Shown: one piece after another, positions 1 to 64,000 of the stretch
Position numbering within the stretch: position 1 is the first letter of the stretch
How the letters are laid out: the number at the start of each line of letters is the position of its first letter
Assembly (NCBI GenBank): GCA_009995545.1
Contig: JAACPI010000001.1
Coordinates: 115,698 to 179,697 of the forward strand
DNA: 64,000 bases
Origin: a bacterium
GTDB taxonomy: Bacteria > Patescibacteriota > WWE3 > 2-01-FULL-39-13 > JAACPI01
Direction of reading: 5' to 3'
Program-made: the position numbers and the translations under genes
Notes under the pieces: model-generated
What the model was told of the DNA's origin: nothing
Seen by the model: the letters and a program-made list of their open reading frames with translations, nothing else
The model's database searches: none

Positions 1-331
1 TACTTGAGCTTAAAGGCTCGAAACGAAGTATTAACATCAATTAAATACTTCCCTGCGAAACTATAAGTAAATCAAGCACCCTAACGTTAGGAGATATTAT
101 ACACATTAAATGTGTAGTGTAAAGTACTAAAATAACCTATAGTATTAAGGTGCTGCAGTTTAAAAACAGAATTCCTAACCTCTATCTAAACTTGGAGTGA
201 TTCCTCTGGTTACTACTGTGGGAGGAGTTAATTCTGTGTTCATTTACAAAACCCTTTGATATATCTAAAATAGCAACAGTAAAACTAACACCACATTAAC
301 GACCTCGCCCGTCAAAAATACATTACCTATT

Positions 332-1030
332 ATGATATTAGACAACGTAAACAACTTATCTAACGTATTAAATGTTCCAGTATACGCAATGGTTTTGCTG
401 GGCATTGTACCTACAATAGCTACAATAGTAAGTTTTGGTAGACACGTTTTAGGCTTTAAAAGTTTTAGTATTTATGTGCCTATTATTACCAGTATTGTTT
501 TTTTAGACTTAGGTTTAGTTTATGGCTTGGTAGTAGCCTCAATTGTGTTGTTTACTACTCTTATTACCCGAAGGTTACTGATTAAATTTAGAATGCACTA
601 CTTTGTGCGAATTTCTTTTATATACACAATTGTTTGCTTTTTGCTTTTTGGTGTTTTGGTTACTTTGTCGTTTTTTAGCTATGGTGAGCTTTTAAACTTT
701 AAACCTCTTTTTCCGGTAATTTTATTGGTTACCCTAGTAGAAGAGTATTTTAATAGTGTAGTAAAAGATGGGGAAAACAAAGTTATGCTGATGTTTTTAG
801 AAACCTTAGGTATAAGTACTTTAAGCTACTTTATAATTTCTAGTGCATTTTTTACTTCAGTAATTTTAAATAATTTATGGCTTTTGCTTTTGCTTTTTCC
901 TATAAACATAGCTTTAGCAGGGTGGGAAGGCCTGCGTTTTAGTGAGTTATCTAGGTTTAAATCGGTAATTTTAAACGAAATGAACGCAATAGAAGCGGAG
1001 GCAGATACTAAAAAGGAGAAAAAGAAATGA
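332..1030 (+). CDS. Polytopic (about 7 TM) integral membrane protein; likely membrane partner of the downstream ATP-grasp ligase
   Basis: 232-aa ORF with about 7 hydrophobic helices and a Lys/Glu-rich C-terminus. TGA stop overlaps the next ATG (ATGA), indicating translational coupling with the ATP-grasp gene. Resembles the 7TM partner of TIGR02291-type ligase systems (established family association; assignment by inference). Confidence 0.5.
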   Translation: MILDNVNNLSNVLNVPVYAMVLLGIVPTIATIVSFGRHVLGFKSFSIYVPIITSIVFLDLGLVYGLVVASIVLFTTLITRRLLIKFRMHYFVRISFIYTIVCFLLFGVLVTLSFFSYGELLNFKPLFPVILLVTLVEEYFNSVVKDGENKVMLMFLETLGISTLSYFIISSAFFTSVILNNLWLLLLLFPINIALAGWEGLRFSELSRFKSVILNEMNAIEAEADTKKEKKK

Positions 1031-2472
1031 ACCGACTTAGCTTATTTTTAAAAGCTAGTCAAAATGTACTGGGAATAAATGAACGCAATCTTTCTTTTAC
1101 CAAACGTTTTAATAGGGGAAAAAGTAGGTTGTTGGCCGATAATAAGTACAAAACTTATCGTTTACTTAGAAAAAACAAAATCCCAGTTCCCAAATCTTAC
1201 GCAATATTAAAAAAACAATCAGATTTAGCTGATTTTTCATTCGAAAGTATTCCCAGTACCTTTGTTGTTAAGCCAGCATTTGGCTTAGGGGGGACAGGAA
1301 ATTTACTAATTTTTAGTAGAAGTACTAAAACAGGGGATTGGATTGGTATTAATGGTAAAAGATATACCGAAAACGAACTAAAAAGTTTTTGCCAGGCTAT
1401 TCTAGAAAATGCTTTTGCTCTAGATTTTGCAAAAAAAGACGACTTTGTAATTATTCAAGAGAGAATAAAAATAACTAAATCTTTTAGGGCTATAAGCTAT
1501 CCTAAGGGGATACCAGATGTTCGAATAGTAGTGTACAAAAAAATTCCTCTAATGGCCATGTTAAGGCTTCCTACTAAAACAAGCGATGGTAAGGCTAATT
1601 TACATTTAGGGGGTATTGGTGTTGGAATTGACCTTGCAACTGGAATTACTACTTCTGCTGTTCATTACGATGAGCCTATTGAAAAACACCCAGATACTGG
1701 GGTTAATTTAAGTGGTTTTAGTATACCTATGTGGAAAGACATTTTAAAAATTGCCCAAAAGTCAGTCGATGTTTTGGGTTTAGACTTTGGTGCTGTAGAT
1801 GTTGTTTTAGATATTGATCAGGGTCCTATGATTTTAGAGCTTAATGCAAGGCCTGGTTTGTCTATTCAGCTTGCAAATCAGGAGGGCTTAAAGGGCAGAA
1901 TTAATCGCGTTAAGGGTATTAAACCCAGATCGCTACTCCATGCACGTAAAATAGGTACAAGCTTGTTTGGCGGTGAAATTGAGGACACTGTTTTTGACGT
2001 AACAGGGATGCAGGTCGCAGGTTTCATAGCTATGGCAAATTTTTATGGAATTGATCAAAAAGTAGCTAAAAGAATTAAAGTTAAAAATGACACCGGGGCT
2101 CTTTACAGTAGTATTGATAGGGATTTAGCTGATAAATTAGGTTTTGATAAAGCATTAAGTGATTTTGACGAATTAGAGCTTAATAAAACCTACCACGATA
2201 GGGTAGAGGCTTTGCAGCATAAAAAACAAATGGCCAAATTGGTTAAAGATCACCCTGAGATCATTGGTTTAACGGTGGTAAAGTCAGGAAATGGTATCAC
2301 AATTAGACCAAAAGTTAGGATTGGTATAGAGATGGAGGGAAAGAGAATTGAGGCCATTGTTAACATTGCTGATCGAAGTAACATGCTCTATAAAGGTATA
2401 ATTGGAAGAAGAACCTTGCGCAAAAACTTTTTAGTAGATAGCAATAAAATATTTAACAGGTACAAAGACTAA
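1027..2472 (+). CDS. RimK-related ATP-grasp ligase (alpha-L-glutamate ligase-related type) fused to a C-terminal retropepsin-like (DTGA) aspartyl-protease-like domain
   Basis: N-terminus 'VLGINERN...RLLADNKYKTYRLLRKNKIPVPKSYAIL' matches the RimK-like ATP-grasp N-terminal signature. ATP-grasp core motifs include 'ILELNARPG'. C-terminal 'RIKVKNDTGALYSSIDRDLADKLGF ... YKGIIGRRTLRK' has the D-T-G-A retropepsin motif typical of the 'putative ATP-dependent Zn protease' (PF05618-like) family. Confidence 0.6.
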   Translation: MNRLSLFLKASQNVLGINERNLSFTKRFNRGKSRLLADNKYKTYRLLRKNKIPVPKSYAILKKQSDLADFSFESIPSTFVVKPAFGLGGTGNLLIFSRSTKTGDWIGINGKRYTENELKSFCQAILENAFALDFAKKDDFVIIQERIKITKSFRAISYPKGIPDVRIVVYKKIPLMAMLRLPTKTSDGKANLHLGGIGVGIDLATGITTSAVHYDEPIEKHPDTGVNLSGFSIPMWKDILKIAQKSVDVLGLDFGAVDVVLDIDQGPMILELNARPGLSIQLANQEGLKGRINRVKGIKPRSLLHARKIGTSLFGGEIEDTVFDVTGMQVAGFIAMANFYGIDQKVAKRIKVKNDTGALYSSIDRDLADKLGFDKALSDFDELELNKTYHDRVEALQHKKQMAKLVKDHPEIIGLTVVKSGNGITIRPKVRIGIEMEGKRIEAIVNIADRSNMLYKGIIGRRTLRKNFLVDSNKIFNRYKD

Positions 2473-2588
2473 GATTACTAATTTCAAATTACTAACTGCA
2501 CTAATTGTTCTAAGTGAAGAACAGAAGAACTATTACTGAAAGAAAACAAAAAAGTGTAAATTAATAAGTATTAAGTTTCGACTATTCT

Positions 2589-3461
2589 ATGAAAATTGCA
2601 TATATAACATCTAAACCAAATATGAAAGAAACCTACAGGGTTAGAGAAGAAATGGAGGCTTTAGGTCATAGCGTAATTTTAATTAATCTGAGCGACAGCA
2701 GCTTTATATTTAATGAAAGTGGGGTTAAAAATACCCTAATTTCTAAAGAAACCTTTGACATTATCATCGCAAGAGATGTGTTGTCCTACATTAAGCATTA
2801 TGCAACTTTAGTAGAAACTTACCGTAAAAGAGGTATAAAAGTTTACGATAATGGTTTAACAGAGCTAAAATATGTAATAAACAAGCCTGTAGATTTAATG
2901 AAGTTAGCAAGTGTGGGGGTAGCTATACCTAAAACTTTTTTTACAAAAGATTTTGGAGACTATCGAAAAGCTGCAAAGTCGTTTGGTTTTCCTTTAATCT
3001 TTAAAAAAACCAATATGGGAAAAGGAGTAGGTATTTATTTAATGAAAAGCGAAGAAGAATTTGCCGCCTTTTTAGATCAAGAAATTAAAGATGAGGTAAA
3101 GGCAACTAGTTATTTAATGCAGGAGTTTATTGAGTACGAGCACGATTTGCGAGTTTTAGTAATAGGTGATCAAATGTTCGCAATGAAGAGAATTCCAAAA
3201 GAAGGGGATTTTAGAGCAAATTACTCTTTAGGCGGAACGGTAAAATTATTTGAAATAACACCTGAAATAAAAGAATTAGCAACAAAAGCTATAAATGCAG
3301 TCGGAATGAACTATGGAGGTGTAGATGTTTTAATAGACAAAAGTGGAAAACTCTATATTTTAGAGGTAAACCATAATGCAGGGTTTGCAGGAATGGAAGA
3401 AGCCACAGGCAAAAATATAGGAAAAATGTATGTAGAACATGCATTAAAAAGTGCCAAATAA
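2589..3461 (+). CDS. RimK-family ATP-grasp ligase (paralog 2)
   Basis: 290 aa. 'EFIEYEHDLRVLVIGDQMFAMKRIPKEGDFRANYSLGGTV...GGVDVLIDKSGKLYILEVNHNAGF' are classic RimK / glutamate-ligase ATP-grasp motifs. Confidence 0.75.
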   Translation: MKIAYITSKPNMKETYRVREEMEALGHSVILINLSDSSFIFNESGVKNTLISKETFDIIIARDVLSYIKHYATLVETYRKRGIKVYDNGLTELKYVINKPVDLMKLASVGVAIPKTFFTKDFGDYRKAAKSFGFPLIFKKTNMGKGVGIYLMKSEEEFAAFLDQEIKDEVKATSYLMQEFIEYEHDLRVLVIGDQMFAMKRIPKEGDFRANYSLGGTVKLFEITPEIKELATKAINAVGMNYGGVDVLIDKSGKLYILEVNHNAGFAGMEEATGKNIGKMYVEHALKSAK

Positions 3462-3510
3462 ATTTGTAATATTACTTTTCATTTTGCATTTTAAATTTTA
3501 AACTACTCTT

Positions 3511-4443
3511 ATGAACATATTAATCGCTGGTTTAGTTAAAGGTTCACAAGCCACAAGGTTGATTGAAGAAGGAACAAAATTAGGACATGCCGTTCATGGC
3601 ATTTTCGGGTCTCATTTAGTTAGCAGATTTAATGGTAATTTTGTAGATATTGAATTTAGAGATCACCCTTTAAAGCCCCAAGACTACGATATTGTATATT
3701 TAAAGCTAACTGGAAAAACTAAGTTCGACTGGTACCTGGTAGCAAGGCATTTACACGATAAGTTTGGTTTACAGGTTGTGCCCGATAAATACGTATTAGA
3801 CGATTACACCGTTTTTTATTCCCCTCAGGCAGATTATTTAAAACAGGCCGAAGATGCTTCTTTAAAATACCCAAAATCAGTTATCTTTAAGAATGCTGCA
3901 AGTTTAAAAAACGCCATTAAAGGGTTTGAATTTCCTTTAATCTTAAAGCTGTCTGGAGGAAGTTTTGACAGAAAGGGTAGGGGAGTAAAGTTAGTTAGTA
4001 GTTTGGGGGAGCTAAAAGCTTTAATTAAGGAACACAGAGAAGACTCCGAAAGATTTACCTTACGTGAGTTTATACCTAATAATGGAGATTTAAGGGTTTT
4101 TACGGTGGGTTATAAAGCAATAGGTGCTATGAAGCGAACACCTAAAGAAGGGGATTTTAGAAGCAACATAAGCCAAGGAGGAGACGGGGAAGAGTTTGAT
4201 TTGTCTACCAGACCCGATATTGTTCAAATGGCAGAAAAACTTAGCAAAATTACTCGAACGGAGGTTGCAGGTGTGGATATTATGTTACATAAAGAAACGG
4301 GTGAGCCCTATATTTTAGAAATTAACCCCGGTCCGCAATTCGAAGGGTTAGAGAAATACACAAAGGTAAATGCTGCAAAGGAAATAATTAGATATTTTGA
4401 GAGTAAGGTTAAGGGGTTAGGTTACCTTCCTGAGAGTTCATAA
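3511..4443 (+). CDS. RimK-family ATP-grasp ligase (paralog 3)
   Basis: 310 aa. 'LREFIPNNGDLRVFTVGYKAIGAMKRTPKEGDFRSNISQGGDGE...AGVDIMLHKETGEPYILEINPGPQFEG'. Confidence 0.75.
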   Translation: MNILIAGLVKGSQATRLIEEGTKLGHAVHGIFGSHLVSRFNGNFVDIEFRDHPLKPQDYDIVYLKLTGKTKFDWYLVARHLHDKFGLQVVPDKYVLDDYTVFYSPQADYLKQAEDASLKYPKSVIFKNAASLKNAIKGFEFPLILKLSGGSFDRKGRGVKLVSSLGELKALIKEHREDSERFTLREFIPNNGDLRVFTVGYKAIGAMKRTPKEGDFRSNISQGGDGEEFDLSTRPDIVQMAEKLSKITRTEVAGVDIMLHKETGEPYILEINPGPQFEGLEKYTKVNAAKEIIRYFESKVKGLGYLPESS

Positions 4444-4773
4444 TCTTACTTTATAGTATTTTTGAATTTACCTAAATTTTCCTCTTTTAAGGGTGATAAC
4501 TCGCTTTTTGACAACATAGATAAAATTACCCCAAACTTTAATACTTGAATTTCCAATATGGATAAAAAAATTGTACAGAATTTTTTATTTATACCTTGAA
4601 ATCACCCGAGATCTATCCGTATTAAAATGGCTCTCATTAGGGGTTTATAGGGTTTATTGAACAAAAAATTTAAGAAGTAAATAAAATTGTTTGGCAATAA
4701 TCTAGGTGGTTTAAGTAAAGGGTTTTTAGATGGTTTAAAACTTATAATCGGTTAATTTGATATAATTTAAAAT

Positions 4774-6217
4774 ATGACAGAAAAAAGAGAAAAAATTGTT
4801 TGCATAGTTGATAATTTCGCGGAAGTACCAATGCCTGAGGTTGGGGATGTTAAGCTACAAGGACGATTAGATGCTCTTTTACAAGAACAGGATTACGCCC
4901 AAATTTATGAGTTGGGGTCTACTAATCCCAGTGCCTACCCCTATGCAATAGTTTTAGCTTTTAATTTAGGCTACTTGGAATCTATATCTGGTCACCTAAA
5001 GTTCTTTTATCACAATGATATAGAACCTTCCTCGCTCACTGTTAAAAACGGAGGTGATTTAGCTGTGGTTGCTGCTGCTTATACCTCTTTTTATACTAGG
5101 TGGGGTAATAGAGACAACCATTGGTGCAATATGGGGGTTTTAACAGGTCCACGTATCCCCATTAATGAAGATTACTTTCCTAGAATTAATTTTGGTTCTG
5201 AAAAACTTGATCAAGAAATATTAGAACTACTGCAAAAGGTTAATGGGGTTACCTACCAACAAGCCCTGGATCCGGAATACCTTACTTTTTATAAACAACT
5301 GTCTTTTCTAAGTAGAAAACGTGCAATTTACCACGGGGTTTATCCCCAAGGGAAAACACGAGAGGAAGGAGTGGACTACGTATTAACCCATGCAGTTTGT
5401 GAGGCTTTAATTGCCCAGAGTCAACTCGAAGACCCCACTTTACAGGGTTATCGAAAAGATTTTGTTACAGGTCGTGCAAGAAGAGCCTACACCCTTGCCC
5501 AAAAAACTATGGAGAGTATCTATGGTTTTAATATACCTGATTTAGAGAATGGGGGTTTAGATCGTTTAGGAGAATCCCGTAGAATAAAGTATTTGGCTTA
5601 TTATCAGGAGGTAATTCAGCGACTTTTAGCTTATGACCCTGAAGATAGCCGGGTAATATCTAGGGATATGAGCAGCTGGTACCTTGATAAATCTACAAAA
5701 TGGAGGGATTTCTCAAGGGCAGTCAGGCCGTTAGCTACCTCTCTAGGTCCTTTTTGGTTTTATGCTGAGGATAATGTGCCAAAAGAGGTTAAGGATAAAG
5801 GGGGGGGGGTATCGTAAACGCAGAGAAGCCTATAACGATTGGTTTATGAACCGAATGAGGAAAGAGAAATCAGAATCTAGGAGAGAAGAGCTGCTTGCAA
5901 ATGCAAAAGGAGATATTGCAGTTTGGAATTCCCGATTTGCAGGCAAAGTTCCCTTCTTTATTCGAGGGGACAACGGTGAGCTAGAGGTTACTTTTGAAAT
6001 AGACTTACGCGAAGCGGAACTGTGCCTTGGTTCACCGCAGGAGCTGGGGAGAATTCAGGCCACGGTTAGAACATCCTTTGCTATTGATTCTTCTAGAAAA
6101 TCCAAGCTTGCCAAAATTTTACACCCTGACGCTCTAGGAATACCCGCCGAACTTGAGGAATCCTACGCTTTAGAACGAAAACTAAAGGAGGAGATTTTTA
6201 AAATCCGTAATATTTGA
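4774..6217 (+). pseudogene. GC-rich hypothetical gene split by a +1 frameshift at a G10 homopolymer (frame 1 ORF 4774-5817, frame 2 ORF 5762-6217); phase-variable or degraded
   Basis: The two overlapping ORFs change frame exactly at G10 (5800-5809). Local GC is about 42-46% against a window background of about 34%. No recognisable domain. Confidence 0.5.
5800..5809. repeat. G10 homopolymeric tract (slipped-strand candidate)
   Basis: Ten consecutive G at the frameshift point of the 4774-6217 gene. Confidence 0.9.
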
Positions 6218-6384
6218 TATTAGGTGCAAAGACCTCTATTTAGGGCCTTTATCGGAATATTTCCGCCAACAATTTTCATTAGGGTTTATATTTTGTAATT
6301 GCTTGGGTACAACTTGCTTTAAGCTGATTTAGCACCTAACAAGGTTGCAAATCACCCTAAGAGTAGTATATAATCACCCCTGTT

Positions 6385-6699
6385 ATGAAAGACAAGATAC
6401 ACCCAAAAGTTAATAAAAAAGCTAAAGTTACTTGTAACTGTGGCCACACCTTTACAACTACCAGTGTTTTAGAAGAAATTAGGGTAGAAGTTTGTAGTCA
6501 ATGTCACCCCTTTTATACAGGTGTTGAGAAGTTTATAGACACAGAGGGTAGAGTAGACAGCTTTAAGAGAAAACAAGATGTCGCAAAAGAAAGACAAAAA
6601 GTTATTTTGCAAAAATTAAAAGTAAAAAAGACTAAAGAAAAAGAACAAAAACAAGGCCCCTTGTCCTTAAAAGATTTACTTAAACAGGCGGGTAAATAA
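6385..6699 (+). CDS. rpmE: 50S ribosomal protein L31 with Lys-rich C-terminal extension
   Basis: 'MKDKIHPKV...[13 protein letters not shown]...[13 protein letters not shown]' is the L31 zinc-ribbon signature. Confidence 0.85.
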
Positions 6700-6734
6700 T
6701 TCTTTAACTCCCAAATTGCCTCGGATTACTCTAG

Positions 6735-7544
6735 ATGCGATCGTTTAATTCCTCTATACTTATTGTAATGTCTAGGGTATTACATCGTTTTTATTATAAA
6801 AAATATATATTTATTCTTTCCTCTATTGCCTTTATTACGGTAATTTTTGGATTGTTTTCTTACTATAATCAAAATAAAAACTATACAGATATTAACGTTA
6901 TTGATCTGATTGAAGAAGAGGAGCAGTCAAACCTAGATAAGAAACCTAGCAAGGGGACTGAAGAGGGAGATTCGAAACTAAATTTTACCATAAAAGGAAA
7001 AGTTACGGGTATTACCAATAACTTAGATAGGCCTTCCGTAAAAGTAAGAATATCTACAAAAAATTTGACCGGCGAGATAGTTCAACGAGTTTTAGGTCTG
7101 GATTATGATAATAGTTTTTTATTTGAAGCAGGGGAAATAAGTAGAAACGAGGAGGTTGTGATTTTACTTGAAAGTCCCGACTATATATTTTACCCCTCAC
7201 GGAAGGCTGTATTAACAGATAGATCTGTGGAGTCGTTGGAATTTAAAGCTACCGTAAAAGAACTGTCTTCGGATAACCTAAATCTAACTGGCAAAATAAG
7301 TGCCCCCGGAAATTTAACGGGGATTGTTTATTTAATAGGTTGGGATGCTGCCGATAACTCTAGAATTAAAAAATTTACTAGCATAAATTCTGCAGGAGAG
7401 TTTAAATTTTTAGACTTGCAGAGTGGTACTTACTTAATTCTTCCCGAGATTAAAGATTATAGATTTTTTCCTGAGAGCAAGCAGGTTGAATTGGTTAACA
7501 AAGATACTAGAATAAACTTTATAGGGACTAAAAGTTTATTCTAA
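6735..7544 (+). CDS. Membrane-anchored protein with carboxypeptidase-regulatory-like (transthyretin-like) beta-sandwich repeats
   Basis: N-terminal TM helix. C-terminal 'GKISAPGNLTGIVYLIGWDAADNSRIKKFTSINSAGEFKFLDLQSGTYLILPEIKDYRF' resembles a CarboxypepD_reg domain. True start may be the internal Met near 6768. Confidence 0.4.
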   Translation: MRSFNSSILIVMSRVLHRFYYKKYIFILSSIAFITVIFGLFSYYNQNKNYTDINVIDLIEEEEQSNLDKKPSKGTEEGDSKLNFTIKGKVTGITNNLDRPSVKVRISTKNLTGEIVQRVLGLDYDNSFLFEAGEISRNEEVVILLESPDYIFYPSRKAVLTDRSVESLEFKATVKELSSDNLNLTGKISAPGNLTGIVYLIGWDAADNSRIKKFTSINSAGEFKFLDLQSGTYLILPEIKDYRFFPESKQVELVNKDTRINFIGTKSLF

Positions 7545-7587
7545 ATGAATTGTACTTGTTAGTTACGGGGGGTTATACTTACTTACT

Positions 7588-9066
7588 GTGAGAAAAGATG
7601 TACAAGAAATTATTGATCGGTATGAAAGCTACCACCCAAACCCCCGTTCACATATTATAAAAAGTGCATACAAGTTAGCTGAAATTTTATATTTTGGTGA
7701 AAAGCGAGTTAATGAAGAACCTTGGCTAGATCATGCAATCAGAATTTCCAATTATTTATCAAAACTTGGATTAGACTCCATTACTATATCAGCAGGATTA
7801 CTTCACGACTCCTTAGAGTTTGGTTTAACCTATAAAGAGATTGAACAAGAGGTTGACCCTGATGTAGCCGAGTTAGTGCAAAACATTATTACTATAAAGG
7901 AGATTAGAGGGAAGGGAGTTGTTAATGGGTCCGACGGGGGCCAAGTAGAGTATTTGAGAAGATTAATTATTTCTACTGCAAAAGATGTTAGGGCTGTAAT
8001 AATAAGATTAGTAGAAAAACTGGATTCTCTTAAAACTGTGGAGTATTTAGAGGGACAAAAAAAACAATTGGTTTTAGATAACGCTTTAAATTTATATGCC
8101 CCCCTGGCAGAACAAATTGGTTTAAATAACCTTAAGTCAGATATAGAAGATGCCGCTTTTGAAAGACTCGACCCAGAAACTTTTAAAAAACTTCAGCATA
8201 CATTGGACACACACCCAGTAACTAACGACAAATATATTAAAGAGGTTACTGAAATTATTAAAGATATTATTCAATCAGAAAAAATAGATCTAGTGGACTA
8301 TTATGGTCGAAAAAAGCGACCTTACTCACTTAATAAAAAAATCATTCGGTACATGCAAAAATTTAATTATAGTGAGGCATCCGCTATAGAGAGTATCCAC
8401 GATAAAGTAGCCTTTAGAATAATTTTAAATTCTGTGGAAGATTGTTATAAAGTATTAGATCTGCTCCATAATAGTTTTAAATACATCCCTTCGGAATTTG
8501 ATGACTATATCTCTAAGCCTAAACCAAATGGATATAAAAGTTTGCAGACTTCTTTAGAATTACTAAACGGTCATTTTGCTGAGGTGCAAATAAGAACTTT
8601 AGATATGCACCGCCACAACGAATACGGTATGGCTAGTCATATCATTTACAAGTTAAATGACGCAAAATCAGATGCTCCTGCAAGTGAAAAGATAGAGGTG
8701 CTAAAAAGATTAATATCTTGGAAAGATGGTATTTTAACAACAGATAAGAGTGGGGTTAATATTGAGGAGATAGAAAAATACCTTTTTGTTTTTACTCCAA
8801 AGGGTGATCTATTTGAATTACCTAAAAATTCTACAGCCTTAGACTTTGCATATATACTACACTCCGATCTTGGACATAAGGCCGTTAGAGCAAAAATAAA
8901 TGGGGTACTAAAGCCCCTTAATGTTATACCAAAAAATGGCGACGTAATAGAAATTATTTGTGACATTAAAAAAAAGGGTCCTAGCAGGGATCACTTAGAA
9001 TTTGTAGTGAGTAAGGAGGCCCGGTTAAATATCAAAAAATGGCTACGTAGAGATTTAAAGATATAA
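7588..9066 (+). CDS. rel: Bifunctional (p)ppGpp synthetase/hydrolase, RelA/SpoT family (HD + synthetase + TGS; no ACT domain)
   Basis: HD motif 'AGLLHDSLE', synthetase motif 'YKSLQTSL...EVQIRTLDMHRHNEYGMASHIIYK', TGS-like 'FVFTPKGDLFELPKNSTALDFAYILHSDLGHK'. GTG start. Confidence 0.85.
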   Translation: MRKDVQEIIDRYESYHPNPRSHIIKSAYKLAEILYFGEKRVNEEPWLDHAIRISNYLSKLGLDSITISAGLLHDSLEFGLTYKEIEQEVDPDVAELVQNIITIKEIRGKGVVNGSDGGQVEYLRRLIISTAKDVRAVIIRLVEKLDSLKTVEYLEGQKKQLVLDNALNLYAPLAEQIGLNNLKSDIEDAAFERLDPETFKKLQHTLDTHPVTNDKYIKEVTEIIKDIIQSEKIDLVDYYGRKKRPYSLNKKIIRYMQKFNYSEASAIESIHDKVAFRIILNSVEDCYKVLDLLHNSFKYIPSEFDDYISKPKPNGYKSLQTSLELLNGHFAEVQIRTLDMHRHNEYGMASHIIYKLNDAKSDAPASEKIEVLKRLISWKDGILTTDKSGVNIEEIEKYLFVFTPKGDLFELPKNSTALDFAYILHSDLGHKAVRAKINGVLKPLNVIPKNGDVIEIICDIKKKGPSRDHLEFVVSKEARLNIKKWLRRDLKI

Positions 9067-9135
9067 TTTTTCTGTGTTCTATAGATTGTAGGGACATAGC
9101 TTTCTTATAATTTGGTGTTAATCTATAATTTATAA

Positions 9136-10059
9136 ATGCCTAAAGACCTTAAACCTATTCTTGCCCTAATTACTGTGTCCGCCATTTGGGGAGGAGCCTC
9201 TGTAATCATTAAATATACTTTACAGTTTATCTCCCCTTTTTCTTTTTTATACATCAGGTTTGTTCTGGCTAGCATAATTTTATATTTTTTAGTTGACTGG
9301 GATAAACATGAGTACCTTATGAGGGTGAATAAAAAAGGTCTCTTTAAAATCTTTTTATTAGGTTCCTTGGGTAGTGCTGTTAACTTAGGGTTGTACTTTT
9401 TTGGTATTAAATACACTACAGCTATAGAGGCTACAATAATATATTCATTTACGCCCATATTTGTTTTATTCGGGAGTGTTTTTTTACTAAAAGAGAAAAT
9501 AACTAAACGTATTTGGTTGGGTTACGGCATAACTATTTTGGGTTTTTTGGTGGTAATTTTGCAGCCAATTTTAGATAGAAATGTGGAGGGGAGTGAGACA
9601 AGACTCTACGGTAATTTTTTAATTTTTCTATCCGTTTTAGCTTGGGCAATGTTTACGTTGATAAGTAAGAACGTGTTTAATCATGATAAGACAGGAAAGA
9701 GATCTTCTCCTCTATTTATAACATTTGTCACTTTTTTTAGTGGTGCCCTTGTGCTTATGCCCTTTGGTCTATATGAAATTTGGAATTCAGATATAGATTA
9801 TGTCCATGCTTTACCCGGGATTTTGTATATGACTATTTTTAGTACTGTTATCGCTTACAGTTTTTTTGAATATGGTGTGAAAAAAATAAAAGTTAGTCAG
9901 GCAAGTATTTTTCAGTATATACAGCCTGTTTTTACAATACCAATTGCGATGATAGCGCTTAATGAAAAATTCAGTATTTACTATATAGCTGGGGGAGCTT
10001 TATTATTACTGGGGTTATATTTTAGTGAAAGTAATGGTTCAAAAAAGTCTAATTTTTAA
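9136..10059 (+). CDS. EamA/DMT-superfamily transporter (10 TM)
   Basis: Two EamA-like halves of hydrophobic helices; 307 aa. Confidence 0.7.
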   Translation: MPKDLKPILALITVSAIWGGASVIIKYTLQFISPFSFLYIRFVLASIILYFLVDWDKHEYLMRVNKKGLFKIFLLGSLGSAVNLGLYFFGIKYTTAIEATIIYSFTPIFVLFGSVFLLKEKITKRIWLGYGITILGFLVVILQPILDRNVEGSETRLYGNFLIFLSVLAWAMFTLISKNVFNHDKTGKRSSPLFITFVTFFSGALVLMPFGLYEIWNSDIDYVHALPGILYMTIFSTVIAYSFFEYGVKKIKVSQASIFQYIQPVFTIPIAMIALNEKFSIYYIAGGALLLLGLYFSESNGSKKSNF

Positions 10060-10111
10060 TTCTTTTATCTAACCGTTTAACAATTTATCAATTAACACCT
10101 ACAATACATTC

Positions 10112-10819
10112 ATGGAAATAATATATTTAAATCACTCAAGCTTTTTAATTAAAACTAAATTGCAAGGAAACAAAATTATAAAAATTCTTTTGGATCCTTT
10201 TTCTAAAGAAATAGGACCAGATTTTAAAAGTACCGAGGCTGATATAGTTTTGATCTCCCACGACCACCCTGATCACAATAATTTGGCCGGTGTAAAAGGC
10301 TTGGACTTAAATACAGTAGGGGATGAATCCTTGGGTTCCAAGGGCTTAGGTCCTTACATTATTACTAAAGCGGGTCAATATGAGGTTGGTGGGATTCATA
10401 TAAAAGGGATATCTAGTTATCACGATAATAAAAAAGGAGAAGAAAGAGGTAAAAATATCATTTACACTATTTTTAGCGAAGGTTACAGAGTATGCTTTTT
10501 GGGCGATCTAGGACATAACTTAACAGATAATCAAGTAGAGGCTATTGGTGATATAAATACCTTGCTAATACCTGTTGGGGGTATTTACACTATTGATCCT
10601 GAAACTGCCAGTGAAGTAATTGGCCAAATAGAACCAAGTTTTGCAATTCCGATGCATTATAAAACTTCCTCGCACAAAGAAGAGTTAACCTTAAAACCTT
10701 TAGAGGAATTTACTAAACAAATGGGTGAGTCTGATCTTAAAACAAAAGACAGTTTTGAACCTCACGAAAGCTTATCTGACGAAACAGAAATAATAGTTTT
10801 AAAACCAACCTATTCTTAA
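10112..10819 (+). CDS. MBL-fold metallo-hydrolase
   Basis: 'LISHDHPDHNN' metal-binding motif and 'FLGDLGH'. Confidence 0.7.
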   Translation: MEIIYLNHSSFLIKTKLQGNKIIKILLDPFSKEIGPDFKSTEADIVLISHDHPDHNNLAGVKGLDLNTVGDESLGSKGLGPYIITKAGQYEVGGIHIKGISSYHDNKKGEERGKNIIYTIFSEGYRVCFLGDLGHNLTDNQVEAIGDINTLLIPVGGIYTIDPETASEVIGQIEPSFAIPMHYKTSSHKEELTLKPLEEFTKQMGESDLKTKDSFEPHESLSDETEIIVLKPTYS

Positions 10820-10905
10820 GATCTACAGACATCTTCTTGAAGTCCGTGGCTCCGTGGCTCTGAAAAGTATTTTGGCGTTGGGGACTTACGCAATAAAAAC
10901 GATTT

Positions 10906-12222
10906 ATGGAAAATATTAAACTTCAACCTCAAGATTTAGAAGCAGAAAAATCTGTTTTAGGAAGTATCTTAATTGATGACGAGGCAATGTTCGATATTGC
11001 AGAAATACTTCAGCCTGAGCTATTTTATGCCTCAAAGCATCAAAAAATATATGCAGGTATGCAAAGCCTATTTGAAAAAAGAGATCCCATTGACATGGTG
11101 TCCTTACCCGCAGAGTTAAAAAGACTTAAAACTTTAAAAGAAATTGGTGGGACAGCCTACTTAGCAACTCTAGTAGAGGGTACACCCACGAGCGCCCATA
11201 TTAAAAAGTATTCTCAAATAATTAAAGAAAACTACACACGAAGGGAGCTTATTAAAACTGGGGCTAGAATAAACGAGTTAGCTTTCGATGATGGTACTGA
11301 CAGCTCAGAACTTATAGATAAGGCTGAACAACTTTTGTTTGCAGTTTCACAAGACTTTGTAGAAAGAGATTTTAGCCATATAAAAGATGTATTAGCCATA
11401 ACTTTTGAAAAGATAGATGAAGTTCATAAAAATAAAGGTCAATTAAGGGGTGTGCCTACTGGGTTTCCTACCTTAGACAAAAAAACCAATGGTTTGCAAG
11501 AAAACAACCTAATTATTTTGGCTGCAAGGCCTTCTGTAGGTAAATCTTCTTTAGCATTAAATATTGCTCAGTTTGCAGCTAACCAAAAAAAGTACCCGGT
11601 AGCCATATTTTCACTTGAAATGAGTAGTGAAGAGATTGCAGATAGAATGTTAAGTGCGGAGGCGAGTTTGGATATGTTTAAGCTTAAAACAGGCAATATG
11701 TCCAAAAGCGAAATGGCCGAACTGGGGAATGCTTACGGTAAATTAGCAGAATCCCCAATTTTTATTGAAGACACTCCCGGCATTTCTATTATGGAGCTTA
11801 GAACCAAGGCTAGGCGTTTGGCGATGGAACAAGGCATAAAACTCATAATAGTTGATTACATTCAGTTAATGCGTGGAAGGGGTTTAGATAATAGGGCACA
11901 GGAGGTTGCTGAAATTTCACAGTCATTAAAAAATTTAGCCCGTGAGTTAAAAGTTCCTGTTTTGGCTTTAAGTCAGCTTAATAGGCAGGTTGAAAGCAGG
12001 GGAGGGGGACCGCAGCTTTCCGACTTGCGAGAATCTGGGGCCTTGGAGCAGGATGCTGACATTGTAATGTTTTTACATAGACCAGAGGAGGAAAATAGAC
12101 AAAGAATAGAATTATACATAGCAAAACATAGAAATGGGCCAACAGGAAAAATTGATCTGTACTTTAAGGGGGAACAAACAAGGTTTTTTGAGATTGATAA
12201 AACTGACCCCAATGAAGGTTAA
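10906..12222 (+). CDS. dnaB: Replicative DNA helicase DnaB
   Basis: N-terminal DnaB domain, Walker A 'ARPSVGKSSLALN', 'IIVDYIQLM', 'ALSQLNRQVESR...SDLRESG'. Confidence 0.9.
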   Translation: MENIKLQPQDLEAEKSVLGSILIDDEAMFDIAEILQPELFYASKHQKIYAGMQSLFEKRDPIDMVSLPAELKRLKTLKEIGGTAYLATLVEGTPTSAHIKKYSQIIKENYTRRELIKTGARINELAFDDGTDSSELIDKAEQLLFAVSQDFVERDFSHIKDVLAITFEKIDEVHKNKGQLRGVPTGFPTLDKKTNGLQENNLIILAARPSVGKSSLALNIAQFAANQKKYPVAIFSLEMSSEEIADRMLSAEASLDMFKLKTGNMSKSEMAELGNAYGKLAESPIFIEDTPGISIMELRTKARRLAMEQGIKLIIVDYIQLMRGRGLDNRAQEVAEISQSLKNLARELKVPVLALSQLNRQVESRGGGPQLSDLRESGALEQDADIVMFLHRPEEENRQRIELYIAKHRNGPTGKIDLYFKGEQTRFFEIDKTDPNEG

Positions 12223-12613
12223 AATTTTTCCTTCTTTTTTATTCTCTCTTTTATTTTTAGATTTAATCTTAAAGTTTGTATTTGTTAGGTGGGGGATGGT
12301 TACTATAAATAAAGGCATCTCTTTTTCATTATTTTCTAATTCTAATCTTACTTTTTCTCTCCACCTCGGTGCTCTTATTGTTCTAACTAATGGTTATTTT
12401 CTATTTTCTAGTAAAGCAACTTGGGCAGTTAATAAATTTTATCTTTTTTTAATTATACTGGCGGGATTTAGTAATTTTTTTGATCGAATTTTTTATGGTG
12501 GTGTAGTGGATTATATAAATCTCTATTTTTTTAAAAATAATTTAACGGATTTAGTAATTTTTTTGGGAGTTTGTGGTTTAATTTTGAATCAGTACATAAA
12601 ACCCTCAAAATAA
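12212..12613 (+). CDS. lspA: Lipoprotein signal peptidase (signal peptidase II)
   Basis: 'FDRIFYGGVVDYINLYFF...NLTDLVIFLGV' matches the LspA conserved region. Start chosen at the internal ATG at 12212, overlapping the dnaB stop by 11 nt; the longer ORF from 12134 is unlikely. Confidence 0.6.
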   Translation: MKVKIFPSFLFSLLFLDLILKFVFVRWGMVTINKGISFSLFSNSNLTFSLHLGALIVLTNGYFLFSSKATWAVNKFYLFLIILAGFSNFFDRIFYGGVVDYINLYFFKNNLTDLVIFLGVCGLILNQYIKPSK

Positions 12614-12725
12614 AACAGTTTAGCCGGTGACTGATGGCTAACTTATAATTATATGTTTATAATCTATACTATTGAGAACGGTACGGTCTCTTTTAAGAAA
12701 TTTATTTACTAGTTTAGGATAAAGA

Positions 12726-13628
12726 ATGATGGATTTAACAAAATTAATAGTCGAGGATAACCTTAATTTTTTTGCAGTAAACAAGCCAAAAGGTTTAATT
12801 GTTAATGTCTCCAATACAACTAGATCCGAAACCTTACAAGATTTAGTAAAAAAGCATATTGATCAGTCCTTAGATTATCATTTACAAATTCTTAATGTTT
12901 TAGAAAAAAAAGAAATTAAAGTTTTAAAAGAATCTAACTATGATAGTATTTCTAAATTGCTAATTAATGACCAGGTTAGAGAGGTGCTAAAGTCCTTAAT
13001 GGGTGTTTCGACTGAACTTATTAAAGAATTTACTGATAGAAATGGAATAGTCCATAGGTTAGATAAAGACACAAGTGGTGTTATATTGATTGCTAAGAAT
13101 GCTCCAGCCTTTAAAGAGCTAAAAAGTAAATTTGTAAAAAGAAGAGTCAGAAAAACATACTACGCAATAACCTTTGGTGATATTGTAAACACCTTAAAAG
13201 GTAATGACTTTATTCATGTAGATTTACCTTTAGGTAGAAATCCCAGACACCGAACTGAGTTTGCTATTGTTGCCACAGGTAGAAGTGCCGAAAGTTTTGT
13301 TTATGCAAGTAACCCTTACGAAATGCAAATTAGTGACTATAAAGAGTCAGCTAAAAAGAAAAAGGATAGCACTTTTTCCTGTGTTAAAGTTTTACCCAAG
13401 ACTGGAAGAACTCACCAGATAAGAGTTCACTTAAAAGCTTTAAATCATGAAATTTTAGGAGATAATACCTATATGGGTAAAAGTCAGAGTAAAGTAGCCA
13501 AAAAACTTTCTGCCCCGCTTATGTTACATGCCCACACTATTGAATTTAAATTTTTAACAAAAAGTTATAAACTTTCAGCTTCTTTTCCAAAGGAATTTGC
13601 TGAAGTTGTAAATAATATTTTTAAGTAG
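12726..13628 (+). CDS. RluA-family pseudouridine synthase
   Basis: Catalytic motif 'HRLDKDTSGVILIAKN', followed by 'TGRTHQIRVH'. Confidence 0.8.
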   Translation: MMDLTKLIVEDNLNFFAVNKPKGLIVNVSNTTRSETLQDLVKKHIDQSLDYHLQILNVLEKKEIKVLKESNYDSISKLLINDQVREVLKSLMGVSTELIKEFTDRNGIVHRLDKDTSGVILIAKNAPAFKELKSKFVKRRVRKTYYAITFGDIVNTLKGNDFIHVDLPLGRNPRHRTEFAIVATGRSAESFVYASNPYEMQISDYKESAKKKKDSTFSCVKVLPKTGRTHQIRVHLKALNHEILGDNTYMGKSQSKVAKKLSAPLMLHAHTIEFKFLTKSYKLSASFPKEFAEVVNNIFK

Positions 13629-13637
13629 TTAATTAAA

Positions 13638-15359
13638 ATGGATTACAGCCTGCTCATAGATTTAACCATTATATTATTCGGAGGTACTCTTGGGGGAATA
13701 ATAGCCACAAAGTTAAAACAACCCATTGTTGTTGGTTATATAGTTTCTGGATTACTTTTGGGATCATTAATACCTCATATTCGGGACGAGAGGGAGTTAA
13801 TAACCGTTATTGCTGAAATAGGGGTTTCTTTATTACTTTTTACTTTAGGGCTGGAATTTTCTTTAAATAGATTAAAGAGTGTAGGGAAGCCTGGAGTCTT
13901 GGGTGCAATAATTCAAATTCTTTTTATAATTTTAATATTTTTTGGTATTTTGCCTTCAATACTTAATATTGACTTTAATGTTGCCCTGTTTATTGGTGGG
14001 ATATTTGCTTTGTCGTCAACGGCAGTTGTTGCTAAAATTCTTACAGACAAGGGTGAGCTGGACAGTAGTCACGGGGATTTAATAATGGCTTGGTTAATTG
14101 TACAAGATATAGCTGTTGTCCCTTTGGCTTTAATTTTGCCGCAACTTGCTAGCAGCAACGGCTTTGAACTTATTCCTTTGCTTTTAACTACCGCAAAAAG
14201 TTTAGTGGCAATTTACCTTTTACTAATTTTAGGAAAAAAAACAGTTCCGTATTTGTTTAAAAGACTAGCACTATTTGATAACAGAGAACTCCTTTTAGTT
14301 AGTGCTTTTATGTTTTGTATAGGGGTTTCATTGGTGGCAAGTTTTTTGGGTTTATCTTTTGCTATTGGGGCTTTTTTGGCTGGACTTTTACTTTCGACTA
14401 GTGCAGTAAATCACGAGGTATTTACCGAAATTAGGCCCTTAAAAGACCTATTTAGTAGTGTGTTTTTTGTTTCTTTAGGGTTTTTAATTTCGCTGGGGGT
14501 TCTTTTTCACTACTTTTTTATTGCCTTAATGCTAGCGCTGTTAGTAATGATAATTAAAGTTTTAGTAATTTTAGTTTTAGTAATATTTTTTAATTATCAT
14601 TCTAAGTTAGCATTTTTAACTGCAGTTGCTCTTTTTCAAATTGGTGAGTTTAGTTTTATTTTGGCTAAAGTGGGTTTAGAGGCAAACATACTTTCAACTG
14701 AAATTTTTCAAATAGTAATTGCCTCTTCAATAATAACTATTTTACTTACCCCCGTTGCTTATAATTATGCCCCATCTGTATATAAAGGATTTAGAAATTT
14801 TGTAAAACAGTATGTTCCTAAATTTTACGATTTAATTTTTAACATAGCAGATAGTGACGCAAAAATGCCCAGACCCCGAAGATCTAAACTCAAAAACCAT
14901 ATGATTTTGGTAGGGTACGGGCGGGTAGGATCTTATATTGGTAAGGTTTTAAGTTTAACTGCAATACCTTATGTAGTTATAGATTTGCATTTTAGAACCT
15001 TGCAAGATTTACGAAAAAGGGGAGTATTTAGCATTTATGGCGACGCTATAAATAAAGATATTTTAAAATTAGCAAATATATCCCAAGCTAAGGGGGTAAT
15101 AATTGCTGTTCCAGATATTGTAACTAATGAGCTTATTTTAAATAATATTCGAAGTTTAAATCCAAGTGCCGAGGTTATAGTTAGAGCTCACCGACCTGAA
15201 GATATAGCTAAGCTTACCATAAGAGGGGTTAAACACATTATTGAGCCAGAGTTTGAGGCAAGTATGCAAATAGGGGAGAAGGTGCTTAAATTTTTTGGCA
15301 CAGAACGTAAAGAAATAAACGCTCTTTTAAGAAAGACGAGAGAAGATAGAAAGTACTAG
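13638..15359 (+). CDS. CPA2-family cation:proton antiporter (Kef-type) with C-terminal TrkA-N/RCK domain
   Basis: About 12 TM helices, then a Rossmann motif 'ILVGYGRVGSYIGKVL'. Confidence 0.75.
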   Translation: MDYSLLIDLTIILFGGTLGGIIATKLKQPIVVGYIVSGLLLGSLIPHIRDERELITVIAEIGVSLLLFTLGLEFSLNRLKSVGKPGVLGAIIQILFIILIFFGILPSILNIDFNVALFIGGIFALSSTAVVAKILTDKGELDSSHGDLIMAWLIVQDIAVVPLALILPQLASSNGFELIPLLLTTAKSLVAIYLLLILGKKTVPYLFKRLALFDNRELLLVSAFMFCIGVSLVASFLGLSFAIGAFLAGLLLSTSAVNHEVFTEIRPLKDLFSSVFFVSLGFLISLGVLFHYFFIALMLALLVMIIKVLVILVLVIFFNYHSKLAFLTAVALFQIGEFSFILAKVGLEANILSTEIFQIVIASSIITILLTPVAYNYAPSVYKGFRNFVKQYVPKFYDLIFNIADSDAKMPRPRRSKLKNHMILVGYGRVGSYIGKVLSLTAIPYVVIDLHFRTLQDLRKRGVFSIYGDAINKDILKLANISQAKGVIIAVPDIVTNELILNNIRSLNPSAEVIVRAHRPEDIAKLTIRGVKHIIEPEFEASMQIGEKVLKFFGTERKEINALLRKTREDRKY

Positions 15360-15382
15360 TTTTTTTGTCTTTAATTAACCTT

Positions 15383-16066
15383 TTACTCTTGTATGCCGAT
15401 TGAATCGGCAATTTCGTCGAGCATTTTTGTTGCAATCTCTGCAAGTTTCAAGGATTCTCTTAAATCTTGTGCTGTGGGTGACAAAAATCTACTACCCCAT
15501 TGTACCTCTAGATCTAAAATTCTCCCCATCCCAACCTGTCTAGAAGTAGCTACATCACTATAGATGGGAAATACATTCGGATCGTTGGGTACATGTTTAT
15601 CAATTACTAGGGTTTCGGGTTCACTGAATCCTGTATGAAGCAGCCAGGTTTTGTATGTACCTCACTGTCCGTAGATAAGCTGCATTGGTTGAGCAATTGC
15701 CTTCCCATTTTTGCCTAGTGTTACATAGGCATAAGCTTTTTTTAAATCTTTTTTGTTTTTTATCTCGATTATGACGCCCACTGCGGGGGATTCGTTATAT
15801 AAAGTGTCTATTAAGACCGCTTCAGGGAGGTAGGATTTATCCACGCCGTCCAACATAAATGATTCAAAATCTCCCCTGACAACAACCGCTTGTCCCTCTG
15901 TTCTAAGCTGTTGATTAGGAAAATCAAAATTCCTTGTTTCAAATAAATCTAGTAGTCTGCTTACTACTGGATGTTCAGAAACTCTATCTCTTGCTGTTTT
16001 ATACTCTGTTATTAATTGCGCATCTCTTTGTCTTCCTTCGTTAAAATAGCCGGGTGGTGGTGACAT
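15383..16066 (-). pseudogene. GC-rich foreign-looking gene with an in-frame TGA (15662-15664) followed by 92 more sense codons in the same frame; possible PD-(D/E)xK-like nuclease
   Basis: Manual reverse-complement translation shows the 134-aa ORF (…QLIYGQ*) continues in frame as 'GTYKTWLLHTGF…IADSIGIQE' to TAA at 15383-15385. GC is about 45%. The motif 'LIDTLYNESPAVGVIIEIK' (D…E-I-K) is nuclease-like; that assignment is weak. Confidence 0.4.
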
Positions 16067-16192
16067 AGTTTAAAATAAATTACATATTTTTTTACATACT
16101 CAATATAGTAAAAAAACTATAAGGTGTCAGTTTAGAATAGACTTAATCATGTTTAAATTATCTACTTACTTAAAGTTACTACTTTTGCAATA

Positions 16193-17224
16193 ATGGTAGT
16201 AATGCTTTTAACTATTTTAACTTTACTCCTTGGATTTGTTCTGCTAATTGGCGGAGCTAATTATTTAGTAAATGGGTCTTCTGCTATAGCTAAAAAACTA
16301 GGTATAAGTGAGTTGGTAATTGGTTTAACGGTTGTTGCTTTTGGCACATCCATGCCAGAGCTTGTAGTAAATATTATAGCAAGTTTTGAGGGAGCTAGCC
16401 AAATAGCTATTGGGAATGTTTTAGGTAGTAATGTATCTAATATTTTTTTAGTGTTGGGAGTTACTGCTCTTATTTACCCTTTAACAATTAAAAAAACAAC
16501 CGTAATAGGGGAGATACCTTTTGCCCTTTTTACAGTACTTTTGTTATTTGTTTTAGCTAACGATTCTCTTTTGCGATTTAAAAATGGTAATGGGGTGGGT
16601 ATTGATAGGGCAGATGGGCTAATATTGATTTTAGTTTTTAGCGTTTTCTTATATTACACTTTTGCAATTTCAAGATCTAGTAACAAAAATACCCCAAATT
16701 TTATAAAAAGATTTTTATCGTTAAATGGTGACACGGCCAAACAATTAATTGAGGATGTTTTGAATGTAAAAAAAGTTTCTTACTCAAAATCGGCGGGTCT
16801 AATACTGTTGGGTCTTTGTGGTTTAACTTTAGGTGGCAAAATAATTGTGGATGGTGCTGTTTCAATTTCACAGTCTTTAGGGTTAAGTCAGTTTGCAATT
16901 GGCGTAACTGTAGTGGCTGTTGGAACATCGTTACCTGAACTTGTCACTGGTGTTGTAGCTGCTTTAAAGAAAAAAAGTGATATTGCCATCGGAAACATTG
17001 TTGGTTCAAATATTTTCAATATTTTATGGATTTTAGGTTTAACCTCCATTATAAACCCCTTACCGTTTGATTTAAAAAATAATTTAGATATAGGTTTTAA
17101 CTTTTTAGCTACGCTTTTACTGATGCTTGGTTTAATGCTTAGTAAAAAACATATACTAGGAAGAGTTTGGGGAGCTGTATTCTTAGTTTCGTACGTAGTT
17201 TATATAACATTGCAATTTATATAA
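16193..17224 (+). CDS. CaCA-family Na+/Ca2+ exchanger (YrbG-like)
   Basis: Duplicated alpha-repeats 'GTSMPELVV' and 'GTSLPELVTG', with 'GNVLGSNVSNIFLVLGV' and 'GNIVGSNIFNILWILGL'. Confidence 0.75.
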   Translation: MVVMLLTILTLLLGFVLLIGGANYLVNGSSAIAKKLGISELVIGLTVVAFGTSMPELVVNIIASFEGASQIAIGNVLGSNVSNIFLVLGVTALIYPLTIKKTTVIGEIPFALFTVLLLFVLANDSLLRFKNGNGVGIDRADGLILILVFSVFLYYTFAISRSSNKNTPNFIKRFLSLNGDTAKQLIEDVLNVKKVSYSKSAGLILLGLCGLTLGGKIIVDGAVSISQSLGLSQFAIGVTVVAVGTSLPELVTGVVAALKKKSDIAIGNIVGSNIFNILWILGLTSIINPLPFDLKNNLDIGFNFLATLLLMLGLMLSKKHILGRVWGAVFLVSYVVYITLQFI

Positions 17225-17444
17225 GCCGATAAGTTTGTAGTTAGCAACAAAAAACTTACTTTACACAAAGCGTAATCTCTCTTACAATAGGGCTTAAAGA
17301 TCTAGTAAATAATATAAACCCTCGTTAAATCGAAAGATAACGTGTTATTTACTCAAATAAGGGGAACACCTACTTTGTAGCTATTCCACTTATCTTTTTA
17401 ACTTTTTGTAAGTTAAGTAGTTTTATTAATTAATTTAAAAAACA

Positions 17445-18437
17445 ATGAAAACAGCTATACCGAGCGCTCAAGAGCTATTACAGGCAGGAGTACATTTTGG
17501 ACATCAAACTAGAAGATGGCATCCAAAAATGGATAAATACATCCATAAAAAGCATTCTGGGATTCACGTTATCGACTTATTTAAAACTAAAGAATTACTA
17601 GAGGAAGCTGCCAAATTTGCTTACGAAACAGCAAGAACAGGAAAAAAGGTAATTTTTGTAGGTACTAAAGAGCAGGTAAAAGAAGTTGTAGAAATAGAGG
17701 CAAAAAGATCTGGGGCTTTATTTGTAACCGAAAGATGGTTTGGCGGTACCCTGACCAATTTTGAAGGGATTAAAGATAACAGACAAAAAATGTTAGATTT
17801 AAAAGCCAAAATGGAAGATGGAACTTTTAAAGATCTTACTAAAAGAGAAAGATTATTAATATCTAGGGATATAGAGAAACTAGACTTAAGCTACGGTGGT
17901 TTAGTAGGTTTACATGAACAACCCGGGGTACTTTTTATAGTAGACCCTAGAAAAGAAAAAACAGCTGTAAAAGAGGCTTTATTAAAGAATGTACCTATTA
18001 TTGCTTTAATAGATACAAACACGGATCCTACTAAAATAGATTATCCAATTCCTGGAAACGACGATGCCATAAAAAGTGTTGCTTTAATAACAAGAGTTAT
18101 TGCAGATGCAATTTTAGAAGGCTATAAAGACTTTGCTAGTGCAGAAAAAACTAAAGTAGTTGTCGAAGAAGGATCTGCTTATCCAGAGCTTGCTGGTAGA
18201 GATACCGAAAAAAAGGCTGCAACTAAAGAAAAAAACGAGCCTAAAGTAGTAGCTAAGGCCGATAAAAAAGAAAAATTACTTAAAGATTCCGATTTATCTG
18301 TAAAAACGGTAGATGCATTGAAGGCCGCAAAAATTTCTAACAGATCACAACTAGATAAAATGAGCGATGAGGAACTCGAGGCTGTTAAAGGTATAAGTAC
18401 AGCAGATATTAAAGAAATTAAACACTGGTTACAATAG
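17445..18437 (+). CDS. rpsB: 30S ribosomal protein S2 with about 80-aa Lys/Glu-rich C-terminal extension
   Basis: 'LLQAGVHFGHQTRRWHPKM' and 'ALIDTNTDP' signatures; 330 aa. Confidence 0.9.
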   Translation: MKTAIPSAQELLQAGVHFGHQTRRWHPKMDKYIHKKHSGIHVIDLFKTKELLEEAAKFAYETARTGKKVIFVGTKEQVKEVVEIEAKRSGALFVTERWFGGTLTNFEGIKDNRQKMLDLKAKMEDGTFKDLTKRERLLISRDIEKLDLSYGGLVGLHEQPGVLFIVDPRKEKTAVKEALLKNVPIIALIDTNTDPTKIDYPIPGNDDAIKSVALITRVIADAILEGYKDFASAEKTKVVVEEGSAYPELAGRDTEKKAATKEKNEPKVVAKADKKEKLLKDSDLSVKTVDALKAAKISNRSQLDKMSDEELEAVKGISTADIKEIKHWLQ

Positions 18438-18483
18438 AATAAAATTTCTAATTAATCTAATTTATTTAAATTTCTACTAAAAA

Positions 18484-18939
18484 ATGGACAAAAAATTAAT
18501 ATTACAATTAAAAGAAGAGACAGGTGCAGGAATAATGGATGCAAAAAGAGTATTAGATGAAACAAAAGGGGACTATGAGGCTGCAAAAAAAGTATTACTT
18601 AAAAAAGGTTTAGAAAAAGCAGGAAAAAAATCTGACCGAGAAATTAAAGCAGGTTTGGTTTGGAGTTATATTCATGGCGGTGAGCAAGGAGGAAGAATAG
18701 GCGTAATAGTTAAAGTAGGTTGCGAAACAGACTTTGTAGCAAAAACAGCCGATTTTACTACTCTTTGTAAAGAGGTAGCTATGCAAGTAAGTGCTATGGA
18801 TCCTAAAGATGTTAAAGCTTTGCTAAAACAAGAGTATATTAGAGATACGAGTAAAAATATTGAACAACTAATTAAAGAAACAATTGCAAAAGTAGGTGAA
18901 AATATTGTAGTTGCAGACTTTAGTAGGTTAGAAATATAA
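18484..18939 (+). CDS. tsf: Elongation factor Ts (minimal form)
   Basis: 'LKEETGAGIMDAKRVL' UBA-like N-terminus and the EF-Ts core; 151 aa, immediately downstream of rpsB. Confidence 0.85.
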   Translation: MDKKLILQLKEETGAGIMDAKRVLDETKGDYEAAKKVLLKKGLEKAGKKSDREIKAGLVWSYIHGGEQGGRIGVIVKVGCETDFVAKTADFTTLCKEVAMQVSAMDPKDVKALLKQEYIRDTSKNIEQLIKETIAKVGENIVVADFSRLEI

Positions 18940-19009
18940 GTTACCTAACTCCTTCTACATAAAAATACTGGTTCCAGTATTTAATATATCTTATGTTAAG
19001 TGTGTTTTG

Positions 19010-19993
19010 TTATTGAATATTATCTATACTCATAAAACCTTTTTCAAGTTTGTTAGTTTGGTCTAAGAATTCTATCAACCCCTTGTATTCTCTTAAACCT
19101 CTTAATACTATGTCTAGCATATTGTATGTTGGTTGGTTTTCAGCTCCAGAAAATGGAGTATGAGTTATATTTATGATTTCACCAAATTTACTAACTGTAA
19201 TTCTTCCTACAGAATTTTCAGAACCGTTCTCCTTTTTTATCGCTTCCGCAATTAAGGTATTTTCCACAATGTCGATTCTGTAAAATAAACCAGGTTCTGC
19301 GTCGTCGTTAAACTCAATCTGAGGCATTTTCCACCCAATTTGATGTAGCTTATCCGATATTTGATTGTAAATATAGGGCCATGCTAATTCCTCTATAAGC
19401 TGTTCTCTCTCCTCCTCTTCTATTTTAGTAACTTCTATACTGTACCCTAAGTTGCCTGTAGTTATCTGGTGCACCATTAGCCATAAGTAGCCCATGTCAG
19501 ATCTAAAAGCTTGTGTAGTTTTATCAAAAGTAGTGTACTCTGGTGGCTCGTAGCTAGGGGGCATTTTTACTAAAAATCCATCTGAGGGGTTACAAGTCAC
19601 GTAATAAACAATATCCTCATCGTATTTAGTGTGAAGAGTGAGGCAGTGATACTGGTAAATAGGCTTCATTATTGTGATGCCTGTAATCTCTCTAGGACCC
19701 CTTTCAGCAAGTGTTAGGGTGATACTTTCATCTTCTGCGTTACCTACTTTATCAATTTTTAACCCAGCAAGTCCCCTTAGCCAATTATGTAGGATTCCTA
19801 TATCGTAAGTTTTTTCTACGAGCATAAACCTCTCCTCCGGACGTGGGATATCCGCAACCTGCATTTGCATTTGCTCTTTTCCTGCTGGAATCCAATTAAA
19901 TAGTTCGAGAGTTGTAAAAGTGTTAAGTTGTGGTTCTTCTAAAGCAGCAGTTACTATATCAATTTCGTCGAATATTGGTGTTCTATTGGTCAT
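19010..19993 (-). CDS. Hypothetical protein (327 aa), no recognisable domain
   Basis: Long ORF with coding-like composition, slightly GC-enriched. Divergent from 20104-21159. Confidence 0.5.
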   Translation of the reverse strand: MTNRTPIFDEIDIVTAALEEPQLNTFTTLELFNWIPAGKEQMQMQVADIPRPEERFMLVEKTYDIGILHNWLRGLAGLKIDKVGNAEDESITLTLAERGPREITGITIMKPIYQYHCLTLHTKYDEDIVYYVTCNPSDGFLVKMPPSYEPPEYTTFDKTTQAFRSDMGYLWLMVHQITTGNLGYSIEVTKIEEEEREQLIEELAWPYIYNQISDKLHQIGWKMPQIEFNDDAEPGLFYRIDIVENTLIAEAIKKENGSENSVGRITVSKFGEIINITHTPFSGAENQPTYNMLDIVLRGLREYKGLIEFLDQTNKLEKGFMSIDNIQ

Positions 19994-20103
19994 ACCTTTA
20001 AAATAACCTATAGCCTAAATTAATTCGTGACAAAACATTGCCAATTGAGGTTTAGGCGGGGAGGGGTGTTGTTCAAAGTAACCCATAGTAGTATAATATA
20101 CTT

Positions 20104-21159
20104 ATGGATAGTGTAAAATTAGAATATTCTTTACAAACCGAGGCAAAAAGCCTTGTACATGCTATTTTTGGAGTTTCTAACGGCTTTTATATAAAAAATG
20201 GTTGGTATGTTCTGCCTACAAAAACAGCCTATTTAAAAGATAGAAGTACAGTCTATTTACCAAAAATGGATTATACAATTTTGCTTGGTAGTTATGTAAA
20301 AATATCTGAAACGGACAAAATAAACAATAATAGCGATGTGGCCCAAAACAATAAAGCTTGGGTAAATGCTTTAGAAGATCAGCTTAAAAATAATAAACTT
20401 TATATAAATATTTCTACAACTAAAAAGCAAAAGTTGCTAACAGAATATCAACAGCTACTTTTCCCTGCAATAAAAAAATTAAAGTTAGCAATACCTCTTT
20501 ATAAAAATAAAGAATTTAACATTATAGTAAACCCTACCAATTTTGGTGTTGGGTTGTCGTTTACAGTGTTAAGAAATAAATCTCTACAACAAAAAAACAT
20601 AGACATTAATATTAAAATTAGAAACGACGTTCCCTTAGCATATTTAATTGAGGGGTTAGCAAGCAGTGTTAGTAGGGGATTGTATGAAAAAGATGTTAAT
20701 AACATAGGGTGGAGAGAAACAGAGTCTATAAGCGACTTTTTAACTAAATATGTTTTTGAGCAAGAAGACTGTGTTCCTACATTAAGTGTTGTTTCTAAAA
20801 GAAAAATTAAGTTACTAGAGCAAAGCCTAAACTATTTAATATCTTTAAATGCTCCCACAGGAGTACCTTTTAAATACGTTGAAAGCACAAATACAGTAAT
20901 GCTTTTTGAGGATAATATTACTTCTGATTTTACCCCATATGAGTTTAAAGCATTAAGAGCTTTATTAAAAAACAGAAATAAAACAATTACTTTTGATCAA
21001 ATATCCGAACAGCTTTATGGTGAAGAAACAGACATTAAATTTACAATTTGGGGCATTACAAAAACTATTCAACGAATACGTGATAAGCTGCAAAACTATG
21101 GTTTACCGAGAGATATTATTTTAAATGTGAAAGGTCAGGGGTTTAAGCTACTAGAATAG
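20104..21159 (+). CDS. Protein with C-terminal OmpR/PhoB-type winged-helix DNA-binding domain and no receiver domain
   Basis: C-terminal 'ITFDQISEQLYGEETDIKFTIWGITKTIQRIRDKLQNYGLPRDIILNVKGQGFKL' matches the Trans_reg_C pattern. The N-terminal 270 aa are unassigned. Confidence 0.5.
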   Translation: MDSVKLEYSLQTEAKSLVHAIFGVSNGFYIKNGWYVLPTKTAYLKDRSTVYLPKMDYTILLGSYVKISETDKINNNSDVAQNNKAWVNALEDQLKNNKLYINISTTKKQKLLTEYQQLLFPAIKKLKLAIPLYKNKEFNIIVNPTNFGVGLSFTVLRNKSLQQKNIDINIKIRNDVPLAYLIEGLASSVSRGLYEKDVNNIGWRETESISDFLTKYVFEQEDCVPTLSVVSKRKIKLLEQSLNYLISLNAPTGVPFKYVESTNTVMLFEDNITSDFTPYEFKALRALLKNRNKTITFDQISEQLYGEETDIKFTIWGITKTIQRIRDKLQNYGLPRDIILNVKGQGFKLLE

Positions 21160-21237
21160 GGTAGTGATACCCCACTGTCAAAAAAAGTATTTCCATTAAC
21201 CCATCTTTATACGTACCCTATAATTATTCTTAATACA

Positions 21238-21266
21238 AAGAGCTCCGCCTTAAAACGGAGCTCCTT
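21238..21266. terminator. GC-rich hairpin between convergent genes (putative bidirectional terminator)
   Basis: 'GAGCTCCG-ccttaaaa-CGGAGCTC', a perfect 8-bp stem. Flanks are only modestly T-rich. Confidence 0.35.
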
Positions 21267-21292
21267 AAGTATAAGTTAGTTACTATCCCGAT

Positions 21293-21559
21293 TTATTGGA
21301 AAGACATCAGTATAAAGTCATCCTCATTTCTGGGGTCATCAAGGCAAGCCTCTGGGTCGCCCAAAATAGCTTCTTTCTCTTGACCTCGTATATCATAATA
21401 GTCTACAAATCTTTCGACGTAGGCAATCATTCCAGCCTTTATATGTGCCTCTGTTTCTATTTCATTCAGGCCCTGATCCGCTGCTTCTTGACCGTAAACT
21501 CTTCTAGCGGTATCTGCCATCGTTGGTATTTCTATTCCGGGTTTTCTTTTTTCAGACAT
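21293..21559 (-). CDS. Small acidic hypothetical protein (88 aa)
   Basis: GC-enriched ORF with plausible protein composition. The overlapping + strand ORF looks like low-complexity junk. Confidence 0.35.
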   Translation of the reverse strand: MSEKRKPGIEIPTMADTARRVYGQEAADQGLNEIETEAHIKAGMIAYVERFVDYYDIRGQEKEAILGDPEACLDDPRNEDDFILMSFQ

Positions 21560-21734
21560 GATCTATTATTTAAATTTCTACTGCGATTATATTACAACCT
21601 ATAGTAATAATTGTCAAGTATACTATGTAAAATTTGTTTCAAATTTAGTACCTTTAATTTGAAATACGGTTTTGATCTATAGTATTTTGAACTTAATAAA
21701 TACTAAATGATTGTAAATACCGTATACTATCAAC

Positions 21735-22994
21735 ATGTTTTATAAGCAAACAGGAAAGCACCCCAGTGTGGGTGAAATACATACAGATCACGGGATTGTA
21801 AAAACTCCTAATTTTACCCCCGTTGGAACTAAAGCAAATGTTAAGTCTTTGGTGTCAGAAGATTTAGAAAATGCAGATTTAATTTTTGCCAATACTTACC
21901 ACTTATTTTTTTCACCTGGGGTGGAAGTATTGCAAAAATTTGGTGGGGTTCATAAATTCATGAATCGTAATAAGCCTATAATTACTGATAGTGGGGGATT
22001 TCAGGTTTTTAGTTTGGGGTTTGGTAACAGTCTATCTAATATGGCTAGTATTACTGATAAAGGTGTGGAATTCACTAAACCAGAAAATGGTTTAAAGTAC
22101 TTTTTTTCGCCAAAAGTTAGTATACAGACTCAGCGAAAAATTGGGGCTGACATAATTTTAGCTTTTGATGATTGCGCCCCTTATTACGATCAGTTTTTAA
22201 GTAATGTCGCTAATCTTTCTAATAATAAACTTAAAGAGTTTTTAAAAACCCTACCTTTTGATAAAGCAGCCGTAGGTTTAAAGATAGAAGATTACGTAAA
22301 AGAAAACGCTCAGAAGCTTTACCGAGATTATATAGAGATTTCTTTAGCTAGAACCCATAATTGGTCAGAACAAAGCCTTTTGGAGTTTAATAGTACAAAA
22401 AATTTGTACAAGTATAACCAACATCTTTTAGGTATAGTACAGGGGGGTACTTTTGATGATCTACGAGAGGAAAGTGCCAAATATATAGCCTCATTACCCT
22501 TTGAGGGTTTTGCAATTGGTGGGGTTAGTGTTGGAGAAACAAAAGACGAAATGGTAAGCGCTGTTAAATCTGCTACAAAGCATATGCCGGTAGGCAGAAA
22601 ACCAATCCACCTATTAGGGGTAGGGGAGATAGACGACTTTTTTAATACTGTGGAATACGGAATAACAACTTTTGATTGCGTTATCCCCACTAGGTGGGCT
22701 CGGACAGGTTATGCCTTAACAAAAGGAAAAGAAAACAATTTTAGGTTAGATTTACGTAAAGCAGATTTACTTTTTGATAAAGGCCCTATACTTAAAGGTT
22801 GTAGTTGCTCTACGTGTAAAAATTATAGTAGGGGATATCTAGCTCATTTAGTTAGAAACAAAGAAATATCCGCATCAAGACTAATTAGTATTCACAATCT
22901 ATATTTTTTAAATGAGTTATTAGAAAAAATTAGAAAAGCTTTAGGCGAAGGAAAGAGTTTGTCTGCGTTAAAGAGCGAGTACTACGGGGGATAG
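21735..22994 (+). CDS. tgt: Queuine tRNA-ribosyltransferase (elongated, 419 aa)
   Basis: 'LLGIVQGGTFDDLR', 'FEGFAIGG', 'DCVIPTRWARTG' and the zinc motif 'CSCSTCKNYSRGYLAHL'. Confidence 0.85.
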   Translation: MFYKQTGKHPSVGEIHTDHGIVKTPNFTPVGTKANVKSLVSEDLENADLIFANTYHLFFSPGVEVLQKFGGVHKFMNRNKPIITDSGGFQVFSLGFGNSLSNMASITDKGVEFTKPENGLKYFFSPKVSIQTQRKIGADIILAFDDCAPYYDQFLSNVANLSNNKLKEFLKTLPFDKAAVGLKIEDYVKENAQKLYRDYIEISLARTHNWSEQSLLEFNSTKNLYKYNQHLLGIVQGGTFDDLREESAKYIASLPFEGFAIGGVSVGETKDEMVSAVKSATKHMPVGRKPIHLLGVGEIDDFFNTVEYGITTFDCVIPTRWARTGYALTKGKENNFRLDLRKADLLFDKGPILKGCSCSTCKNYSRGYLAHLVRNKEISASRLISIHNLYFLNELLEKIRKALGEGKSLSALKSEYYGG

Positions 22995-23147
22995 AAATTA
23001 AATTTGATTAATTTCTGATGTAAAATTTACCTAATTGTATTGTTTTTAAGCCTTAGGTAACTTTAAAATCACTGTCTTCGTTTGCTAACCAAAATCCCAG
23101 CAACTTACCCCTAGCTACTAGCTACTGTCTCCTATATACTGGTTCCA

Positions 23148-24239
23148 ATGCCTGCCCGCAGAAGAGTTACTAGAAAACATACTTCATATAAACGTACAAA
23201 GCGCTATAAAAGTTTAAAGCGTGTGATTAGGGTGTTTACAATGTCCCTAACCGGGTTTTTTCTTTTAGGTGTATCCTATTATATCTACGTATTGGCCGTA
23301 AATATACAAAAACCCTTTGCTCAAGCTTCTGAGGGTTTAGACTATAGCTCCCAAGCTTACAATTCTACCAAACCAGCTAATATACTATTTATAAATTTAG
23401 AAGATATCAGTGCTACAAACCCCTCGGTTTTAAATTTACACCTATTAAATGTAAACCCTGTTGATTCAAAAACTTTGTTAGTAAGTATTCCTGCAGATTA
23501 TAATATTGAAGATTATAACGGTTTGGGTAATGTACCTATTTCAAAAATTTTTACATTAAATTCACAGACCTCATTCGACAATGGTTTAAAATCACTAGTT
23601 AGAACTGTTGAAACAACCCTAGCCATAAACATTAATGGTTATGTAATTTACGATAATCAAACTTTAACCTTACTAAATTCAGCAGAAATTCACCTAACTT
23701 CTAGTGATTTACCTAAAAATTTAAACTACTCCGATTACTTTAAAATTAAGCAATTATTTGAAATTTCTAGAAAAACAGTTAAGTCAGATTTAAATACTTT
23801 AGAATTCATCAGAATAATTGCGGATATAAAAGATTCTGGATCTAATTTTAACTATAAAAAACTTGATTCTGATAATCTTACAGTCAGTTTTGATGAGGCT
23901 TGGCAACAGGGTTATACCTATGAAATGGTAAAAAAAGAAAGAAATTCAGTTATTATATTAAACTCTACTTCAAAGTCAGGGTTAGCTACCTGGGCATCTA
24001 GATACGTGTCTAATATTGGTGGTTTAATTACAGAACTTGGAAATTCCGAAAAGGTTTATGCAAAAAATGAGATATATTCTACTCTACCTCCTGATAATCA
24101 AACTTTAGGTTATATAATGAGCTTTTTTAACGTGAGTACTGTTAAATCACCTGATGAATTCACAAAAGACCCCTTTCTGGCAAAAAGAGCCGATATTCTT
24201 CTGGTGTTAGGTGAGCAGACAGTAGTAGAATTATATTAA
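23148..24239 (+). CDS. Membrane-anchored LytR-CpsA-Psr (LCP)-like protein
   Basis: N-terminal TM helix. 'LLVSIPADYNI…GLGNVPISKIF' and 'ININGYVIYDNQTL' resemble the LCP core; weak. Confidence 0.35.
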   Translation: MPARRRVTRKHTSYKRTKRYKSLKRVIRVFTMSLTGFFLLGVSYYIYVLAVNIQKPFAQASEGLDYSSQAYNSTKPANILFINLEDISATNPSVLNLHLLNVNPVDSKTLLVSIPADYNIEDYNGLGNVPISKIFTLNSQTSFDNGLKSLVRTVETTLAININGYVIYDNQTLTLLNSAEIHLTSSDLPKNLNYSDYFKIKQLFEISRKTVKSDLNTLEFIRIIADIKDSGSNFNYKKLDSDNLTVSFDEAWQQGYTYEMVKKERNSVIILNSTSKSGLATWASRYVSNIGGLITELGNSEKVYAKNEIYSTLPPDNQTLGYIMSFFNVSTVKSPDEFTKDPFLAKRADILLVLGEQTVVELY

Positions 24240-24276
24240 GAATTTTTTGTTTTAAAATCACTTTGAAACCCGTCTT

Positions 24277-26718
24277 ATGATTTATTTTATAGTTTTAATT
24301 GTAACTTTAGTAGTAATTGCCGCAGGCTATCTTTCTTTCCAAAAGGTACAAAAATTAAATAGTAAAAGTATACTTCCCTCAAACCTAGTAGTTTTAAATG
24401 TTCGTGTCCCAAAAGCTATTGAAAAGGAGGAGGTAGAAAATGCCTCGACTGCAGCAGAAAGAATGTTCTCTAGCTTACACGGTATTTTAAATAGTGCCCA
24501 GAAAAGATCCGAGGAGGTTATAAATTTAGAAATTTACTCTTCTAAGTCAGGTATAAGCTTTTATGTGGTTATACCCGAAGGGATAAAAAGCTTTGTAGAA
24601 AATCAAATATACGCTCAGTACAAAGGAGCTCAGATTACTGTTAAAGAAGACTATTTATCAGAGTTTAATTTAGAGAATAAAAAATCTAAATTAGTAAATC
24701 TAACCTTATCAAAAAAAAGTTTTTTCCCCTTAAAAACGTTTTTAGAATTCGATGTGGACCCTTTGTCTTCGGTTACGGCAGCCCTCTCTGAGGTTAAGGG
24801 TGAAGATAAGATTGTACTGCAACTCTCCGTTTTACCTCTGGCTGACTCTTGGCAAGAGGAGGGGCATGAGTACACCACTGCTTTAAAAGCGGGTACTTTA
24901 AACTCTCCTGGAATTTTTGGGATAATATTTTCTGCTCTAATGAAAGGGTTTAATAACTTATTATTTGGTTTTTCTGAAGAATCTTCTAAGGCGGTTTCTG
25001 GAAAGTCTTTGTCTGTTGTAGAAGAAAAGCATATCCAAATAATTGAGGAAAAACTAGCAAAAATGGGTTTTGACTCCCAGATAAAAATATTTGTAAGTTC
25101 AGATGATGACGCATCCTCTAGCTCTTATCTTAGGTCTGTAATAGGTAGTTTTAGACAATACACTAGTGCACAACATAATGCTTTAATTCAGGGATCTTTA
25201 TCTTACGAGGATAGCTTTGCCTTGGACTTTTTAAAGTCACGAACGTTGATTTCTGAGGACTCTTACATTTTTAATACAGAGGAGCTTGCTAGTATTTACC
25301 ATTTTCCCTCCGGTGTTGTTGCAACTCCAAACATTGCTTGGACAAACTCTAAAAAAGGTGAACCACCTTTAAATTTACCTATAGAAGGCGATGTGAATTT
25401 TTTTGGTACCACTAACTTTAGAGACAAAGAAGTAAAATTTGGGATTAAAAACAACCAAGATAGAATGAGGCACATGTACTTTGTAGGTAAAACTGGAACA
25501 GGTAAATCTACAGTTTTTGAAAACATGATTATTCAAGACATTATTGATGGTAGGGGTTGCTGTTATATCGATCCACACGGTGAAACTATAGAAAAAATAC
25601 TTTCAAGAGTTCCTAAAGATCGAATTGACGACGTAGTTTTAATCGATCCTTCTAATGCAGATAGGCCCCCCGCAATTAATATTATGGAGTGTCCCGACCC
25701 TTCACAAAAAAATCTTTTATCTTCGAGCATACTTTCTGCTTTTAAATTACAGTTTGGTTACAGCTGGGGTCCGAGATTAGAATATCTTTTAAATTTTGCC
25801 CTACTTACCTTAACTGAAATCGAAGGTACATCTCTTTTGGGTATTACAAGACTTTTAACTGATAAGAACTATAGAAAATATATATTACAAAAAACAGATG
25901 ATCCTGTGGTTCTAAGATTTTGGAATGAGGAGTACGCTGAGCTAGAGCAGAGCTTTGGAGCAGAGGCTGTAAGCCCTATTCAAAATAAAGTTGGTAGACT
26001 ATTGTCCTCAACTACCTTAAGAAATATCTTTGGACAAAGAAATTCTACAATTCAGTTTGACGAAATAATGAACGAAAAGAAAATTTTACTTGTTAATTTG
26101 AGTAAGGGAAAAATTGGAGACGATAACGCAAACTTAATGGGTTCATTAATAGTTAACCGACTAACCTTTTATGCAATGCAAAGGGCTAGTTTATTAGAAA
26201 AAGACCGAGTGCCCTTTTATTTGTATGTAGATGAGTTTCAGAACTTTGCAACAGAGAGTTTTATTACAATATTGAGCGAGGCCCGAAAATACGGCCTATC
26301 TTTACATTTAACTCACCAGTACACTGCTCAGCTTCCAGAACCCATTAGAGATGCTATTTTGGGTAATGTGGGTACAATGATAGCACTAACTCTTGGAGCT
26401 CAAGACGCCTCCACATTAGCACCCGAATTTATGCCCACCTTTGACGAGACTGACCTAATTAGCCAGGAAAAATATAATTTTTACTGTAAACTTCAAATAG
26501 ATGGAGCTACTAGTAAGCCATTTTCTGGTAGGGGATTGCCTCCAGTGTATTTAGAAGAGTCTAACTACAGTAAAGAAATAAAGGCTCTATCCTCGGAAAA
26601 GTACGGTAGAGACAAAGCTTATGTACAAGAAAAAATTAAAATTTGGTTGAATAGACCTTTTGATGTCGGTATGGCAATAGCCGAAAATTATCGAAAAACA
26701 GCCAATAATAAATCTTAG
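24277..26718 (+). CDS. Membrane-anchored P-loop NTPase of the TraD/TraG/VirD4 (type IV coupling protein) / FtsK-HerA superfamily
   Basis: N-terminal TM helix. Walker A 'FVGKTGTGKST', Walker B 'FYLYVDEFQNF', C-terminal 'HLTHQYTAQL'. 813 aa. Confidence 0.5.
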   Translation: MIYFIVLIVTLVVIAAGYLSFQKVQKLNSKSILPSNLVVLNVRVPKAIEKEEVENASTAAERMFSSLHGILNSAQKRSEEVINLEIYSSKSGISFYVVIPEGIKSFVENQIYAQYKGAQITVKEDYLSEFNLENKKSKLVNLTLSKKSFFPLKTFLEFDVDPLSSVTAALSEVKGEDKIVLQLSVLPLADSWQEEGHEYTTALKAGTLNSPGIFGIIFSALMKGFNNLLFGFSEESSKAVSGKSLSVVEEKHIQIIEEKLAKMGFDSQIKIFVSSDDDASSSSYLRSVIGSFRQYTSAQHNALIQGSLSYEDSFALDFLKSRTLISEDSYIFNTEELASIYHFPSGVVATPNIAWTNSKKGEPPLNLPIEGDVNFFGTTNFRDKEVKFGIKNNQDRMRHMYFVGKTGTGKSTVFENMIIQDIIDGRGCCYIDPHGETIEKILSRVPKDRIDDVVLIDPSNADRPPAINIMECPDPSQKNLLSSSILSAFKLQFGYSWGPRLEYLLNFALLTLTEIEGTSLLGITRLLTDKNYRKYILQKTDDPVVLRFWNEEYAELEQSFGAEAVSPIQNKVGRLLSSTTLRNIFGQRNSTIQFDEIMNEKKILLVNLSKGKIGDDNANLMGSLIVNRLTFYAMQRASLLEKDRVPFYLYVDEFQNFATESFITILSEARKYGLSLHLTHQYTAQLPEPIRDAILGNVGTMIALTLGAQDASTLAPEFMPTFDETDLISQEKYNFYCKLQIDGATSKPFSGRGLPPVYLEESNYSKEIKALSSEKYGRDKAYVQEKIKIWLNRPFDVGMAIAENYRKTANNKS

Positions 26719-26727
26719 TAATAAAAC

Positions 26728-27441
26728 ATGGATTCAAATAACAGAAATAAAAATAGAAGATTTCAGGGCAAAAATAATTACAAAACCCCGAGTAGGGGAC
26801 AGTCTTCGGACGCATCAAGCAAAGAGCAATTGCTAGAAAAAATAAAAGATTTAGAACAGCAAATTGTTGATCTTAAAAATCAAAACGTCCCTGCTAAAAC
26901 TAGTGCTTCTGATATAGCGGGTCAAAAAGAACAAATTACGACATCTTTTATGGTGTCTAAAGATTCTAAAGTTTCTCCTAAATTTGAAGCCTTAATGTCC
27001 GAGGACTTTACGGCAGTTTCTAAAGAAGATAGTAAAGTTAAAGTTAAACTCTGTGAAAAAGATATAGTAGACAACGAAATAATTTTGGGGGACACCTTAC
27101 TAATTGAAGTACATAAAGACCTTAATATTAAGAGTGTTAAAGTAGCTCAAAGAGCTAAAAGAGCAGAGGTTGAGTCTTTGGTTACTCAGCGAGATAACAC
27201 GTTTTATGCTGTTTCACAATTTGCTACCCACAAACTTCTTAATTACGAAGTTATGGCTAAGGCTATCTTAAAAGGTTTTGAGGTCACTTTAATTCTTCCA
27301 GAAGGGCACGAAAAGGAATCTTATTATGCACTAGTAAAATTCGTTGAGGGTGTAGTCTCAACTGAAGACAGTGTGTATGCCCCAACACACACCAAGCCTA
27401 CCTTTGATCCTAGAGTTATCGAAGACGACGATTTAGTTTAG
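26728..27441 (+). CDS. Hypothetical coiled-coil protein with basic disordered N-terminus
   Basis: 237-aa ORF containing 'LLEKIKDLEQQIVDLKNQ'. Confidence 0.45.
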   Translation: MDSNNRNKNRRFQGKNNYKTPSRGQSSDASSKEQLLEKIKDLEQQIVDLKNQNVPAKTSASDIAGQKEQITTSFMVSKDSKVSPKFEALMSEDFTAVSKEDSKVKVKLCEKDIVDNEIILGDTLLIEVHKDLNIKSVKVAQRAKRAEVESLVTQRDNTFYAVSQFATHKLLNYEVMAKAILKGFEVTLILPEGHEKESYYALVKFVEGVVSTEDSVYAPTHTKPTFDPRVIEDDDLV

Positions 27442-27588
27442 ATTGCCTAATTTTAAACTTAATACTTGGGCTTTAGATTTAACCTTTACAATTTGTTGAC
27501 AAGCTTAGGTATGTACTCTAAATTCTCTACTAGACAGACTCTGCCAGATATACTAATTTTCAATTATAAAGAGTTTTGTGATTAAAAT

Positions 27589-28248
27589 ATGGATAGTATA
27601 GAGCAACAAGCAATAAAAGCTGCTATAGCAGGAGACTGGGAAACAGCTATAAAATTAAATAACCAAGTTTTAGACTCCGGTACTAAATCAGTAGCCTTAT
27701 TTAATCGTCTGGGTAAAGCATATTCTGAAGTTTCTAATTGGGCTAAGGCTGTAAGTAGTTTTGAAAGTGCCTTAGAGCTAGACCCTGTAAATTCAGTTGC
27801 CGAAAGGGGAATTACTTCTGCAAAATTAAATAAAAGAGCTGGCGTTTCTACACTAAATCCAAGTGACACCGTGGTTAAAGATATGAGTACGGTTAAAATA
27901 ATAGAAACAAGTAGCTTTAAGTTAGAACTAAATAAAGATTATGAGCTAGTTATAGGTAATAACGATACTTTTTACTTCTTATTGGATAGTTTAAGCGGAA
28001 AAAAATTAAGAAGAATTAGTAAAAAGAATTTAGGGCTAAAGTCTGGAGCCCGACCCCAAAAGTTGCAAGCTAAAGTTATCGAAATCAATGATGATATAGC
28101 TAGAATTAAAATCTCTTCTGATTTGCCTTCGTTTACCGCAGAAAAAGCCCAGACAGACCCTTTTTTAGAGGTAAAATCTAAAGTTCTTGAGGAAGAGAAG
28201 CTCCATTTTACGAAGCTTTATGAGGCTGAACAAGAGATTGAAGAATAA
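27589..28248 (+). CDS. TPR-repeat protein
   Basis: N-terminal TPR-like helices ('AIKLNNQVLD…LGKAYSEVSNWAKAVSSFESALELDP'). Confidence 0.5.
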   Translation: MDSIEQQAIKAAIAGDWETAIKLNNQVLDSGTKSVALFNRLGKAYSEVSNWAKAVSSFESALELDPVNSVAERGITSAKLNKRAGVSTLNPSDTVVKDMSTVKIIETSSFKLELNKDYELVIGNNDTFYFLLDSLSGKKLRRISKKNLGLKSGARPQKLQAKVIEINDDIARIKISSDLPSFTAEKAQTDPFLEVKSKVLEEEKLHFTKLYEAEQEIEE

Positions 28249-28314
28249 TTAAGATTTAGTCTTTTGAGGTTCTTTTATCCTTTACAACTTTAATAACTCT
28301 ATTAAACTTAACTC

Positions 28315-28845
28315 ATGTCAGGTCATTCTAAATGGAGTACTATAAAAAGAAAAAAAGCTATAGAAGATAACAAAAGAGGTAAGGATTTTACCAAGCTTGC
28401 TAAAGCGATTACTGTTGCAGTTAAAAAAGGTAACAATGGTGATCCAGAACTAAATTCATATTTAAGGATAGCTGTAGAAAAAGCCAAGCAATTAAATTTA
28501 CCCAAAGATAAAATCCAGTCTGCAATTGATAGGGCACTTGGCAAGGAAGGTGAGGCACTTATAGAAGTCAATTATGAGGCTTATGTTTACGGTGGAATAG
28601 GCCTTATTATTTATTGTGGAACAGATAACACTAATCGTTCAATAAACGAAGTAAAAGCAATTCTTTCTAAACACGATTCCGGTATAGGTACACCTAATTC
28701 CGTAGCCTATCTATTTAATTCTGAGGGACAACCTTCATTTAAAATACCTTTACAAAAAGAATTGACGGATAGATTTAATGATTTACTTGACGAGCTTGAG
28801 GACTTAGATGACGTTATGGAGCTTGCACACAATGCTGAATTTTAA
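28315..28845 (+). CDS. YebC/PmpR-family (DUF28) regulator, minimal 176-aa form
   Basis: 'MSGHSKWSTIKRKKAIEDNKRGKDFTKLAKAITVAVKKG' and C-terminal 'LEDLDDVMELAHNAEF'. Confidence 0.75.
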   Translation: MSGHSKWSTIKRKKAIEDNKRGKDFTKLAKAITVAVKKGNNGDPELNSYLRIAVEKAKQLNLPKDKIQSAIDRALGKEGEALIEVNYEAYVYGGIGLIIYCGTDNTNRSINEVKAILSKHDSGIGTPNSVAYLFNSEGQPSFKIPLQKELTDRFNDLLDELEDLDDVMELAHNAEF

Positions 28846-28875
28846 AATCCCTAATCCCACCCACCTGAGTATTAC

Positions 28876-29751
28876 TTGTTCCCCAGTACTATCCCTATGA
28901 AAACTTTAGATAATGCTTTAAATAGGTTAAAAAGTGTGGATCAATCCATTGAAAAGAGATACAAGTTTCTGTTTGTAACGGGAATTTTTTTAGCATTACA
29001 AACCATATTCATACTTTTTTATAGTGACTATGATTTGATTCAAAAGGGGATTGTCTCACAACTAATTATTTTTTTTACGGTTTCCATAATAGTGTTCTTA
29101 TATCCTATAGTATATCAAATTACTTTATCTAACTTGCCTAAAATAATTTCTGTGCCCTTTGGTTACGTTATAAGTAGTTTTTTGTTACTAAGATTTTTTC
29201 CCAATTTAAATATCTTATTTAAGCTATCTTTCTCAATCTTTTCTACTTTTATATTTTATTATCTAGTGTTGGCTACAAATGTTTTTCTAGTTGTAGAAGA
29301 GCGGGGGAGAAATATACCTTTAGTACGGCCGGCTAAAACTGTTTTTTTGTTTATCGAGATCATAACCTTGTTTTTCGTTCTAACTAATACCTTTAAAATG
29401 ATTCTTCCGGGTGCTTTTTTGGAGCTGTCATTTATTTTTCACATGTTTGTTGTTTTTATTTCTACTTACTTTTTTGCACTTCAATATTGGTGGTCACAGA
29501 ACTTGGAGCAGGAGCTAAACAGTTTAGTAGGTAACGAGTCTTTTGTAATTGCGCTCGTAATGGGAATATCAGCTCTCACTATTTCCTTTTTTCCTTTAGA
29601 AAGCTTTTTTAAGGCATTAGCTTTAACAACTGTTTATTATATTTTTATAAGCTTTTTTCAAGCAGTGGCATTGCATAGGGTATATAAAGGTTTATATATA
29701 GAATTCTTATCTATTATTCTAGCTGTAGTAGCGTTTTTGCTTATCTCCTAA
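28876..29751 (+). CDS. Polytopic membrane protein, hypothetical
   Basis: 291 aa with at least 7 hydrophobic helices. Confidence 0.5.
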   Translation: MFPSTIPMKTLDNALNRLKSVDQSIEKRYKFLFVTGIFLALQTIFILFYSDYDLIQKGIVSQLIIFFTVSIIVFLYPIVYQITLSNLPKIISVPFGYVISSFLLLRFFPNLNILFKLSFSIFSTFIFYYLVLATNVFLVVEERGRNIPLVRPAKTVFLFIEIITLFFVLTNTFKMILPGAFLELSFIFHMFVVFISTYFFALQYWWSQNLEQELNSLVGNESFVIALVMGISALTISFFPLESFFKALALTTVYYIFISFFQAVALHRVYKGLYIEFLSIILAVVAFLLIS

Positions 29752-29762
29752 GTAGGGAAGTA

Positions 29763-29771
29763 GGGGGGGGG
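29763..29771. repeat. G9 homopolymeric tract
   Basis: Nine consecutive G immediately 3' of the 28876-29751 gene; rare in this AT-rich sequence. Confidence 0.9.
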
Positions 29772-30213
29772 ATTTAGACCTATAGTAAATACCCTATAGT
29801 AATTATTGCAATATATAACGACATATTATCAACAAATTGTATTCTTGTCAGGTGACACTAGTGCCTGTATAAAAGCTTTTTATATGTGGATAACTGTATC
29901 TCACAAACAAACAAAAAATTTGATCTGGTCGCAGAGTAGGGGGCTATGTGATAATGTCATATAACTATAGGTCTAAATTGTCATAGTTTATATCTTGTAG
30001 TATTGTCATAGTTTTTGTAGGACCCTTGCTAAACTACTTTATTACTCCTATAAATGCTATTTTTATGGATGCAGTATTTATTTGATAAATTTTAAAAAAC
30101 AAATAAAAACAAATAAATAGCTTTTTTTAGTTAGTAGGTAGCTTGGTAGGTCCCCTGATTTTTATTTGACTATAAATTGTGACAATACCTTTTGTCATCT
30201 AAAAAGCTATTTA

Positions 30214-30241
30214 ATGTCGTTAAATATACAGATTACGACAA
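30214..30241. promoter_or_regulatory. Candidate dif-like Xer recombination site (11-6-11 imperfect palindrome with TATACA/TGTATA spacer)
   Basis: ATGTCGTTAAA-TATACA-GATTACGACAA, whose reverse-complement spacer TGTATA equals the canonical dif spacer. The arms are only weakly similar to consensus dif. Sits between convergent gene blocks, about 4 kb from the Xer-like recombinase. Confidence 0.2.
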
Positions 30242-30599
30242 CTAATTTCTTTCTTATAAATAGTAAAAGTATTCCCTACTTTGGGTTTTTATACTTATTT
30301 TAAATCTGCTCGTGTATCCTTTTAATTATGTCTGCTTCCCTATTTTGTTTTTGAGTTCCCTATTTTAAGTGAATTCCCTTGTTATCCTTTTTGAATTCGA
30401 AAATATTACGAAATTAAATTACGAACTTTACGTATTTACTTAGTTCGTATATATTGTCGTTTGTGTCTAAGTGTAAGTTTACCTATCTAAAGCTGCTTTT
30501 GGTGTAATGTTGCTGTAACTAAACATCAATATGGTCAATAAATGCTTTAGGTAAAGCAATAAATCAAAATAATCGTTTTAAGGGGTTTTAAATAATACA

Positions 30600-30625
30600 A
30601 GGTGTTGGAACACCTTTATTTTTTA
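30600..30625 (+). terminator. Rho-independent terminator-like hairpin plus T-tract (orientation favours a + strand transcript)
   Basis: AGGTGTT-GG-AACACCT, a perfect 7-bp stem, followed by TTATTTTTTAT. The nearest + strand CDS ends about 850 bp upstream. The hairpin is about 45 nt from the stop of the minus-strand gene 30669-31364, but its minus-strand flank is less T-rich. Confidence 0.5.
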
Positions 30626-30668
30626 TATTTCTCTGCACTAGAAGCTTAAAACTACCCAAGGCGATAAT

Positions 30669-31364
30669 TTAGAGTTCAAAATCTAAAATCATTGGTAAGT
30701 GATCTGAGATTTCTATATAGGGAACTTTAAAATGCTTAACTTTTATTTTAGAATCCGTAAAAGTGTAATCTGCATAAAGCTGTTTTTTCCCGGGATGAAT
30801 TTTCCAAGATTTTTTATTTCTGGTGGTTTGTATTTTATATTCGTTTACTAAGTTTATAAATCCTTTTTGCTCAAACATTCTTATACTTTCGGTTTGGGGC
30901 AATAAATTAAAGTCTCCGCCAATTATTATTGGATCAGTTAGTTTACTACAATGTTTTAGAATGGTTTTTGATTGCTGTAGTCTTTCGTCTGTGTCCAGTT
31001 TGGTGCCTGGAAAAGCTACTCCATGAACATTTATTATATTAAAGTTTTTATTTTTATAATTTAGTGTCAGGTTTATGGCTAGTCCAATATTTAAAAAGCT
31101 ATTGTCCATTAAAGAGGTTATATCTAAGGTTTTTATAGGTTTTTTAACTAATATGGCGTTAGAAAAACTACTATTTTTATCTATATATTTAAAAACAGTG
31201 TAGCTTTTAAACTCTTGTAAGTATTTGAAGATAACTTTTTGAATATTGTAGTGGCACTCTTGTAAGCAAAAAATATCTGTAGTTGGAGCTAAAGCTTGTA
31301 GAAATTTTCTTATTCCTATTGGGTCGATTTCGTTGTTTGCAGTGTTTAAGAATATAACTTTCAC
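30669..31364 (-). CDS. Endonuclease/exonuclease/phosphatase (EEP) family protein
   Basis: 'IFCLQEC', 'IINVHG', 'IIGGDFN', 'EISDHLPMILDFEL' are EEP-fold motifs. Confidence 0.75.
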   Translation of the reverse strand: MKVIFLNTANNEIDPIGIRKFLQALAPTTDIFCLQECHYNIQKVIFKYLQEFKSYTVFKYIDKNSSFSNAILVKKPIKTLDITSLMDNSFLNIGLAINLTLNYKNKNFNIINVHGVAFPGTKLDTDERLQQSKTILKHCSKLTDPIIIGGDFNLLPQTESIRMFEQKGFINLVNEYKIQTTRNKKSWKIHPGKKQLYADYTFTDSKIKVKHFKVPYIEISDHLPMILDFEL

Positions 31365-31376
31365 AGACGTCGTATA

Positions 31377-31724
31377 TTAAATTTTGCTTCTATTTAAATA
31401 CGTTATGTAGAATTCTAACTGAGTTTTCATGACTTCGTGTAAATTGGATTTCTGTGTTCTATAGAATTCCCCTATCCCTTCTTCGGATACTTCTATTATA
31501 TCTGTATTTTCCTTATCTATAAGTTTTGTGATCTCTACTTCGCTATAAACTAAGAAATTTATTCTAGAAGACTTAGGATATTCATAGTACATACCTATAA
31601 TTTTTACGTTATTAATATTTTGTGCGTCAGTTTCTTCTTCTAGTTCTCGTATAGTCTCCTTTAAAATATACTTAGGGAATTCCTCGTCTGTTATTTCAGT
31701 CTTGTAGTCTATCACTCCGCCCAA
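31377..31724 (-). CDS. Hypothetical protein (TTG start); possibly the C-terminal half of a gene frameshifted at a homopolymer
   Basis: 115-aa ORF containing a Nudix-box-like 'ETIRELEEETD'. Its reading frame stays open about 25 codons upstream, overlapping the preceding ORF in another frame. Confidence 0.4.
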   Translation of the reverse strand: MGGVIDYKTEITDEEFPKYILKETIRELEEETDAQNINNVKIIGMYYEYPKSSRINFLVYSEVEITKLIDKENTDIIEVSEEGIGEFYRTQKSNLHEVMKTQLEFYITYLNRSKI

Positions 31725-31744
31725 ATTATCAAATGTATTTTTAC

Positions 31745-32089
31745 CTATGGCAACATTAGAAGATTTTTTAACAAAATAATAGGAATTTTTTTAGGGTTTT
31801 TGGCTATTGTACTTATACCTGTGGAGTAGCTACCGGGTATATAATAATTTTCTTGTCTAGCCCAAAGGTAGGTTTTATAGTCAGTCTTATTTATATTAAT
31901 CACATATTTCCCATTTTCAAATTCTACCCCAGAGCAACCATAAGACACTCCGCTAAAAGCATTTGGTGATTTTTTAATTATTTCTTCCCATAGATGGTCT
32001 TTCTCGGTGACCTGTTCCTTGTTTAGCTGGGGGAATTTATGTGAAATCTGAAATTGTAGGTTTTCTTGATCCGAAAATATGAAGATCAT
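31745..32089 (-). CDS. Hypothetical protein; possibly the N-terminal half of the same frameshifted gene
   Basis: 114-aa ORF ending 20 nt from the next ORF's start. A T7/A7 homopolymer lies at 31785-31791 in the overlap region. Confidence 0.4.
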   Translation of the reverse strand: MIFIFSDQENLQFQISHKFPQLNKEQVTEKDHLWEEIIKKSPNAFSGVSYGCSGVEFENGKYVININKTDYKTYLWARQENYYIPGSYSTGISTIAKNPKKIPIILLKNLLMLP

Positions 32090-32136
32090 ATTAATATATT
32101 ATCACACCCAAAGGTGGCTAATCGGATTTTTGATTT

Positions 32137-33414
32137 TTACCCTATTATTTTCTTAGACACTATTGGGCCTGCAGAAACCATTCCTAATAATAAAACAATG
32201 GCTATGTACCCTTTAGTTTTATCGGTTTGTGGCTGTTGTTTGACGCCTACATCTTTACTAGTCCCCTGCTCTGTGTTGGGATCTAAGATTTTGGATTCAG
32301 GATTTTGTTTGGTTATACTATCTTTATTTGTTGCTTCTGATTTTATATCGTTTTCTTCAATAATAGTTTCTTGTGTGTTGCTACTTTTACCTTGTTTGCT
32401 TTCGCTAGTAGATTTAGTCTTTTTGTTTGAGTCTTTAGTTTTTATATTCTTTTGTCCCTCAGGTTGAACATTTCCCACGGGAGGAATACCGCCTATTGCT
32501 GGTATATTATCATAAATCGAATCACCTGGATTATCGTTAACAGGAGGGATATTTGGTTGTTCTGTTACTACAACAGGGTCTAGTTTTTGACTTTCATCAA
32601 TACCTTCTCCTTCTACCTTAATTTTAAAAGTAGGGTGGTTAGTATCGTTACTACTAAAAACTATTTCTTCGTAATACAGTTTACTGTCTTTTGGTTTAAA
32701 TTTTATAAACAACGTCTTTGATTCTCCTGCATTTACTGATAAATCGCTGTTTGTAGAACAAGCATCAAAAGTTTTTCCCTCTAAAACTGCGGTATACGAG
32801 TCGTGTTTTGATGTACACTTAAAAGACAAAAAATAGAACTTTGGTGTGGTATTTTCAATTTTAATTTCTTTTGTAACGCTTTTTCCTACTTCTAACTTTC
32901 CAAAATACAAGGCATTTGGTGAATACTTTAAAGAAGGATTATTTGGTAAACCCTTACCTGTAAGCCTAAATGGTATTTGTTCAATTATATTGTTCATTTC
33001 ACTATCTGTGGCTACCCTGACGTAAATGGTTCCAGTTTGATCTCCAGATTTGTTAGGCATAAATCCTAAACCTATACTCCAGGCATTATCGTCGTTACTG
33101 TTAAACTGAACTACTCTGCCTGAGGCATAAGGGTCATAAAAACCATCAGTTGAATTAGGGTCGTAAATATCTATGTAAACATAATTAGGAACATTAGAAT
33201 TAACCGTAGATTTAGGTTTTTTAACTATAAAAATACTAATATTGTTACTTATATTAGAACCATCTGTGGTAATTACGGTATCCTCAAACTTGTAGCTTGA
33301 TGGAGTTACAGTAATATTACTAATACCCGCATTTATAGGGTTAAAAGTACTTCCAATTAAAAATGAACTAAGCACTGAAGCAAGTACGGCTAAAGGCTTT
33401 TTCAATATACTCAT
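32137..33414 (-). CDS. Secreted or cell-surface protein with signal peptide, low-complexity Lys/Thr/Ser/Gln-rich stalk and C-terminal TM anchor
   Basis: N-terminus 'MSILKKPLAVLASVLSSFLIGSTFNPINA'. C-terminus 'GYIAIVLLLGMVSAGPIVSKKIIG' is hydrophobic. Middle region is beta-rich. Confidence 0.55.
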   Translation of the reverse strand: MSILKKPLAVLASVLSSFLIGSTFNPINAGISNITVTPSSYKFEDTVITTDGSNISNNISIFIVKKPKSTVNSNVPNYVYIDIYDPNSTDGFYDPYASGRVVQFNSNDDNAWSIGLGFMPNKSGDQTGTIYVRVATDSEMNNIIEQIPFRLTGKGLPNNPSLKYSPNALYFGKLEVGKSVTKEIKIENTTPKFYFLSFKCTSKHDSYTAVLEGKTFDACSTNSDLSVNAGESKTLFIKFKPKDSKLYYEEIVFSSNDTNHPTFKIKVEGEGIDESQKLDPVVVTEQPNIPPVNDNPGDSIYDNIPAIGGIPPVGNVQPEGQKNIKTKDSNKKTKSTSESKQGKSSNTQETIIEENDIKSEATNKDSITKQNPESKILDPNTEQGTSKDVGVKQQPQTDKTKGYIAIVLLLGMVSAGPIVSKKIIG

Positions 33415-33510
33415 ATATGTGTATTATACCATATTTAGAGTAATGAGTATACTATGGGTTATGTAAGATGCTTTATTTGTAATGTTTAACTAGCAGGGGT
33501 GGGTATTAAT

Positions 33511-34281
33511 CTAGTTTGTTTTAGTAAGTTTTTTATATAGATTTAGTGTAGTTAAGGATGTTAAAATTCCAATAAAAAGTGAGTAAAAGGTTACAAACAT
33601 TGACCAGGTTCCAAAGTATTCTCTTTCGTAAGATTTAACTACAAAACTTTTATATAAAATACCGCCTATATCTATCCAGGCAGGGATATTAACTACCAAA
33701 ATAAAAAATCCAAAAAACAGTACAGTTTTAAAATTATTCTTAACTAACCTAAAACTTTTTAATACAGAATGCTTTGCCGAAATTTTTTCGTTTATAACTA
33801 TTGCTGTGGTAAAGGTATTAATTAAAAGCCAGCTTAGTGTGCTAAGTGAAAAAATGGTCCCAAATAAACCCAATTGTACTGTGGTTAAATTTTGGTAGGC
33901 CCCCGCCAAATTTTTATTTGTACTAAAAACTAGCCAGGCTATGAATATTACTAAAAAACTGGCCAAAACACCTGCAAATATAATAACGTTTGCCCAGAGG
34001 TATTTAAGATACAGTCTGACTTTAACTACAACTTTTTTATCTAGTGATATCTCATTTAATTTTATTAAAAGAATTAACCCTAGGTAAAGGCTAAATAGTG
34101 TTGAGGTTAAGGTGTATAGAGATGCTAATATGTCTGATCCGGTAGCCAGCAAAAAATTGTTCTGCATCAAATAATCAAAAATATCAAAAAACAGTAAAGC
34201 TAATACAACTTTTTGGATCTGTTTATAATCCTTTAGTATTTGATCTACCGACTTGTTAAACAAGGAAAATACTGTTTTCAT
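33511..34281 (-). CDS. Polytopic membrane protein, hypothetical
   Basis: 256 aa with multiple hydrophobic helices. Confidence 0.5.
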   Translation of the reverse strand: MKTVFSLFNKSVDQILKDYKQIQKVVLALLFFDIFDYLMQNNFLLATGSDILASLYTLTSTLFSLYLGLILLIKLNEISLDKKVVVKVRLYLKYLWANVIIFAGVLASFLVIFIAWLVFSTNKNLAGAYQNLTTVQLGLFGTIFSLSTLSWLLINTFTTAIVINEKISAKHSVLKSFRLVKNNFKTVLFFGFFILVVNIPAWIDIGGILYKSFVVKSYEREYFGTWSMFVTFYSLFIGILTSLTTLNLYKKLTKTN

Positions 34282-34381
34282 TCCCTAAATTATAGCATTT
34301 AAATATTATCCTCTGTATTGGGTAAACTCTAAACGTCGTTAAATATTGACTAATCCCCTACTTACTTTTAAACTTGTTTTA

Positions 34382-35365
34382 ATGCCAAATCTTAACAGCT
34401 TAATAGCTGGTTTTTTACAACACGCCGAGGTGGAGCGTAATTTATCTCAGGGTACTATAAAGATGTACCATATGTATCTAGATAAATTTGAGGAGTTTAG
34501 CAAAGATCACTTACATAAAAAGGAGCTAACCGAAAAAGATATTGATAAAGACTTAATTACCGCCTACAGAATCTACCTGAACCGTAAAACTTCTGAGACC
34601 AACCCCACAGAAACCTTGAGTAAGGCTACTCAAAATTGTTTTTTAATAGGTCTTAGGTCGTTTTTAAAATATTTATCGGTACAAAAAGATTTAAAATCTT
34701 TAGATGCTAACAAAATAACATTAGCAAAAACTGGTGACAGGGTACCTAAATTTTTAACGAAAGAAGATTTAGAACGATTATTTAGTAGGCAAAACGTTAG
34801 TAAGCGATCCGGTCTTAGAGATCGGGCTATTTTAGAGCTTTTATATTCCACCGGCCTCAGGGTTAGTGAATTAACAGCTCTAAATCTAACTGATCTCAGC
34901 CCCCAAGTACTAGAAAGTAAGGAATTTACTGTAATAGGTAAAGGAAGAAAAGCTAGAACGGTTTACTTAACGGACCCGGCTGTAAATTGGTTAAAAAGAT
35001 ACTTGTCTATTAGAAAAGATCCGTTTAAACCCTTATTTGTTAGGTACAGCGGTAAAAGTATGGACCTAAACGATGCCGACGGTAAAAGTTTAAGGTTAAC
35101 GCCTAGAAGCGTGCAAAGAATGATTAAAAAATACTCGGTACAGGCGGGTATCGCTGTAGATGTTACGCCTCATGTTTTAAGACACAGTTTTGCCACACAT
35201 ATTCTAAAAAAAGGGGCAGATATTAGAAGTGTGCAAGAGCTTCTAGGGCACAGCAATATTAGTACAACCCAAATATACACTCACTTAACAAATCAAGACT
35301 TAAAAAAGACCCATCAAAAGTTTCATAACGATACACACGACTCCGCCACATCTAGTATTCTTTAG
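34382..35365 (+). CDS. Tyrosine site-specific recombinase, XerC/XerD-like
   Basis: N-terminal SAM-like domain 'LIAGFLQHAEVERNLSQGTIKMYHMYLDKF', 'LRDRAILELLYSTGLRVSELTALNL', catalytic 'HVLRHSFATHIL…GHSNISTTQIYTHL'. The ORF track starts at 34346; the Met at 34382 aligns better with the Xer N-terminus. Confidence 0.8.
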   Translation: MPNLNSLIAGFLQHAEVERNLSQGTIKMYHMYLDKFEEFSKDHLHKKELTEKDIDKDLITAYRIYLNRKTSETNPTETLSKATQNCFLIGLRSFLKYLSVQKDLKSLDANKITLAKTGDRVPKFLTKEDLERLFSRQNVSKRSGLRDRAILELLYSTGLRVSELTALNLTDLSPQVLESKEFTVIGKGRKARTVYLTDPAVNWLKRYLSIRKDPFKPLFVRYSGKSMDLNDADGKSLRLTPRSVQRMIKKYSVQAGIAVDVTPHVLRHSFATHILKKGADIRSVQELLGHSNISTTQIYTHLTNQDLKKTHQKFHNDTHDSATSSIL

Positions 35366-35444
35366 ATTCATCCTACGCTTTTAATTAGTTGTTGACTATC
35401 GATGTATAGTTTATATACTTTAATATAATTAAAAAGTTATTTAA

Positions 35445-36209
35445 GTGACAATGAGTGATAGTTTATTAACAATAAAAGAATCTGCAGCTTACTTAAAAGT
35501 TCACTGGCAAAGTGTAAGAACTTATATAAAAAACGGGACACTCCCCTACTCTAAAATTGGTAAAAATATTCGTATTAAAAAAAGTGATTTAGATAATTTT
35601 ATTTCTGGTAAAAAACAAATTAAGTCTTTTGAGGTGGATACTTGGTATAAAGTGGCCGATATAAAAGATATTCAGGGTAAGTTGCTAAACTTAAATGCCA
35701 AAGTCGCTTATTCTGCAAATATTATTGATCACTGGTTTTGTCCCTTAAACGTCTCTAGTTTAAAAGAAAATTCTGTGTTTTATGAGAACTCAAAAGGGTT
35801 TGGTTTAAGGATAAGAGAATTAAGTAATGACTTGCTAGGAAGTAAGGTTTCTATTGATGTAAAAAAACAGACAGAGGAAGGTGGTTATCATGACCACAGA
35901 GTAGTGTTTGAAACTAATATGTCGGTTAGTTCTTATAATTCTGCAAAAGCCTTATTAAAGGCCATGGGTCAAAAGGAGTTTTGCACAGTTTACAGAGATA
36001 GAACTATGTATCAACTAAATGGTTTAAAAATTAGTGTAGAAAACATTAAAGAGTTGGGTATGTTTATAGATATTGGGATAACAAGAATTAGCGAAACCGA
36101 GGGTATTAAGGAGATTAATAATCTGGCTAACAAACTTAACTTAAAAGAATCTCAAAAATTAGATAAAAGCATTGGTTATTTGGCTATTCAAAAAATGTCA
36201 CATTTTTAA
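35445..36209 (+). CDS. Excisionase-family HTH DNA-binding domain fused to a CYTH-like (CyaB/ThiTPase triphosphate-tunnel) domain
   Basis: N-terminal 'LLTIKESAAYLKVHWQSVRTYIKNGTLPYSKIGKNIRIKKSDLDNFI' is an excisionase-type HTH. Downstream 'FEVDTWYKV' (ExExK-like), 'GFGLRIRE' (RxR) and 'FIDIGITRISETE' resemble CYTH motifs (moderate). Confidence 0.45.
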   Translation: MTMSDSLLTIKESAAYLKVHWQSVRTYIKNGTLPYSKIGKNIRIKKSDLDNFISGKKQIKSFEVDTWYKVADIKDIQGKLLNLNAKVAYSANIIDHWFCPLNVSSLKENSVFYENSKGFGLRIRELSNDLLGSKVSIDVKKQTEEGGYHDHRVVFETNMSVSSYNSAKALLKAMGQKEFCTVYRDRTMYQLNGLKISVENIKELGMFIDIGITRISETEGIKEINNLANKLNLKESQKLDKSIGYLAIQKMSHF

Positions 36210-36210
36210 T

Positions 36211-36666
36211 ATGCATAAGAAATTTCTAATGACAACGCGAACTAAGCAAAGATTAGATTCTGACCTTATTCGACTTAAAAACAGGTTAAGTGAGGTATTG
36301 CTAGAAATGGGCGACGCTGCTAAAAATAACCCAGATTTACGCGAGAACTTTGCCTATATGGAGAGTGAACGAGATAGCGAGTATATAAAGGGTAGAATAA
36401 TGGAAATTAGAGAAAAAATAGCCTTTTCTAAAATAATAAATCCTGTATTAGGTACTAAAAAAATTAAAATTGGCAGTAAAGTTACTATAAAATTTTTAAA
36501 AACTGGGGAAAAAGTAACCTATACTATTTTAGGAGAAGAGGATGCTTTAACAAAACCGGGAGAGTGGTTAAATTATAAATCTCGTTTGGGTCAGGTACTG
36601 CTAGATAGGTTAGAAGAAGAACTGGAATTTAATGATTCTAAAATAAAGGTTTTAAAGATACATTAA
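36211..36666 (+). CDS. greA: Transcription elongation factor GreA
   Basis: N-terminal coiled coil with 'RENFAYMESERD', C-terminal FKBP-like 'IGSKVTIKFLKTGEKVTYTILGEEDA…GEWLNYKSRLGQVLL'. Start set at the first ATG after the upstream stop. Confidence 0.8.
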   Translation: MHKKFLMTTRTKQRLDSDLIRLKNRLSEVLLEMGDAAKNNPDLRENFAYMESERDSEYIKGRIMEIREKIAFSKIINPVLGTKKIKIGSKVTIKFLKTGEKVTYTILGEEDALTKPGEWLNYKSRLGQVLLDRLEEELEFNDSKIKVLKIH

Positions 36667-36695
36667 AATTAATTTATACTATTTTAGGGCTAGTA

Positions 36696-37136
36696 TTAGC
36701 TTCCTACTTGGCAGGAGTAATCACACAATCCAATTCTTTGGCTCATTAAATTGTAAGTTTCCCTTACTAACATAAATCCCATAGCCCATTCTTCAAAGTC
36801 TTCAGTACTGACTTCTATCCCCATTGCCCTTAGCTCCTCAAATAGCTGTGGGCACTGTGTGTGGAAGAAGGCGGGGTCAAAAATAGTAGCCACAGTATTT
36901 TCTACAGTTCTTCTGTTTGCTTGTCTACTTGCGTTCCAATTTAAAAATTGGCACGCGTAAGACATCCCTGAGAGGAACTCAGTTTTTATCAAAACGTTAA
37001 TAGGGTCTTCTTTTTCAGTGATTATGCCTTGTTCTATGAGAGATTTTGTTAAAAAGGGTAGTGATCTGCTAAAAATGGAAAGAGTTTCACATAAATCTTT
37101 AGGGCTATCTAGATTTTCTTGCAATGTTGTTTGCAT
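36696..37136 (-). CDS. Hypothetical protein
   Basis: ORF 36696-37181 trimmed to the internal Met to reduce overlap with rnhB. No recognisable domain. Confidence 0.35.
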   Translation of the reverse strand: MQTTLQENLDSPKDLCETLSIFSRSLPFLTKSLIEQGIITEKEDPINVLIKTEFLSGMSYACQFLNWNASRQANRRTVENTVATIFDPAFFHTQCPQLFEELRAMGIEVSTEDFEEWAMGFMLVRETYNLMSQRIGLCDYSCQVGS

Positions 37137-37914
37137 CTTTGAAGATTTTATAGCTAAGTCGGTGTATTTTACAAGGACCATTTAACTTTATGGATTCTAT
37201 ATGTTGTTTTGTTCCGTACCCAACGTGTACATTAAAACCATATTTTGGGTAGGGGGTATGAAAATCCGCCATTATTTTGTCTCTGCTAACTTTAGCAATT
37301 ATACTAGCAGCCGCGATACAAAAAGACCTAGAATCGCCTTTATCAAAGGATAAGTATTTAGCAGTAATGTTAGCAGTCATAGGGGTAGAAAGTTTTACTT
37401 TAGATATATCCAAATGGTCTGTAAGAATAAAGTGTCCCCCTTTAGTAATCATAGGTAGAGTATTAATCATACTTTTTATATTGGCCTTTTGTAATCCTAT
37501 TTTATCTATTTCGGTACTATCGACTATTCCCAATTTAAACTCCCCTATTTTGGTAAGAATTTTATAAAGTTTTTCGCGATTAAGTTTAGTAACCTTTTTG
37601 CTGTCGTTTAAAGTTACCAAGGTACTAATTATTTTTTCGTTTTCGGAAGTATTTATAGCTTCTTCTTCTAAGTCAGTTATTTGTTCTGTAACTTTAATAT
37701 CAAACTCAATCAGCTTTTTTAGTCTGTCTATGTTTTTAACAAACGATTTACTACTAGTATCTTTTTGTAGATTTTGTAATTGAGATAAGGTTTGATTAAG
37801 AAAACTAAAGGAGGTGGTGAATGATGCAGAAACAACAGGACCAGCTAAAGCTCCCCTACCTACTTCGTCAACTCCTGTTATCCGCATCTTGCTTAGCATA
37901 TTGATAAAATTCAA
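37105..37914 (-). CDS. rnhB: Ribonuclease HII with a large (about 80 aa) insertion after the first catalytic motif
   Basis: '[18 protein letters not shown]' and C-terminal 'AASIIAK…R…G.GY' RNase HII motifs. 269 aa against a typical size of about 200. Confidence 0.8.
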   Translation of the reverse strand: MNFINMLSKMRITGVDEVGRGALAGPVVSASFTTSFSFLNQTLSQLQNLQKDTSSKSFVKNIDRLKKLIEFDIKVTEQITDLEEEAINTSENEKIISTLVTLNDSKKVTKLNREKLYKILTKIGEFKLGIVDSTEIDKIGLQKANIKSMINTLPMITKGGHFILTDHLDISKVKLSTPMTANITAKYLSFDKGDSRSFCIAAASIIAKVSRDKIMADFHTPYPKYGFNVHVGYGTKQHIESIKLNGPCKIHRLSYKIFKDANNIARKSR

Positions 37915-38509
37915 AAATCAGTCTTAACGCTTCCGCGGGACTTTCATAAAGACTATTACCATTAAACTTTATTTGTTGGAAATTTCCTACTAGTGTTAAA
38001 ACTCTGTTGGATATAGCCATCCTAGAGTACATAATGTTATCTTTTTCAAAAGCACCCACTACTAGGTTGATTTGCCCAATCTTAGTCTCACATACCTTTT
38101 TAGATTCATTAGAGTTTATTTTAGAAAAGCTCATTTTTGGGTTAATTTCTTGAATTTTTAAAATGAAATTCTTTATAATTTCTTCTACAATACTTACTTC
38201 TTCCGCATTTATATCTAGGTTTGTAACGGAAAAAGATACGCCGTATCCTTCTCCCGCCCAAGGGGACTCTATATTTTGATAATTAAATTGTAAACCGTTC
38301 TCAGGGTTTATGATTATACACCATGAATCTTGGTTATTTAGTAATTGGAAAAATATACAGTCTTCAGTTTCGAAGGATCTAATATACGTCTCACGTTCGA
38401 GATCTTCTAGAAGTACTTCTCGTTTATAGCCATTATAATTATCTGGTTCGTGAGAGGTTTCAATCTCTAGTTTTTCCTCGTCCTTTGGACTTGGTTGTGT
38501 TTTACTCAT
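37868..38509 (-). CDS. Hypothetical protein (213 aa)
   Basis: ORF in the gyrA operon with coding-like composition and no recognisable domain. Confidence 0.45.
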
Positions 38510-41129
38510 CCAAATAAGTTACTGTGGACAGGTAGTCAGTTTTTCCTTTAAATTTCATTAATATAACGCCTTGTGTACTTCTTGAAAGTATAGGGACCTT
38601 TTTAATGGATATTCTAATAACTACACCCTCTGCGCTAGTTAGTAGCAGGTCGCCCTGGTTACTTACAATTAAACTATCAGTTAGATTTCCCGTCTTAGGT
38701 GTAATGTTAGTAGTTTTAACCCCTTTACCCCCTCTGGTTATCTTGCTGTACTCTGTAAGTCTAGTTTTTTTACCATAACCTTTTTCGCTTACAGTTAGGG
38801 TGTAAAGGTTTTCTTCGTCTTCAGGTTTAAATGTTTGTACCGAAATTACTTCATCGTCTTTTCCAAGTTTTATTCCTCTTACTCCCCCAGCAGATCGGCC
38901 CATTACTCTCACATCACTTTCATTAAATCTGATACTTTTACCCTGTCTTGTAGTTATAAGTATGTTTTGATTCCCACCTGTAAAATCCGTAGAAGCTAGG
39001 GTATCACCTTCTTTTAACCCAATGGCAATTATTCCATTTTGCCTTACATTTTGAAAATCTTCTAAAGGTGTTCTTTTTACTGACCCCTTTTTAGTAGTAA
39101 ATAACACATACTTGATTTCAGACTTAGTCTCTGGATCATAACTACAGAATTCAGTTACTGTTTCGTTACTCTTTAAATCTAAAAGGTTAATTACATTAGT
39201 ACCTTTAGACTGCCTTGAGCTTTCAGGTACATCCCAGGCGCGTTTTTTGTATGCCCTACCTAAATTGGTAAAAAACAACATCTCATCGTGTGTTGTAACG
39301 TAAGTTACACTTTTAATTTGGTCTGCCTCTTTTGTAGACATTCCTAATACTCCCTTACCTCCCCTGGTTTGTTTTTTGTAGGTACTTGGTTGAAGTCTTT
39401 TTATGTAGCCTGTTTTTGTTAAAGATATAATAGCCTCCTCTTTTGCTACTAGATCTTCCTCGTTTAAAATTCCTACTTTTCCAGCAACAATTTCTGTTTT
39501 TCTTTCATCACCGTAGTTCTTTTTTATTTCGGTAAGTTCATCTGTAATAATCGAAAGGATTTTTTCGGGGCTAGCAAGAATTGCTTTTAATTCGCCAGTT
39601 TTTCTTAAGACTTCTTTAAGCTCTTCTTCTATTTTTTCTCTTTCTAATTGAGCAAGTCTTCTTAGCTGCATATCTAAAATAGCTACAGCCTGCATTTCAC
39701 TAAAGCCAAATTTAGCCATTAAGCTTGTTTTTGCTTCTTCTGTGTCCTGGGATGCCCTTATTGTTTTAATTACTTCTTCAATATTATCTAAAGCTATTTT
39801 GTAACCTAAGAGTATGTGTTCTCTCTCTTGTAGTTTAGCCAAATTATATTCACTTCTTCTAATTATGATGTTTTGTCTATGTCTTACAAACTCCTCAAGA
39901 ATCATTTTTAGATTCATTACTCGGGGTTCGTTGTTTACTAGAGCTACAAAGTTAGAATTAAAGTTTGACTGAAGTTCTGTGTGTTTATAAAGTTTATTTA
40001 AAATCTTTTGAGGTCTAGCGCCCTGTTTAGTCTCGATTACTACTCTTATCCCAGTTCTATCACTTTCATCTCGTAAATCGGTAATGCCTTCAACTTTTTT
40101 ATCTCTTACTAGGTCAGCTATTTTACTTACTAGTCTTGCTTTGTTCACCTGATAAGGTAGTTCAGTAACAATAATGGCAAATTTTCCATTTTTAAGTTCT
40201 TCGATATTTGTTCTTGCTCTCGTAACTACTCTGCCTTTTCCTGTTGCGTACATCTGTAGTAGCTCTGTTTTATCATAAATAATTCCAGCAGTTGGAAAAT
40301 CCGGTCCTTGTACATGTTGTACTAGCTGTTCTATAGTAGCCTCACCATCAAATACAGGGATTTGTCTTTCTTCCATTATTTGCTCTCTTACTAAATAGGC
40401 GTCTTTATCCTCAAAAGGTACTCTTGCTTGTGGTAAAAGAATTTTATTCTCAATATCTGGTTTGTAGCTTTTAATTAAGGTAATTGTTGCATCTACAACT
40501 TCGTTTAAGTTATGTGGTGGCATACTTGTTGCCATCCCTACCGCTATCCCTTGGGCACCATTTAGTAATAAGTTTGGTACTACACTTGGTAAAAGAATAG
40601 GCTCTCGGTATTCTGCGGAGTAGTTATCCATAAAAACGACTGTTTCTTCGTTAATATTTTGCATTAACTCTAGTGATATTTTACTTAATTTGGCTTCGGT
40701 ATATCTCATTGCTGCAGCACTGTCGCCGTCAATTGAACCAAAGTTTCCCTGCCCATTAATAAGTGGGTATCTTAAAGAAAAAGGTTGGGCCATTCTAACC
40801 ATTGCATCGTACACAGAAACATTATCGTGCGGGTGGTACTTTGCTAAAACTTCTCCAACTATTTTTGCACATTTCTGATGCTTGCTGCTTGGAAGCGCCC
40901 CTATCTCTAAAGCCGCATATATTATTCTTCTTTGTACTGGCTTTAAACCATCTCTAGCATCGGGTAGGGCTCTAGCTACGATAACACTCATTGCATAGTC
41001 TAAGTAGGCCTTTTGCATTTCATCTACAATCTTTACGTCTCTTATTTTGTCATTCCCCTCCCCAACTGCGGAGTTTAAATCTTCAGCTTCGTTTGGTATT
41101 AATGAATCTACTGCATCTATGTTTTTCAT
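38502..41129 (-). CDS. gyrA: DNA gyrase subunit A
   Basis: '[17 protein letters not shown]' active-site region, and a GyrA C-terminal beta-pinwheel with repeated 'GGKG' motifs. 875 aa. Confidence 0.95.
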
Positions 41130-41132
41130 ATG

Positions 41133-41681
41133 TTAGTTAAGTTTAAACTTTTCATTATAATCTTCCATTGATTTCAAAATATGTATATAGGCCTCTTTAG
41201 GACCTAAAAAATTTCCTACAGTAACGCTCTGTGGTCCTGTTTGAGCGTGTTTGTATATTTCAAAAAAATGTTGCATATCTTTAAGTCTCCAAGGCGGTAA
41301 ATCGTCTAATGATTTAACATGGTCGTATCTAGGATCCACATTATTTACGGTAATTATTTTATGATCTTTTTGCCCGTTATCCACCATTTCCATCATACCT
41401 ACTACCCGCCCTGCAACCATGGATCCAGGAATTAGATTTCCCGTGGTAAATAATACCGCGTCTAAAGGGTCGTTATCGTGTTTGTTCCAAGTTCTGGGGA
41501 CATCACAATAGATTACTGGATAGTGAACAGGGCCGTGTAAGACTCTATCTACTTCTAGTATCCCATACTCCTCTCTGTACTCATACTTAATAAAGTCTCC
41601 TTTTTGTATTTCTACTACAAGATTTAAAATTTTAGGAGCTTGCTCTTGTGGGATAATGTGAAAATGTGTTCTTAATTCCAT
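41133..41681 (-). CDS. ppa: Family I inorganic pyrophosphatase
   Basis: 'DPLDAVLF', 'MVDNGQKDHKII' and 'DHVKSLDDL' PPase signatures. Confidence 0.85.
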   Translation of the reverse strand: MELRTHFHIIPQEQAPKILNLVVEIQKGDFIKYEYREEYGILEVDRVLHGPVHYPVIYCDVPRTWNKHDNDPLDAVLFTTGNLIPGSMVAGRVVGMMEMVDNGQKDHKIITVNNVDPRYDHVKSLDDLPPWRLKDMQHFFEIYKHAQTGPQSVTVGNFLGPKEAYIHILKSMEDYNEKFKLN

Positions 41682-41685
41682 CGTT

Positions 41686-43023
41686 CTAAATCTTAATTAA
41701 TATCAAGGCTACCGAAAGAGCCGTTAGTAAGTTTAACAAAATAATCTCTAAATATGTATATCCTACGTCTTTTTTAATTATTTCTTTGGAGAAAGTTCTT
41801 AGGCTGAAATTATTTTTTATGTAAATAAAGCTGATTATGCCAAATAAAAAGGATCCTAAGGATTCTAATTTTCCAGTATCCAGTATAAAAAATAGTAACA
41901 TGGCACAAGAAGCAATAGATACAACGCTAAAAACACCTACCAAACCTTTTTTAATCAGTCTTGATTGTAAAGTTTCTCTTATATCTTGTATTAAATAAAC
42001 TGTAAAAATTCCTGCTATGAGCATTATTAAGTAATCTAAATCTGCAATATTTAGTTTTGTAATTAAACCCCCTGCAGAGAGTGTAAACAGAGCCCCTAAA
42101 AATAAAAACAGATTAGTACTAAAAGATTTCAAATTTAAAAGCCTTGTTGTTAAGTCGTGAAACCTGTCTCTTTTTTCAAAATAAAAAGCATAAAAACTGA
42201 CTACACCAAGAGTTGAGAATAGAATTCCTATATACTTACTAATATTCCAGGGGTAATAAAAAACTAATATTAGAGGGGCAAGTGTGTAAGCAAGTGTGGT
42301 AATAGTTCTTCTGAATCTGAAGTCTTTATTAGAATTCAAGTAGCTAACTACACTTATTATAAGTATTCCCATAAACCCTGTTATATAAGGAAGAATTATA
42401 TTTAGTGATCCTACCTCTAAAAAGGGTTGATATAAAAGTGTCGAGGCAGCTAATATTGTGGTAATAATTACTAAATTAGAGTATGTTACTAAATCTAACT
42501 TTTTATGAAATTTAGATATTACGGTTTGGGATAACCAAACAACTAAAACCAACGTGCTTGTAAATAGTATTACTTTCCAGTCATCCAGTTTGTTTTGTCC
42601 CCTTGTGTCGGCAATTATTTGACTATAGTAAAAATAAAAACTGTATAAAACTTGTATTACAAAGATATTTTTCAAAACGAATGCGCTAAGCTTAAGATTG
42701 TTCGTGTACTCTAGCTCTTCACTTTTAACCAATTTATAATTAACTACTAAATATCCTGCAAAGCTCGTACCTAAAAGTACCCCTGCGAGTTTATGCATGC
42801 CAAAATCATAAAAACCCGAAAAAAATATTATTGGGTATAAGAGGGCGTATAAAAAAGGGTGCTCTTCAAAAGTTTTGTACAGTAAAACTAGTAATATAAT
42901 TAGAACATAAGCTATTGCAAAGAAATTTGCCGTTACGCTTCCCGCAAATATATAGATATAAAAATAGAAAAATAATAAAGCATATGTAATTTCGCTTTTT
43001 AATATCTTTTTAACTAAGTTCAT
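41686..43023 (-). CDS. Large polytopic membrane protein (445 aa), hypothetical, between gyrB and ppa
   Basis: At least 10 hydrophobic helices and no recognisable motifs. Confidence 0.5.
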   Translation of the reverse strand: MNLVKKILKSEITYALLFFYFYIYIFAGSVTANFFAIAYVLIILLVLLYKTFEEHPFLYALLYPIIFFSGFYDFGMHKLAGVLLGTSFAGYLVVNYKLVKSEELEYTNNLKLSAFVLKNIFVIQVLYSFYFYYSQIIADTRGQNKLDDWKVILFTSTLVLVVWLSQTVISKFHKKLDLVTYSNLVIITTILAASTLLYQPFLEVGSLNIILPYITGFMGILIISVVSYLNSNKDFRFRRTITTLAYTLAPLILVFYYPWNISKYIGILFSTLGVVSFYAFYFEKRDRFHDLTTRLLNLKSFSTNLFLFLGALFTLSAGGLITKLNIADLDYLIMLIAGIFTVYLIQDIRETLQSRLIKKGLVGVFSVVSIASCAMLLFFILDTGKLESLGSFLFGIISFIYIKNNFSLRTFSKEIIKKDVGYTYLEIILLNLLTALSVALILIKI

Positions 43024-43026
43024 ATT

Positions 43027-44946
<1,920 letters not shown>

Positions 44947-45043
44947 TTAAGAGTTTAGGCGGTATTTATAAAATTCAGTAATTTTGCTTCTGTTTAGACG
45001 TATCTGATTATATCATAAAGAAACAGTGTTTCCATCTATACTT

Positions 45044-45670
45044 TTAAAGTAAATCTAAAAATAAGTTAGTTAATTGAATATCTTTATTTAAAGTTATACC
45101 ACTTAATAACCGCTTTTTAAGTAGCATAATTTTTTTTGCAGATTTTGTGTAATTCTTAGGTTTATTTTCTTTAAGGTATGTTTCTAGACTGTTTATAAAC
45201 TCATTAACATTTTCCTTTTTTACATCCCATACTTTACTAACTTGTTTATCTTTAATTATCAAACCGATATTCTCCATACGTTTCTTGTTAACACTTTCAG
45301 TACTTATTAAAGTACTCACAACTACTCTTGAGAGTGTTGTAGGTAAAATATTTGCTATAGAGTTGGCGTGAAGTAAAATCTTTACCCTACCCTCCTCTAG
45401 TGTTTTTAAAAGCATGTTTTGTATTCTCTCACCTACTCTATCGTAATTATAAAAACAAATGTACTTGGAATTAAGGGTATTGGGTTTTAATGAAGTTTCC
45501 GATAAAAGAGTTCTAACTTCTTTTGTGGATAAAATAGTATCTCCCCTATTGCAGTTAATAATATCTATGTTGTTCAAAATATTTATGGGTGTACCTTCAA
45601 CCTCAGAGATGTATTTTGCAAGGTGATTTTCGGCATTTTTTTCGTTATTACCTATAATTAAAATAGACAT
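45044..45670 (-). CDS. DNA polymerase III delta-prime (HolB)-like clamp-loader subunit, degenerate (no P-loop)
   Basis: 'NMLLKTLEEGRVKILLHANSIANILPTTLSRV' resembles the clamp-loader sensor-2/lid 'NALLKTLEEP…LPTIRSR' region. Confidence 0.4.
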   Translation of the reverse strand: MSILIIGNNEKNAENHLAKYISEVEGTPINILNNIDIINCNRGDTILSTKEVRTLLSETSLKPNTLNSKYICFYNYDRVGERIQNMLLKTLEEGRVKILLHANSIANILPTTLSRVVVSTLISTESVNKKRMENIGLIIKDKQVSKVWDVKKENVNEFINSLETYLKENKPKNYTKSAKKIMLLKKRLLSGITLNKDIQLTNLFLDLL

Positions 45671-45871
45671 TATTATCAGAATAATTTTAGAGACTTTTTA
45701 ATAAAATTGAAATACATTTATCTTACAGTTATAGTTATATTAGTATAAAAGAAATAAACACTATATGTTTAGGTGTAGTTTTTTTGTATTTAATATAAAA
45801 TATCATTAAGTTGCCCATACGTATAACATCGAGATAAATAATTTTTTTAAACATTTGTATCTTCTGCCCAA

Positions 45872-47713
45872 ATGACAACGAGTAAAGACATAGCTGAAAT
45901 ACTATTTGACCAAAATAAACTGGATAAAGACCAGTTAAACGCGATTAGAATAGAAAGTGTTAATACAGGTAAAAGTGTAGAAAATATTTTGCAGGAGCGT
46001 AATTTGGTAACCAGTGATGACTTGATAAAAGCTAAAAGCTTCCTGAACGGTTTTGAATACTTTGATCCTAGTCTTAGTACAATACCCAATGAGATTTTAG
46101 ACTTAGTTTCTGAATCTATTGCTAAAAAGAGTCTTTTAATCCCCTTTGATAATAAGAATGGTGTTTTAAGTTTGGCCATGGTGGACCCTTTAGACCTTCC
46201 CACTATAGAATTAATTGAAAGAAGAAGTTCGTTGAGAGTTAAGCCTTTTATGGCATCCTCAGATAGTGTTCAAAAAGCGATTGCATCCCAGTACGGAAAA
46301 AGTATCGGAAAAGATGTTTCTGAAGCCTTAGGTGCCGAGGATGATTCTGCAACTAAACTTGAAGAAAACTTAAAAGACGTTGGCGACGCTGATAAAATAG
46401 TACAGGATTCCTCCGTAGCAAGGGTTGTAAGTATTATTTTGGAGTACGCTGTTAAGGTGGGTGCTTCGGATGTTCATATAGAACCTGGAGAAACATCTAC
46501 ACGTGTCAGGTATAGAGTTGACGGAATTTTACAAGAAAAGCTTTCTAAAATACCTAGAGAAAGTCATGATTCTTTGGTTGCTAGAATTAAAATTTTAGCA
46601 AATTTAAAGATTGACGAAAAAAGAAAACCACAAGACGGTAGGTTTAAAATTGAAATGGCTGGAGAAAAAGTGGATTTGCGAATTTCTATTATCCCCACAG
46701 TCAATGGCGAAAAAGTTGTTATTAGGCTATTAAAAGACCAGGGTAATGTAGTAAAACTTAAAGACTTGGGTCTTAGAGGTGCGGCTCTTAGAAACTTTGA
46801 TAGCAGTCTTTTAAAACCTAACGGAATAATTTTAGTTACTGGGCCAACTGGGTCAGGTAAAACTTTGACGTTGGCAACAGCCCTCAGAAAACTTAATTCA
46901 GTACGTGTAAATATTATGACCTTAGAAGATCCTGTTGAAATTAGAGTACCTGGAATAAATCAAATCCAAATAAACCCTGACGCTGGTTTGACTTTTGCCT
47001 CAGGTCTTAGGTCATTTTTAAGACAAGATCCTAACGTAATAATGGTGGGAGAAATTCGAGATAGTGAAACAGCTAACTTAGCTGTGCAAGCTGCCTTAAC
47101 GGGTCACTTAGTTTTAGCAACTTTACATACGAATTCTGCCGCAGGTTCTATACCTCGGCTTTTAGATATGAAGGTTGAAAACTTTTTGCTTTCCTCCACT
47201 ATTAATACAGTTTTAGCTCAAAGGCTTGTGCGTAATCTTTGCCCCTATTGTAAAGTTAGGTACGATGCCCCCGAGGGTACGGTTAAAGATATACAAGAGG
47301 TTTTGGGTAAGTTTTATTCCACCGAACTTATAAAAATCAATGCAAGTGTTCCCCTGCCACAAGAAAAGACTTCAACTGCTCAAGAACAGGAATCAAAGGC
47401 GTTCGATGAGAAAATTAGTGAGCTCAATCTAGAGAATGCGGATACAAAATCTACAGAAAATAAAATAAATTTGTATAGGGGCGAGGGCTGTGATAGGTGT
47501 AATAAAGTTGGTTACCTGGGTCGTGTCGGTATTTACGAGGTTTTAAACGTAACTGATAAAATTTCCTCAATGATTGCAGGAGATATTACTACCCAAGATT
47601 TGGAAAAAGAGGCTATAGCAGGTGGGATGATGACTTTAAAACAAGATGGATTTATAAAAGCCTTAGAGGGTATCACTAGTCTAGAAGAGGTTCTAAGAGT
47701 GGCTAGTGAGTAG
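45872..47713 (+). CDS. pilB: Type IV pilus assembly ATPase PilB (GspE family)
   Basis: N-terminal GSPII_E_N domain, Walker A 'GPTGSGKTLTLA', and a tetracysteine motif 'CPYCK…CDRCN'. Confidence 0.9.
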   Translation: MTTSKDIAEILFDQNKLDKDQLNAIRIESVNTGKSVENILQERNLVTSDDLIKAKSFLNGFEYFDPSLSTIPNEILDLVSESIAKKSLLIPFDNKNGVLSLAMVDPLDLPTIELIERRSSLRVKPFMASSDSVQKAIASQYGKSIGKDVSEALGAEDDSATKLEENLKDVGDADKIVQDSSVARVVSIILEYAVKVGASDVHIEPGETSTRVRYRVDGILQEKLSKIPRESHDSLVARIKILANLKIDEKRKPQDGRFKIEMAGEKVDLRISIIPTVNGEKVVIRLLKDQGNVVKLKDLGLRGAALRNFDSSLLKPNGIILVTGPTGSGKTLTLATALRKLNSVRVNIMTLEDPVEIRVPGINQIQINPDAGLTFASGLRSFLRQDPNVIMVGEIRDSETANLAVQAALTGHLVLATLHTNSAAGSIPRLLDMKVENFLLSSTINTVLAQRLVRNLCPYCKVRYDAPEGTVKDIQEVLGKFYSTELIKINASVPLPQEKTSTAQEQESKAFDEKISELNLENADTKSTENKINLYRGEGCDRCNKVGYLGRVGIYEVLNVTDKISSMIAGDITTQDLEKEAIAGGMMTLKQDGFIKALEGITSLEEVLRVASE

Positions 47714-47790
47714 TTTTATTACGTTGAACTTAGAAAGTCATTCAAAGAGAGATTAAATAGTATATAATTTAAACATAAATTTAACTGCCC

Positions 47791-48861
47791 ATGGAAATAA
47801 ATCTTAAAGAACTTCTTCAAAATATCGTTGATCGTAATTCTTCTGACTTGCATTTAACAGTTGGTTTGCCCCCCATGATGAGGATAGACCGAGCCTTACA
47901 GCCGGTCCCAGGGTTTGCTAGTTTAACTAATGCAGACGTTGAAAGTTTAGTTTATCCTATATTAAATGACATCCAGACTAACCAATTAAAAACAGAGCGT
48001 GAATTGGATTTTAGTTTTTCTCATGGAGAAAAAGCTAGGTTTAGAGGTAACGCCTTTCATCAAAAAGGGTTTTTATCTGCCGCGTATAGAATGATCCCTT
48101 ACACAGTCCCTACTTTGGACCAACTAAATCTTCCATCCAAAGTTGCTGAATTTTGTAAATTACCCCGCGGGTTTGTTTTGGTTACTGGAGCTACAAGCCA
48201 GGGTAAGTCTACAACTTTGGCCTCCATGATTGATCACATAAATACATATCAAGCTAAGCACATAATTACAATCGAGGATCCAATTGAATATGTTTTTAAA
48301 AACAATAAAAGTATTATTCAACAAAGAGAACTTTTTCAAGACACTATGTCTTGGGCTAGAGCCCTAAAGTCAGTTTTAAGAGAAGACCCTGATGTTGTTT
48401 TGGTTGGTGAAATGCGTGATTACGAAACAATTAGTAATACTGTAACAATAGCTGAAACAGGCCATTTGGTCTTTGCCACTTTACACACAAACTCAGCCGC
48501 CCAGTCTGTAAATCGTTTAATAGACGTTTTTCCAGATATTCAGCAAGCCCAGGTTAGAACTCAACTTGCGGACTGTTTACAGGCCATTTTGTCGCAAAGG
48601 TTAGTTCCTGCTGCTGGGGGTGGCATGGTACCCGCTGTAGAAGTTTTAATTGCTAATAGTGCAGTTCGGAACACTATTAGAGAGGGTAAAACCCATATGC
48701 TAGATAATATTATTAATACCAACTTAGACTCTGGAATGATAAGTTTAGAAAGATCCCTTGCCGATTTAGTTAACACTGGTAAAGTAACTTTAGATACAGC
48801 CCTAGGTCAAACTTTAAAACCAGACGAACTAAAAAGATTAGTTAGAAATACTACTAGATAA
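47791..48861 (+). CDS. pilT: Type IV pilus retraction ATPase PilT
   Basis: 'VLVTGATSQGKSTTLASMIDHIN', 'VGEMRD', 'ATLHTNSAAQSVNRLIDVF'. Confidence 0.9.
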   Translation: MEINLKELLQNIVDRNSSDLHLTVGLPPMMRIDRALQPVPGFASLTNADVESLVYPILNDIQTNQLKTERELDFSFSHGEKARFRGNAFHQKGFLSAAYRMIPYTVPTLDQLNLPSKVAEFCKLPRGFVLVTGATSQGKSTTLASMIDHINTYQAKHIITIEDPIEYVFKNNKSIIQQRELFQDTMSWARALKSVLREDPDVVLVGEMRDYETISNTVTIAETGHLVFATLHTNSAAQSVNRLIDVFPDIQQAQVRTQLADCLQAILSQRLVPAAGGGMVPAVEVLIANSAVRNTIREGKTHMLDNIINTNLDSGMISLERSLADLVNTGKVTLDTALGQTLKPDELKRLVRNTTR

Positions 48862-48868
48862 TAGATAA

Positions 48869-50074
48869 ATGCCTAAATACTCTTACAAAGCAAAGAACGG
48901 AACTGGACAAGATGTTGGTGGTGTAGTTGAGGCTGACTCTCAAAATATTGCAGTTTCCCTTTTAAAAGATCGGGGTTACATAGTTTACTCTTTACGACCC
49001 TATAAAAAAGAACTAACTGTGGAGTCCCTTCTATCCTTTAGAGGAGTTTCGGATACCGATAAAGTAAATTTTACCCAAAGTTTAGCCAGTATGACCAAGG
49101 CAGGATTGCCTTTAGCCAGTGCCCTAGAAATACTGACAGACCAGTCTAAAAACCCTAAAATGCGTGAGGTAGTACAAACGGCTCTTACTGATGTTGAGGC
49201 GGGTATGCCTTTATCTCAGTCATTAGCCAAATACCCGGACGTGTTTCAAGAAAATATAGTTTCATTAATTCAAGCCGGGGAGGCTTCCGGAAAAATCGCA
49301 GAGGTTTTGGAACGTCTTTCTTATACTTTAGAAAAACGTAGGGAGTTTACCGCTAAGGTTAAGGGAGCAATGATTTACCCTGTTATTATAATGATTGCAA
49401 TGAGTGCAGTTTTTTTGGTAATTGTAGTTTTTGTTATTCCAAAACTTGTTGATATGTACTCTAGTTTTGGAGTCGAGTTACCCTGGGCCACAAAAGCAAT
49501 GATATGGTTTTCCAACTTTATTAAAACAAAATGGTATTTAGTTTTGGCAATTATAGCGGGGTCGGTATACGGTTTTAAAACCTATGCTAAAACTACCAGT
49601 GGAGCACATAATTTAGGAAGGATGACCTTAAAAATACCTGTTTTCGGTTCAATTATGATTAAGCGTGATTTAACAGAGTTTACCAGATCGCTCTCCTTAC
49701 TTGTTTCAAGTGGTGTTGCTATTATTGATGCCTTATCTATATCTAGAGATTCTGTAGGCAATATTTTATTTAAAGAGGATATTTCAAGGTTTGTGGATGC
49801 TGTAAAAAGCGGAGGGTCTCTTTCGGATGCTATTAAGAAAAGTAGCAACTTTCCTCCAATTGTTTCTAAACTTATTAGAGTTGGTGAGGAGACCGGTACT
49901 ACGGATGATAGCTTAACTAATATTAGTAACTATTATGAAAAAGAAGTAGACACTTTAGTTAAAAACCTTTCAACTGCACTAGAACCCATGATTATGGTGG
50001 TTTTAGGGGTAATGGTTGGTGGTTTAATTGTTTCGGTAATTACCCCTATCTACAAATTAATGAGTCAATTCTAG
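48869..50074 (+). CDS. pilC: Type IV pilus platform protein PilC (GspF family)
   Basis: Duplicated GspF domains with three TM helices; 401 aa. Confidence 0.9.
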   Translation: MPKYSYKAKNGTGQDVGGVVEADSQNIAVSLLKDRGYIVYSLRPYKKELTVESLLSFRGVSDTDKVNFTQSLASMTKAGLPLASALEILTDQSKNPKMREVVQTALTDVEAGMPLSQSLAKYPDVFQENIVSLIQAGEASGKIAEVLERLSYTLEKRREFTAKVKGAMIYPVIIMIAMSAVFLVIVVFVIPKLVDMYSSFGVELPWATKAMIWFSNFIKTKWYLVLAIIAGSVYGFKTYAKTTSGAHNLGRMTLKIPVFGSIMIKRDLTEFTRSLSLLVSSGVAIIDALSISRDSVGNILFKEDISRFVDAVKSGGSLSDAIKKSSNFPPIVSKLIRVGEETGTTDDSLTNISNYYEKEVDTLVKNLSTALEPMIMVVLGVMVGGLIVSVITPIYKLMSQF

Positions 50075-50104
50075 TTATAATATGACTACAAGGAGGTGGT
50101 ATTT

Positions 50105-50611
50105 ATGAATAACAAAGCAAAAGCTTTTACTCTTATTGAACTTTTAGTTGTTTTAGCTATTGTTACTGTACTAGCCTTAGTATTCACTGTGGCCCTTAAT
50201 CCTTTTAAGAGGATTCAAGAATCTAGAGATAGTAAAAGACAAGCCGATTTACAGAGCGTTAGATCTGCTTTAGACATAGCTTTAACTGACGGAACTATAA
50301 CTTTAACTGGAACTGAGCTATCCCCCACTACTGGAAACTCTAAAACTGATACACGTGTTGCAGATGGTACCGGTTGGGTTAAATACACATTAATTGCCGA
50401 GAGTGGTTTAGCCGAACAAATTTCTATATTGCCTGAGGACCCACTTGGTAATAGTGCACCTTGTAACGGTTACGAATTTTCTTCTGATGGAACTTACTAC
50501 GAACTAAAAACTTGTTTTGAGACCACTAAGTATCAAGGATATTACACTACAGATGGTGGGAATAACGCAGATCGATGGGAACTCGGTAGCAAACCTGGTT
50601 TAACATTGTAA
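50105..50611 (+). CDS. Type IV pilin (likely major pilin); prepilin with Ala at -1
   Basis: 'MNNKAKA|FTLIELLVVLAIV' class-III signal with Glu at +5. Followed by a strong terminator; located between pilC and pilD. Confidence 0.75.
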   Translation: MNNKAKAFTLIELLVVLAIVTVLALVFTVALNPFKRIQESRDSKRQADLQSVRSALDIALTDGTITLTGTELSPTTGNSKTDTRVADGTGWVKYTLIAESGLAEQISILPEDPLGNSAPCNGYEFSSDGTYYELKTCFETTKYQGYYTTDGGNNADRWELGSKPGLTL

Positions 50612-50624
50612 ATTTATTATTTTT

Positions 50625-50660
50625 GTTCCGGGGGCCTTTCGTTCCCGGAACTTTAAGTTT
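50625..50660 (+). terminator. Rho-independent terminator after the major pilin gene
   Basis: GTTCCGGG-(11-nt loop)-CCCGGAAC, an 8-bp GC-rich stem, followed by TTTAAGTTTT. Confidence 0.55.
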
Positions 50661-50782
50661 TCCTACTATATCTAGTTTCTAAACTAGCTTGGTAAGTTCA
50701 AAAGTGCTTTTTGTTCCAACCTTGTTATTTTTTTTTGATTAATATTCTGTATCCAAAATTCTAAATCCTATATACTAACCCC

Positions 50783-51673
50783 ATGCTTTATTTGTTACCT
50801 GCTTTTATATTTGGTACTGCACTGGGGTCATTTATAAATATGGCGGTTTATCGTTTAAATAAAAATCAGGGCTTTGGTGGTAGGTCATACTGCGATTACT
50901 GTAAAAAGACACTGAGTACAACGGCCCTAATCCCATTTTTTTCCTATTTTTTACTAAAAGGTAAGTCTAATTGTTGCAATAAAAAACTTTCTAAAGAATG
51001 TGTGTTTGTGGAGTTTATGAGTGGTATTTTTATATTTGTTATATCTTTGTATTTTTTAGGTTACCTAAACAGTTTTGGTGTGGTCCCCTTTTATTCTTTT
51101 AATAAGTCTATTTTAATAGGTTATTTTTTGTTTTATTCAAGTATTTTTGTAATTTTAGCAACTATATTTATTTACGATTTAAAATTTATGGTGGTTCCGA
51201 TGTTTTTTGTATACTGGGGATATGCTCTTGTGGCTGCCTTTAAGATTGTTGAATACTTTTTGTACAGAACTTATCTTGTTAATTCTCTGTCGTCGACAAC
51301 CCTGGGAAAATATATCTTACAAACAGACTATTTAAATAACAGATTAAATTTTTTTATTCAGGATAACATGTGGAGTTTATTAGTAGCCTCCGGTATTGCC
51401 TTATTCTTTATTTTTTTGGTATTTATTACTAAAGGTAAAGGAATGGGTGTTGGTGATATTTTTGTAGCTCCTTTATTATCGTTCTTACTCCCATACCCCA
51501 ATGCTGTTTTATACGTATTTTTATCGTTTATTATCGGTGGGATTTTTGGGTCTTTTTTGCTTTTATTTACAAAAGCAGGTAGAAAAACAGCTGTTCCATT
51601 TGTGCCTTTTTTAATTATTGGGTATCTATTTGCACTAATTTTTGGAGATGCTATTATTAGTTTATTAGTGTAA
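50783..51673 (+). CDS. pilD: Prepilin peptidase PilD (A24 family)
   Basis: N-terminal zinc motif 'CDYCKK…CCNKK', polytopic membrane domain, 'DIFVAPLLSF…GGIFG'. Confidence 0.85.
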   Translation: MLYLLPAFIFGTALGSFINMAVYRLNKNQGFGGRSYCDYCKKTLSTTALIPFFSYFLLKGKSNCCNKKLSKECVFVEFMSGIFIFVISLYFLGYLNSFGVVPFYSFNKSILIGYFLFYSSIFVILATIFIYDLKFMVVPMFFVYWGYALVAAFKIVEYFLYRTYLVNSLSSTTLGKYILQTDYLNNRLNFFIQDNMWSLLVASGIALFFIFLVFITKGKGMGVGDIFVAPLLSFLLPYPNAVLYVFLSFIIGGIFGSFLLLFTKAGRKTAVPFVPFLIIGYLFALIFGDAIISLLV

Positions 51674-51703
51674 GACTATTAATATAAATTTTGTCCAACT
51701 GCC

Positions 51704-52102
51704 ATGTTTAAATCAAAATCCCAAGGATTCACACTTATTGAACTTTTAATTGTTATTGCTATTTTAGGTATGCTTATGGTAGTTGTTTTAGTTTTAATAA
51801 ACCCCGCCAAAGTATTAGACAAATCTAGAACAAAAACGGCAGCTACAGTTGCTGCTAAGATCTGTACGGCTGTTCAGGTTTGCCAGGTTAACGCCGCTGA
51901 TGGAATCTGTAATGCTGCCGGTCTTACGGCTGCAACGCCAGCTAATGTACCCAATGGTATAACTTCTATGGTGGCTGCAGACAATCTTATAACAGTAAAA
52001 ACACCACAGTCTACAGGTATCAAAAATTGTACTGTTACATGTGTTCCTAACGTTGGTGAAATAGTATTCCTTGCAGATGCTACAAGTGCTTGTACTCAGT
52101 AA
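51704..52102 (+). CDS. Prepilin-type (pseudo)pilin, Cys-rich
   Basis: 'MFKSKSQG|FTLIELLIVIAILGML'. Confidence 0.75.
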   Translation: MFKSKSQGFTLIELLIVIAILGMLMVVVLVLINPAKVLDKSRTKTAATVAAKICTAVQVCQVNAADGICNAAGLTAATPANVPNGITSMVAADNLITVKTPQSTGIKNCTVTCVPNVGEIVFLADATSACTQ

Positions 52103-52107
52103 TTTTA

Positions 52108-52494
52108 ATGAAAAAAAGCGCTTTTACACTAATTGAATTGTTGATAGCCTTTACAATTTTAGGTCTTTTAACCAGTACGATAATACTTCTTATAAAACCT
52201 CAAGAGATGAGAAATAGAGCACAAGATGCGGTTAGAAAACAAGATATTAGTGTAATCGCCGGATCCTTAGAAAGATACTACGCAGACAATAATAAATACC
52301 CTGCTAGCTTACCTGTGTCACCAAATTCCTTTGCAGCAAATAGTATTACTTATCTTAAGGTTATGCCTAAAGATCCAGACGGTGCTGTTGGTTATGTTTA
52401 TTCCCAAACTACCAACCAGGATTTTAGTATCTGTACCACCTTAGAAGTACCTGGTAGTGAAACTAATCCTTTTTGTATAAAGAACGCTTTTTAA
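52108..52494 (+). CDS. Prepilin-type minor pilin
   Basis: 'MKKSA|FTLIELLIAFTILGLL'; start trimmed from 52090. Confidence 0.7.
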   Translation: MKKSAFTLIELLIAFTILGLLTSTIILLIKPQEMRNRAQDAVRKQDISVIAGSLERYYADNNKYPASLPVSPNSFAANSITYLKVMPKDPDGAVGYVYSQTTNQDFSICTTLEVPGSETNPFCIKNAF

Positions 52495-52505
52495 TTAAAG
52501 TAAAA

Positions 52506-52988
52506 ATGTTTAAGTCTAAATATTTTGCCTTTACCCTTTTAGAACTTTTATTTGTAATTGCCCTGCTTAGTATTTTAAGCGGAGTAACTTATTTAATAAT
52601 CAATCCAAAAAAACAATTAGCAAAATCTAGAGACGCTCAACGGCTTGCGGATATCGCCACACTAGTTACTGCTATTCAGGAATATAATTCAGAACATGGT
52701 ACCTTTCCTGACGATGCAGAGGTTACTCGAGTTAGTAATCAACTCGCAGTAGGAGACAACTTATATTTATCTACGGGTAGTTGGATAAACGTTAATCTTT
52801 CTGAATTTTTGCCTAAAATTGTGATTGATCCCTTAAATACAGGGCAATATGTTTATAGATACCAGCACAATAATATTGGTTACGAGGTAGATACTACGTT
52901 CGAAAATTATAGTACTAAGCAAATAGAAGACGGGGGTAATAACGCAAATAAGTTTGAACTTGGCACAGACTTAACTATATTGGATTAG
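52506..52988 (+). CDS. Prepilin-type minor pilin
   Basis: 'MFKSKYFA|FTLLELLFVIALLSIL'; start trimmed from 52473. Confidence 0.7.
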   Translation: MFKSKYFAFTLLELLFVIALLSILSGVTYLIINPKKQLAKSRDAQRLADIATLVTAIQEYNSEHGTFPDDAEVTRVSNQLAVGDNLYLSTGSWINVNLSEFLPKIVIDPLNTGQYVYRYQHNNIGYEVDTTFENYSTKQIEDGGNNANKFELGTDLTILD

Positions 52989-53131
52989 TTAATTCAGTGT
53001 AATTGGTAATGAGGTGTTTTAAATATTCATGTCCGGTTAGTTTAAATAAATTCTAAATCTTGTATTCAATATCTGTCCTTTTTAACACTCCCCTATTCAT
53101 AAACAAGTTAAAATGCTCTACAATATAAGTA

Positions 53132-53641
53132 ATGCCAAACTCATTTTATTCGAATAGCTTAGGTTTTACTTTAATAGAACTTTTAATAACTATTTCTATT
53201 ATGGCTATACTGTCTGCTATGGTTTTTCCTGGTTTTGCAGGATTTGCCGATAATCAACAGGTACAACAACAAACTTTAAACGTAGTCTCCGACGCAGAAA
53301 TTTCCAAAAACAAAGCTTTAGCTGGAGCCTACTCTACTGGATCTACTACTAAGTCTGCTTACTGGGGAATTATTTTTTGTAGCAATAGTAATAATGACGA
53401 ATATACTTTAACTGCTTTCGACGACACCGGATCTCCTTTAACTGGAATTTCTACTTCAGATACTAAACTTGTAAAGCTTCAAGGTGGGGTGTCATTTAAT
53501 TGTGGTACTACAGAAAAAAGTTGGGTGTTCGAAAGATTAACAGGGGCACCTTTTTTAGACGAGGGGGATGTTAAAATCAGTAAAGGGACCCGGGCAAGAA
53601 CTATATTATTGGAGCCCTCCGGTGCTATTTCCATACAATGA
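53132..53641 (+). CDS. Prepilin-type minor pilin
   Basis: '…SNSLG|FTLIELLITISIMAIL'. Confidence 0.7.
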   Translation: MPNSFYSNSLGFTLIELLITISIMAILSAMVFPGFAGFADNQQVQQQTLNVVSDAEISKNKALAGAYSTGSTTKSAYWGIIFCSNSNNDEYTLTAFDDTGSPLTGISTSDTKLVKLQGGVSFNCGTTEKSWVFERLTGAPFLDEGDVKISKGTRARTILLEPSGAISIQ

Positions 53642-53642
53642 T

Positions 53643-54089
53643 ATGTTTATAAAAAAGTATAAAGCACAAACTTTAGTTGAGGTTACAATGTCTATAGGAA
53701 TTGCAGTTATTGTAATTGTGGCTTTAGTAGTTTTAGCAACTAGTGCCCTTCGAAATGCACAAGAATCTTTACGTAAAAGTGAAAGTAGTAAGTTTGCTAA
53801 TGCAGGTATAGAAGCAGTTATTTTTTATAAGAATGTAAAGGGCTTTTCCGGAGTAGCTGGTGGAAATTATCAAATAGATAATGCCGGGGGAACTTCCGTT
53901 TTAACCCCTGTATCTACTCCAATAGACGGATTTGTAACTATAGCATCCCCCAGTGGGTTAGTATACCAAAGAAAAATTGAAGTTACTAAAGCCGGCACAA
54001 CAATGGATGTTACAAGCACTGTTAGGTGGGAAAGTACCCAAGGTACTAAGCAATCGCAAGTTAACCGAAAAATTACAGATTGGCGATGA
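53643..54089 (+). CDS. Prepilin-like minor pilin (degenerate signal)
   Basis: 'MFIKKYKA|QTLVEVTMSIGIAVIVIVALVV' with Glu at +5; start trimmed from 53568. Confidence 0.55.
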   Translation: MFIKKYKAQTLVEVTMSIGIAVIVIVALVVLATSALRNAQESLRKSESSKFANAGIEAVIFYKNVKGFSGVAGGNYQIDNAGGTSVLTPVSTPIDGFVTIASPSGLVYQRKIEVTKAGTTMDVTSTVRWESTQGTKQSQVNRKITDWR

Positions 54090-54649
54090 AAAATATAAAT
54101 AACAAAAAACGAGGTTTTACTTTAGTCGAGTTACTACTTTCGATCGGAATTATGGGTATAGTTGTAGGTATTCTAGGAGATGTTTTTGCAACCGTGATTA
54201 GAGCATATCGACGTGCTGAGGTTTTCGGCTTAACTGAAAAAAATGGAAACTTTATATTAACTACAATTGAGCAAGACATTAGGGCTTCTATCGGTGTCAC
54301 TGTTGACGAAAGTACTAATAAAATTACTATTATTAAACCTACGTCATCTGGTACCGAGTCAATAGCATATCAGTTTACGTTTTGTAACGGCAGTGACAGT
54401 GGGGCTGTAACTAGAAATGGAAATGACTTACTTACTTCTGACAACCCTGTATCAAACTCCACTTTATACCTAGAGGCATTTCCAAACGGCAACCCTACAG
54501 GTTTAGAGCCTATAAAAAGAATAAATGATACAGCTAAATACGATATAGTTTATATATCTTTTGTTTTGTCAGATAAATGCGATCCTACTGTACAGAATAA
54601 CGAAGGGTACTATCAGACAGCTGTCAATTTACGGGGAGGTATACAGTAG
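54080..54649 (+). CDS. Prepilin-type minor pilin
   Basis: '…NNKKRG|FTLVELLLSIGIMGIVVGIL'. Confidence 0.7.
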   Translation: MAMKNINNKKRGFTLVELLLSIGIMGIVVGILGDVFATVIRAYRRAEVFGLTEKNGNFILTTIEQDIRASIGVTVDESTNKITIIKPTSSGTESIAYQFTFCNGSDSGAVTRNGNDLLTSDNPVSNSTLYLEAFPNGNPTGLEPIKRINDTAKYDIVYISFVLSDKCDPTVQNNEGYYQTAVNLRGGIQ

Positions 54650-54707
54650 TTTTAGTGACCTAAACACTTATTTAAAATGTAAAAATGTGTTAAATTTTTA
54701 TTAATCA

Positions 54708-55523
54708 ATGCCTAATATTTTATATCTTTTAAATCAAAAAAAACCTGCTTTTGCAACATTGGTTGCGGTTTCGATAGTTATGTTTACCTCACTACTGGTA
54801 GGTTTGGCAGTGTCTCAACGGGCTGGGTCGGGAATTCGCAGGTCTACTTATACTGGGCAAACAGATCAAGCTTTTTCTTGTGCTACTTCAGGTGTAGAGG
54901 ATGCCTTACTTTGTGTTACAGACAAAGAAAAAGCTGGCCAAGACCCTACAACTTGTGTAAAACCACCACAAGACTTAACCAGCTGTTCATATAGTTATAC
55001 TGTCTCTTCTCTTACGGATACTAGCATAACTATCGACTTATTAGAAAAAGACTCTGTACAACAGTTTAATGTGGCTGGTGATGCAAGTGTAAAAGTTACT
55101 TGGGGTGTAAATTCCTCGGGTGGAGAAAAGCCGGGTATTGAGATTTCTTATGTTTATAAAAATGGTACTGCTTTTGAAATGAAAAAGAGTGCTTATATTT
55201 GTAACGGTATTCCTAATACTTCCGATCACTCGCCTACCCCTACGGGTTTTACTAGTTCAACAGCGGTATCAGAAAAATGTAGTCAAACAATTACACTTGG
55301 TTCAACAAATTCTCCTGCAGTACTTAGAATAAGGCCATTTTTTTCTGATGTGAGCTTAACCGTAGGTGGCCTAAGTGGTTCGAATAGCCAGGGTTATAAA
55401 ATTAATTCACAAGGAACTGCGGGTACGGTTACTAGAAACATCGAGGTTTTACGAATGAACCCCCAGCTGCCAGCAATATTTGACTATGTTTTATACTCTG
55501 AAGAAGGTTCCATCACCAAGTAA
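54708..55523 (+). CDS. PilX/ComGG-like minor pilin (hydrophobic N-terminus, no Glu+5)
   Basis: '…NQKKPA|FATLVAVSIVMFTSLLVGLAV' followed by a Cys-containing globular domain. Confidence 0.5.
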   Translation: MPNILYLLNQKKPAFATLVAVSIVMFTSLLVGLAVSQRAGSGIRRSTYTGQTDQAFSCATSGVEDALLCVTDKEKAGQDPTTCVKPPQDLTSCSYSYTVSSLTDTSITIDLLEKDSVQQFNVAGDASVKVTWGVNSSGGEKPGIEISYVYKNGTAFEMKKSAYICNGIPNTSDHSPTPTGFTSSTAVSEKCSQTITLGSTNSPAVLRIRPFFSDVSLTVGGLSGSNSQGYKINSQGTAGTVTRNIEVLRMNPQLPAIFDYVLYSEEGSITK

Positions 55524-55529
55524 CAGGCT

Positions 55530-56159
55530 ATGAAATATATAAAAAACAAAAAGATATATGTTTTTATACCTGTTTCTATGGGTGTGTTATTTATTGTACT
55601 TGGATACTTATTTTTTGACTCTTATTTTTTAAAACAAAAGAAAGTCTCTCCACAAAATCCCTCCTTGGAGAATTCCAAAGAATACTCTAATTATAGTGAA
55701 GAATCTTTGTCTGTTTATGACAAGGTTATTGAACAATCTTTAACAGACTATTTTAATAAGAACTCAACAGATTCCCCTGTATCTTACTCTTCTAGGTCTC
55801 TTCCTCTTGAATACTTGCAAGATTTACCAAAAAAAGCCCGCTACAGTATACAAGGCACTGACTATGTTAGACATTTGGCCTACCTAAAGCAGGTGGTTAA
55901 AGAAGGTCAGCTTTATAAGTTTGATTTAGTGGGTGGGTATGTTGCGGATGTAAACTATAGCGACAAAGTAAAACTTCTAGATGCGGACTACGGTTTTGAC
56001 TCAGATAAAAATCTTGTCAGAAACGAGTTTTTTCCTGTCGATACTAAAAATATAAATCTTCTAAAAGTGGGTGCCCCTGTTTATCTAGTTTTTACAGAGG
56101 ATCAAGTAGATTCATTAACCTTATTCCCTACAGAAGTTGTAATACTAAACTATGAATAG
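55530..56159 (+). CDS. Membrane-anchored hypothetical protein in the pilus locus
   Basis: Single N-terminal TM helix ('IYVFIPVSMGVLFIVLGYLFF'); 209 aa. Confidence 0.45.
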   Translation: MKYIKNKKIYVFIPVSMGVLFIVLGYLFFDSYFLKQKKVSPQNPSLENSKEYSNYSEESLSVYDKVIEQSLTDYFNKNSTDSPVSYSSRSLPLEYLQDLPKKARYSIQGTDYVRHLAYLKQVVKEGQLYKFDLVGGYVADVNYSDKVKLLDADYGFDSDKNLVRNEFFPVDTKNINLLKVGAPVYLVFTEDQVDSLTLFPTEVVILNYE

Positions 56160-59100
56160 AACCTTATTTTTAACATTATTTATTTTGCCGTTGGTTTTTT
56201 TATCTGTGAAAAATAAACCGGTTAACGCCGGAATTTCGTGTGGTTGGGAGTGTAGCGGTACTAGTTATAGTTGTAAAGATGCTAACGGTACAACGGAAAC
56301 TAGGGATACTACTTGTTCTGATGGTTCTCCTGGAACCTGTGTGGATACTTGTACCGGCAGTATAAGTGGTGCGGAGAAAGAATGCGGTGGTAAGAAGGTA
56401 AGCGTGTCCTGCAGTTCTGCAACTAAGTCTTCTACAGGATGTTGTGGTGGGGGTGGTATTACTACCTCAAACCCTCCGGAAGGTTTTTTAGATATAGCTA
56501 GTTGTACTAACTTAAAACTTCGTACAGTTGGTTGGGCGAAAGACAGAGATGTGCCTGATAAAGTCAAGGTTGATATCTACCTTGACGGTACTGATCCCTC
56601 TAATAAAGTAGCTACTCTAACCTCAGATCAGTTTAGACAGAGTCTTCATGATGGGGGTTACGGAGACGTTCAATTTAGTGGCGATAATCTTAAAACTCTT
56701 ACAGTTGGTACCCACCAACTTCGTGCTAAAGCAAAAGACCCAAACGGTACTGAAGATAACTGGCTTTTTTGTGGCGCAAATAACCCCAATTGTAAGGGCG
56801 GTACTGACTTAGGCGGGTGGGTAGTTGGTGGTTACTTGGAATTTACATGCGACTCCCCTATAGATACGGAGGCTCCTGCATGTGGAACTATTACGGTTAC
56901 CCCTACACCTCCGGTTAGTTCTGGTAGTGTAACAATAACTGCTACTGCTACAGACAACGTGGCTGTTACCCGTGGCGGTCTTTATGTATTAGAGCCAAAT
57001 GGTAATAATGCTGAGTTATACTCTAACAATAATCCTAGCTCTGGTAGTTTAAGTAAGGTTTGGACAACCCCCTCAACTGACGGCAGCTACCATATTCAAG
57101 CTAATTGGTATGATGCCGCTGGAAACTTTAAACAATGCCCTTACGATTTTGTAATAGACAAAACTCCCCCGGTGTGTGGCCCAATAACTTTTACACCAGA
57201 TGTAAATAATTCTAAAAAAGTAATAATTAAAGGAAGAGCAAGTGATAGTGGCTCCGGTCTTGTACGGGGAGGTCTATACGTAGGAACTTCTCCAGGAAGT
57301 GGTAGTGCTAACTACCCTATTATTCCCAATACCTATACTTTTGGACCTCAGGCTAATGGGGAAATTTCCGAAGAGTGGGATACAACATCCTTGCCCCAAG
57401 GAAAGTACGCAGTTGCATTTAATTGGTGGGATGCCGCCGATAATGGTGATTCTGCAACCTACGCGGGTAATCACCCAGGAAACTTTGTTCAATGTAGATC
57501 AGAATATAATGTAGCTCCCCCAGTTCCGGACTGTGTTGGTTTAAAGGTTTACGATGCAGATTTTAACCCTGTAGCATCTAACAAGCTAATCTCAGGTGAG
57601 GAGTATTACTCACTCGTCACCGCAGATCCCGGGCCTTACGCCAAGCAAGTAGATACTGTTGGGGTGAGCGTACTAGATTCTGCTCTGTCCTTTGTGCCAA
57701 ATAATTACAACCCTAATGTTAACGATGTAAATAAACAAGTATGTACTACTAAAAATATTGGTTATTATACCTCTAAATTTGGGTATAACCTTACTAAGGT
57801 AGAATCTAGATATGTAGGCCCTATAAAATTTGATAATCCTGGAACTTACTCTCTATACGGTAGGGTTTGGAACGACAGTATTTCTGAGTGTAAGTCCGCT
57901 TGTGTCGACGGGCCTCCCAGGTATTTATGCAATCAGGGCCAGAGTGTTTGTAAATCTGAGGTTACGGTTACAGATCTGCCTACCCCTAATGATTTAAGCT
58001 GTGAGAGTATAACCTCAAACCCTCTTGGACCGGTTTTAGCTACCGACTCAACCTCTTCTTTGGAATTAGTAGTAAATAACTTCACTAATCAAGTTGGTTT
58101 TTATAATTGGAGTGCTCAAGCGGGATCGATTTCTACTCTACAAGATCCTAACTGTGCACCGGGAAGCCCTACCTGCAATCTTCCGGTTGGAAATAGAGTT
58201 TTAAGTGGTGCTGTGTATAGTACTCCTACAAATATAAAAGGTTCATCTGTTATTGATACTATAACTTTTAGTGCCACTGCTAATTCTAAAACCGTAAACT
58301 GTACAAAACAATTTAAAGTATGCTCCCCTATAAATGTGGTGTTATCGTTTGATCCGCCTGAGGTGAATTTTGTTAAGGGGGAGAGTTTTGAAATTTTTGT
58401 TAATTCAAGCATTAAAGATTTTAGTAATGTAAACACGTATCCAGATTTTGATTATGAACTCCTCCTAAATTGCCCCACGGGAGTTAGCTGTGTTTTTGAA
58501 AACGGTACCACAAGTAACGTAGTAAAATTTTCCATATTAAATGGCAATACATTTAGTTCTAAAGTAATTGTTAATTCGGCTAATGCGGCTAGTGGACTAT
58601 TGACAGTGGTTGGTAATTCTTTAGATAATAGTCTTTGTCTGGAAAATCCCAATAATACTGTCAGCGCTCCTTTAGAAGTTTCCGGTACCTTTGATATTGA
58701 CTTGAAGGTTGAAAAAGTTGATACAAGTAATGCCCTGAGTCCTTCAAGTGAATATTGTAAAAACGGGGTTAGCCGAAATACTTATAGTGACAATTTAGAG
58801 CTGAAAGTATCTAAATACACCTTGTCTGGAATCTTTAGGGATAGTACCTCCGCTGGGCTGAAAAATGGCAGTAAGTTTCCAAACCTTGTCTTTGGTTTTG
58901 ACTACCAGATCTCTGCTTCGCTAGCTGGAAATACTGGATTAGAGGTAAAATGTATTAAAAGTGACTACGAAAATGTCTCGGGTAATCAGATTTCTCTTTT
59001 AAATAAAAATCTTGATACCACTAAAACTTCAACACCTTTGTTAGTAGTTGTAGGTCCCCCTACGCCAGATTCTTGGTTTCAGGCACTAGGTGGTTCTGTT

Positions 59101-59739
59101 TTTTCTTTTGGGGATATAAAATCTGCGGTTCCGGATAACAAAGGAAAGTTTTTGGACAGCTATTCGAATGTTTCCTCTGGGGTGCTAATTGCTGGAAACG
59201 ATATAAATCCCCCTGTGGATACCTCTAAACAGTCGGACAGGGTAGTTAAAAGTTATCCGAGTGTATCTAAACCCAGCTTAAAAAACTTGGCAAAATTATT
59301 TACGGCAAATTCCAATTCTTCAAATCTTTCTGACATAGACTTTGATGCTACAAAAACTAAGTTTTATTTTATTGACGGTGATTTAGACTTTGATAATAAC
59401 GATGAATTTGAGGCTAAAAAGGGCTATGTACCGGTTGTATTTGTAAACGGTGATGTGAATATCTCTGGAGAGGTTAAACGTTTAGATTCTTATATATTTG
59501 CAAAAGGTAAGATAACGATTAACTCCAATATTAAAGACCCCTCGGATAGTGAGGTTAATATTATAGTTAACGGGGCTCTAATAGCCAAAAACATAGAGTT
59601 TGGAAAACTTCCCTTTTTACTTTCCACAGACCCTTCAGAAAAAATTCAGTTTACACCTAATATATTTCTGGGTGCCACTTCAGATATTTTAGGATTTCCT
59701 GCTCACGAGGTTAAGATATATGTAAAAAACATTGATTAA
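56152..59739 (+). CDS. Giant (1195 aa) secreted Cys-rich protein with internal about 100-aa repeat domains and a beta-helix-like C-terminus; candidate pilus-associated adhesin
   Basis: Signal peptide 'MNRTLFLTLFILPLVFLSVKNKPVNA'. Cys-rich N-terminus. Duplicated 'VTRGGLYV…WYDAAGN…PPVCGPITFTP' and 'LVRGGLYV…WWDAADN…PPVPDC' modules. Embedded between the minor pilins and pilMNO. Confidence 0.6.
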   Translation: MNRTLFLTLFILPLVFLSVKNKPVNAGISCGWECSGTSYSCKDANGTTETRDTTCSDGSPGTCVDTCTGSISGAEKECGGKKVSVSCSSATKSSTGCCGGGGITTSNPPEGFLDIASCTNLKLRTVGWAKDRDVPDKVKVDIYLDGTDPSNKVATLTSDQFRQSLHDGGYGDVQFSGDNLKTLTVGTHQLRAKAKDPNGTEDNWLFCGANNPNCKGGTDLGGWVVGGYLEFTCDSPIDTEAPACGTITVTPTPPVSSGSVTITATATDNVAVTRGGLYVLEPNGNNAELYSNNNPSSGSLSKVWTTPSTDGSYHIQANWYDAAGNFKQCPYDFVIDKTPPVCGPITFTPDVNNSKKVIIKGRASDSGSGLVRGGLYVGTSPGSGSANYPIIPNTYTFGPQANGEISEEWDTTSLPQGKYAVAFNWWDAADNGDSATYAGNHPGNFVQCRSEYNVAPPVPDCVGLKVYDADFNPVASNKLISGEEYYSLVTADPGPYAKQVDTVGVSVLDSALSFVPNNYNPNVNDVNKQVCTTKNIGYYTSKFGYNLTKVESRYVGPIKFDNPGTYSLYGRVWNDSISECKSACVDGPPRYLCNQGQSVCKSEVTVTDLPTPNDLSCESITSNPLGPVLATDSTSSLELVVNNFTNQVGFYNWSAQAGSISTLQDPNCAPGSPTCNLPVGNRVLSGAVYSTPTNIKGSSVIDTITFSATANSKTVNCTKQFKVCSPINVVLSFDPPEVNFVKGESFEIFVNSSIKDFSNVNTYPDFDYELLLNCPTGVSCVFENGTTSNVVKFSILNGNTFSSKVIVNSANAASGLLTVVGNSLDNSLCLENPNNTVSAPLEVSGTFDIDLKVEKVDTSNALSPSSEYCKNGVSRNTYSDNLELKVSKYTLSGIFRDSTSAGLKNGSKFPNLVFGFDYQISASLAGNTGLEVKCIKSDYENVSGNQISLLNKNLDTTKTSTPLLVVVGPPTPDSWFQALGGSVFSFGDIKSAVPDNKGKFLDSYSNVSSGVLIAGNDINPPVDTSKQSDRVVKSYPSVSKPSLKNLAKLFTANSNSSNLSDIDFDATKTKFYFIDGDLDFDNNDEFEAKKGYVPVVFVNGDVNISGEVKRLDSYIFAKGKITINSNIKDPSDSEVNIIVNGALIAKNIEFGKLPFLLSTDPSEKIQFTPNIFLGATSDILGFPAHEVKIYVKNID

Positions 59740-60168
59740 ATGACCTTTAAGCAAAAAATATTAAGAATCGTTAAACCCACTTTAAAATTTGTAATGTTAG
59801 TGCTTTTTATATCTTTTTTGGCCCTTCCGGTTATCCAGAAATACAAGGTTAGTAATTCTGGTGTATTTTTGCAAAATAACTTTGACGTTTTAAATTTATC
59901 CAAAGATGCAAAGGTTAATCAAATATATGAGGTATCCCTGTTACAAGATTCCGTGGAACCAGAATCTATCTATTTATATTCGGGAGATGTTATTAGATTT
60001 ATTAATAAACAAGACTCAGAAGTGACTATACTTATAAATGGTAATCAGGCTGTAGTCAATCCTTCTAAAGACTATTTTAGTATCTTTGATACTCCCGGAG
60101 TCTTTAAAGTAGGAGTTAATTATAAACGTATTCCAAAAACTTTTAGTGTGGAGGTGCATGTTAAATAG
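59740..60168 (+). CDS. Small membrane-anchored hypothetical protein, translationally coupled to the giant protein
   Basis: ATG immediately follows the upstream TAA. N-terminal TM helix. Confidence 0.45.
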   Translation: MTFKQKILRIVKPTLKFVMLVLFISFLALPVIQKYKVSNSGVFLQNNFDVLNLSKDAKVNQIYEVSLLQDSVEPESIYLYSGDVIRFINKQDSEVTILINGNQAVVNPSKDYFSIFDTPGVFKVGVNYKRIPKTFSVEVHVK

Positions 60169-60408
60169 GACTTTGGCCCTTCCTAAATCACCCCCCTTTC
60201 GCTAAAAAACTTTACTTAACCCAAAATTGGGGGTATAGCTAAAATTTATTGGGAGTAATTTCAAAATTAAATCCGTTACTTTAGGTTTTGAGTTAGATAT
60301 GATATGTTCTATACTTGTATATAGATTTAGCTAATGCAAAGTAAAGTAATTATTTTTTTGTAAATTTTTGGTTTGTTTTACAGAAGCTATACTATATAAC
60401 CACCTGCT

Positions 60409-61449
60409 ATGAACTTACTTGGTATAGATCTAGGATCTCAATATTTAAAATCGGTCGAAATTCAGAGAAATTCTGATGGTACAACAGAGCTGATTTCCTT
60501 ATCTAAGGTAGACATATCTGGCTTAGATATGTTTTCTGGTAAAGTCTTCGATCCTAAACCCATAACCGACTTTTTACGAGATTACGTGATGCAAAATAAA
60601 TATATTGGTAAATCTGTAAATTTGGGACTACCCTCTTCCTTAACTTATATCAGAATAGATTCTTTCCCTAAGCTTACTGGTAAGGAGTTAGAAAATGCCG
60701 TTAACTTAGAGTTACAAAATCAGACAGTTGTACCTTTAGCCGAGTCTAGTGTTAGTTTTCAAGTTTTGCCTAATTCTGGTAATACAGAAAAGACCGATGT
60801 TCTTTCCGTTATTGCACCAAAAACACTTACAAATAATCTTTTAGCTGTTATAAAAGACTCAGGTCTTAATCTGCAATCCATCGAACCCAATGTTTTAGGT
60901 ACTATAAGGGGTGTTTTAAACGAGGAGGCCGTTAACCCCGCCACAGTAGTTTTAGATATTGGGTATAAGTTCTCCGATATTTCGGTTTTTGCAGACAATG
61001 CTCTTAGATTTACTAGAAATGTTCCTACAGGAATGTCCTCTTTAATTAAAACTGTAGCTCAGGGTTTAAATTTGGAAGTAATTCAAGCCGAAGAATATAT
61101 TAAAACTTATGGACTCTCGGCGGAAAAGCTTAACGGTAAGGTAAGAGACGCAGCTGCTTCTGTAATAACCCTTCTTTTAGACGAAGTTAAAAGGTCAAAC
61201 ACCTTTTATGAAACAAGAGGCGGTAGCTCAAAAATTAAAAGACTTGTATTGGCAGGTGGCGGTGCCTATATTCCTGGATTAGTTGTACATGCTGCTAATT
61301 ATCTTGGCTTGGAGGTAGAAATAGCAAACCCTTGGGACCAAATAAGAAATTTAGGTGCCTACTCTAGTAACTTGGCCGATTTAGAGCCCCAAGCTCCTTT
61401 GTACACAACTTCTGTTGGTCTATCCCTTAAAAAATTGTTGGATAGTTAA
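60409..61449 (+). CDS. pilM: Type IV pilus assembly protein PilM (actin-like ATPase fold)
   Basis: 'MNLLGIDLGSQYLK' N-terminus and an actin-like fold; 346 aa. Confidence 0.85.
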   Translation: MNLLGIDLGSQYLKSVEIQRNSDGTTELISLSKVDISGLDMFSGKVFDPKPITDFLRDYVMQNKYIGKSVNLGLPSSLTYIRIDSFPKLTGKELENAVNLELQNQTVVPLAESSVSFQVLPNSGNTEKTDVLSVIAPKTLTNNLLAVIKDSGLNLQSIEPNVLGTIRGVLNEEAVNPATVVLDIGYKFSDISVFADNALRFTRNVPTGMSSLIKTVAQGLNLEVIQAEEYIKTYGLSAEKLNGKVRDAAASVITLLLDEVKRSNTFYETRGGSSKIKRLVLAGGGAYIPGLVVHAANYLGLEVEIANPWDQIRNLGAYSSNLADLEPQAPLYTTSVGLSLKKLLDS

Positions 61450-61488
61450 TACTTTCAAAAACAGTATTAACAATATAGAATATTAGTA

Positions 61489-62061
61489 ATGCCAGACAAT
61501 ATTAATCTAATTCCTTCTGAAGTAGTAAAAGAAAGGTCTCTAAAGAGGACTTACCTAAGAGTATTGTACGGGTCTTTGATTTTCTTAGTAATGATCTTGT
61601 TAGTTTTAGGAGTGGTGGTTTTTTTGCAGTCTAAATCTCAATCAGACTTAAATTTAACAAAATCAAGGATTAGTTCAAAGCAGGATGAGATTGAGAGTTT
61701 AAAGGATGTCGAGCGTAAAGCTTCCTCTTTAACTGCAAAGCTTAACTACATTGATCAACTACTGAAAAACAAAATTTATTTCTCTAAGATAATGAACGAG
61801 TTGGATTTAAAATCCAAGCCCGGTATAACTATCACACAGGCCAATGTAACTGATGCTTACACAGTTGAAATTACAGGTCTTTCTACTAGTACCACCACTT
61901 TACAGACATACATTAATGATTTGGTCAAAGAGCCCGATAACTTATTTTCCGATGCTAGAATCTTAGAAGTAAGTATAAAAGAAGGCTCTGGTCTTGCATC
62001 ATTTAAGGTTTCGGTTAAGGTGTCTAAAGAAGATTTAATAAAAACTACTGCATTAAAGTAA
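61489..62061 (+). CDS. pilN: Type IV pilus assembly protein PilN
   Basis: 'INLIPSEV' motif, a single TM helix and a coiled coil. Confidence 0.7.
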   Translation: MPDNINLIPSEVVKERSLKRTYLRVLYGSLIFLVMILLVLGVVVFLQSKSQSDLNLTKSRISSKQDEIESLKDVERKASSLTAKLNYIDQLLKNKIYFSKIMNELDLKSKPGITITQANVTDAYTVEITGLSTSTTTLQTYINDLVKEPDNLFSDARILEVSIKEGSGLASFKVSVKVSKEDLIKTTALK

Positions 62062-62063
62062 AA

Positions 62064-63074
62064 ATGGAAACAGGAATAGATAAAGAACAAATCGTAAAGG
62101 CTAAATACCAAGTAAAGGAGTATGCACAGTTGATACTATCTTTTTTGGTTTTTGTTGGGGCTATTTTATTATTTGTATTTGTTATAAAACCAACATTTGC
62201 AAAATATCAAAATAATAAACTAGAGATTACCAATCAACTAAGTCAAGAAATGCTCTTAGACAAAAAGTTGGCTGAATTGCAAAAGGCTAAAGAGCTTCAA
62301 TCTAGTATCGAAAGTAATATTTTATTAGCTAATCAAGCAGTCCCCGACGATTCAGATATACCTACAGTTATGGCAATGATTCAAGACGTGTCTTCTAAAT
62401 CGGGTGTGAAGGTATCTGCTTTTAGTTATATTGGTTTAGGTAACTCTGTAGTTGTAGTAGAAACCCCCACTCCCGCTGTTCCTCAAGATGGATCCTCAGG
62501 TGAGTCCCCTGTTAATAATGGTCTTGAATCTCCTGTGGATTCAGAATACTTCGATGCCTTTAACCTGAGTATTTCTGTTCTTGGAAAATTTGACAATCTT
62601 AAGGATTTTACAAAAAAAATCGAGAGTTCCCGAAGGGTTTTAGATATGAGTGGTTTTTCTTATAGTATTGAAAAAGAAAACGAACAAATAACTAGTGATT
62701 TTTATACTCTTAAAGTTCAATTGACTTCTTATTATAGGTCCTTTGCAAATGTGGCTCCCCTAGTAGCTCTAGATCAATATTCTGGAACTATCTCGGACCT
62801 AAATGAAATGGTTTACTACGAGGTAGATTTATCTAACACCACAATAGGCAGAGATGACCCATTTAAAACTAATAATGCTAACCCTAGCTCTGGTTCAACG
62901 TCAGGCTCTACTTTTTTTGGAGGTTCAGGTAGCGGAGGTACTACTACAAATTCTAGTGCTCCAAATCAAGAGAATCCCGGTGTAAATGTAGTAGAACCTG
63001 TTCCTGACCAAGGAGCTCAGACCGTAGACGTTCAGCAGATGCTTAAGGATATGGTTGCCAAAGAGGGTTTATAA
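62064..63074 (+). CDS. pilO: PilO-like pilus assembly protein with Gly/Ser/Thr-rich C-terminal tail
   Basis: N-terminal TM helix, a coiled coil and a PilO-like domain. The 'GSTSGSTFFGGSGSGGTTT' tail is unusual. Confidence 0.55.
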   Translation: METGIDKEQIVKAKYQVKEYAQLILSFLVFVGAILLFVFVIKPTFAKYQNNKLEITNQLSQEMLLDKKLAELQKAKELQSSIESNILLANQAVPDDSDIPTVMAMIQDVSSKSGVKVSAFSYIGLGNSVVVVETPTPAVPQDGSSGESPVNNGLESPVDSEYFDAFNLSISVLGKFDNLKDFTKKIESSRRVLDMSGFSYSIEKENEQITSDFYTLKVQLTSYYRSFANVAPLVALDQYSGTISDLNEMVYYEVDLSNTTIGRDDPFKTNNANPSSGSTSGSTFFGGSGSGGTTTNSSAPNQENPGVNVVEPVPDQGAQTVDVQQMLKDMVAKEGL

Positions 63075-63713
63075 ACTAGGTTTAAATCTAGAATTGGCTT
63101 TTCTCCAATCTTCAATTTCTTTATGATTTCCCTCTGTTAGAACTTTAGGTACTTCTGTAGAGTCGTACAGCGCGGGTTTAGTGTAAACTGGGTGTTTAGA
63201 CAAGACGTTCTTACCATAAGATTCTTTTTCGGTAGATTCTAGTTTCCCTAAAACTCCGGGTATTAGTCTAATAGCACTTTCTATCAGACACAAAGAAGGA
63301 GCTTCTCCACCCATAGTTATAAATTCACCTATACTAATCTTATAGTCCACATATTTAAAAACTCTTTCATCAAAGCCCTCATAACGGCCATTTAAAATTG
63401 TTACTGATGAAGATTTTGAAATTAGAATTGCAGTTTTCTGGCTGTATAGATCTCCTTTTGCGGTTAAGGCTATTACCTTACCCTTATTTTTAAGGGAATC
63501 CAGTGCTTTTTTAACCACGTCTACTTTGATAACCATCCCCGCTCCCCCACCGTACTGTGTGTCGTCTATTCTTGGAAACCTACCTACCCCAAATAATTTT
63601 AAATCAACAATATTAAATTCTATTATGTTATTGTTGATGGCTTTTTTTACAAGTGATGTATTTATAAAAGAATCGTAGAATTCAGGGAAAGCGGTAACAA
63701 TATTTATGAGCAT
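63069..63713 (-). CDS. trmD: tRNA (guanine37-N1)-methyltransferase TrmD
   Basis: 'GGGAGMV', 'ILNGRYEGFDERV' and 'GGEAPSLCLIESAIRLIPGVLG' SPOUT-knot motifs. Confidence 0.9.
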   Translation of the reverse strand: MLINIVTAFPEFYDSFINTSLVKKAINNNIIEFNIVDLKLFGVGRFPRIDDTQYGGGAGMVIKVDVVKKALDSLKNKGKVIALTAKGDLYSQKTAILISKSSSVTILNGRYEGFDERVFKYVDYKISIGEFITMGGEAPSLCLIESAIRLIPGVLGKLESTEKESYGKNVLSKHPVYTKPALYDSTEVPKVLTEGNHKEIEDWRKANSRFKPSL

Positions 63714-63717
63714 TTTT

Positions 63718-64000
63718 TTACTCTTTATTGTCAGCTGTAGAAGATTCTGGCTCTCTATCGTCTATATTTAGATTAATTTTAATCCCGTCTTTAACAGCCT
63801 TAACTTTAAGTATATTTTTAATGTTATTTATCATTTTTCCCCCTCTTCCAATAATAACACCGTAGTCATTGGGATTGGCTTTAATATATAAGTTAACTAT
63901 TGTTCCATCAACTTCTTCTCTAATCTCTACCTCTTTGGGGTTATCAACCAAAACGGTTATTATTTTTTCTAAAGGCTCTTTGTAATTAAATGAATCTTTC
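63718..64000 (-). CDS. KH-domain RNA-binding protein (YlqC/UPF0109-like), 5' end beyond window
   Basis: 'GVIIGRGGKMINNIKNIL' is a KH GXXG motif. The reading frame stays open to the window edge ('…LEKIITVLVDNPKEV'), so the gene is partial. Confidence 0.7.
   Translation of the reverse strand, partial: KDSFNYKEPLEKIITVLVDNPKEVEIREEVDGTIVNLYIKANPNDYGVIIGRGGKMINNIKNILKVKAVKDGIKINLNIDDREPESSTADNKE

What the first reader, a model, noticed from the sequence alone, without database searches (positions are those of the whole stretch)
29752..30668. 0.9-kb non-coding, repeat-dense region at a convergent-gene boundary, ending in a + strand intrinsic terminator: candidate unannotated ncRNA or recombination/regulatory locus
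This genome leaves almost no intergenic space elsewhere. Here 917 bp have no ORF of 60 aa or more on either strand. Upstream genes (332-29751) are almost all on +, the next four genes are on -, so transcription converges here. Structure seen: a G9 tract (29763-29771). A 12-bp inverted repeat TAGACCTATAGT (29775-29786) and ACTATAGGTCTA (29964-29975). A tandem ATTGTCATAGTTT pair 26 bp apart (29978-29990, 30004-30016) plus further TTGTC(A/G)T or TGACAA motifs (29953, 30176, 30192, 30214, 30233, 30466). A CACTAGTG palindrome (29858-29865). A perfect DnaA-box 9-mer TGTGGATAA (29885-29893). TTCCCTATTTT twice (30337-30347, 30357-30367). An 8-bp-stem hairpin TACGAACT…AGTTCGTA (30420-30450). A textbook + strand terminator (30600-30625) with no + strand CDS for 850 bp upstream, which argues that a + strand non-coding transcript ends there.
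Basis: seen in the sequence. Interest (0 to 1): 0.55.

Follow-up and report, generated by a model that had tools for sequence, protein, structure and literature searches.

The report
Chromosome terminus and dimer-resolution (dif) locus
This gene-free 0.9-kb stretch is most likely where the two halves of a small uncultured (CPR) bacterium's chromosome meet: a strand-polar guide motif flips direction here, around an invariant, non-standard candidate site for untangling joined sister chromosomes.

Summary
The gap 29752-30668 has no ORF of 60 aa or more, and the listed repeats exist, some 1-2 nt off (one about 12).

It is best read as a DNA element, not an RNA gene. A G-rich polar motif, (G)TAGGGGA(G), lies on the + strand left of the gap and on the - strand right of it. 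TAGGGGA scores 21 toward and 0 away and is the top word in an unbiased scan. The best switch point is 30-31 kb. The bias holds inside + strand genes alone (p=1.5e-5) and recurs in relatives. This is the signature of KOPS-type motifs converging on dif at the replication terminus.

Within the 330-bp switch interval sits a 24-nt imperfect palindrome, GTCGTTAAATATACAGATTRCGAC (30216-30239). It is near-invariant in 10 divergent CPR lineages and fits 11-6-11 dif geometry, but not the canonical XerCD consensus. Its left arm recurs just upstream of the -35 of a XerD-like gene in three lineages.

Rfam, tRNA/tmRNA scans, RNAalifold and a cognate/non-cognate pairing test give no support for a structured RNA. 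oriC is excluded by polarity.

Unexplained: the roughly 0.9 kb of conserved collinear blocks around the site, including an enriched DnaA box. Verdict: new variant of a known kind.

The parts
29752..29771 (+). G-rich block GTAGGGAAGTAGGGGGGGGG. It holds two + strand copies of the polar GTAGGG(G/A) motif directly after the stop codon of the upstream gene. The G9 run is G8 in two strain variants.
29772..29800 (+). Two direct copies of CCTATAGT (29779-29786 and 29793-29800). The first lies within the left arm of the 15-nt perfect inverted repeat (29772-29786).
   Evidence: CCTATAGT is invariant in 8 lineages
29885..29893 (+). Perfect DnaA-box 9-mer TGTGGATAA. A perfect copy in the same orientation lies in the element of four further distinct lineages beyond this one, at variable positions.
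   Evidence: 4 in 8.3 kb of elements vs 1 in 149 kb of flanks, P=4e-7
29934..29943 (+). GAGTAGGGGG, the last + strand copy of the polar motif before the switch.
29964..29978 (+). ACTATAGGTCTAAAT, the right arm of the 15-nt inverted repeat. ACTATAGG is invariant across lineages.
29977..30014 (+). Two direct copies of ATTGTCATAGTTT (29977-29989 and 30002-30014). In all lineages the exact TGTCATAG word occurs only in this orientation.
30088..30120 (+). A-rich tract with tandem AAAAACAAAT x2.3. It corresponds to the conserved ATAAAAAT..ATAAAAT block of relatives.
30214..30241 (.). Candidate dif core. The 28-mer is ATGTCGTTAAA-TATACA-GATTACGACAA. The near-invariant 24-nt imperfect palindrome GTCGTTAAATATACAGATTRCGAC is 30216-30239. 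It is unique in the window and lies inside the 330-bp polarity-switch interval.
30271..30280 (-). ATTCCCTACT, the first - strand copy of the polar-type motif (GTAGGGA on the - strand), 34 nt after the palindrome.
30336..30366 (-). Two copies of TTCCCTATTTT (ATAGGGAA on the - strand). These are the C-rich blocks conserved at this distance from the palindrome in most lineages.
30544..30585 (.). Conserved 3' module: palindrome GCTTTAGGTAAAGC plus ATCGTTTTAAGGGG. The (CTCATAAT)..GCGTTTTAAGRG part is forward in five lineages and reverse-complemented in three.
30599..30625 (.). Intrinsic-terminator-like hairpin AAGGTGTTGGAACACCTT plus T run. It scores on both strands.
34332..34351 (+). AACGTCGTTAAATAT, a copy of the left arm and half centre of the palindrome, abutting the -35 (TTGACT, 34346-34351) of the Xer gene promoter.
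   Evidence: same arrangement in L011 and L027
34382..35365 (+). Xer-family tyrosine recombinase gene of 327 aa. The longest ORF starts at 34346.

Best explanation
The gap is the junction of the two replication arms of a CPR (candidate division WWE3-like) chromosome. This is the terminus/dif locus.

Shown:
- A G-rich polar word, about (G)TAGGGGA(G), lies on the + strand across the 30 kb to the left and on the - strand across the 34 kb to the right. It flips inside this gap.
- The last + copies and first - copies sit within the gap itself and bracket a 330-bp interval.

Inferred:
- These words act like KOPS/SRS motifs. They steer an FtsK-type translocase toward the junction.
- The near-invariant 24-nt imperfect palindrome at 30216-30239 has 11-6-11 geometry with central TATACA. 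It is the core site where a XerD-like tyrosine recombinase resolves chromosome dimers.
- The recombinase gene lies 4 kb away here, and 1.2 kb away in another lineage.
- The same recombinase probably binds a copy of the left arm at its own promoter, for autoregulation.
- The other conserved blocks are DNA-level binding sites of unknown partners that organise this locus. They are CCTATAGT/ACTATAGG, TTGTCATAGTTT x2, the A-rich tract, a DnaA box and the 3' module.
- Any transcript crossing the region is read-through from the upstream operon, ended by the hairpin at 30599-30625.
For: Polarity in the window:
- In an unbiased 7-mer scan TAGGGGA is the top word, 21 toward and 0 away, Bonferroni p=0.0026.
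- TAGGGG gives 39 of 45 copies concordant, with the best switch at 30,000-31,000.
- The bias is independent of gene strand. Within + strand genes it is 16/1 on the left and 2/11 on the right, Fisher p=1.5e-5. Excluding the gap it is 18/2 vs 4/19, p=2e-6.

Replication in other lineages:
- In the flanks, with the element excluded, GGGGAG is 52:6 (Bonferroni 6e-7), AGGGGAG 27:1, GGGGAGT 23:0 and GTAGGGG 15:0.
- GC skew is positive on the left and about 0 or negative on the right of most lineages. Genes converge here.

The palindrome:
- It is unique in the window even at up to 3 mismatches, with 0 expected.
- It is near-invariant (0-2 substitutions, fixed internal spacing) in 10 lineages whose neighbouring protein falls to 42-45% identity.

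Link to the recombinase:
- The recombinase is Xer family: XerD 252 bits, XerC 252 bits, XerA 221 bits against a cutoff of 220. Its closest solved structure is E. coli XerD, E=3e-43.
- GTCGTTAAATAT occurs only twice in 64 kb, once in the palindrome and once abutting the -35 of the xer gene.
- GTCGTTAA sits at the same place in L011 and L027, whose xer is 56% identical.

Comparable systems:
- Known KOPS/SRS are G-rich octamers with a skew of about 0.8-1.0 that switch at dif (PMC3384302; PMC2958812).
- Real dif sites can carry GTCGC...GCGAC outer arms and a TATACA centre, for example in Magnetospirillum (PMC2731167).
Against: - The palindrome does not match the canonical bacterial dif consensus. 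By my manual count it scores 19/28 against a consensus recalled from memory, while background 28-mers in these AT-rich loci reach 21-23. The inner ATAA/TTAT arms are missing.
- Only 64 kb of the genome is visible. The terminus assignment rests on local polarity, not a whole-genome skew curve.
- GC skew to the right (46-64 kb) stays positive, following gene strand.
- No FtsK gene lies in the window.
- The xer gene is near the site in only 3 of about 10 lineages.
- The blocks inside the gap on the right are TAGGGAA-type. That word is only weakly polar genome-wide, 16:9.
- About 0.9 kb of conserved flanking architecture and an enriched DnaA box are not expected of a classical 28-bp dif. They remain unexplained.
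- A weak canonical-like dif 28-mer exists at 18974-19001.
Confidence: 0.68

Rival explanations
1. A large structured non-coding RNA of about 600-870 nt lies on the + strand. It would be co-transcribed with the upstream YebC-like and membrane-protein operon, much as OLE RNA lies next to its membrane-protein partner gene, and it would end at the terminator at 30599-30625. The G-rich 5' blocks would pair with the C-rich blocks, and the invariant hairpin would be a protein- or tertiary-contact loop. This could coexist with a DNA-level role.
For: - The block order, orientation and spacing are fixed in all lineages.
- No terminator lies between the upstream gene and the gap, and there is a + strand terminator at the end.
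- The + strand folds better than the - strand in the window, z -3.56 vs -1.22.
- At one stem position of the invariant hairpin, A varies with G, keeping U-A or U-G on the + strand only.
- Cognate duplex energies are slightly better than non-cognate ones, p=0.02-0.03.
Against: - There are no Rfam matches.
- RNAalifold consensus energy is only -5.7 and -5.4 kcal/mol, with covariation terms of +0.35 and 0 kcal/mol. No long-range helix shows compensatory change. The hairpin stem and the CCUAUAGU/ACUAUAGG helix are invariant apart from one U-A/U-G position in the hairpin.
- z-scores across lineages are modest and similar on both strands, and L020 is stronger on the - strand.
- The ungapped helix test for cognate against non-cognate pairs is not significant, p=0.25 and 0.20.
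- The G/C-block complementarity is explained by inverted copies of a genome-wide polar motif.
- Motif copy numbers vary between lineages.
- The 3' module flips orientation in three lineages, by my own reading of the alignments.
- The DnaA box moves position between lineages.
Confidence: 0.12
2. The locus is a terminus-organising or fork-arrest region in which the invariant palindrome is bound by a non-recombinase protein, such as a Tus/RTP-like contrahelicase or a MatP-like organiser. The true dif would lie elsewhere.
For: - The locus is at the polarity switch.
- Many conserved, orientation-fixed short sites such as TTGTCATAGTTT look like polar protein-binding sites.
- The palindrome is not a canonical dif.
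- A canonical-like 28-mer exists 11 kb away, at 18974-19001.
Against: - The palindrome's left arm recurs at the promoter of the Xer gene in three lineages. This ties it to the recombinase.
- The 18974 site is expected by chance about 0.1 times per window. It lies where polar motifs still point rightward, 10 + to 1 - between 19 and 30 kb.
- No other segment of the switch interval has fixed spacing and near-invariance.
Confidence: 0.12
3. The locus is the chromosomal replication origin (oriC): a DnaA box, an AT-rich repeat acting as the unwinding element, and other initiator-binding sites.
For: - Perfect DnaA boxes are strongly enriched in the element across lineages, P=4e-7.
- There is an A-rich tandem repeat.
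- It is a large conserved non-coding region.
Against: - Polar motifs, GC skew and gene orientation all converge on the site instead of diverging from it.
- There is only one perfect box and one 1-mismatch box in the gap, and box counts in the window are not above chance.
- No dnaA or dnaN gene is near the site in any lineage.
Confidence: 0.03
4. The region is a decayed gene, a miniature mobile element bounded by the inverted repeats, or a small-protein locus.
For: - There is a 15-nt perfect inverted repeat.
- Six-frame peptides around the palindrome match relatives, E down to 6e-11.
Against: - The same locus, next to the same gene, is conserved in lineages down to 42-45% protein identity.
- The element is single-copy in the window.
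- tblastn hits occur in five frames at the same place, and the start codon is not conserved.
- There is no similarity to plasmids or phages.
Confidence: 0.03

Closest known systems
Bacterial XerCD/dif chromosome dimer resolution site with flanking KOPS (E. coli, B. subtilis SRS)
   Same: - It is a single-copy imperfect palindrome with 11-6-11 geometry, sitting exactly where a G-rich polar 7-8-mer switches strand.
- Genes converge there and GC skew changes.
- A XerD-like recombinase is encoded in the genome.
- The central hexamer TATACA equals that of E. coli and Magnetospirillum dif.
   Different: - The arms lack the conserved inner ATAA/TTAT and the TTATGTTAAAT XerD arm. Symmetry is in the outer GTCG/CGAC bases instead.
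- Only one xer gene is seen.
- The site is embedded in about 0.9 kb of conserved non-coding blocks, whereas classical dif has variable flanks (PMC2731167).
- The polar word is TAGGGGA(G), at about 1 per 3 kb, rather than GGGNAGGG at about 1 per 12 kb.
Single-recombinase Xer modules (XerS/difSL of streptococci, XerH/difH of Helicobacter and Campylobacter, archaeal XerA/dif)
   Same: - The site is non-canonical.
- Both arms share the same outer bases, which would suit one recombinase.
- The recombinase gene is close to the site in some lineages (1.2-4.3 kb).
- The protein just passes the NCBIfam XerA model cutoff.
   Different: - The protein is closer to XerD (1a0p, E=3e-43) than to XerH (6e-16) or XerS (134 bits against a cutoff of 267).
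- The site sequence is unrelated to the difSL and difH consensus.
- The xer gene is not adjacent in most lineages.
Plasmid Xer sites cer/psi with about 180-bp accessory sequences
   Same: A Xer-type core is flanked by hundreds of bp of functionally required, protein-bound accessory DNA.
   Different: - Those are plasmid sites that are independent of FtsK.
- Here the site is chromosomal, with KOPS-like polarity.
- The accessory-like DNA lies on both sides, and its binding proteins are unknown.
OLE RNA and other large bacterial ncRNAs (GOLLD, ROOL, HEARO)
   Same: It is a conserved non-coding region of about 600-900 nt, located next to a conserved membrane-protein gene and probably co-transcribed with it.
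   Different: - There is no Rfam match.
- There is no covariation.
- Conservation is in short sequence blocks of variable copy number, and one block is invertible.

Membership tests
Xer/dif chromosome dimer resolution site | Two roughly 11-bp imperfect inverted-repeat arms separated by a 6-8-bp central region | tested here: met
   ATGTCGTTAAA-TATACA-GATTACGACAA. The outer five bases of each arm are complementary (GTCGT/ACGAC). Internal spacing is fixed in all 10 lineages.
Xer/dif chromosome dimer resolution site | Match to the conserved bacterial dif consensus (inner ATAA/TTAT, XerD arm TTATGTTAAAT) | tested here: not met
   The site scores 19/28 by my manual count against a consensus recalled from memory. 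Background 28-mers in these AT-rich loci reach 21-23. No core match at up to 3 mismatches occurs at the switch.
Xer/dif chromosome dimer resolution site | Single copy, located at the switch of polar motifs or GC skew (terminus) | tested here: met
   The site is unique in 64 kb at up to 3 mismatches. It lies between the last + copy (29936) and the first - copy (30274) of the polar motif. The whole-genome position could not be tested.
Xer/dif chromosome dimer resolution site | A Xer-family tyrosine recombinase that recognises the site | tested here: inconclusive
   A Xer-family gene is present, and a copy of the site's left arm sits at its promoter in three lineages. Binding and recombination were not testable.
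KOPS/SRS-type polar motifs (AIMS) | A short G-rich word that is highly skewed to one strand per replication arm, independent of gene strand, and switches at dif | tested here: met
   TAGGGGA is 21:0. The switch is at 30-31 kb. Within + strand genes it is 16/1 vs 2/11, p=1.5e-5. It replicates in relatives.
KOPS/SRS-type polar motifs (AIMS) | Recognition by the gamma domain of an FtsK/SpoIIIE translocase | not testable with these tools
   No FtsK gene is in the window. The nearby 813-aa P-loop ATPase is TraG/VirD4/HerA-like, not FtsK.
Single-recombinase modules XerS/difSL and XerH/difH | A recombinase of the XerS/XerH type, with the site next to its gene | tested here: not met
   XerS scores 134 bits against a cutoff of 267. 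XerH scores E=6e-16, weaker than XerD. The gene is 1.2-4.3 kb away in three lineages and absent from the DNA held to the right of the site (a few kb to 13 kb) in the others.
Structured ncRNA (any Rfam family; OLE-like large RNA) | A match to a covariance model, or a conserved secondary structure supported by compensatory changes | tested here: not met
   Rfam gives 0 hits at gathering score, and only E>=0.2 hits far below it. RNAalifold covariation terms are +0.35 and 0 kcal/mol. The cognate/non-cognate helix test gives p=0.2-0.25.
Bacterial oriC | Divergent replication polarity (skew and polar motifs pointing away), a DnaA-box cluster and an unwinding element | tested here: not met
   Polarity converges. 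There is one perfect box and one near-perfect box only. An A-rich repeat is present.

The most novel reading that the evidence does not exclude
The whole conserved region of about 0.9 kb is a dedicated terminus-organising centre peculiar to these CPR bacteria. It would combine:
- a non-canonical dif core served by a single XerD-like recombinase;
- clustered loading and stop signals for a translocase on both sides;
- oriented arrays of two further protein-binding motifs (CCTATAGT/ACTATAGG and TTGTCATAGTTT), which could be a replication fork trap or accessory sites imposing resolution selectivity;
- a DnaA box that couples the terminus to the initiator.

This would be a composite nucleoprotein machine with no described counterpart.
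Probability: 0.3. Interest if true: 0.72.

Novelty: new variant of a known kind. Interest (0 to 1): 0.55.

Why it matters
CPR/Patescibacteria make up a large share of bacterial diversity. They have tiny genomes and are almost uncultured, and little is known about how they finish replication and separate their chromosomes. My searches of the paper library found nothing linking them to dif or KOPS.

This locus offers three things:
- a concrete candidate dif site that can be tested in vitro;
- its probable recombinase;
- a candidate guide motif, (G)TAGGGGAG.

These could be used to orient and close CPR genomes and to locate termini for growth-rate estimates. They also show that dif can diverge far from the 'universal' consensus while keeping its geometry. 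The unusually large conserved flanks and the terminus-located DnaA box suggest additional, unknown terminus proteins.

Tried and rejected
- Known RNA families. Rfam at gathering score over the whole window gave 0 hits. Rfam at E up to 10 on the gap gave only miRNA/sRNA noise.
- tRNA or tmRNA. ARAGORN found none.
- Plasmid or phage relationship. blastn in distant mode gave no match.
- Decayed gene or small ORF. Six-frame tblastn hits cluster around the palindrome in five frames. The ATG at 30214 is not conserved (AC, AA or AG in other lineages).
- RNA structure. Single-sequence folds give z of about -2 to -3 on + and -1 to -4.6 on -. RNAalifold was run on both halves. RNAduplex of the 5' end against the rest gave messy, inconsistent partners. 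The cognate against non-cognate pairing test showed little lineage-specific covariation.
- oriC. This was considered because of the DnaA box and the A-rich repeat. It was rejected on polarity.
- Canonical dif. An IUPAC consensus scan of the window and of the loci gave only background-level scores. The hit at 18974-19001 is not at the switch. The hits in L035 and L024 are, respectively, a promoter and a site inside a gene.
- Second copies of the palindrome. Ungapped and local-alignment scans gave only borderline degenerate copies 0.8-1 kb to the right in L015, L018 and L022. This is too weak to claim IMEX-type insertions.
- Sigma-70 promoter reading of the TTGTCA repeats. Spacing is not conserved across lineages.
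Full report
**1. Observation**

The window is a low-GC (about 33%) chromosome segment. Its content is housekeeping genes:
- dnaB, rpsB, tgt, gyrA/gyrB, and a RelA/SpoT protein (gyrA from the gene table);
- type IV pilus genes.

A homologue of the gene next to the gap is named by NCBI as from a candidate division WWE3 bacterium. Two loci from the genome scan are titled Saccharibacteria and Patescibacteria group. The organism is therefore a CPR bacterium.

The gap 29752-30668 has no ORF of 60 aa or more. It lies between a + strand 284-aa membrane-protein gene and a - strand Exo_endo_phos gene. Most coordinates are 1-2 nt off, and one is off by about 12. The inverted repeat is in fact 15 nt perfect.

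**2. Conservation**

I looked up homologues of the upstream membrane protein (71% down to 42% identity) on their contigs. I also scanned public genomes and metagenomes for the most conserved block. Together these gave 10 distinct lineages plus partial ones.

In every lineage the same upstream gene cluster is followed by 0.9-1.6 kb without real genes. That cluster comprises a TraG/HerA-like ATPase, a TPR protein, a short YebC-like protein and a membrane protein. The genes to the right differ between lineages and are mostly on the - strand.

The gaps share a collinear, orientation-fixed series of short blocks:
- GTAGGG-type G blocks;
- CCTATAGT;
- a variable stretch, often with TGTGGATAA;
- GTAGGGGG;
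- ACTATAGG;
- TTGTCATAGTTT, one or two copies in most lineages;
- an A-rich block;
- the near-invariant GTCGTTAAATATACAGATTRCGAC;
- CCCTAY blocks;
- a 3' module.

**3. Not an RNA gene, as far as can be tested**

- Rfam and ARAGORN find nothing.
- RNAalifold on eight lineages gives -5.7 kcal/mol for the 3' half and -5.4 for the 5' half. The covariation terms are +0.35 and 0 kcal/mol. The only long-range helix, CCUAUAGU/ACUAUAGG, is made of invariant bases, which says nothing either way.
- Fold z-scores are modest and present on both strands.
- The appealing complementarity between the 5' G blocks and the 3' C blocks is not lineage-specific. Cognate pairs score no better than non-cognate pairs in the helix test (p=0.25 and 0.20) and only slightly better in duplex energy (p=0.02-0.03).
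- Block copy number varies between lineages.
- The DnaA box changes position.
- The 3' module (CTCATAAT..GCGTTTTAAGRG) is reverse-complemented in three lineages, by my own reading of the alignments.

These are properties of DNA binding sites, not of a folded RNA.

**4. What explains the G/C blocks**

GTAGGG(G) turned out to be strand-polar over the whole window.
- GTAGGGG is 10 + and 0 - on the left, and 1 + and 7 - on the right.
- In an unbiased scan of all 7-mers, TAGGGGA is the top word, 21 toward the gap and 0 away, Bonferroni p=0.0026.
- With no prior cut, the best switch point for TAGGGG is 30,000-31,000, with 39 of 45 copies concordant.
- Gene orientation does not explain this. Within + strand genes only, copies are 16 + / 1 - on the left and 2 + / 11 - on the right, p=1.5e-5. 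Leaving out the gap gives 18/2 vs 4/19, p=2e-6.
- The flanks of the other lineages, with the element excluded, give the same word family at the top of an unbiased scan: GGGGAG 52:6, AGGGGAG 27:1, GGGGAGT 23:0, GTAGGGG 15:0. In these relatives gene strand is confounded with side.
- GC skew is positive on the left and about zero or negative on the right of most lineages.

Convergence of a G-rich polar word, positive-to-negative skew and convergent genes are the hallmarks of the replication terminus. There, KOPS/SRS motifs guide FtsK to dif (PMC3384302; PMC2958812; PMC3025954). An origin would show the opposite polarity, so oriC is rejected.

**5. The candidate dif**

The last + strand copies of the motif are at 29752, 29760 and 29936. 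The first - strand copy is at 30274. The 330 bp between them contain only one element with fixed internal spacing and near-invariance, the palindrome at 30216-30239.
- It is unique in the window even at 3 mismatches.
- Written as ATGTCGTTAAA-TATACA-GATTACGACAA, it fits the 11-6-11 geometry of dif.
- Its central hexamer equals that of E. coli and Magnetospirillum dif.
- Magnetospirillum dif also has GTCGC...GCGAC outer arms (PMC2731167).
- It lacks the conserved inner ATAA/TTAT and the XerD arm. By my manual count it scores 19/28 against a dif consensus that I recalled from memory, below background for these AT-rich loci.

I therefore do not file it as a canonical XerCD dif.

**6. Link to a recombinase**

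- The only tyrosine recombinase gene of the window (34382-35365) is Xer family. Its scores are XerD 252 bits and XerC 252 bits, both below the equivalog cutoffs, and XerA 221 bits against a cutoff of 220.
- Its closest solved structure is E. coli XerD.
- The 12-mer GTCGTTAAATAT, which is the left arm plus half the centre, occurs twice in 64 kb. One copy is in the palindrome. The other is at 34335-34346, abutting the -35 TTGACT of this gene.
- L011 has the same arrangement, with 17 identical bases.
- L027 has a 56%-identical xer gene 1.25 kb right of its palindrome. It carries GTCGTTAA just upstream of its promoter.

The simplest reading is that this recombinase binds that arm, both at the site and at its own promoter. 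An alternative is that the promoter copy is the degenerate junction of a 4.1-kb insertion at the site. Either reading ties the palindrome to Xer recombination. This step is inference, not demonstration.

**7. What remains unexplained**

- The function of CCTATAGT/ACTATAGG, the TTGTCATAGTTT repeats, the A-rich block and the 3' module is unknown.
- Perfect DnaA boxes are genuinely enriched in the element: 4 in 8.3 kb against 1 in 149 kb of flanks, P=4e-7, all in one orientation. A fifth is in L035.
- Classical dif sites have variable flanks. About 0.9 kb of conserved architecture is therefore unusual.

**8. Terminator**

The hairpin at 30599-30616 is real and scores on both strands. No terminator follows the upstream gene. 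A + strand transcript ending there would therefore most simply be read-through of that operon, and the hairpin can also end the convergent gene.

**9. Verdict**

The finding is real and conserved. It is best explained as the terminus/dif locus of a CPR chromosome, with a non-canonical Xer site and KOPS-like guide motifs.

My rough confidence estimates, combined into the 0.68 given for the best explanation:
- about 0.85 that it is the polarity junction;
- about 0.65 that the palindrome is the Xer core.

A structured RNA is not excluded, but it has no positive support (0.12).

It is a new variant of a known kind. Interest is moderate (0.55). It would be higher if the flanks prove to be a composite terminus machine.

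Noticed in passing
window 17445-18437 (+): The ribosomal protein S2 gene carries a C-terminal match to the RNA polymerase alpha C-terminal domain (PF03118, residues 273-330). This is an unusual fusion.
   Followed up: no
window 18974-19001 (+): A canonical-looking dif 28-mer, CCAGTATTTAA-TATATC-TTATGTTAAGT, sits in a convergent intergenic spacer. Its XerD arm matches 10 of 11 bases. About 0.1 such hits are expected per window, and it is not at the polar-motif switch.
   Followed up: partly
window 29763-29771 and 30017; loci L003, L006-L010: Among near-identical strains, nearly all differences in the 6 kb compared lie inside the gap (one in L009 lies outside). They are G9 to G8 in the homopolymer (L003, L006) and G to A at 30017, just after the second TTGTCATAGTTT (L003, L007-L010).
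   Followed up: partly
L014 (ends 334 nt after the gene), L036 (312 nt), L035 (599 nt), L026 (starts inside the element): Contigs from several independent assemblies break inside the element, near the TTGTCAT repeats and the A-rich tract. This could reflect strain heterogeneity to the right of the site, or coverage loss in the AT-rich stretch.
   Followed up: no
L015 about 8205-8235; L018 about 795 nt right of its palindrome (- strand); L022 about 973 nt right: The lineages with the longest gaps (1.45-1.6 kb) carry degenerate, indel-containing partial copies of the palindrome 0.8-1 kb to its right, for example ATGTCGTAAAATATTAGATACTTTAGGGAC. Scores are borderline against shuffles. These may be remnants of insertions at the site.
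   Followed up: partly
window 30544-30585 and homologous blocks in L015, L020, L026: The conserved module (CTCATAAT)..GCGTTTTAAGRG can form an AAAAY/GUUUU-type hairpin. It is present in opposite orientation in three lineages. This suggests an independent small element or a bidirectional signal.
   Followed up: partly
window 24277-26718 (+), with homologues upstream of the element in every lineage whose contig extends that far: An 813-aa P-loop ATPase (DUF8128, with weak TraG/VirD4/TraD/HerA matches) is conserved in synteny just upstream of the terminus locus. It belongs to the FtsK-HerA superfamily but is not FtsK.
   Followed up: no
window 28315-28845 (+): A shortened YebC/TACO1-family protein of 176 aa, against about 240 normally, is conserved immediately upstream in all lineages.
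   Followed up: no
window 35445-36209 (+): The gene next to xer encodes an excisionase-type HTH (residues 7-53) fused to a CYTH/class IV adenylate cyclase-like domain.
   Followed up: no
window 45524-45532 (-): The only other perfect DnaA box of the window lies at the end of the holB-like gene. This is about 140 bp from the divergent intergenic spacer at 45670-45872.
   Followed up: no
window 30214-30303 (+): An ATG at 30214 opens a 29-codon ORF through the palindrome (MSLNIQITTTNFF...). L015 has a similar 23-codon ORF. The start codon is absent in most lineages, so it is probably not a gene.
   Followed up: yes

What the first reader, a model, noticed from the sequence alone, without database searches (positions are those of the whole stretch)
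45872..63074. Complete, compact type IV pilus locus (pilB-pilT-pilC-pilin-pilD-seven pilin-like genes-giant protein-pilMNO) with no secretin
All core components are present in one 17-kb co-directional block: assembly and retraction ATPases, platform, peptidase, eight prepilin-like genes and the PilM/N/O alignment complex. There is no PilQ secretin or PilP. This is the architecture expected for a monoderm or thin-envelope organism that uses pili for twitching, DNA uptake or host attachment. Several prepilins have Ala rather than Gly at the -1 cleavage position (50105, 52108, 52506, 53643, 54708), which is unusual for PilD substrates. The major pilin is singled out by its own strong terminator.
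Basis: partly seen in the sequence, partly recalled or inferred. Interest (0 to 1): 0.5.

Follow-up and report, generated by a model that had tools for sequence, protein, structure and literature searches.

The report
Secretin-less type IV pilus locus, CPR bacterium
This is a real and complete type IV pilus gene cluster of an uncultivated ultra-small (CPR/Patescibacteria) bacterium, but the same secretin-less layout is found in dozens of related genomes and has been described before, so it is an ordinary example whose one little-studied part is a large secreted protein that probably sits at the pilus tip.

Summary
Window 45872-63074 is one co-directional block: pilB, pilT, pilC, major pilin, pilD, seven further pilin-like genes, a 209-aa membrane protein, a 1195-aa secreted protein, a 142-aa membrane protein, and pilM, pilN, pilO. 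No secretin, PilP or com gene was found in the window or in 10 kb downstream. The strong terminator after the major pilin is real. Five of the eight pilin-like proteins have Ala at -1.

The locus is not unusual. A PilM profile retrieved 80 loci from WWE3, Microgenomates, CPR3 and other Patescibacteria. Their layout matches this one, including convergent trmD after pilO in 57 of 77 loci. Published CPR genome papers already report single-locus type IV pili without pilQ.

Ala at -1 is rare among relatives (13 of 333 prepilins). It is nonetheless a documented PilD cleavage residue.

The new detail concerns the giant protein. It has a Sec signal peptide, a Cys-rich N-terminus and Ig-like repeats. 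Its C-terminal domain of about 220 aa has no Pfam or PDB sequence match, yet it matches 4,439 protein clusters. This domain often lies beside the PilX-like gene. A medium-confidence model resembles the beta-solenoid of the pilus-tip protein ComZ. I read the giant protein as a PilY1-like tip adhesin; that is inference.

Verdict: new member of a known kind, low interest.

The parts
45872..47713 (+). pilB, assembly ATPase (613 aa)
   Evidence: Pfam T2SSE 417.6 bits plus MshEN. Best PDB sequence match is Geobacter T4aP PilB 5zfr, E 2.2e-122, ahead of GspE. Walker A GPTGSGKT at residue 324. The tetracysteine motif is CPYC457...CDRC540, an unusually long 83-residue spacing.
47791..48861 (+). pilT, retraction ATPase (356 aa)
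   Evidence: Pfam T2SSE. Full-length match to Aquifex PilT 2ewv, E 4.3e-102. Walker A GATSQGKS and the PilT signature AVRNTIRE are present.
48869..50074 (+). pilC, inner-membrane platform (401 aa)
   Evidence: Two T2SSF domains, 211 bits.
50090..50096 (+). Shine-Dalgarno AAGGAGG of the major pilin gene
   Evidence: Read directly from the sequence. It is the only canonical SD among the 18 genes of the block.
50105..50611 (+). Major pilin candidate (168 aa); leader MNNKAKA|FTLIEL, Ala at -1
   Evidence: N_methyl 32 bits and TIGR02532 25.4 bits. The pilC-pilin-pilD position is conserved in related loci. It has its own SD and terminator. GenBank NCT55361.1.
50625..50651 (+). Intrinsic terminator after the major pilin gene
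   Evidence: 11-bp stem with 7 GC pairs, a 5-nt loop and a T tract. Strongest terminator-like site in 45-64 kb.
50783..51673 (+). pilD, prepilin peptidase / N-methylase (296 aa)
   Evidence: A24_N_bact 71.2 bits. Peptidase_A24 25.2 bits, just below the 26.5 cut-off. Catalytic YD132L and GVGD225 and the CxxC...CC motif are present.
51704..52102 (+). Pilin-like 1 (132 aa, Gly at -1, six Cys)
   Evidence: N_methyl 37.7 bits. Tandemly duplicated in other assemblies of the same population.
52108..52494 (+). Pilin-like 2 (128 aa, Ala at -1), GspG-like
   Evidence: N_methyl 27 bits, T2SSG 21.8 bits, TIGR01710 41.7 bits, which is below its cut-off. The ortholog in L088 keeps Ala.
52506..52988 (+). Pilin-like 3 (160 aa, Ala at -1)
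   Evidence: N_methyl 25.2 bits and TIGR02532 20.8 bits. The ortholog in L088 keeps Ala.
53132..53641 (+). Minor pilin 4 (169 aa, Gly at -1), GspH/FimU-like
   Evidence: N_methyl 32.4 bits. Best NCBIfam match is GspH, 32.8 bits, below its cut-off.
53643..54089 (+). Minor pilin 5 (148 aa), leader MFIKKYKA|QTLVE, non-canonical
   Evidence: No Pfam hit. Weak NCBIfam hits only. Motif read from the sequence. Conserved in L088 and in many related loci.
54086..54649 (+). Minor pilin 6 (187 aa, Gly at -1), GspJ/PilW-position
   Evidence: N_methyl 32.9 bits and TIGR02532 23.9 bits. Gene-caller start taken.
54708..55523 (+). PilX/GspK-like minor pilin (271 aa, no Glu5, Ala at -1)
   Evidence: No Pfam hit for the window protein itself. 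12 of 24 aligned family members hit PilX_N PF14341, best E 1.5e-5. The family is present in 59 of 80 related loci.
55530..56159 (+). 209-aa protein with an N-terminal membrane anchor; lineage-specific, role unknown
   Evidence: No Pfam or NCBIfam hit. Homologs only in the close relatives L088 and L089. Overlaps the giant gene by 8 nt.
56152..59739 (+). Giant secreted protein (1195 aa): Sec signal peptide, Cys-rich N-terminus, Ig-like repeats, conserved C-terminal domain (residues about 970-1195). Proposed pilus-tip adhesin.
59740..60168 (+). 142-aa protein with an N-terminal membrane anchor; role unknown
   Evidence: No family hit. Homologs in L008, L088 and L089 only.
60409..61449 (+). pilM (346 aa)
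   Evidence: PilM_2 100.9 bits over the full length. 52 homologs in the word-indexed search.
61489..62061 (+). pilN (190 aa)
   Evidence: PilN 18.5 bits, below the 22.8 cut-off. N-terminal INLIP motif followed by a single membrane helix. Homologs found in the same position in most related loci.
62064..63074 (+). pilO (336 aa) with a C-terminal Gly/Ser/Thr/Pro-rich extension of about 90 aa
   Evidence: PilO 33.3 bits. Median length in relatives is 250 aa. Only the closest relative, L008, is similarly long at 364 aa.

Best explanation
The block encodes a complete, retractile type IVa-like pilus machine of the monoderm, secretin-less kind. It belongs to an uncultivated Patescibacteria (CPR) bacterium.

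Proposed mechanism:
1. PilD removes the short leader from the eight pilin-like proteins, cutting after Gly or Ala.
2. PilM, PilN, PilO and PilC form the cytoplasmic-membrane platform.
3. PilB polymerises the major pilin (50105), the only gene of the block with a strong ribosome-binding site and its own terminator.
4. PilT depolymerises the fibre, giving retraction.
5. The last four pilin genes (53132, 53643, 54086 and the PilX-like 54708) form the priming or tip complex.
6. The 1195-aa Sec-secreted protein docks on that complex through its conserved C-terminal domain and terminal peptide. Its variable Cys-rich and Ig-like N-terminal part is exposed as the adhesin. In this it is a positional and functional analogue of PilY1, PilC or ComZ.

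The most likely use is attachment to, and movement on, a host cell or surface, possibly with DNA capture as well.

What is shown: the identity and integrity of the machine parts, the absence of a secretin nearby, and the conserved layout.

What is inferred: which pilin is the major one, the tip location of the giant protein, and the biological role.
For: Identity of the parts:
- Pfam and NCBIfam assignments.
- PilB and PilT match solved T4aP PilB and PilT best.
- Catalytic and signature motifs are intact.

No secretin or com genes were found in the window or in 10 kb downstream.

Conserved layout:
- The same gene order occurs in 80 PilM-anchored loci from WWE3, Microgenomates, CPR3 and other Patescibacteria.
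- No + strand ORF of 350 aa or more follows pilM in any of them, apart from one long PilO.

Major pilin: unique SD and unique strong terminator, in the conserved pilC-pilin-pilD position.

Tip complex: the last pilin belongs to a PilX_N-matching family.

Giant protein:
- Sec-type signal peptide.
- The C-terminal domain family has 43 members in 34 of 80 loci. All lie upstream of pilM, and 20 are immediately next to the PilX-like gene.
- The extreme C-terminus is conserved in register with the end of the protein: an aromatic residue at -6 in 93 of 101 members.

Literature:
- T4P are widespread in CPR and lack pilQ (PMC7143001).
- In the Saccharibacterium TM7x they mediate host binding and twitching (PMC11623550).
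- PilC/PilY1 anchor to PilK-type pilins through their last ~10 residues (PMC13533445).
Against: - There are no expression, proteomic or imaging data for this organism.
- Secretin absence is shown for about 74 kb only, not for the whole genome.
- PilN and the PilD peptidase domain score slightly below the Pfam cut-offs.
- The structural model of the giant protein's C-terminal domain is only medium confidence: mean pLDDT 64.6, core 80-92.
- Foldseek finds no significant match, best E 0.07. Beta-solenoids tend to match one another generically, and ice-binding proteins score as high as ComZ.
- Of four family members chosen without regard to context, only one lies beside a T4P locus. The other three are not obviously pilus-linked or sit on short contigs.
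- The giant protein has no PilY1/PilC Pfam domain.
- The small pilin 51704 has Gly at -1 and the same Gly/Ala/Ser/Thr fraction as 50105 (0.36). It is duplicated in some strains. It could be a second major subunit.
Confidence: 0.62

Rival explanations
1. The pilus is primarily a DNA-uptake (competence) pilus. The giant protein would be a tip-located DNA receptor like Thermus ComZ, feeding DNA to a ComEC channel encoded elsewhere. The DNA would serve as a nucleotide source for a bacterium with reduced biosynthesis.
For: - CPR type IV pili have been proposed to take up DNA (PMC7143001).
- A retraction ATPase is present, as DNA-uptake T4aP require.
Against: - No comEA, comEC, dprA or comF gene was found in the 64-kb window or in 10 kb downstream.
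- The similarity to ComZ is at fold level only, and ice-binding proteins match equally well.
- The ComZ DNA-binding lysines lie between its pilin and solenoid domains (PMC6561018). The giant protein has no pilin domain.
- The highly variable Cys-rich and Ig-like N-terminal part fits a specific surface ligand better than DNA.
- This reading is not exclusive of adhesion.
Confidence: 0.2
2. The giant protein, and the two small membrane proteins beside it, are not part of the pilus. They would be an independent cell-surface or S-layer-associated protein set that merely shares the operon.
For: - Sec signal peptide rather than a prepilin leader.
- No PilY1, PilC or pilin family hit.
- Three of four context-blind family members are not clearly in T4P loci.
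- The window lineage has lost the second paralog (613-616 aa) that relatives carry before pilM, so these proteins are dispensable for the core machine.
Against: - The gene lies between the minor pilins and pilMNO with overlapping or abutting reading frames.
- 43 family members occur in 34 of 80 PilM-anchored loci, always on the pilus strand. 20 are directly next to the PilX-like gene.
- The terminal peptide is conserved in register, like the PilC/PilY1 anchoring strand (PMC13533445).
- PilY1 itself carries a Sec signal. This last point is from my own knowledge of PilY1, not from a tool result.
Confidence: 0.3
3. The locus is a type II secretion-like pseudopilus or a Com(G)-type system, not a true surface pilus.
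For: - Several pilins score best, though below cut-off, against GspG, GspH or ComG models.
- GenBank names the major pilin 'type II secretion system protein'.
Against: - A bona fide PilT and PilM/N/O are present. ComG and T2SS loci lack these. That is from my own knowledge of those systems; the presence here is shown.
- No GspD, GspC, GspL or GspM was found.
- PilB matches T4aP PilB better than GspE.
- Homologous loci in the Saccharibacterium TM7x make visible pili (PMC11623550).
Confidence: 0.04

Closest known systems
Single-locus, pilQ-less type IV pilus clusters of CPR/Patescibacteria (for example Microgenomates Ch65, PMC7143001; T4P locus one of the Saccharibacterium Nanosynbacter lyticus TM7x, PMC11623550)
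   Same: The component set is the same: PilB, PilT, PilC, PilD, PilM/N/O, one major pilin and several minor pilins. There is no secretin. A large, non-canonical 'PilX'-type or tip protein is present. In 80 related loci the gene order is the same, down to convergent trmD after pilO.
   Different: - This lineage is only about 30-43% identical in PilM to any GTDB representative genome found with the PilM profile.
- It uses Ala at -1 in five of eight pilins, against 4% in relatives.
- Its large protein is 1195 aa with only two or three full-length homologs.
- It lacks the second 613-616 aa paralog found before pilM in its closest relatives.
- Its PilO carries an extra tail of about 90 aa.
Type IVa pilus of monoderm Firmicutes (Streptococcus sanguinis, Clostridia; PMC6916266, PMC3244431)
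   Same: A retractile T4aP with PilB, PilT, PilC, PilD and PilM/N/O and no secretin. Prepilins are cleaved after Gly or Ala. Bulky modular minor pilins or tip proteins act as adhesins.
   Different: The organism is phylogenetically remote. Here the adhesin candidate is a Sec-secreted non-pilin rather than a modular pilin. The minor-pilin set has the GspH/I/J/K-like order typical of diderm fimU-pilVWXY1 operons.
PilY1/PilC tip adhesins with the FimU-PilVWX minor-pilin complex of diderm T4aP (PMC7541494, PMC13533445)
   Same: A large, Sec-exported, non-pilin protein is encoded directly after the PilX-type minor pilin. The C-terminal module is conserved and the N-terminal part is variable. The extreme C-terminal peptide is conserved in register with the protein end.
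   Different: There is no PF05567 beta-propeller domain. The C-terminal domain is predicted to be a beta-solenoid instead. Docking to the minor pilins is untested.
ComZ of Thermus thermophilus (PDB 6qvi; PMC6561018) and tapirins of Caldicellulosiruptor (PDB 6n2b, 6n2c, 4wa0)
   Different: Sequence identity is only 15%, and there is no sequence-level match. ComZ has a pilin-like domain into which the solenoid is inserted, whereas the giant protein has a Sec signal and no pilin domain. Foldseek does not reach significance.

Membership tests
Type IVa pilus machinery, monoderm (secretin-less) form | PilB-type assembly ATPase with an N-terminal MshEN/GSPII domain | tested here: met
   T2SSE 417.6 bits plus MshEN 56.3 bits. 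Best PDB match is T4aP PilB 5zfr, E 2.2e-122.
Type IVa pilus machinery, monoderm (secretin-less) form | PilT retraction ATPase | tested here: met
   Full-length match to PilT 2ewv, E 4.3e-102. AVRNTIRE motif present.
Type IVa pilus machinery, monoderm (secretin-less) form | PilC platform and PilD prepilin peptidase | tested here: met
   Two T2SSF domains. A24_N_bact 71.2 bits. Peptidase_A24 25.2 bits, marginally under its cut-off, but both catalytic Asp are present.
Type IVa pilus machinery, monoderm (secretin-less) form | PilM/PilN/PilO alignment complex | tested here: met
   PilM_2 100.9 bits. PilO 33.3 bits. PilN 18.5 bits (below cut-off), with the INLIP motif and the conserved position.
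Type IVa pilus machinery, monoderm (secretin-less) form | Pilins with a class III signal peptide (short basic leader, G/A at -1, Glu5, hydrophobic helix) | tested here: met
   Six pilins pass N_methyl / TIGR02532. A seventh has A|QTLVE. The eighth is PilX-like without Glu5.
Diderm T4aP (Pseudomonas, Neisseria, Myxococcus type) | PilQ secretin with PilP (and a pilotin) | tested here: not met
   No Secretin or PilP family hit in the 40 ORFs of the window scanned outside the finding, which include every ORF of 290 aa or more, nor in 10 kb downstream. None follows pilO in 77 related loci. Absence from the whole genome was not testable.
Com(G) competence pilus | comGA-GG operon plus ComC, without PilT or PilMNO | tested here: not met
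   PilT and PilM/N/O are present. ComG NCBIfam models score far below their cut-offs.
Type II secretion system | GspD secretin, GspC/L/M and no retraction ATPase | tested here: not met
   None of these was found, and PilT is present.
Tad/Flp pilus | TadA/B/C, Flp pilins of about 60 aa, TadV | tested here: not met
   The ATPase has PilB architecture with MshEN. The platform is a single two-domain PilC. The pilins are 128-271 aa.
PilY1/PilC tip adhesin family | C-terminal PilY1/Neisseria_PilC beta-propeller domain (PF05567) | tested here: not met
   The only Pfam hits of the 1195-aa protein are Big_13 and Big_7. No PDB sequence match.
PilY1/PilC tip adhesin family | Terminal ~10-residue beta-strand that completes the PilK/PilX sheet (PMC13533445) | not testable with these tools
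   The terminal peptide is conserved in register (aromatic at -6 in 93 of 101, Pro at -1 in 83 of 101). No multimer prediction or binding assay was available.
ComZ-like / ice-binding-protein-like beta-solenoid (DUF3494 fold) | Triangular beta-solenoid fold | tested here: inconclusive
PilX/GspK-type capping minor pilin | PilX_N-type N-terminus without Glu5 | tested here: inconclusive
   The window protein 54708 has no Pfam hit of its own. 12 of 24 aligned homologs match PF14341, best E 1.5e-5. Glu5 is absent.

The most novel reading that the evidence does not exclude
The C-terminal domain of the giant protein (about 220 aa) has no Pfam family and no solved relative by sequence. It is found in at least 4,439 protein clusters. 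It may define a CPR-wide class of pilus-tip adhesins. In that reading, a conserved beta-solenoid plus a fixed terminal peptide plugs into the PilX-like minor pilin, as PilC/PilY1 plug into PilK. A hypervariable Cys-rich or Ig-like N-terminal part would then carry host or surface specificity. If so, these proteins would be the main determinants of which host an episymbiotic CPR bacterium can attach to.
Probability: 0.35. Interest if true: 0.55.

Novelty: new member of a known kind. Interest (0 to 1): 0.22.

Why it matters
Type IV pili are the best candidate organelle for host attachment, motility and DNA scavenging in the ultra-small, mostly uncultivated CPR bacteria. This locus adds one more clean example, from a lineage that recurs in many groundwater-type metagenomes. 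It does not change the picture.

The useful by-product concerns the large secreted proteins embedded in these loci. They share an uncharacterised C-terminal module with a conserved terminal peptide. That gives a concrete, testable handle on how CPR pili carry their adhesins, and on where host specificity may reside.

Tried and rejected
- A single-protein PilM scan of the GTDB genome contigs found nothing. It worked only with a profile.
- The AF2 model of the giant protein's C-terminal domain with a 10-sequence alignment was useless, at pLDDT 45. A 101-sequence alignment raised it to 64.6.
- The afdb50 fold library was unavailable.
- Profile and sequence searches of the PDB with the C-terminal domain, the whole giant protein and the PilX-like family gave no meaningful hit.
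- Pfam on six large proteins from related loci gave no common family.
- I tested whether the roughly 600-aa proteins directly upstream of pilM in Daviesbacteria-type loci belong to the same C-terminal family. hhalign gave only 25% probability. These proteins start with a PilX-like pilin N-terminus, so they are a different family.
- I looked in the 240-bp gap before pilM for a remnant of the 613-616 aa paralog that relatives carry there. None was found.
- Homolog searches for the 209-aa and 142-aa proteins beyond the closest relatives found nothing.
- I considered that contig ends inside the first minor pilin gene reflect hypervariable pilin cassettes. The cause turned out to be a tandem duplication of that gene.
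- T2SS, Com and Tad classifications were considered and rejected. See the membership tests.

Full report
**1. What is there**

ORF listing and family searches confirm a single co-directional block on the + strand from 45872 to 63074.
- It contains pilB (T2SSE plus MshEN), pilT, pilC (two T2SSF domains) and a 168-aa prepilin at 50105.
- Then come pilD and seven further pilin-like genes at 51704, 52108, 52506, 53132, 53643, 54086 and 54708.
- After these are a 209-aa membrane-anchored ORF, a 1195-aa ORF and a 142-aa membrane-anchored ORF.
- A 240-bp gap follows, and then pilM, pilN and pilO.
- PilB and PilT match solved T4aP PilB and PilT best: 5zfr at E 2.2e-122 and 2ewv at E 4.3e-102. GspE-type ATPases score behind them.
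- Signature motifs are intact: Walker A boxes; the PilT AVRNTIRE motif; the two PilD catalytic aspartates (YD132L and GVGD225); and the PilN INLIP motif.
- Two hits sit just under the Pfam cut-offs: the PilD peptidase domain (25.2 against 26.5 bits) and PilN (18.5 against 22.8 bits). Motifs and conserved position support both.

**2. The individual claims**

Pilins.
- Six pilins pass the N_methyl / TIGR02532 thresholds.
- 53643 has A|QTLVE and no family hit.
- 54708 lacks Glu5. It belongs to a family in which 12 of 24 members match PilX_N.
- The -1 residue is Ala in 50105, 52108, 52506, 53643 and 54708, exactly as stated.

Major pilin.
- The terminator at 50625-50651 (11-bp stem, 7 GC pairs) is the only strong one in the region.
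- 50105 is also the only one of the 18 genes with a canonical Shine-Dalgarno sequence (AAGGAGG, 50090-50096).
- Both features fit high expression of a major subunit.

Secretin and com genes.
- Outside the finding I scanned 40 ORFs of the window, including every ORF of 290 aa or more. None hit a Secretin, PilP or Competence family.
- The 10 kb beyond the window end holds only housekeeping genes: trmD, KH, rpsP, rnc, nusB, rpmF, rsmD, recG, a tRNA synthetase and a PBP.

**3. Whose locus it is**

- The sequence occurs at over 99.9% identity on many metagenome contigs from ENA, JGI and Logan, up to 275 kb long.
- It is in GenBank as an unclassified 'bacterium' with locus tags GW755_.
- The window has about 34% G+C and reads through with the standard code.
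- PilM homologs with names come from Gottesmanbacteria and Blackburnbacteria.
- A PilM profile retrieved relatives at 28-43% identity from WWE3, Daviesbacteria, Woesebacteria, CPR3 and other Patescibacteria. Several records carry automatic labels such as 'uncultured Gammaproteobacteria' that do not fit their content.
- The organism is therefore a divergent CPR bacterium.

**4. How common the architecture is**

I called ORFs in the 80 fetched loci and annotated them with the window proteins and a prepilin motif.
- The recurring order is pilB, pilT, pilC, pilin, pilD, then four to nine prepilins, then a PilX-like protein of 270-320 aa.
- Often one or two large secreted proteins follow, and then pilM, pilN and pilO.
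- In 57 of 77 loci, convergent trmD comes directly after pilO. No + strand ORF of 350 aa or more follows pilM except one long PilO.
- The literature says the same. [quoted passage not shown]
- In the Saccharibacterium TM7x, homologous loci build two pili that mediate host binding and twitching, with large non-canonical 'PilX' proteins as candidate tip adhesins (PMC11623550).
- The finding is thus a typical member of a described kind.

**5. Ala at -1**

- Among 333 prepilins in the related loci the -1 residue is Gly 319 times, Ala 13 times and Ser once. Five Ala out of eight is a real lineage peculiarity.
- The 59%-identity relative L088 keeps Ala in the orthologs of 52108, 52506 and 53643. It has Gly in the ortholog of 54708.
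- However, cleavage 'at a glycine or alanine' is the textbook description of PilD specificity (PMC3244431).
- I therefore treat this as a minor variant, not an anomaly.

**6. The giant protein**

General features.
- It begins with a Sec-type signal peptide (…VNA|G) and a Cys-rich stretch. It has 34 Cys in all. Its only Pfam hit is Big_13.
- Full-length homologs are few: 59% and 42% identity, both from short Logan contigs with the same neighbours.

The C-terminal domain.
- Residues about 970-1195 are a different matter. Iterated searches link them to the C-termini of 43 large proteins in 34 of the 80 loci.
- All 43 lie upstream of pilM on the pilus strand. Twenty are immediately next to the PilX-like gene.
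- An exhaustive profile search finds 4,439 cluster representatives, 2,329 of them at E up to 1e-10. In the 150 best listed, the domain almost always ends at the C-terminal end of proteins of 173-1985 aa.
- There is no Pfam family and no PDB sequence relative.
- Family members generally carry Sec signal peptides, and many have Cys-rich N-termini.
- The last residues are conserved in register with the carboxyl end. An aromatic residue sits at -6 in 93 of 101 members, and Pro at -1 in 83 of 101. The window protein ends …IYVKNID, with Tyr at -6.

Predicted fold.
- With a 101-sequence alignment AlphaFold gives a medium-confidence model: mean pLDDT 64.6, core 80-92.
- Foldseek lists the same folds but without significance.

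**7. Interpretation**

- The last four pilin genes stand in the order of a FimU/GspH-, PilV/GspI-, PilW/GspJ- and PilX/GspK-like set. The first three assignments rest only on weak sub-threshold hits and on position.
- A large Sec-exported protein right behind them is the arrangement of fimU-pilVWXY1 operons.
- Recent work shows that PilC/PilY1 adhesins are held on the tip because their last ~10 residues add a beta-strand to the PilK-type pilin (PMC13533445).
- The register-conserved terminal peptide, the adjacency to the PilX-like gene and the ComZ-like fold together make a PilY1-like tip adhesin the most economical reading.

This remains inference, with evidence against it:
- There is no PilY1 domain.
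- The model is of medium quality.
- Of four family members picked without regard to context, only one sits beside a T4P locus. The other three do not clearly do so.

The rival readings are given with their own probabilities: the protein as an unrelated surface protein, or the pilus as mainly serving DNA uptake with a ComZ-like receptor.

**8. Differences from the closest relatives**

- L088 and L008 carry a second, 613-616 aa member of the same family between the 142-aa gene and pilM. The window has only a 240-bp gap there, with no remnant.
- PilO is 336 aa against a median of 250 aa, because of a Gly/Ser/Thr/Pro-rich tail shared only with L008.
- The 209-aa and 142-aa membrane proteins are restricted to this small clade.

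**9. Verdict**

The system is a new member of a known kind. Interest is low. The modest upside lies in the uncharacterised, very widespread C-terminal module of the locus-encoded large proteins.

Noticed in passing
window 51704-52114; L092, L097, L093: The first pilin gene after pilD (132 aa, six Cys) is present as two tandem copies, about 99% identical, in other assemblies of the same population (ERZ22296397, ERZ17986940, JGI 3300025035). Several long contigs end at window 51808-51836. This is either copy-number variation between strains or a collapsed repeat in the window's assembly.
   Followed up: partly
window 45872-63074 (start regions of all 18 genes): Only the major pilin gene has a canonical Shine-Dalgarno sequence (AAGGAGG). 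The other 17 genes of the block have none within 25 nt upstream.
   Followed up: partly
window 63069-63713 (-) and L008-L087: Convergent trmD directly after pilO, followed by KH, rpsP, rnc and recG, is conserved in 57 of 77 CPR loci. The link between the pilus operon and a housekeeping cluster is unexpectedly stable.
   Followed up: partly
window 60169-60408; L088 10934-12775; L008 1985-3835: The closest relatives carry a 613-616 aa secreted paralog of the giant protein's family between the 142-aa gene and pilM. The window has only a 240-bp AT-rich gap there.
   Followed up: yes
window 47240-47490 (PilB residues 457-540): The two Cys pairs of the PilB zinc-binding motif (CPYC…CDRC) are 83 residues apart. 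The intervening segment is low-complexity and rich in Glu, Lys and Ser. The PDB PilB matches stop at residue about 467.
   Followed up: no
window 62800-63074 (PilO C-terminus): PilO has a Gly/Ser/Thr/Pro/Asn-rich tail of about 90 aa, absent from most relatives (median PilO 250 aa). It might reach into the cell wall or S-layer.
   Followed up: no
window 23148-29751 and 34346-36209: There is an 813-aa VirD4/TraG-like coupling-type ATPase (TraG-D_C, DUF87) among several ORFs with no family hit. A tyrosine recombinase (34346-35365) and an HTH_17 protein lie nearby. This may be an integrated mobile element or a type IV secretion remnant.
   Followed up: no
window 332-4443; L101 3888-9237: A cluster of a 7TM_transglut membrane protein with three ATP-grasp enzymes (ATPgrasp_ST and two RimK-like). 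A similar cluster (7TM_transglut, ATPgrasp_ST and RimK-like ATP-grasp enzymes) lies next to a member of the giant protein's family (P0073) on an unrelated contig.
   Followed up: no
window 17445-18437: Ribosomal protein S2 carries a C-terminal extension that matches the RNA polymerase alpha C-terminal domain (PF03118, E 3.7e-07).
   Followed up: no
window 38502-44943 (-): gyrB and gyrA are separated by a 445-aa ORF with no family hit and by an inorganic pyrophosphatase. The Pfam DNA_topoisoIV match of GyrA is split into two stretches, which suggests an insertion.
   Followed up: no
L028, L037, L040, L045, L062, L064 and others, about 8100-9970: Daviesbacteria-type loci have, directly upstream of pilM, a protein of about 590-625 aa. 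It starts with a PilX-like pilin N-terminus (…GQ|ILV…AEAG…). It is unrelated to the giant protein's C-terminal family (hhalign probability 25%). It may be a modular tip pilin in the manner of ComZ.
   Followed up: partly

What the first reader, a model, noticed from the sequence alone, without database searches (positions are those of the whole stretch)
56152..59739. 1195-aa Cys-rich secreted repeat protein embedded in the minor-pilin block: candidate pilus tip adhesin with novel architecture
It has a signal peptide and a cysteine-dense N-terminal about 120 aa ('CGWECSGTSYSCKD…CVDTCTGS…CCGGGG'). Two internally repeated about 100-aa modules share 'RGGLYV…W(Y/W)DAA(G/D)N…PPV(C/P)' blocks. The C-terminal region has regularly spaced Asn/Val/Ile repeats suggestive of a beta-helix. 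It is translationally coupled on both sides (overlaps 55530-56159; ATG of 59740 abuts its stop). Its position between the minor pilins and pilMNO parallels PilY1 or ComGG-associated tip proteins, yet it shows no obvious PilY1 or vWA signature. It may be an uncharacterised host- or substrate-binding module.
Basis: partly seen in the sequence, partly recalled or inferred. Interest (0 to 1): 0.55.

Follow-up and report, generated by a model that had tools for sequence, protein, structure and literature searches.

The report
Secreted pilus-locus adhesin with beta-solenoid anchor
A 1195-residue secreted, cysteine-rich, multi-domain protein in the type IV pilus operon of an ultrasmall (CPR-like) bacterium ends in a beta-solenoid module that recurs next to pilus genes in that group, so it is probably a pilus-associated adhesin built in a new way, though this is unproven.

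Summary
ORF 56152-59739 (+) encodes a 1195-aa protein with a Sec-type signal peptide. It has a conserved 10-Cys N-terminal cap and two tandem Ig-like (Big_13) repeats (32% identity, E 1e-11). It is tightly coupled to both neighbouring genes and lies between four minor pilins and pilMNO in a complete pilB-pilT-pilC-pilin-pilD operon.

It is not PilY1: Pfam gives no PilY1 or vWA match, and the C-terminus is not a propeller. The last ~240 residues form a module found in 424 protein clusters, almost always at the extreme C-terminus. It is distantly related to Pfam DUF7305. The model is of moderate confidence and looks like an ice-binding-protein-like beta-solenoid. That fold is also inserted in the tip pilins ComZ (Thermus) and cyanobacterial PilX. 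Here it sits on a Sec-secreted non-pilin.

Proteins with this module lie directly upstream of pilM in the window, in several other Patescibacteria contigs, and in 8 of 9 Saccharibacteria loci with readable upstream sequence. Three contigs show no pilus genes near the module gene.

Best reading (about 0.5): a modular adhesin whose variable N-terminal domains bind the target and whose solenoid docks it to the minor-pilin tip complex. I rate it a new variant of a known kind. Full-length homologues are very rare (three clusters).

The parts
56152..56229 (+). Sec-type signal peptide (residues 1-26, predicted cleavage VNA|G)
   Evidence: Read from the sequence. The -3/-1 small residues are conserved in P0002 and P0003. 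There is no prepilin motif and no N_methyl hit. No signal-peptide predictor was available.
56230..56466 (+). Cys-rich N-terminal cap (residues 27-105, 10 Cys) followed by a Gly/Thr linker
   Evidence: Nine are invariant across the three homologues. This region is 75% identical to P0002 and 52% to P0003. Similar Cys-rich caps (at least 4 Cys in 90 aa) occur in 39 of 77 other module-bearing proteins with an intact N-terminus.
56467..56859 (+). Domain A (residues 106-236), conserved, no family match, predicted mainly beta
   Evidence: 89% identical to P0002 and 50% to P0003. No Pfam or NCBIfam hit. The AF2 full-length model has low confidence here.
56860..57531 (+). Two tandem Ig-like (Big_13-type) repeats (residues 237-340 and 341-460)
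   Evidence: The repeats align to each other with E 1e-11. Pfam Big_13 matches at E 9.8e-7. P0003 lacks them and carries a different insert. Repeat 1 is 66% identical to a repeat in the unrelated 1965-aa protein P0004, and repeat 2 is 54% identical to P0005.
57532..57987 (+). Domain B (residues 461-612), the most evenly conserved part of the family, 5 Cys, no family match
   Evidence: 66% identical to both P0002 and P0003. No Pfam or PDB sequence match. AF2 confidence is below 50.
57988..58686 (+). Two predicted beta-sandwich (Ig-like) domains (residues ~613-845)
   Evidence: The AF2 full-length model shows all-beta structure here with pLDDT 50-77. There is no Pfam match, so this assignment is tentative.
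58687..59013 (+). Poorly conserved connecting region (residues 846-954)
   Evidence: 37% identical to P0002 and 28% to P0003. AF2 pLDDT is below 35.
59014..59739 (+). C-terminal module (residues 955-1195): ice-binding-protein-like beta-solenoid (core 1064-1154), then a conserved tail ending IYVKNID, then the stop codon
55530..56159 (+). Upstream coupled gene: 209-aa membrane-anchored protein of unknown family
   Evidence: It overlaps the large gene by 8 nt. Homologues sit in the same position in L001 (47% identity) and L003 (36%). It was found nowhere else among the fetched loci. No Pfam hit.
59740..60168 (+). Downstream coupled gene: 142-aa membrane-anchored cupredoxin-like protein (no Cys, so no type-1 copper site)
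   Evidence: Its ATG abuts the stop of the large gene. It is homologous to small proteins next to module-bearing proteins in L001, L003, L002 (two copies) and L004. The L004 copy carries a Pfam Cupredoxin_1 hit.
53132..55523 (+). Core minor-pilin set: GspH-like (53132..53641), PilV/GspI-like (within 53568..54089), PilW/GspJ-like (54080..54649), PilX/GspK-like without Glu5 (54708..55523)
   Evidence: N_methyl, GspH and related hits are. The 271-aa protein is homologous to the proteins in the same position in L001 and L004, and to three ORFs in Saccharibacteria locus L015. Calling it PilX-like is an inference from its position and its N-terminus.
60409..63074 (+). pilM, pilN, pilO
   Evidence: Pfam PilM_2 E 9e-29, PilN E 2e-3, PilO E 6e-8.

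Best explanation
The protein is a Sec-exported modular adhesin that belongs to the type IV pilus system.

Its conserved C-terminal beta-solenoid module, with its conserved tail, is the attachment end. It docks the protein onto the priming and tip complex formed by the four minor pilins encoded just upstream. The most likely partner is the PilX/GspK-like 271-aa protein. In this role the module does what the solenoid inserted in ComZ and cyanobacterial PilX does, or what PilY1 does in Proteobacteria: it plugs and caps the tip.

The N-terminal two thirds project outward and bind the target surface. This part comprises the disulfide-rich cap, domain A, two Ig repeats, domain B and further beta-sandwiches. 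For a CPR-type episymbiont the target would probably be the envelope of a host cell.

The two translationally coupled membrane-anchored proteins (209 aa, and the 142-aa cupredoxin-like protein) probably hold or hand over the secreted protein at the membrane before it is loaded onto the pilus.

Shown: the domain layout, the operon position, the recurrence of the module next to pilM, and the fold resemblance.

Inferred: tip location, docking through the solenoid and tail, adhesion, and the role of the two small proteins.
For: 1. Position. The gene lies inside a complete T4P operon between the GspH/I/J/K-like minor pilins and pilMNO, and is coupled to both neighbours.

2. Synteny. All full-length homologues share this arrangement.

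3. Architecture. The module is a widespread unit at the extreme C-terminus of proteins 95-2140 aa long (424 clusters). Among the best 150 hits, 77 begin with Met plus a hydrophobic signal-like N-terminus and are at least 300 aa. The N-terminal domains of the hits vary: lectin-like, PKD, SdrD_B, CarboxypepD_reg and Ig. This is the pattern of a conserved anchor carrying a variable binding part.

4. Link to pilM.
- Module-bearing genes lie directly upstream of pilM in L004, L006 and L068.
- In a pilM-anchored sample of species-representative genomes, 8 of 9 Saccharibacteria-type loci with upstream sequence have one ending under 100 nt before pilM. The ninth has one 5.7 kb upstream, beside PilX-like genes. 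One Parcubacteria locus also has one directly upstream.

6. Tail. The extreme C-terminal tail is conserved but modelled with low confidence in the monomer. That is expected for a segment that orders only on binding a partner.

7. Precedent. Large proteins with non-PilD signals in Saccharibacteria T4P loci are proposed tip adhesins, and one of them is needed for efficient host binding (PMC11623550).
Against: - There is no direct evidence of tip location, and none for binding to minor pilins.
- Three module-bearing proteins lie on contigs of 7.8-16 kb with no pilus gene in view (L002, L005, L007). Small proteins that are little more than a signal peptide plus the module also exist. The module may therefore be a general surface anchor.
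- None of the best 150 module proteins shows a prepilin motif or matches a profile built from three PilX-like proteins, so there is no fusion evidence for a pilin partnership.
- The resemblance to ComZ is structural only. There is no sequence link to ComZ, HpsA or PilX families.
- The model is of moderate confidence, and Foldseek is not significant.
- Three Parcubacteria/Moraniibacteria pilM loci lack the module.
- Gram-negative pilM loci are a weak control, because their minor pilins are usually encoded elsewhere.
Confidence: 0.5

Rival explanations
1. It is a cell-surface adhesin that does not ride on the pilus. The C-terminal solenoid module is a general envelope anchor of Patescibacteria, binding the wall, an S-layer or a membrane partner such as the cupredoxin-like protein. 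The gene is co-transcribed with the pilus genes only because both serve host attachment.
For: - The module occurs in 424 clusters, including contigs with no pilus genes in view (L002, L005, L007).
- It often occurs in tandem copies: L001, L002, L005 and L068.
- The pairing of a module protein with a cupredoxin-like membrane protein persists in L002 away from pil genes.
- No fusion to a pilin was found.
Against: - The placement directly upstream of pilM is strikingly regular across distant lineages.
- The gene is translationally coupled within the minor-pilin block.
- The fold is shared with the solenoid of known tip pilins.
Confidence: 0.27
2. The solenoid module is itself the binding or catalytic end, as in tapirins (which bind cellulose through a C-terminal beta-helix) or in phage tailspike depolymerases. 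The N-terminal part would then be the stalk or anchor.
For: - Tapirins are encoded next to a T4P locus (bioRxiv 10.1101/359786).
- Within the three-member family the N-terminal domains are more conserved than the C-terminal part.
Against: - Across the superfamily the C-terminal module is the constant part and the N-terminal domains vary. That fits an anchor better than a specificity determinant.
- The best matches are ice-binding-type solenoids, not lyase folds.
- There is no sequence similarity to tapirins.
- After signal-peptide cleavage the N-terminus has no recognisable anchoring feature.
Confidence: 0.13
3. It is a pilus-assembly (priming or plug) factor with little adhesive role. It would be needed to start or stabilise the filament in a monoderm that has no secretin and no PilY1.
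For: - Its position matches that of PilY1.
- Cyanobacterial PilX solenoids are proposed as plugs (10.64898/2026.02.12.705559).
- Minimal proteins made of a signal peptide plus the module exist.
Against: About 900 residues of Cys-rich and Ig-like domains are hard to explain for a plug alone. This reading also overlaps with the best explanation rather than excluding it.
Confidence: 0.1

Closest known systems
ComZ of Thermus thermophilus, and cyanobacterial PilX tip pilins with an inserted beta-solenoid
   Same: - Encoded with GspH/I/J/K-like minor pilins.
- Not predicted to be a PilD substrate.
- Proposed tip location and plug role (PMC6561018; 10.64898/2026.02.12.705559).
   Different: - In those proteins the solenoid is inserted inside a GspK-like pilin fold with an N-terminal hydrophobic helix. 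Here it is the C-terminal end of a Sec-secreted non-pilin, and a separate small PilX-like gene (54708..55523) is present.
- No sequence similarity was detectable.
- About 930 residues of other domains precede the solenoid.
PilY1 / PilC tip-associated adhesins of Proteobacteria
   Same: A large Sec-secreted non-pilin, encoded directly after the fimU-pilVWX-type minor pilins, with a presumed tip adhesin and plug role.
   Different: - No PilY1 beta-propeller and no vWA domain.
- The C-terminus models as a solenoid.
- The host is a monoderm-type organism with no secretin in the locus.
PilX1 / PilX2 of Saccharibacteria (Nanosynbacter lyticus TM7x)
   Same: - Large proteins in CPR T4P loci with non-PilD signals and lectin-like accessory domains, proposed as tip adhesins (PMC11623550).
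- Module-bearing 720-907-aa proteins sit immediately upstream of pilM in Saccharibacteria loci. This fits the layout of TM7x locus one.
   Different: - I could not show that TM7x PilX1 carries the module, because one search returned no named TM7x hits.
- The paper describes these proteins as pilins with C-terminal accessory domains, whereas the proteins here have cleavable Sec signals and a conserved C-terminal solenoid.
- The N-terminal domains are unrelated to those of the window protein.
Tapirins of Caldicellulosiruptor
   Different: - No sequence similarity.
- In tapirins the beta-helix is the cellulose-binding part.
- The match is weaker than the match to ice-binding-type solenoids.
Pfam DUF7305 (PF23981)
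   Same: 15 of 82 relatives of the C-terminal module match it. P0045 passes the curated cut-off (28.4 bits against 27) over the solenoid core.
   Different: The window protein itself does not reach E 0.1. The family has no described function, and no paper in the library mentions it.

Membership tests
PilY1 / PilC (Pfam PF05567) | C-terminal seven-bladed beta-propeller PilY1 domain | tested here: not met
   [not shown]
PilY1 / PilC (Pfam PF05567) | Sec-secreted non-pilin encoded after the core minor pilins | tested here: met
PilY1 / PilC (Pfam PF05567) | Calcium-binding site that controls extension and retraction | not tested
   No motif search was done. It would have little meaning without the propeller.
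ComZ / solenoid-bearing PilX tip pilins | [quoted passage not shown] | tested here: not met
   The N-terminus is a Sec signal with a VNA|G site. There is no N_methyl hit on this protein. No prepilin motif or PilX-like region is present in it or in the 150 best module relatives.
ComZ / solenoid-bearing PilX tip pilins | Triangular ice-binding-protein-like beta-solenoid | tested here: met
   [not shown]
ComZ / solenoid-bearing PilX tip pilins | Solenoid inserted between the last two strands of the pilin domain | tested here: not met
   The module is the C-terminal end of a 1195-aa protein that has no pilin domain.
ComZ / solenoid-bearing PilX tip pilins | Location at the pilus tip and binding to a neighbouring minor pilin | not testable with these tools
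   This needs complex prediction or experiment.
Pfam DUF7305 | Score above the curated cut-off (27 bits) | tested here: inconclusive
   The window protein has no hit. Relatives found with its C-terminal profile do match: 15 of 82, and P0045 scores 28.4 bits. The link is therefore transitive only.
Tapirins | Sequence homology to the Calkro_0844-type C-terminal cellulose-binding beta-helix | tested here: not met
   [not shown]
Bacterial Ig-like domain Big_13 (PF19077) | Score above the curated cut-off (27 bits) | tested here: met
   29.6 bits, E 9.8e-7, residues 285-336. The second repeat is related to the first at E 1e-11.
Saccharibacteria PilX1 (TM7x locus one) | Sequence homology to the TM7x protein | not testable with these tools
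A search started from a Saccharibacteria module protein returned only unnamed metagenome proteins. The paper's supplementary tables are not held.

The most novel reading that the evidence does not exclude
Patescibacteria may use a 'split' pilus tip. In Thermus and cyanobacteria the ice-binding-like solenoid is built into the PilX/ComZ tip pilin. Here it would be delivered in trans, on a Sec-secreted protein that docks onto a small PilX-like minor pilin through its conserved C-terminal tail by strand addition. Any N-terminal binding cassette (Cys-rich caps, lectins, Ig arrays) could then be mounted on the same pilus. That would make these proteins the exchangeable host-recognition heads of CPR episymbionts, with the membrane-anchored cupredoxin-like protein acting as a dedicated loading factor.
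Probability: 0.3. Interest if true: 0.75.

Novelty: new variant of a known kind. Interest (0 to 1): 0.55.

Why it matters
How CPR/Patescibacteria episymbionts recognise and hold their hosts is largely unknown. Type IV pili are the best candidates, but their pilins are too divergent to compare across the group.

A conserved C-terminal module that marks pilus-locus secreted proteins across Saccharibacteria, Parcubacteria-type genomes and this lineage would give a sequence handle for finding candidate host-binding proteins in any such genome. A profile for it can be built from alignment A5.

It would also yield a concrete, testable model of tip architecture in monoderm ultrasmall bacteria that lack PilY1.

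If the module turns out to be a general surface anchor instead, it still defines a large uncharacterised family of CPR surface proteins.

Tried and rejected
Searches and models that gave nothing useful:
- Full-length AlphaFold2 with the 3-sequence alignment was too poor to use (mean pLDDT 42). No fold could therefore be assigned to the Cys-rich cap, domain A, domain B or residues 846-954.
- The word-indexed protein search with the short C-terminal alignment returned nothing, not even the query's own cluster. I regard this as a limit of the index.
- The search for related loci with the 40-sequence module alignment had no sufficiently conserved stretch.
- The search for related loci with the full-length family alignment found no relative among 185,579 species-representative genomes.
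- The afdb50 fold library was unavailable.
- PDB sequence searches with the full-length and C-terminal profiles gave no meaningful match.
- No paper in the library mentions DUF7305 or PF23981.
- An NCBIfam scan of 82 module proteins gave no PilX, HpsA or other pilus family.
- The attempt to tie the Saccharibacteria module proteins to TM7x PilX1 failed. One search returned unnamed hits only, and the paper's supplements are not held.
- Promoter and terminator scans across 50000-63500 were at chance level, apart from a strong hairpin after the pilin gene at 50096.

Hypotheses considered and rejected:
- PilY1 or vWA membership: no domain match, and a different C-terminal fold.
- A true pilin or pseudopilin: Sec signal and no prepilin motif.
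- A chance ORF: conserved at 59% and 42% identity in syntenic loci.

Test for fusions:
- I looked for fusions of the module with pilin, cupredoxin-like or 209-aa-like domains among the best 150 module hits. None was found.

Full report
**Observation**

The ORF at 56152..59739 (+) is real and encodes 1195 aa. Its ATG lies 8 nt inside the end of the upstream 209-aa ORF. Its TAA stop is immediately followed by the ATG of a 142-aa ORF.

The protein has 34 cysteines. Ten lie in residues 30-98, and nine of these are invariant in the two homologues. The two ~100-aa repeats align at 32% identity with E 1e-11, and one passes the Pfam Big_13 threshold.

The N-terminus reads as a Sec signal: Arg, a 16-residue hydrophobic core, then VNA|G. 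The -3/-1 pattern is conserved in the homologues. No signal-peptide predictor was available, so this rests on inspection.

**Context**

The gene sits in a complete type IV pilus operon:
- pilB (45872), pilT (47791), pilC (48869)
- a probable major pilin (50096)
- prepilin peptidase (50783)
- three more pilins (51704, 52090, 52473)
- four minor pilins with GspH/I/J/K-like features (53132, 53568, 54080, 54708)
- the 209-aa gene, the large gene and the 142-aa gene
- pilM, pilN, pilO

There is no secretin. The genome is AT-rich (about 34% G+C). An identical protein is deposited as NCT55371.1, locus tag GW755_00840, from an unclassified 'bacterium' MAG. The nearest syntenic relatives are Patescibacteria. 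I therefore treat the organism as CPR-like; that is an inference.

**Family**

Full-length relatives are very rare. In about 5.8 billion clustered proteins only three clusters were found: the protein itself, P0002 (59% identity) and P0003 (42%). None was found in 185,579 species-representative genomes.
- P0002 lies in the same arrangement: peptidase, pilins, a 266-aa PilX-like gene, a 197-aa gene, the large gene and a 139-aa gene.
- P0003 has the same two flanking genes on a short contig.

The alignment and per-domain identities give this layout:
- signal peptide
- Cys-rich cap, residues 27-105
- domain A, 106-236
- two Ig repeats, 237-460; P0003 lacks these and carries a different insert
- domain B, 461-612, the most evenly conserved part
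- two probable beta-sandwiches, 613-845
- a variable stretch, 846-954
- a C-terminal module, 955-1195

Apart from the Ig hits, Pfam, NCBIfam and PDB sequence searches found nothing. The full-length AlphaFold2 model was too poor to use (pLDDT 42).

**The C-terminal module is the informative part**

It is shared with otherwise unrelated proteins, including P0004 and the genes next to P0002 and P0004. An exhaustive profile search gave 424 cluster representatives at E <= 1e-3. The module was nearly always at the very C-terminus of proteins 95-2140 aa long. Seventy-seven of the best 150 start with Met and a hydrophobic signal-like N-terminus and are at least 300 aa. About half of those 77 (39) also have a Cys-rich N-terminal cap.

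Fifteen of 82 scanned members match Pfam DUF7305. The other hits are adhesin-type domains: CarboxypepD_reg, SdrD_B, PKD, Laminin_G_3, Big_7 and B_lectin. No paper in the library mentions DUF7305.

Foldseek ranks the same proteins first, but not significantly.

ComZ is a GspK-like pilin with an ice-binding-like triangular solenoid inserted before its last strand. It is argued to sit at the tip (PMC6561018). A 2026 preprint reports the same solenoid in all cyanobacterial PilX proteins and proposes that it replaces PilY1 as a tip plug (10.64898/2026.02.12.705559).

**Association with pilus genes**

Module-bearing genes whose contigs I read:

| Locus | Gene order |
|---|---|
| L004 (Patescibacteria) | PilW-like, PilX-like, cupredoxin-like, module protein, pilMNO, trmD |
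| L006 | small gene, module protein, pilMNO, pilB, pilT, pilC, pilins, pilD |
| L068 | module protein, second 613-aa protein, pilM |
| L002, L005, L007 (7.8-16 kb) | no pilus gene in view |

L003 and L067 are too short to judge.

I then anchored on pilM. Fifty-nine loci from species-representative genomes were fetched, and all ORFs were scanned with the module profile.
- Eight of nine Saccharibacteria-type loci with upstream sequence have a 720-907-aa module protein ending less than 100 nt before pilM.
- The ninth (L015) has one 5.7 kb upstream, flanked by PilX-like genes and followed by a pilin block.
- One Parcubacteria locus (L058) has one directly upstream.
- Three Parcubacteria/Moraniibacteria loci have none.
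- About forty Gram-negative loci have none. This is a weak control, because their minor pilins are usually encoded elsewhere.

**The small partners**

The 142-aa protein belongs to a family of membrane-anchored cupredoxin-like proteins. The L004 member has a Pfam Cupredoxin_1 hit. The window copy has no cysteine, so it has no type-1 copper site. This family accompanies module proteins in the window, L001, L003, L004 and twice in L002. The 209-aa protein is confined to the three close relatives.

**Interpretation**

The best-supported reading is a modular, Sec-secreted adhesin of the pilus system. The conserved C-terminal solenoid is the attachment end, docking on the minor-pilin tip complex. 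The variable N-terminal domains are the binding end.

It stays unproven: tip location, docking and adhesion are all inferred. The module also occurs away from visible pilus genes, and it was never found fused to a pilin in the hits examined. A general surface-anchor role is therefore a serious rival.

The protein is not a member of the PilY1, ComZ/PilX or tapirin families, because defining features were tested and not met. It may still work like them.

A link to the TM7x PilX1 protein proposed as a tip protein (PMC11623550) is plausible from position and size. It could not be tested by sequence.

**Verdict**

I rate it a new variant of a known kind (a pilus-locus adhesin with a tip-type solenoid on a non-pilin carrier), of moderate interest (0.55).

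Noticed in passing
window 59740-60168; L002 10285-10803 and 13591-14034; L004 1391-1855; L001 10525-10944; L003 3995-4417: A family of small membrane-anchored cupredoxin-like proteins lies next to proteins that carry the C-terminal solenoid module. The window copy has no Cys, so it has no type-1 copper site. The pairing also occurs in a contig with no pilus genes in view, which suggests a dedicated partner of unknown role.
   Followed up: partly
window 56860-57531 versus P0004 (L002 4383-10280) and P0005: Ig repeat 1 is 66% identical to a repeat in an otherwise unrelated 1965-aa protein. Repeat 2 is 54% identical to one in P0005. The two repeats in the window are only 32% identical to each other. 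This points to exchange of Ig cassettes between surface proteins of different organisms.
   Followed up: partly
L001 10934-12775; L068 3083-4924; L002 10943-13594; L005 4646-6322: Module-bearing genes often come in tandem pairs. In the closest relative (L001) a second, 613-aa module protein follows the 139-aa gene. The window has no such gene, only a 240-nt gap (60169-60408) before pilM.
   Followed up: partly
window 50096-50651: The first pilin gene (171 aa, GTG start, KAFTLIELLVV motif) is followed by the only strong terminator-like hairpin in the locus (11-bp stem, 7 G-C pairs, at 50625-50651). This is typical of a highly expressed major pilin gene.
   Followed up: no
window 53568-54089: The listed ORF overlaps the preceding pilin gene by 74 nt. 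The likely true start is the internal Met before KKYKAQTLVEV. That would give a pilin-like protein with Ala-Gln in place of the usual Gly-Phe at the cleavage site.
   Followed up: no
window 62064-63074: The PilO-like protein is long (336 aa). It has a C-terminal Ser/Gly/Thr-rich low-complexity extension of roughly 80 residues. The PilO genes in L004 (238 aa) and L006 (228 aa) are much shorter.
   Followed up: no
window 41686-43023 (- strand): A 445-aa ORF lies between gyrB and the inorganic pyrophosphatase gene and has no Pfam match at E <= 1e-5.
   Followed up: no
window 50783-51673: The prepilin peptidase candidate matched only the A24 N-terminal domain at E <= 1e-5. The Peptidase_A24 catalytic family did not match, although it does in L006. 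The catalytic part may be divergent.
   Followed up: no
L012 (DATIHE010000023.1): A contig labelled 'Candidatus Nanoarchaeia archaeon' carries a bacterial pilM with a module protein directly upstream, exactly as in Saccharibacteria. The contig is probably mis-binned.
   Followed up: no
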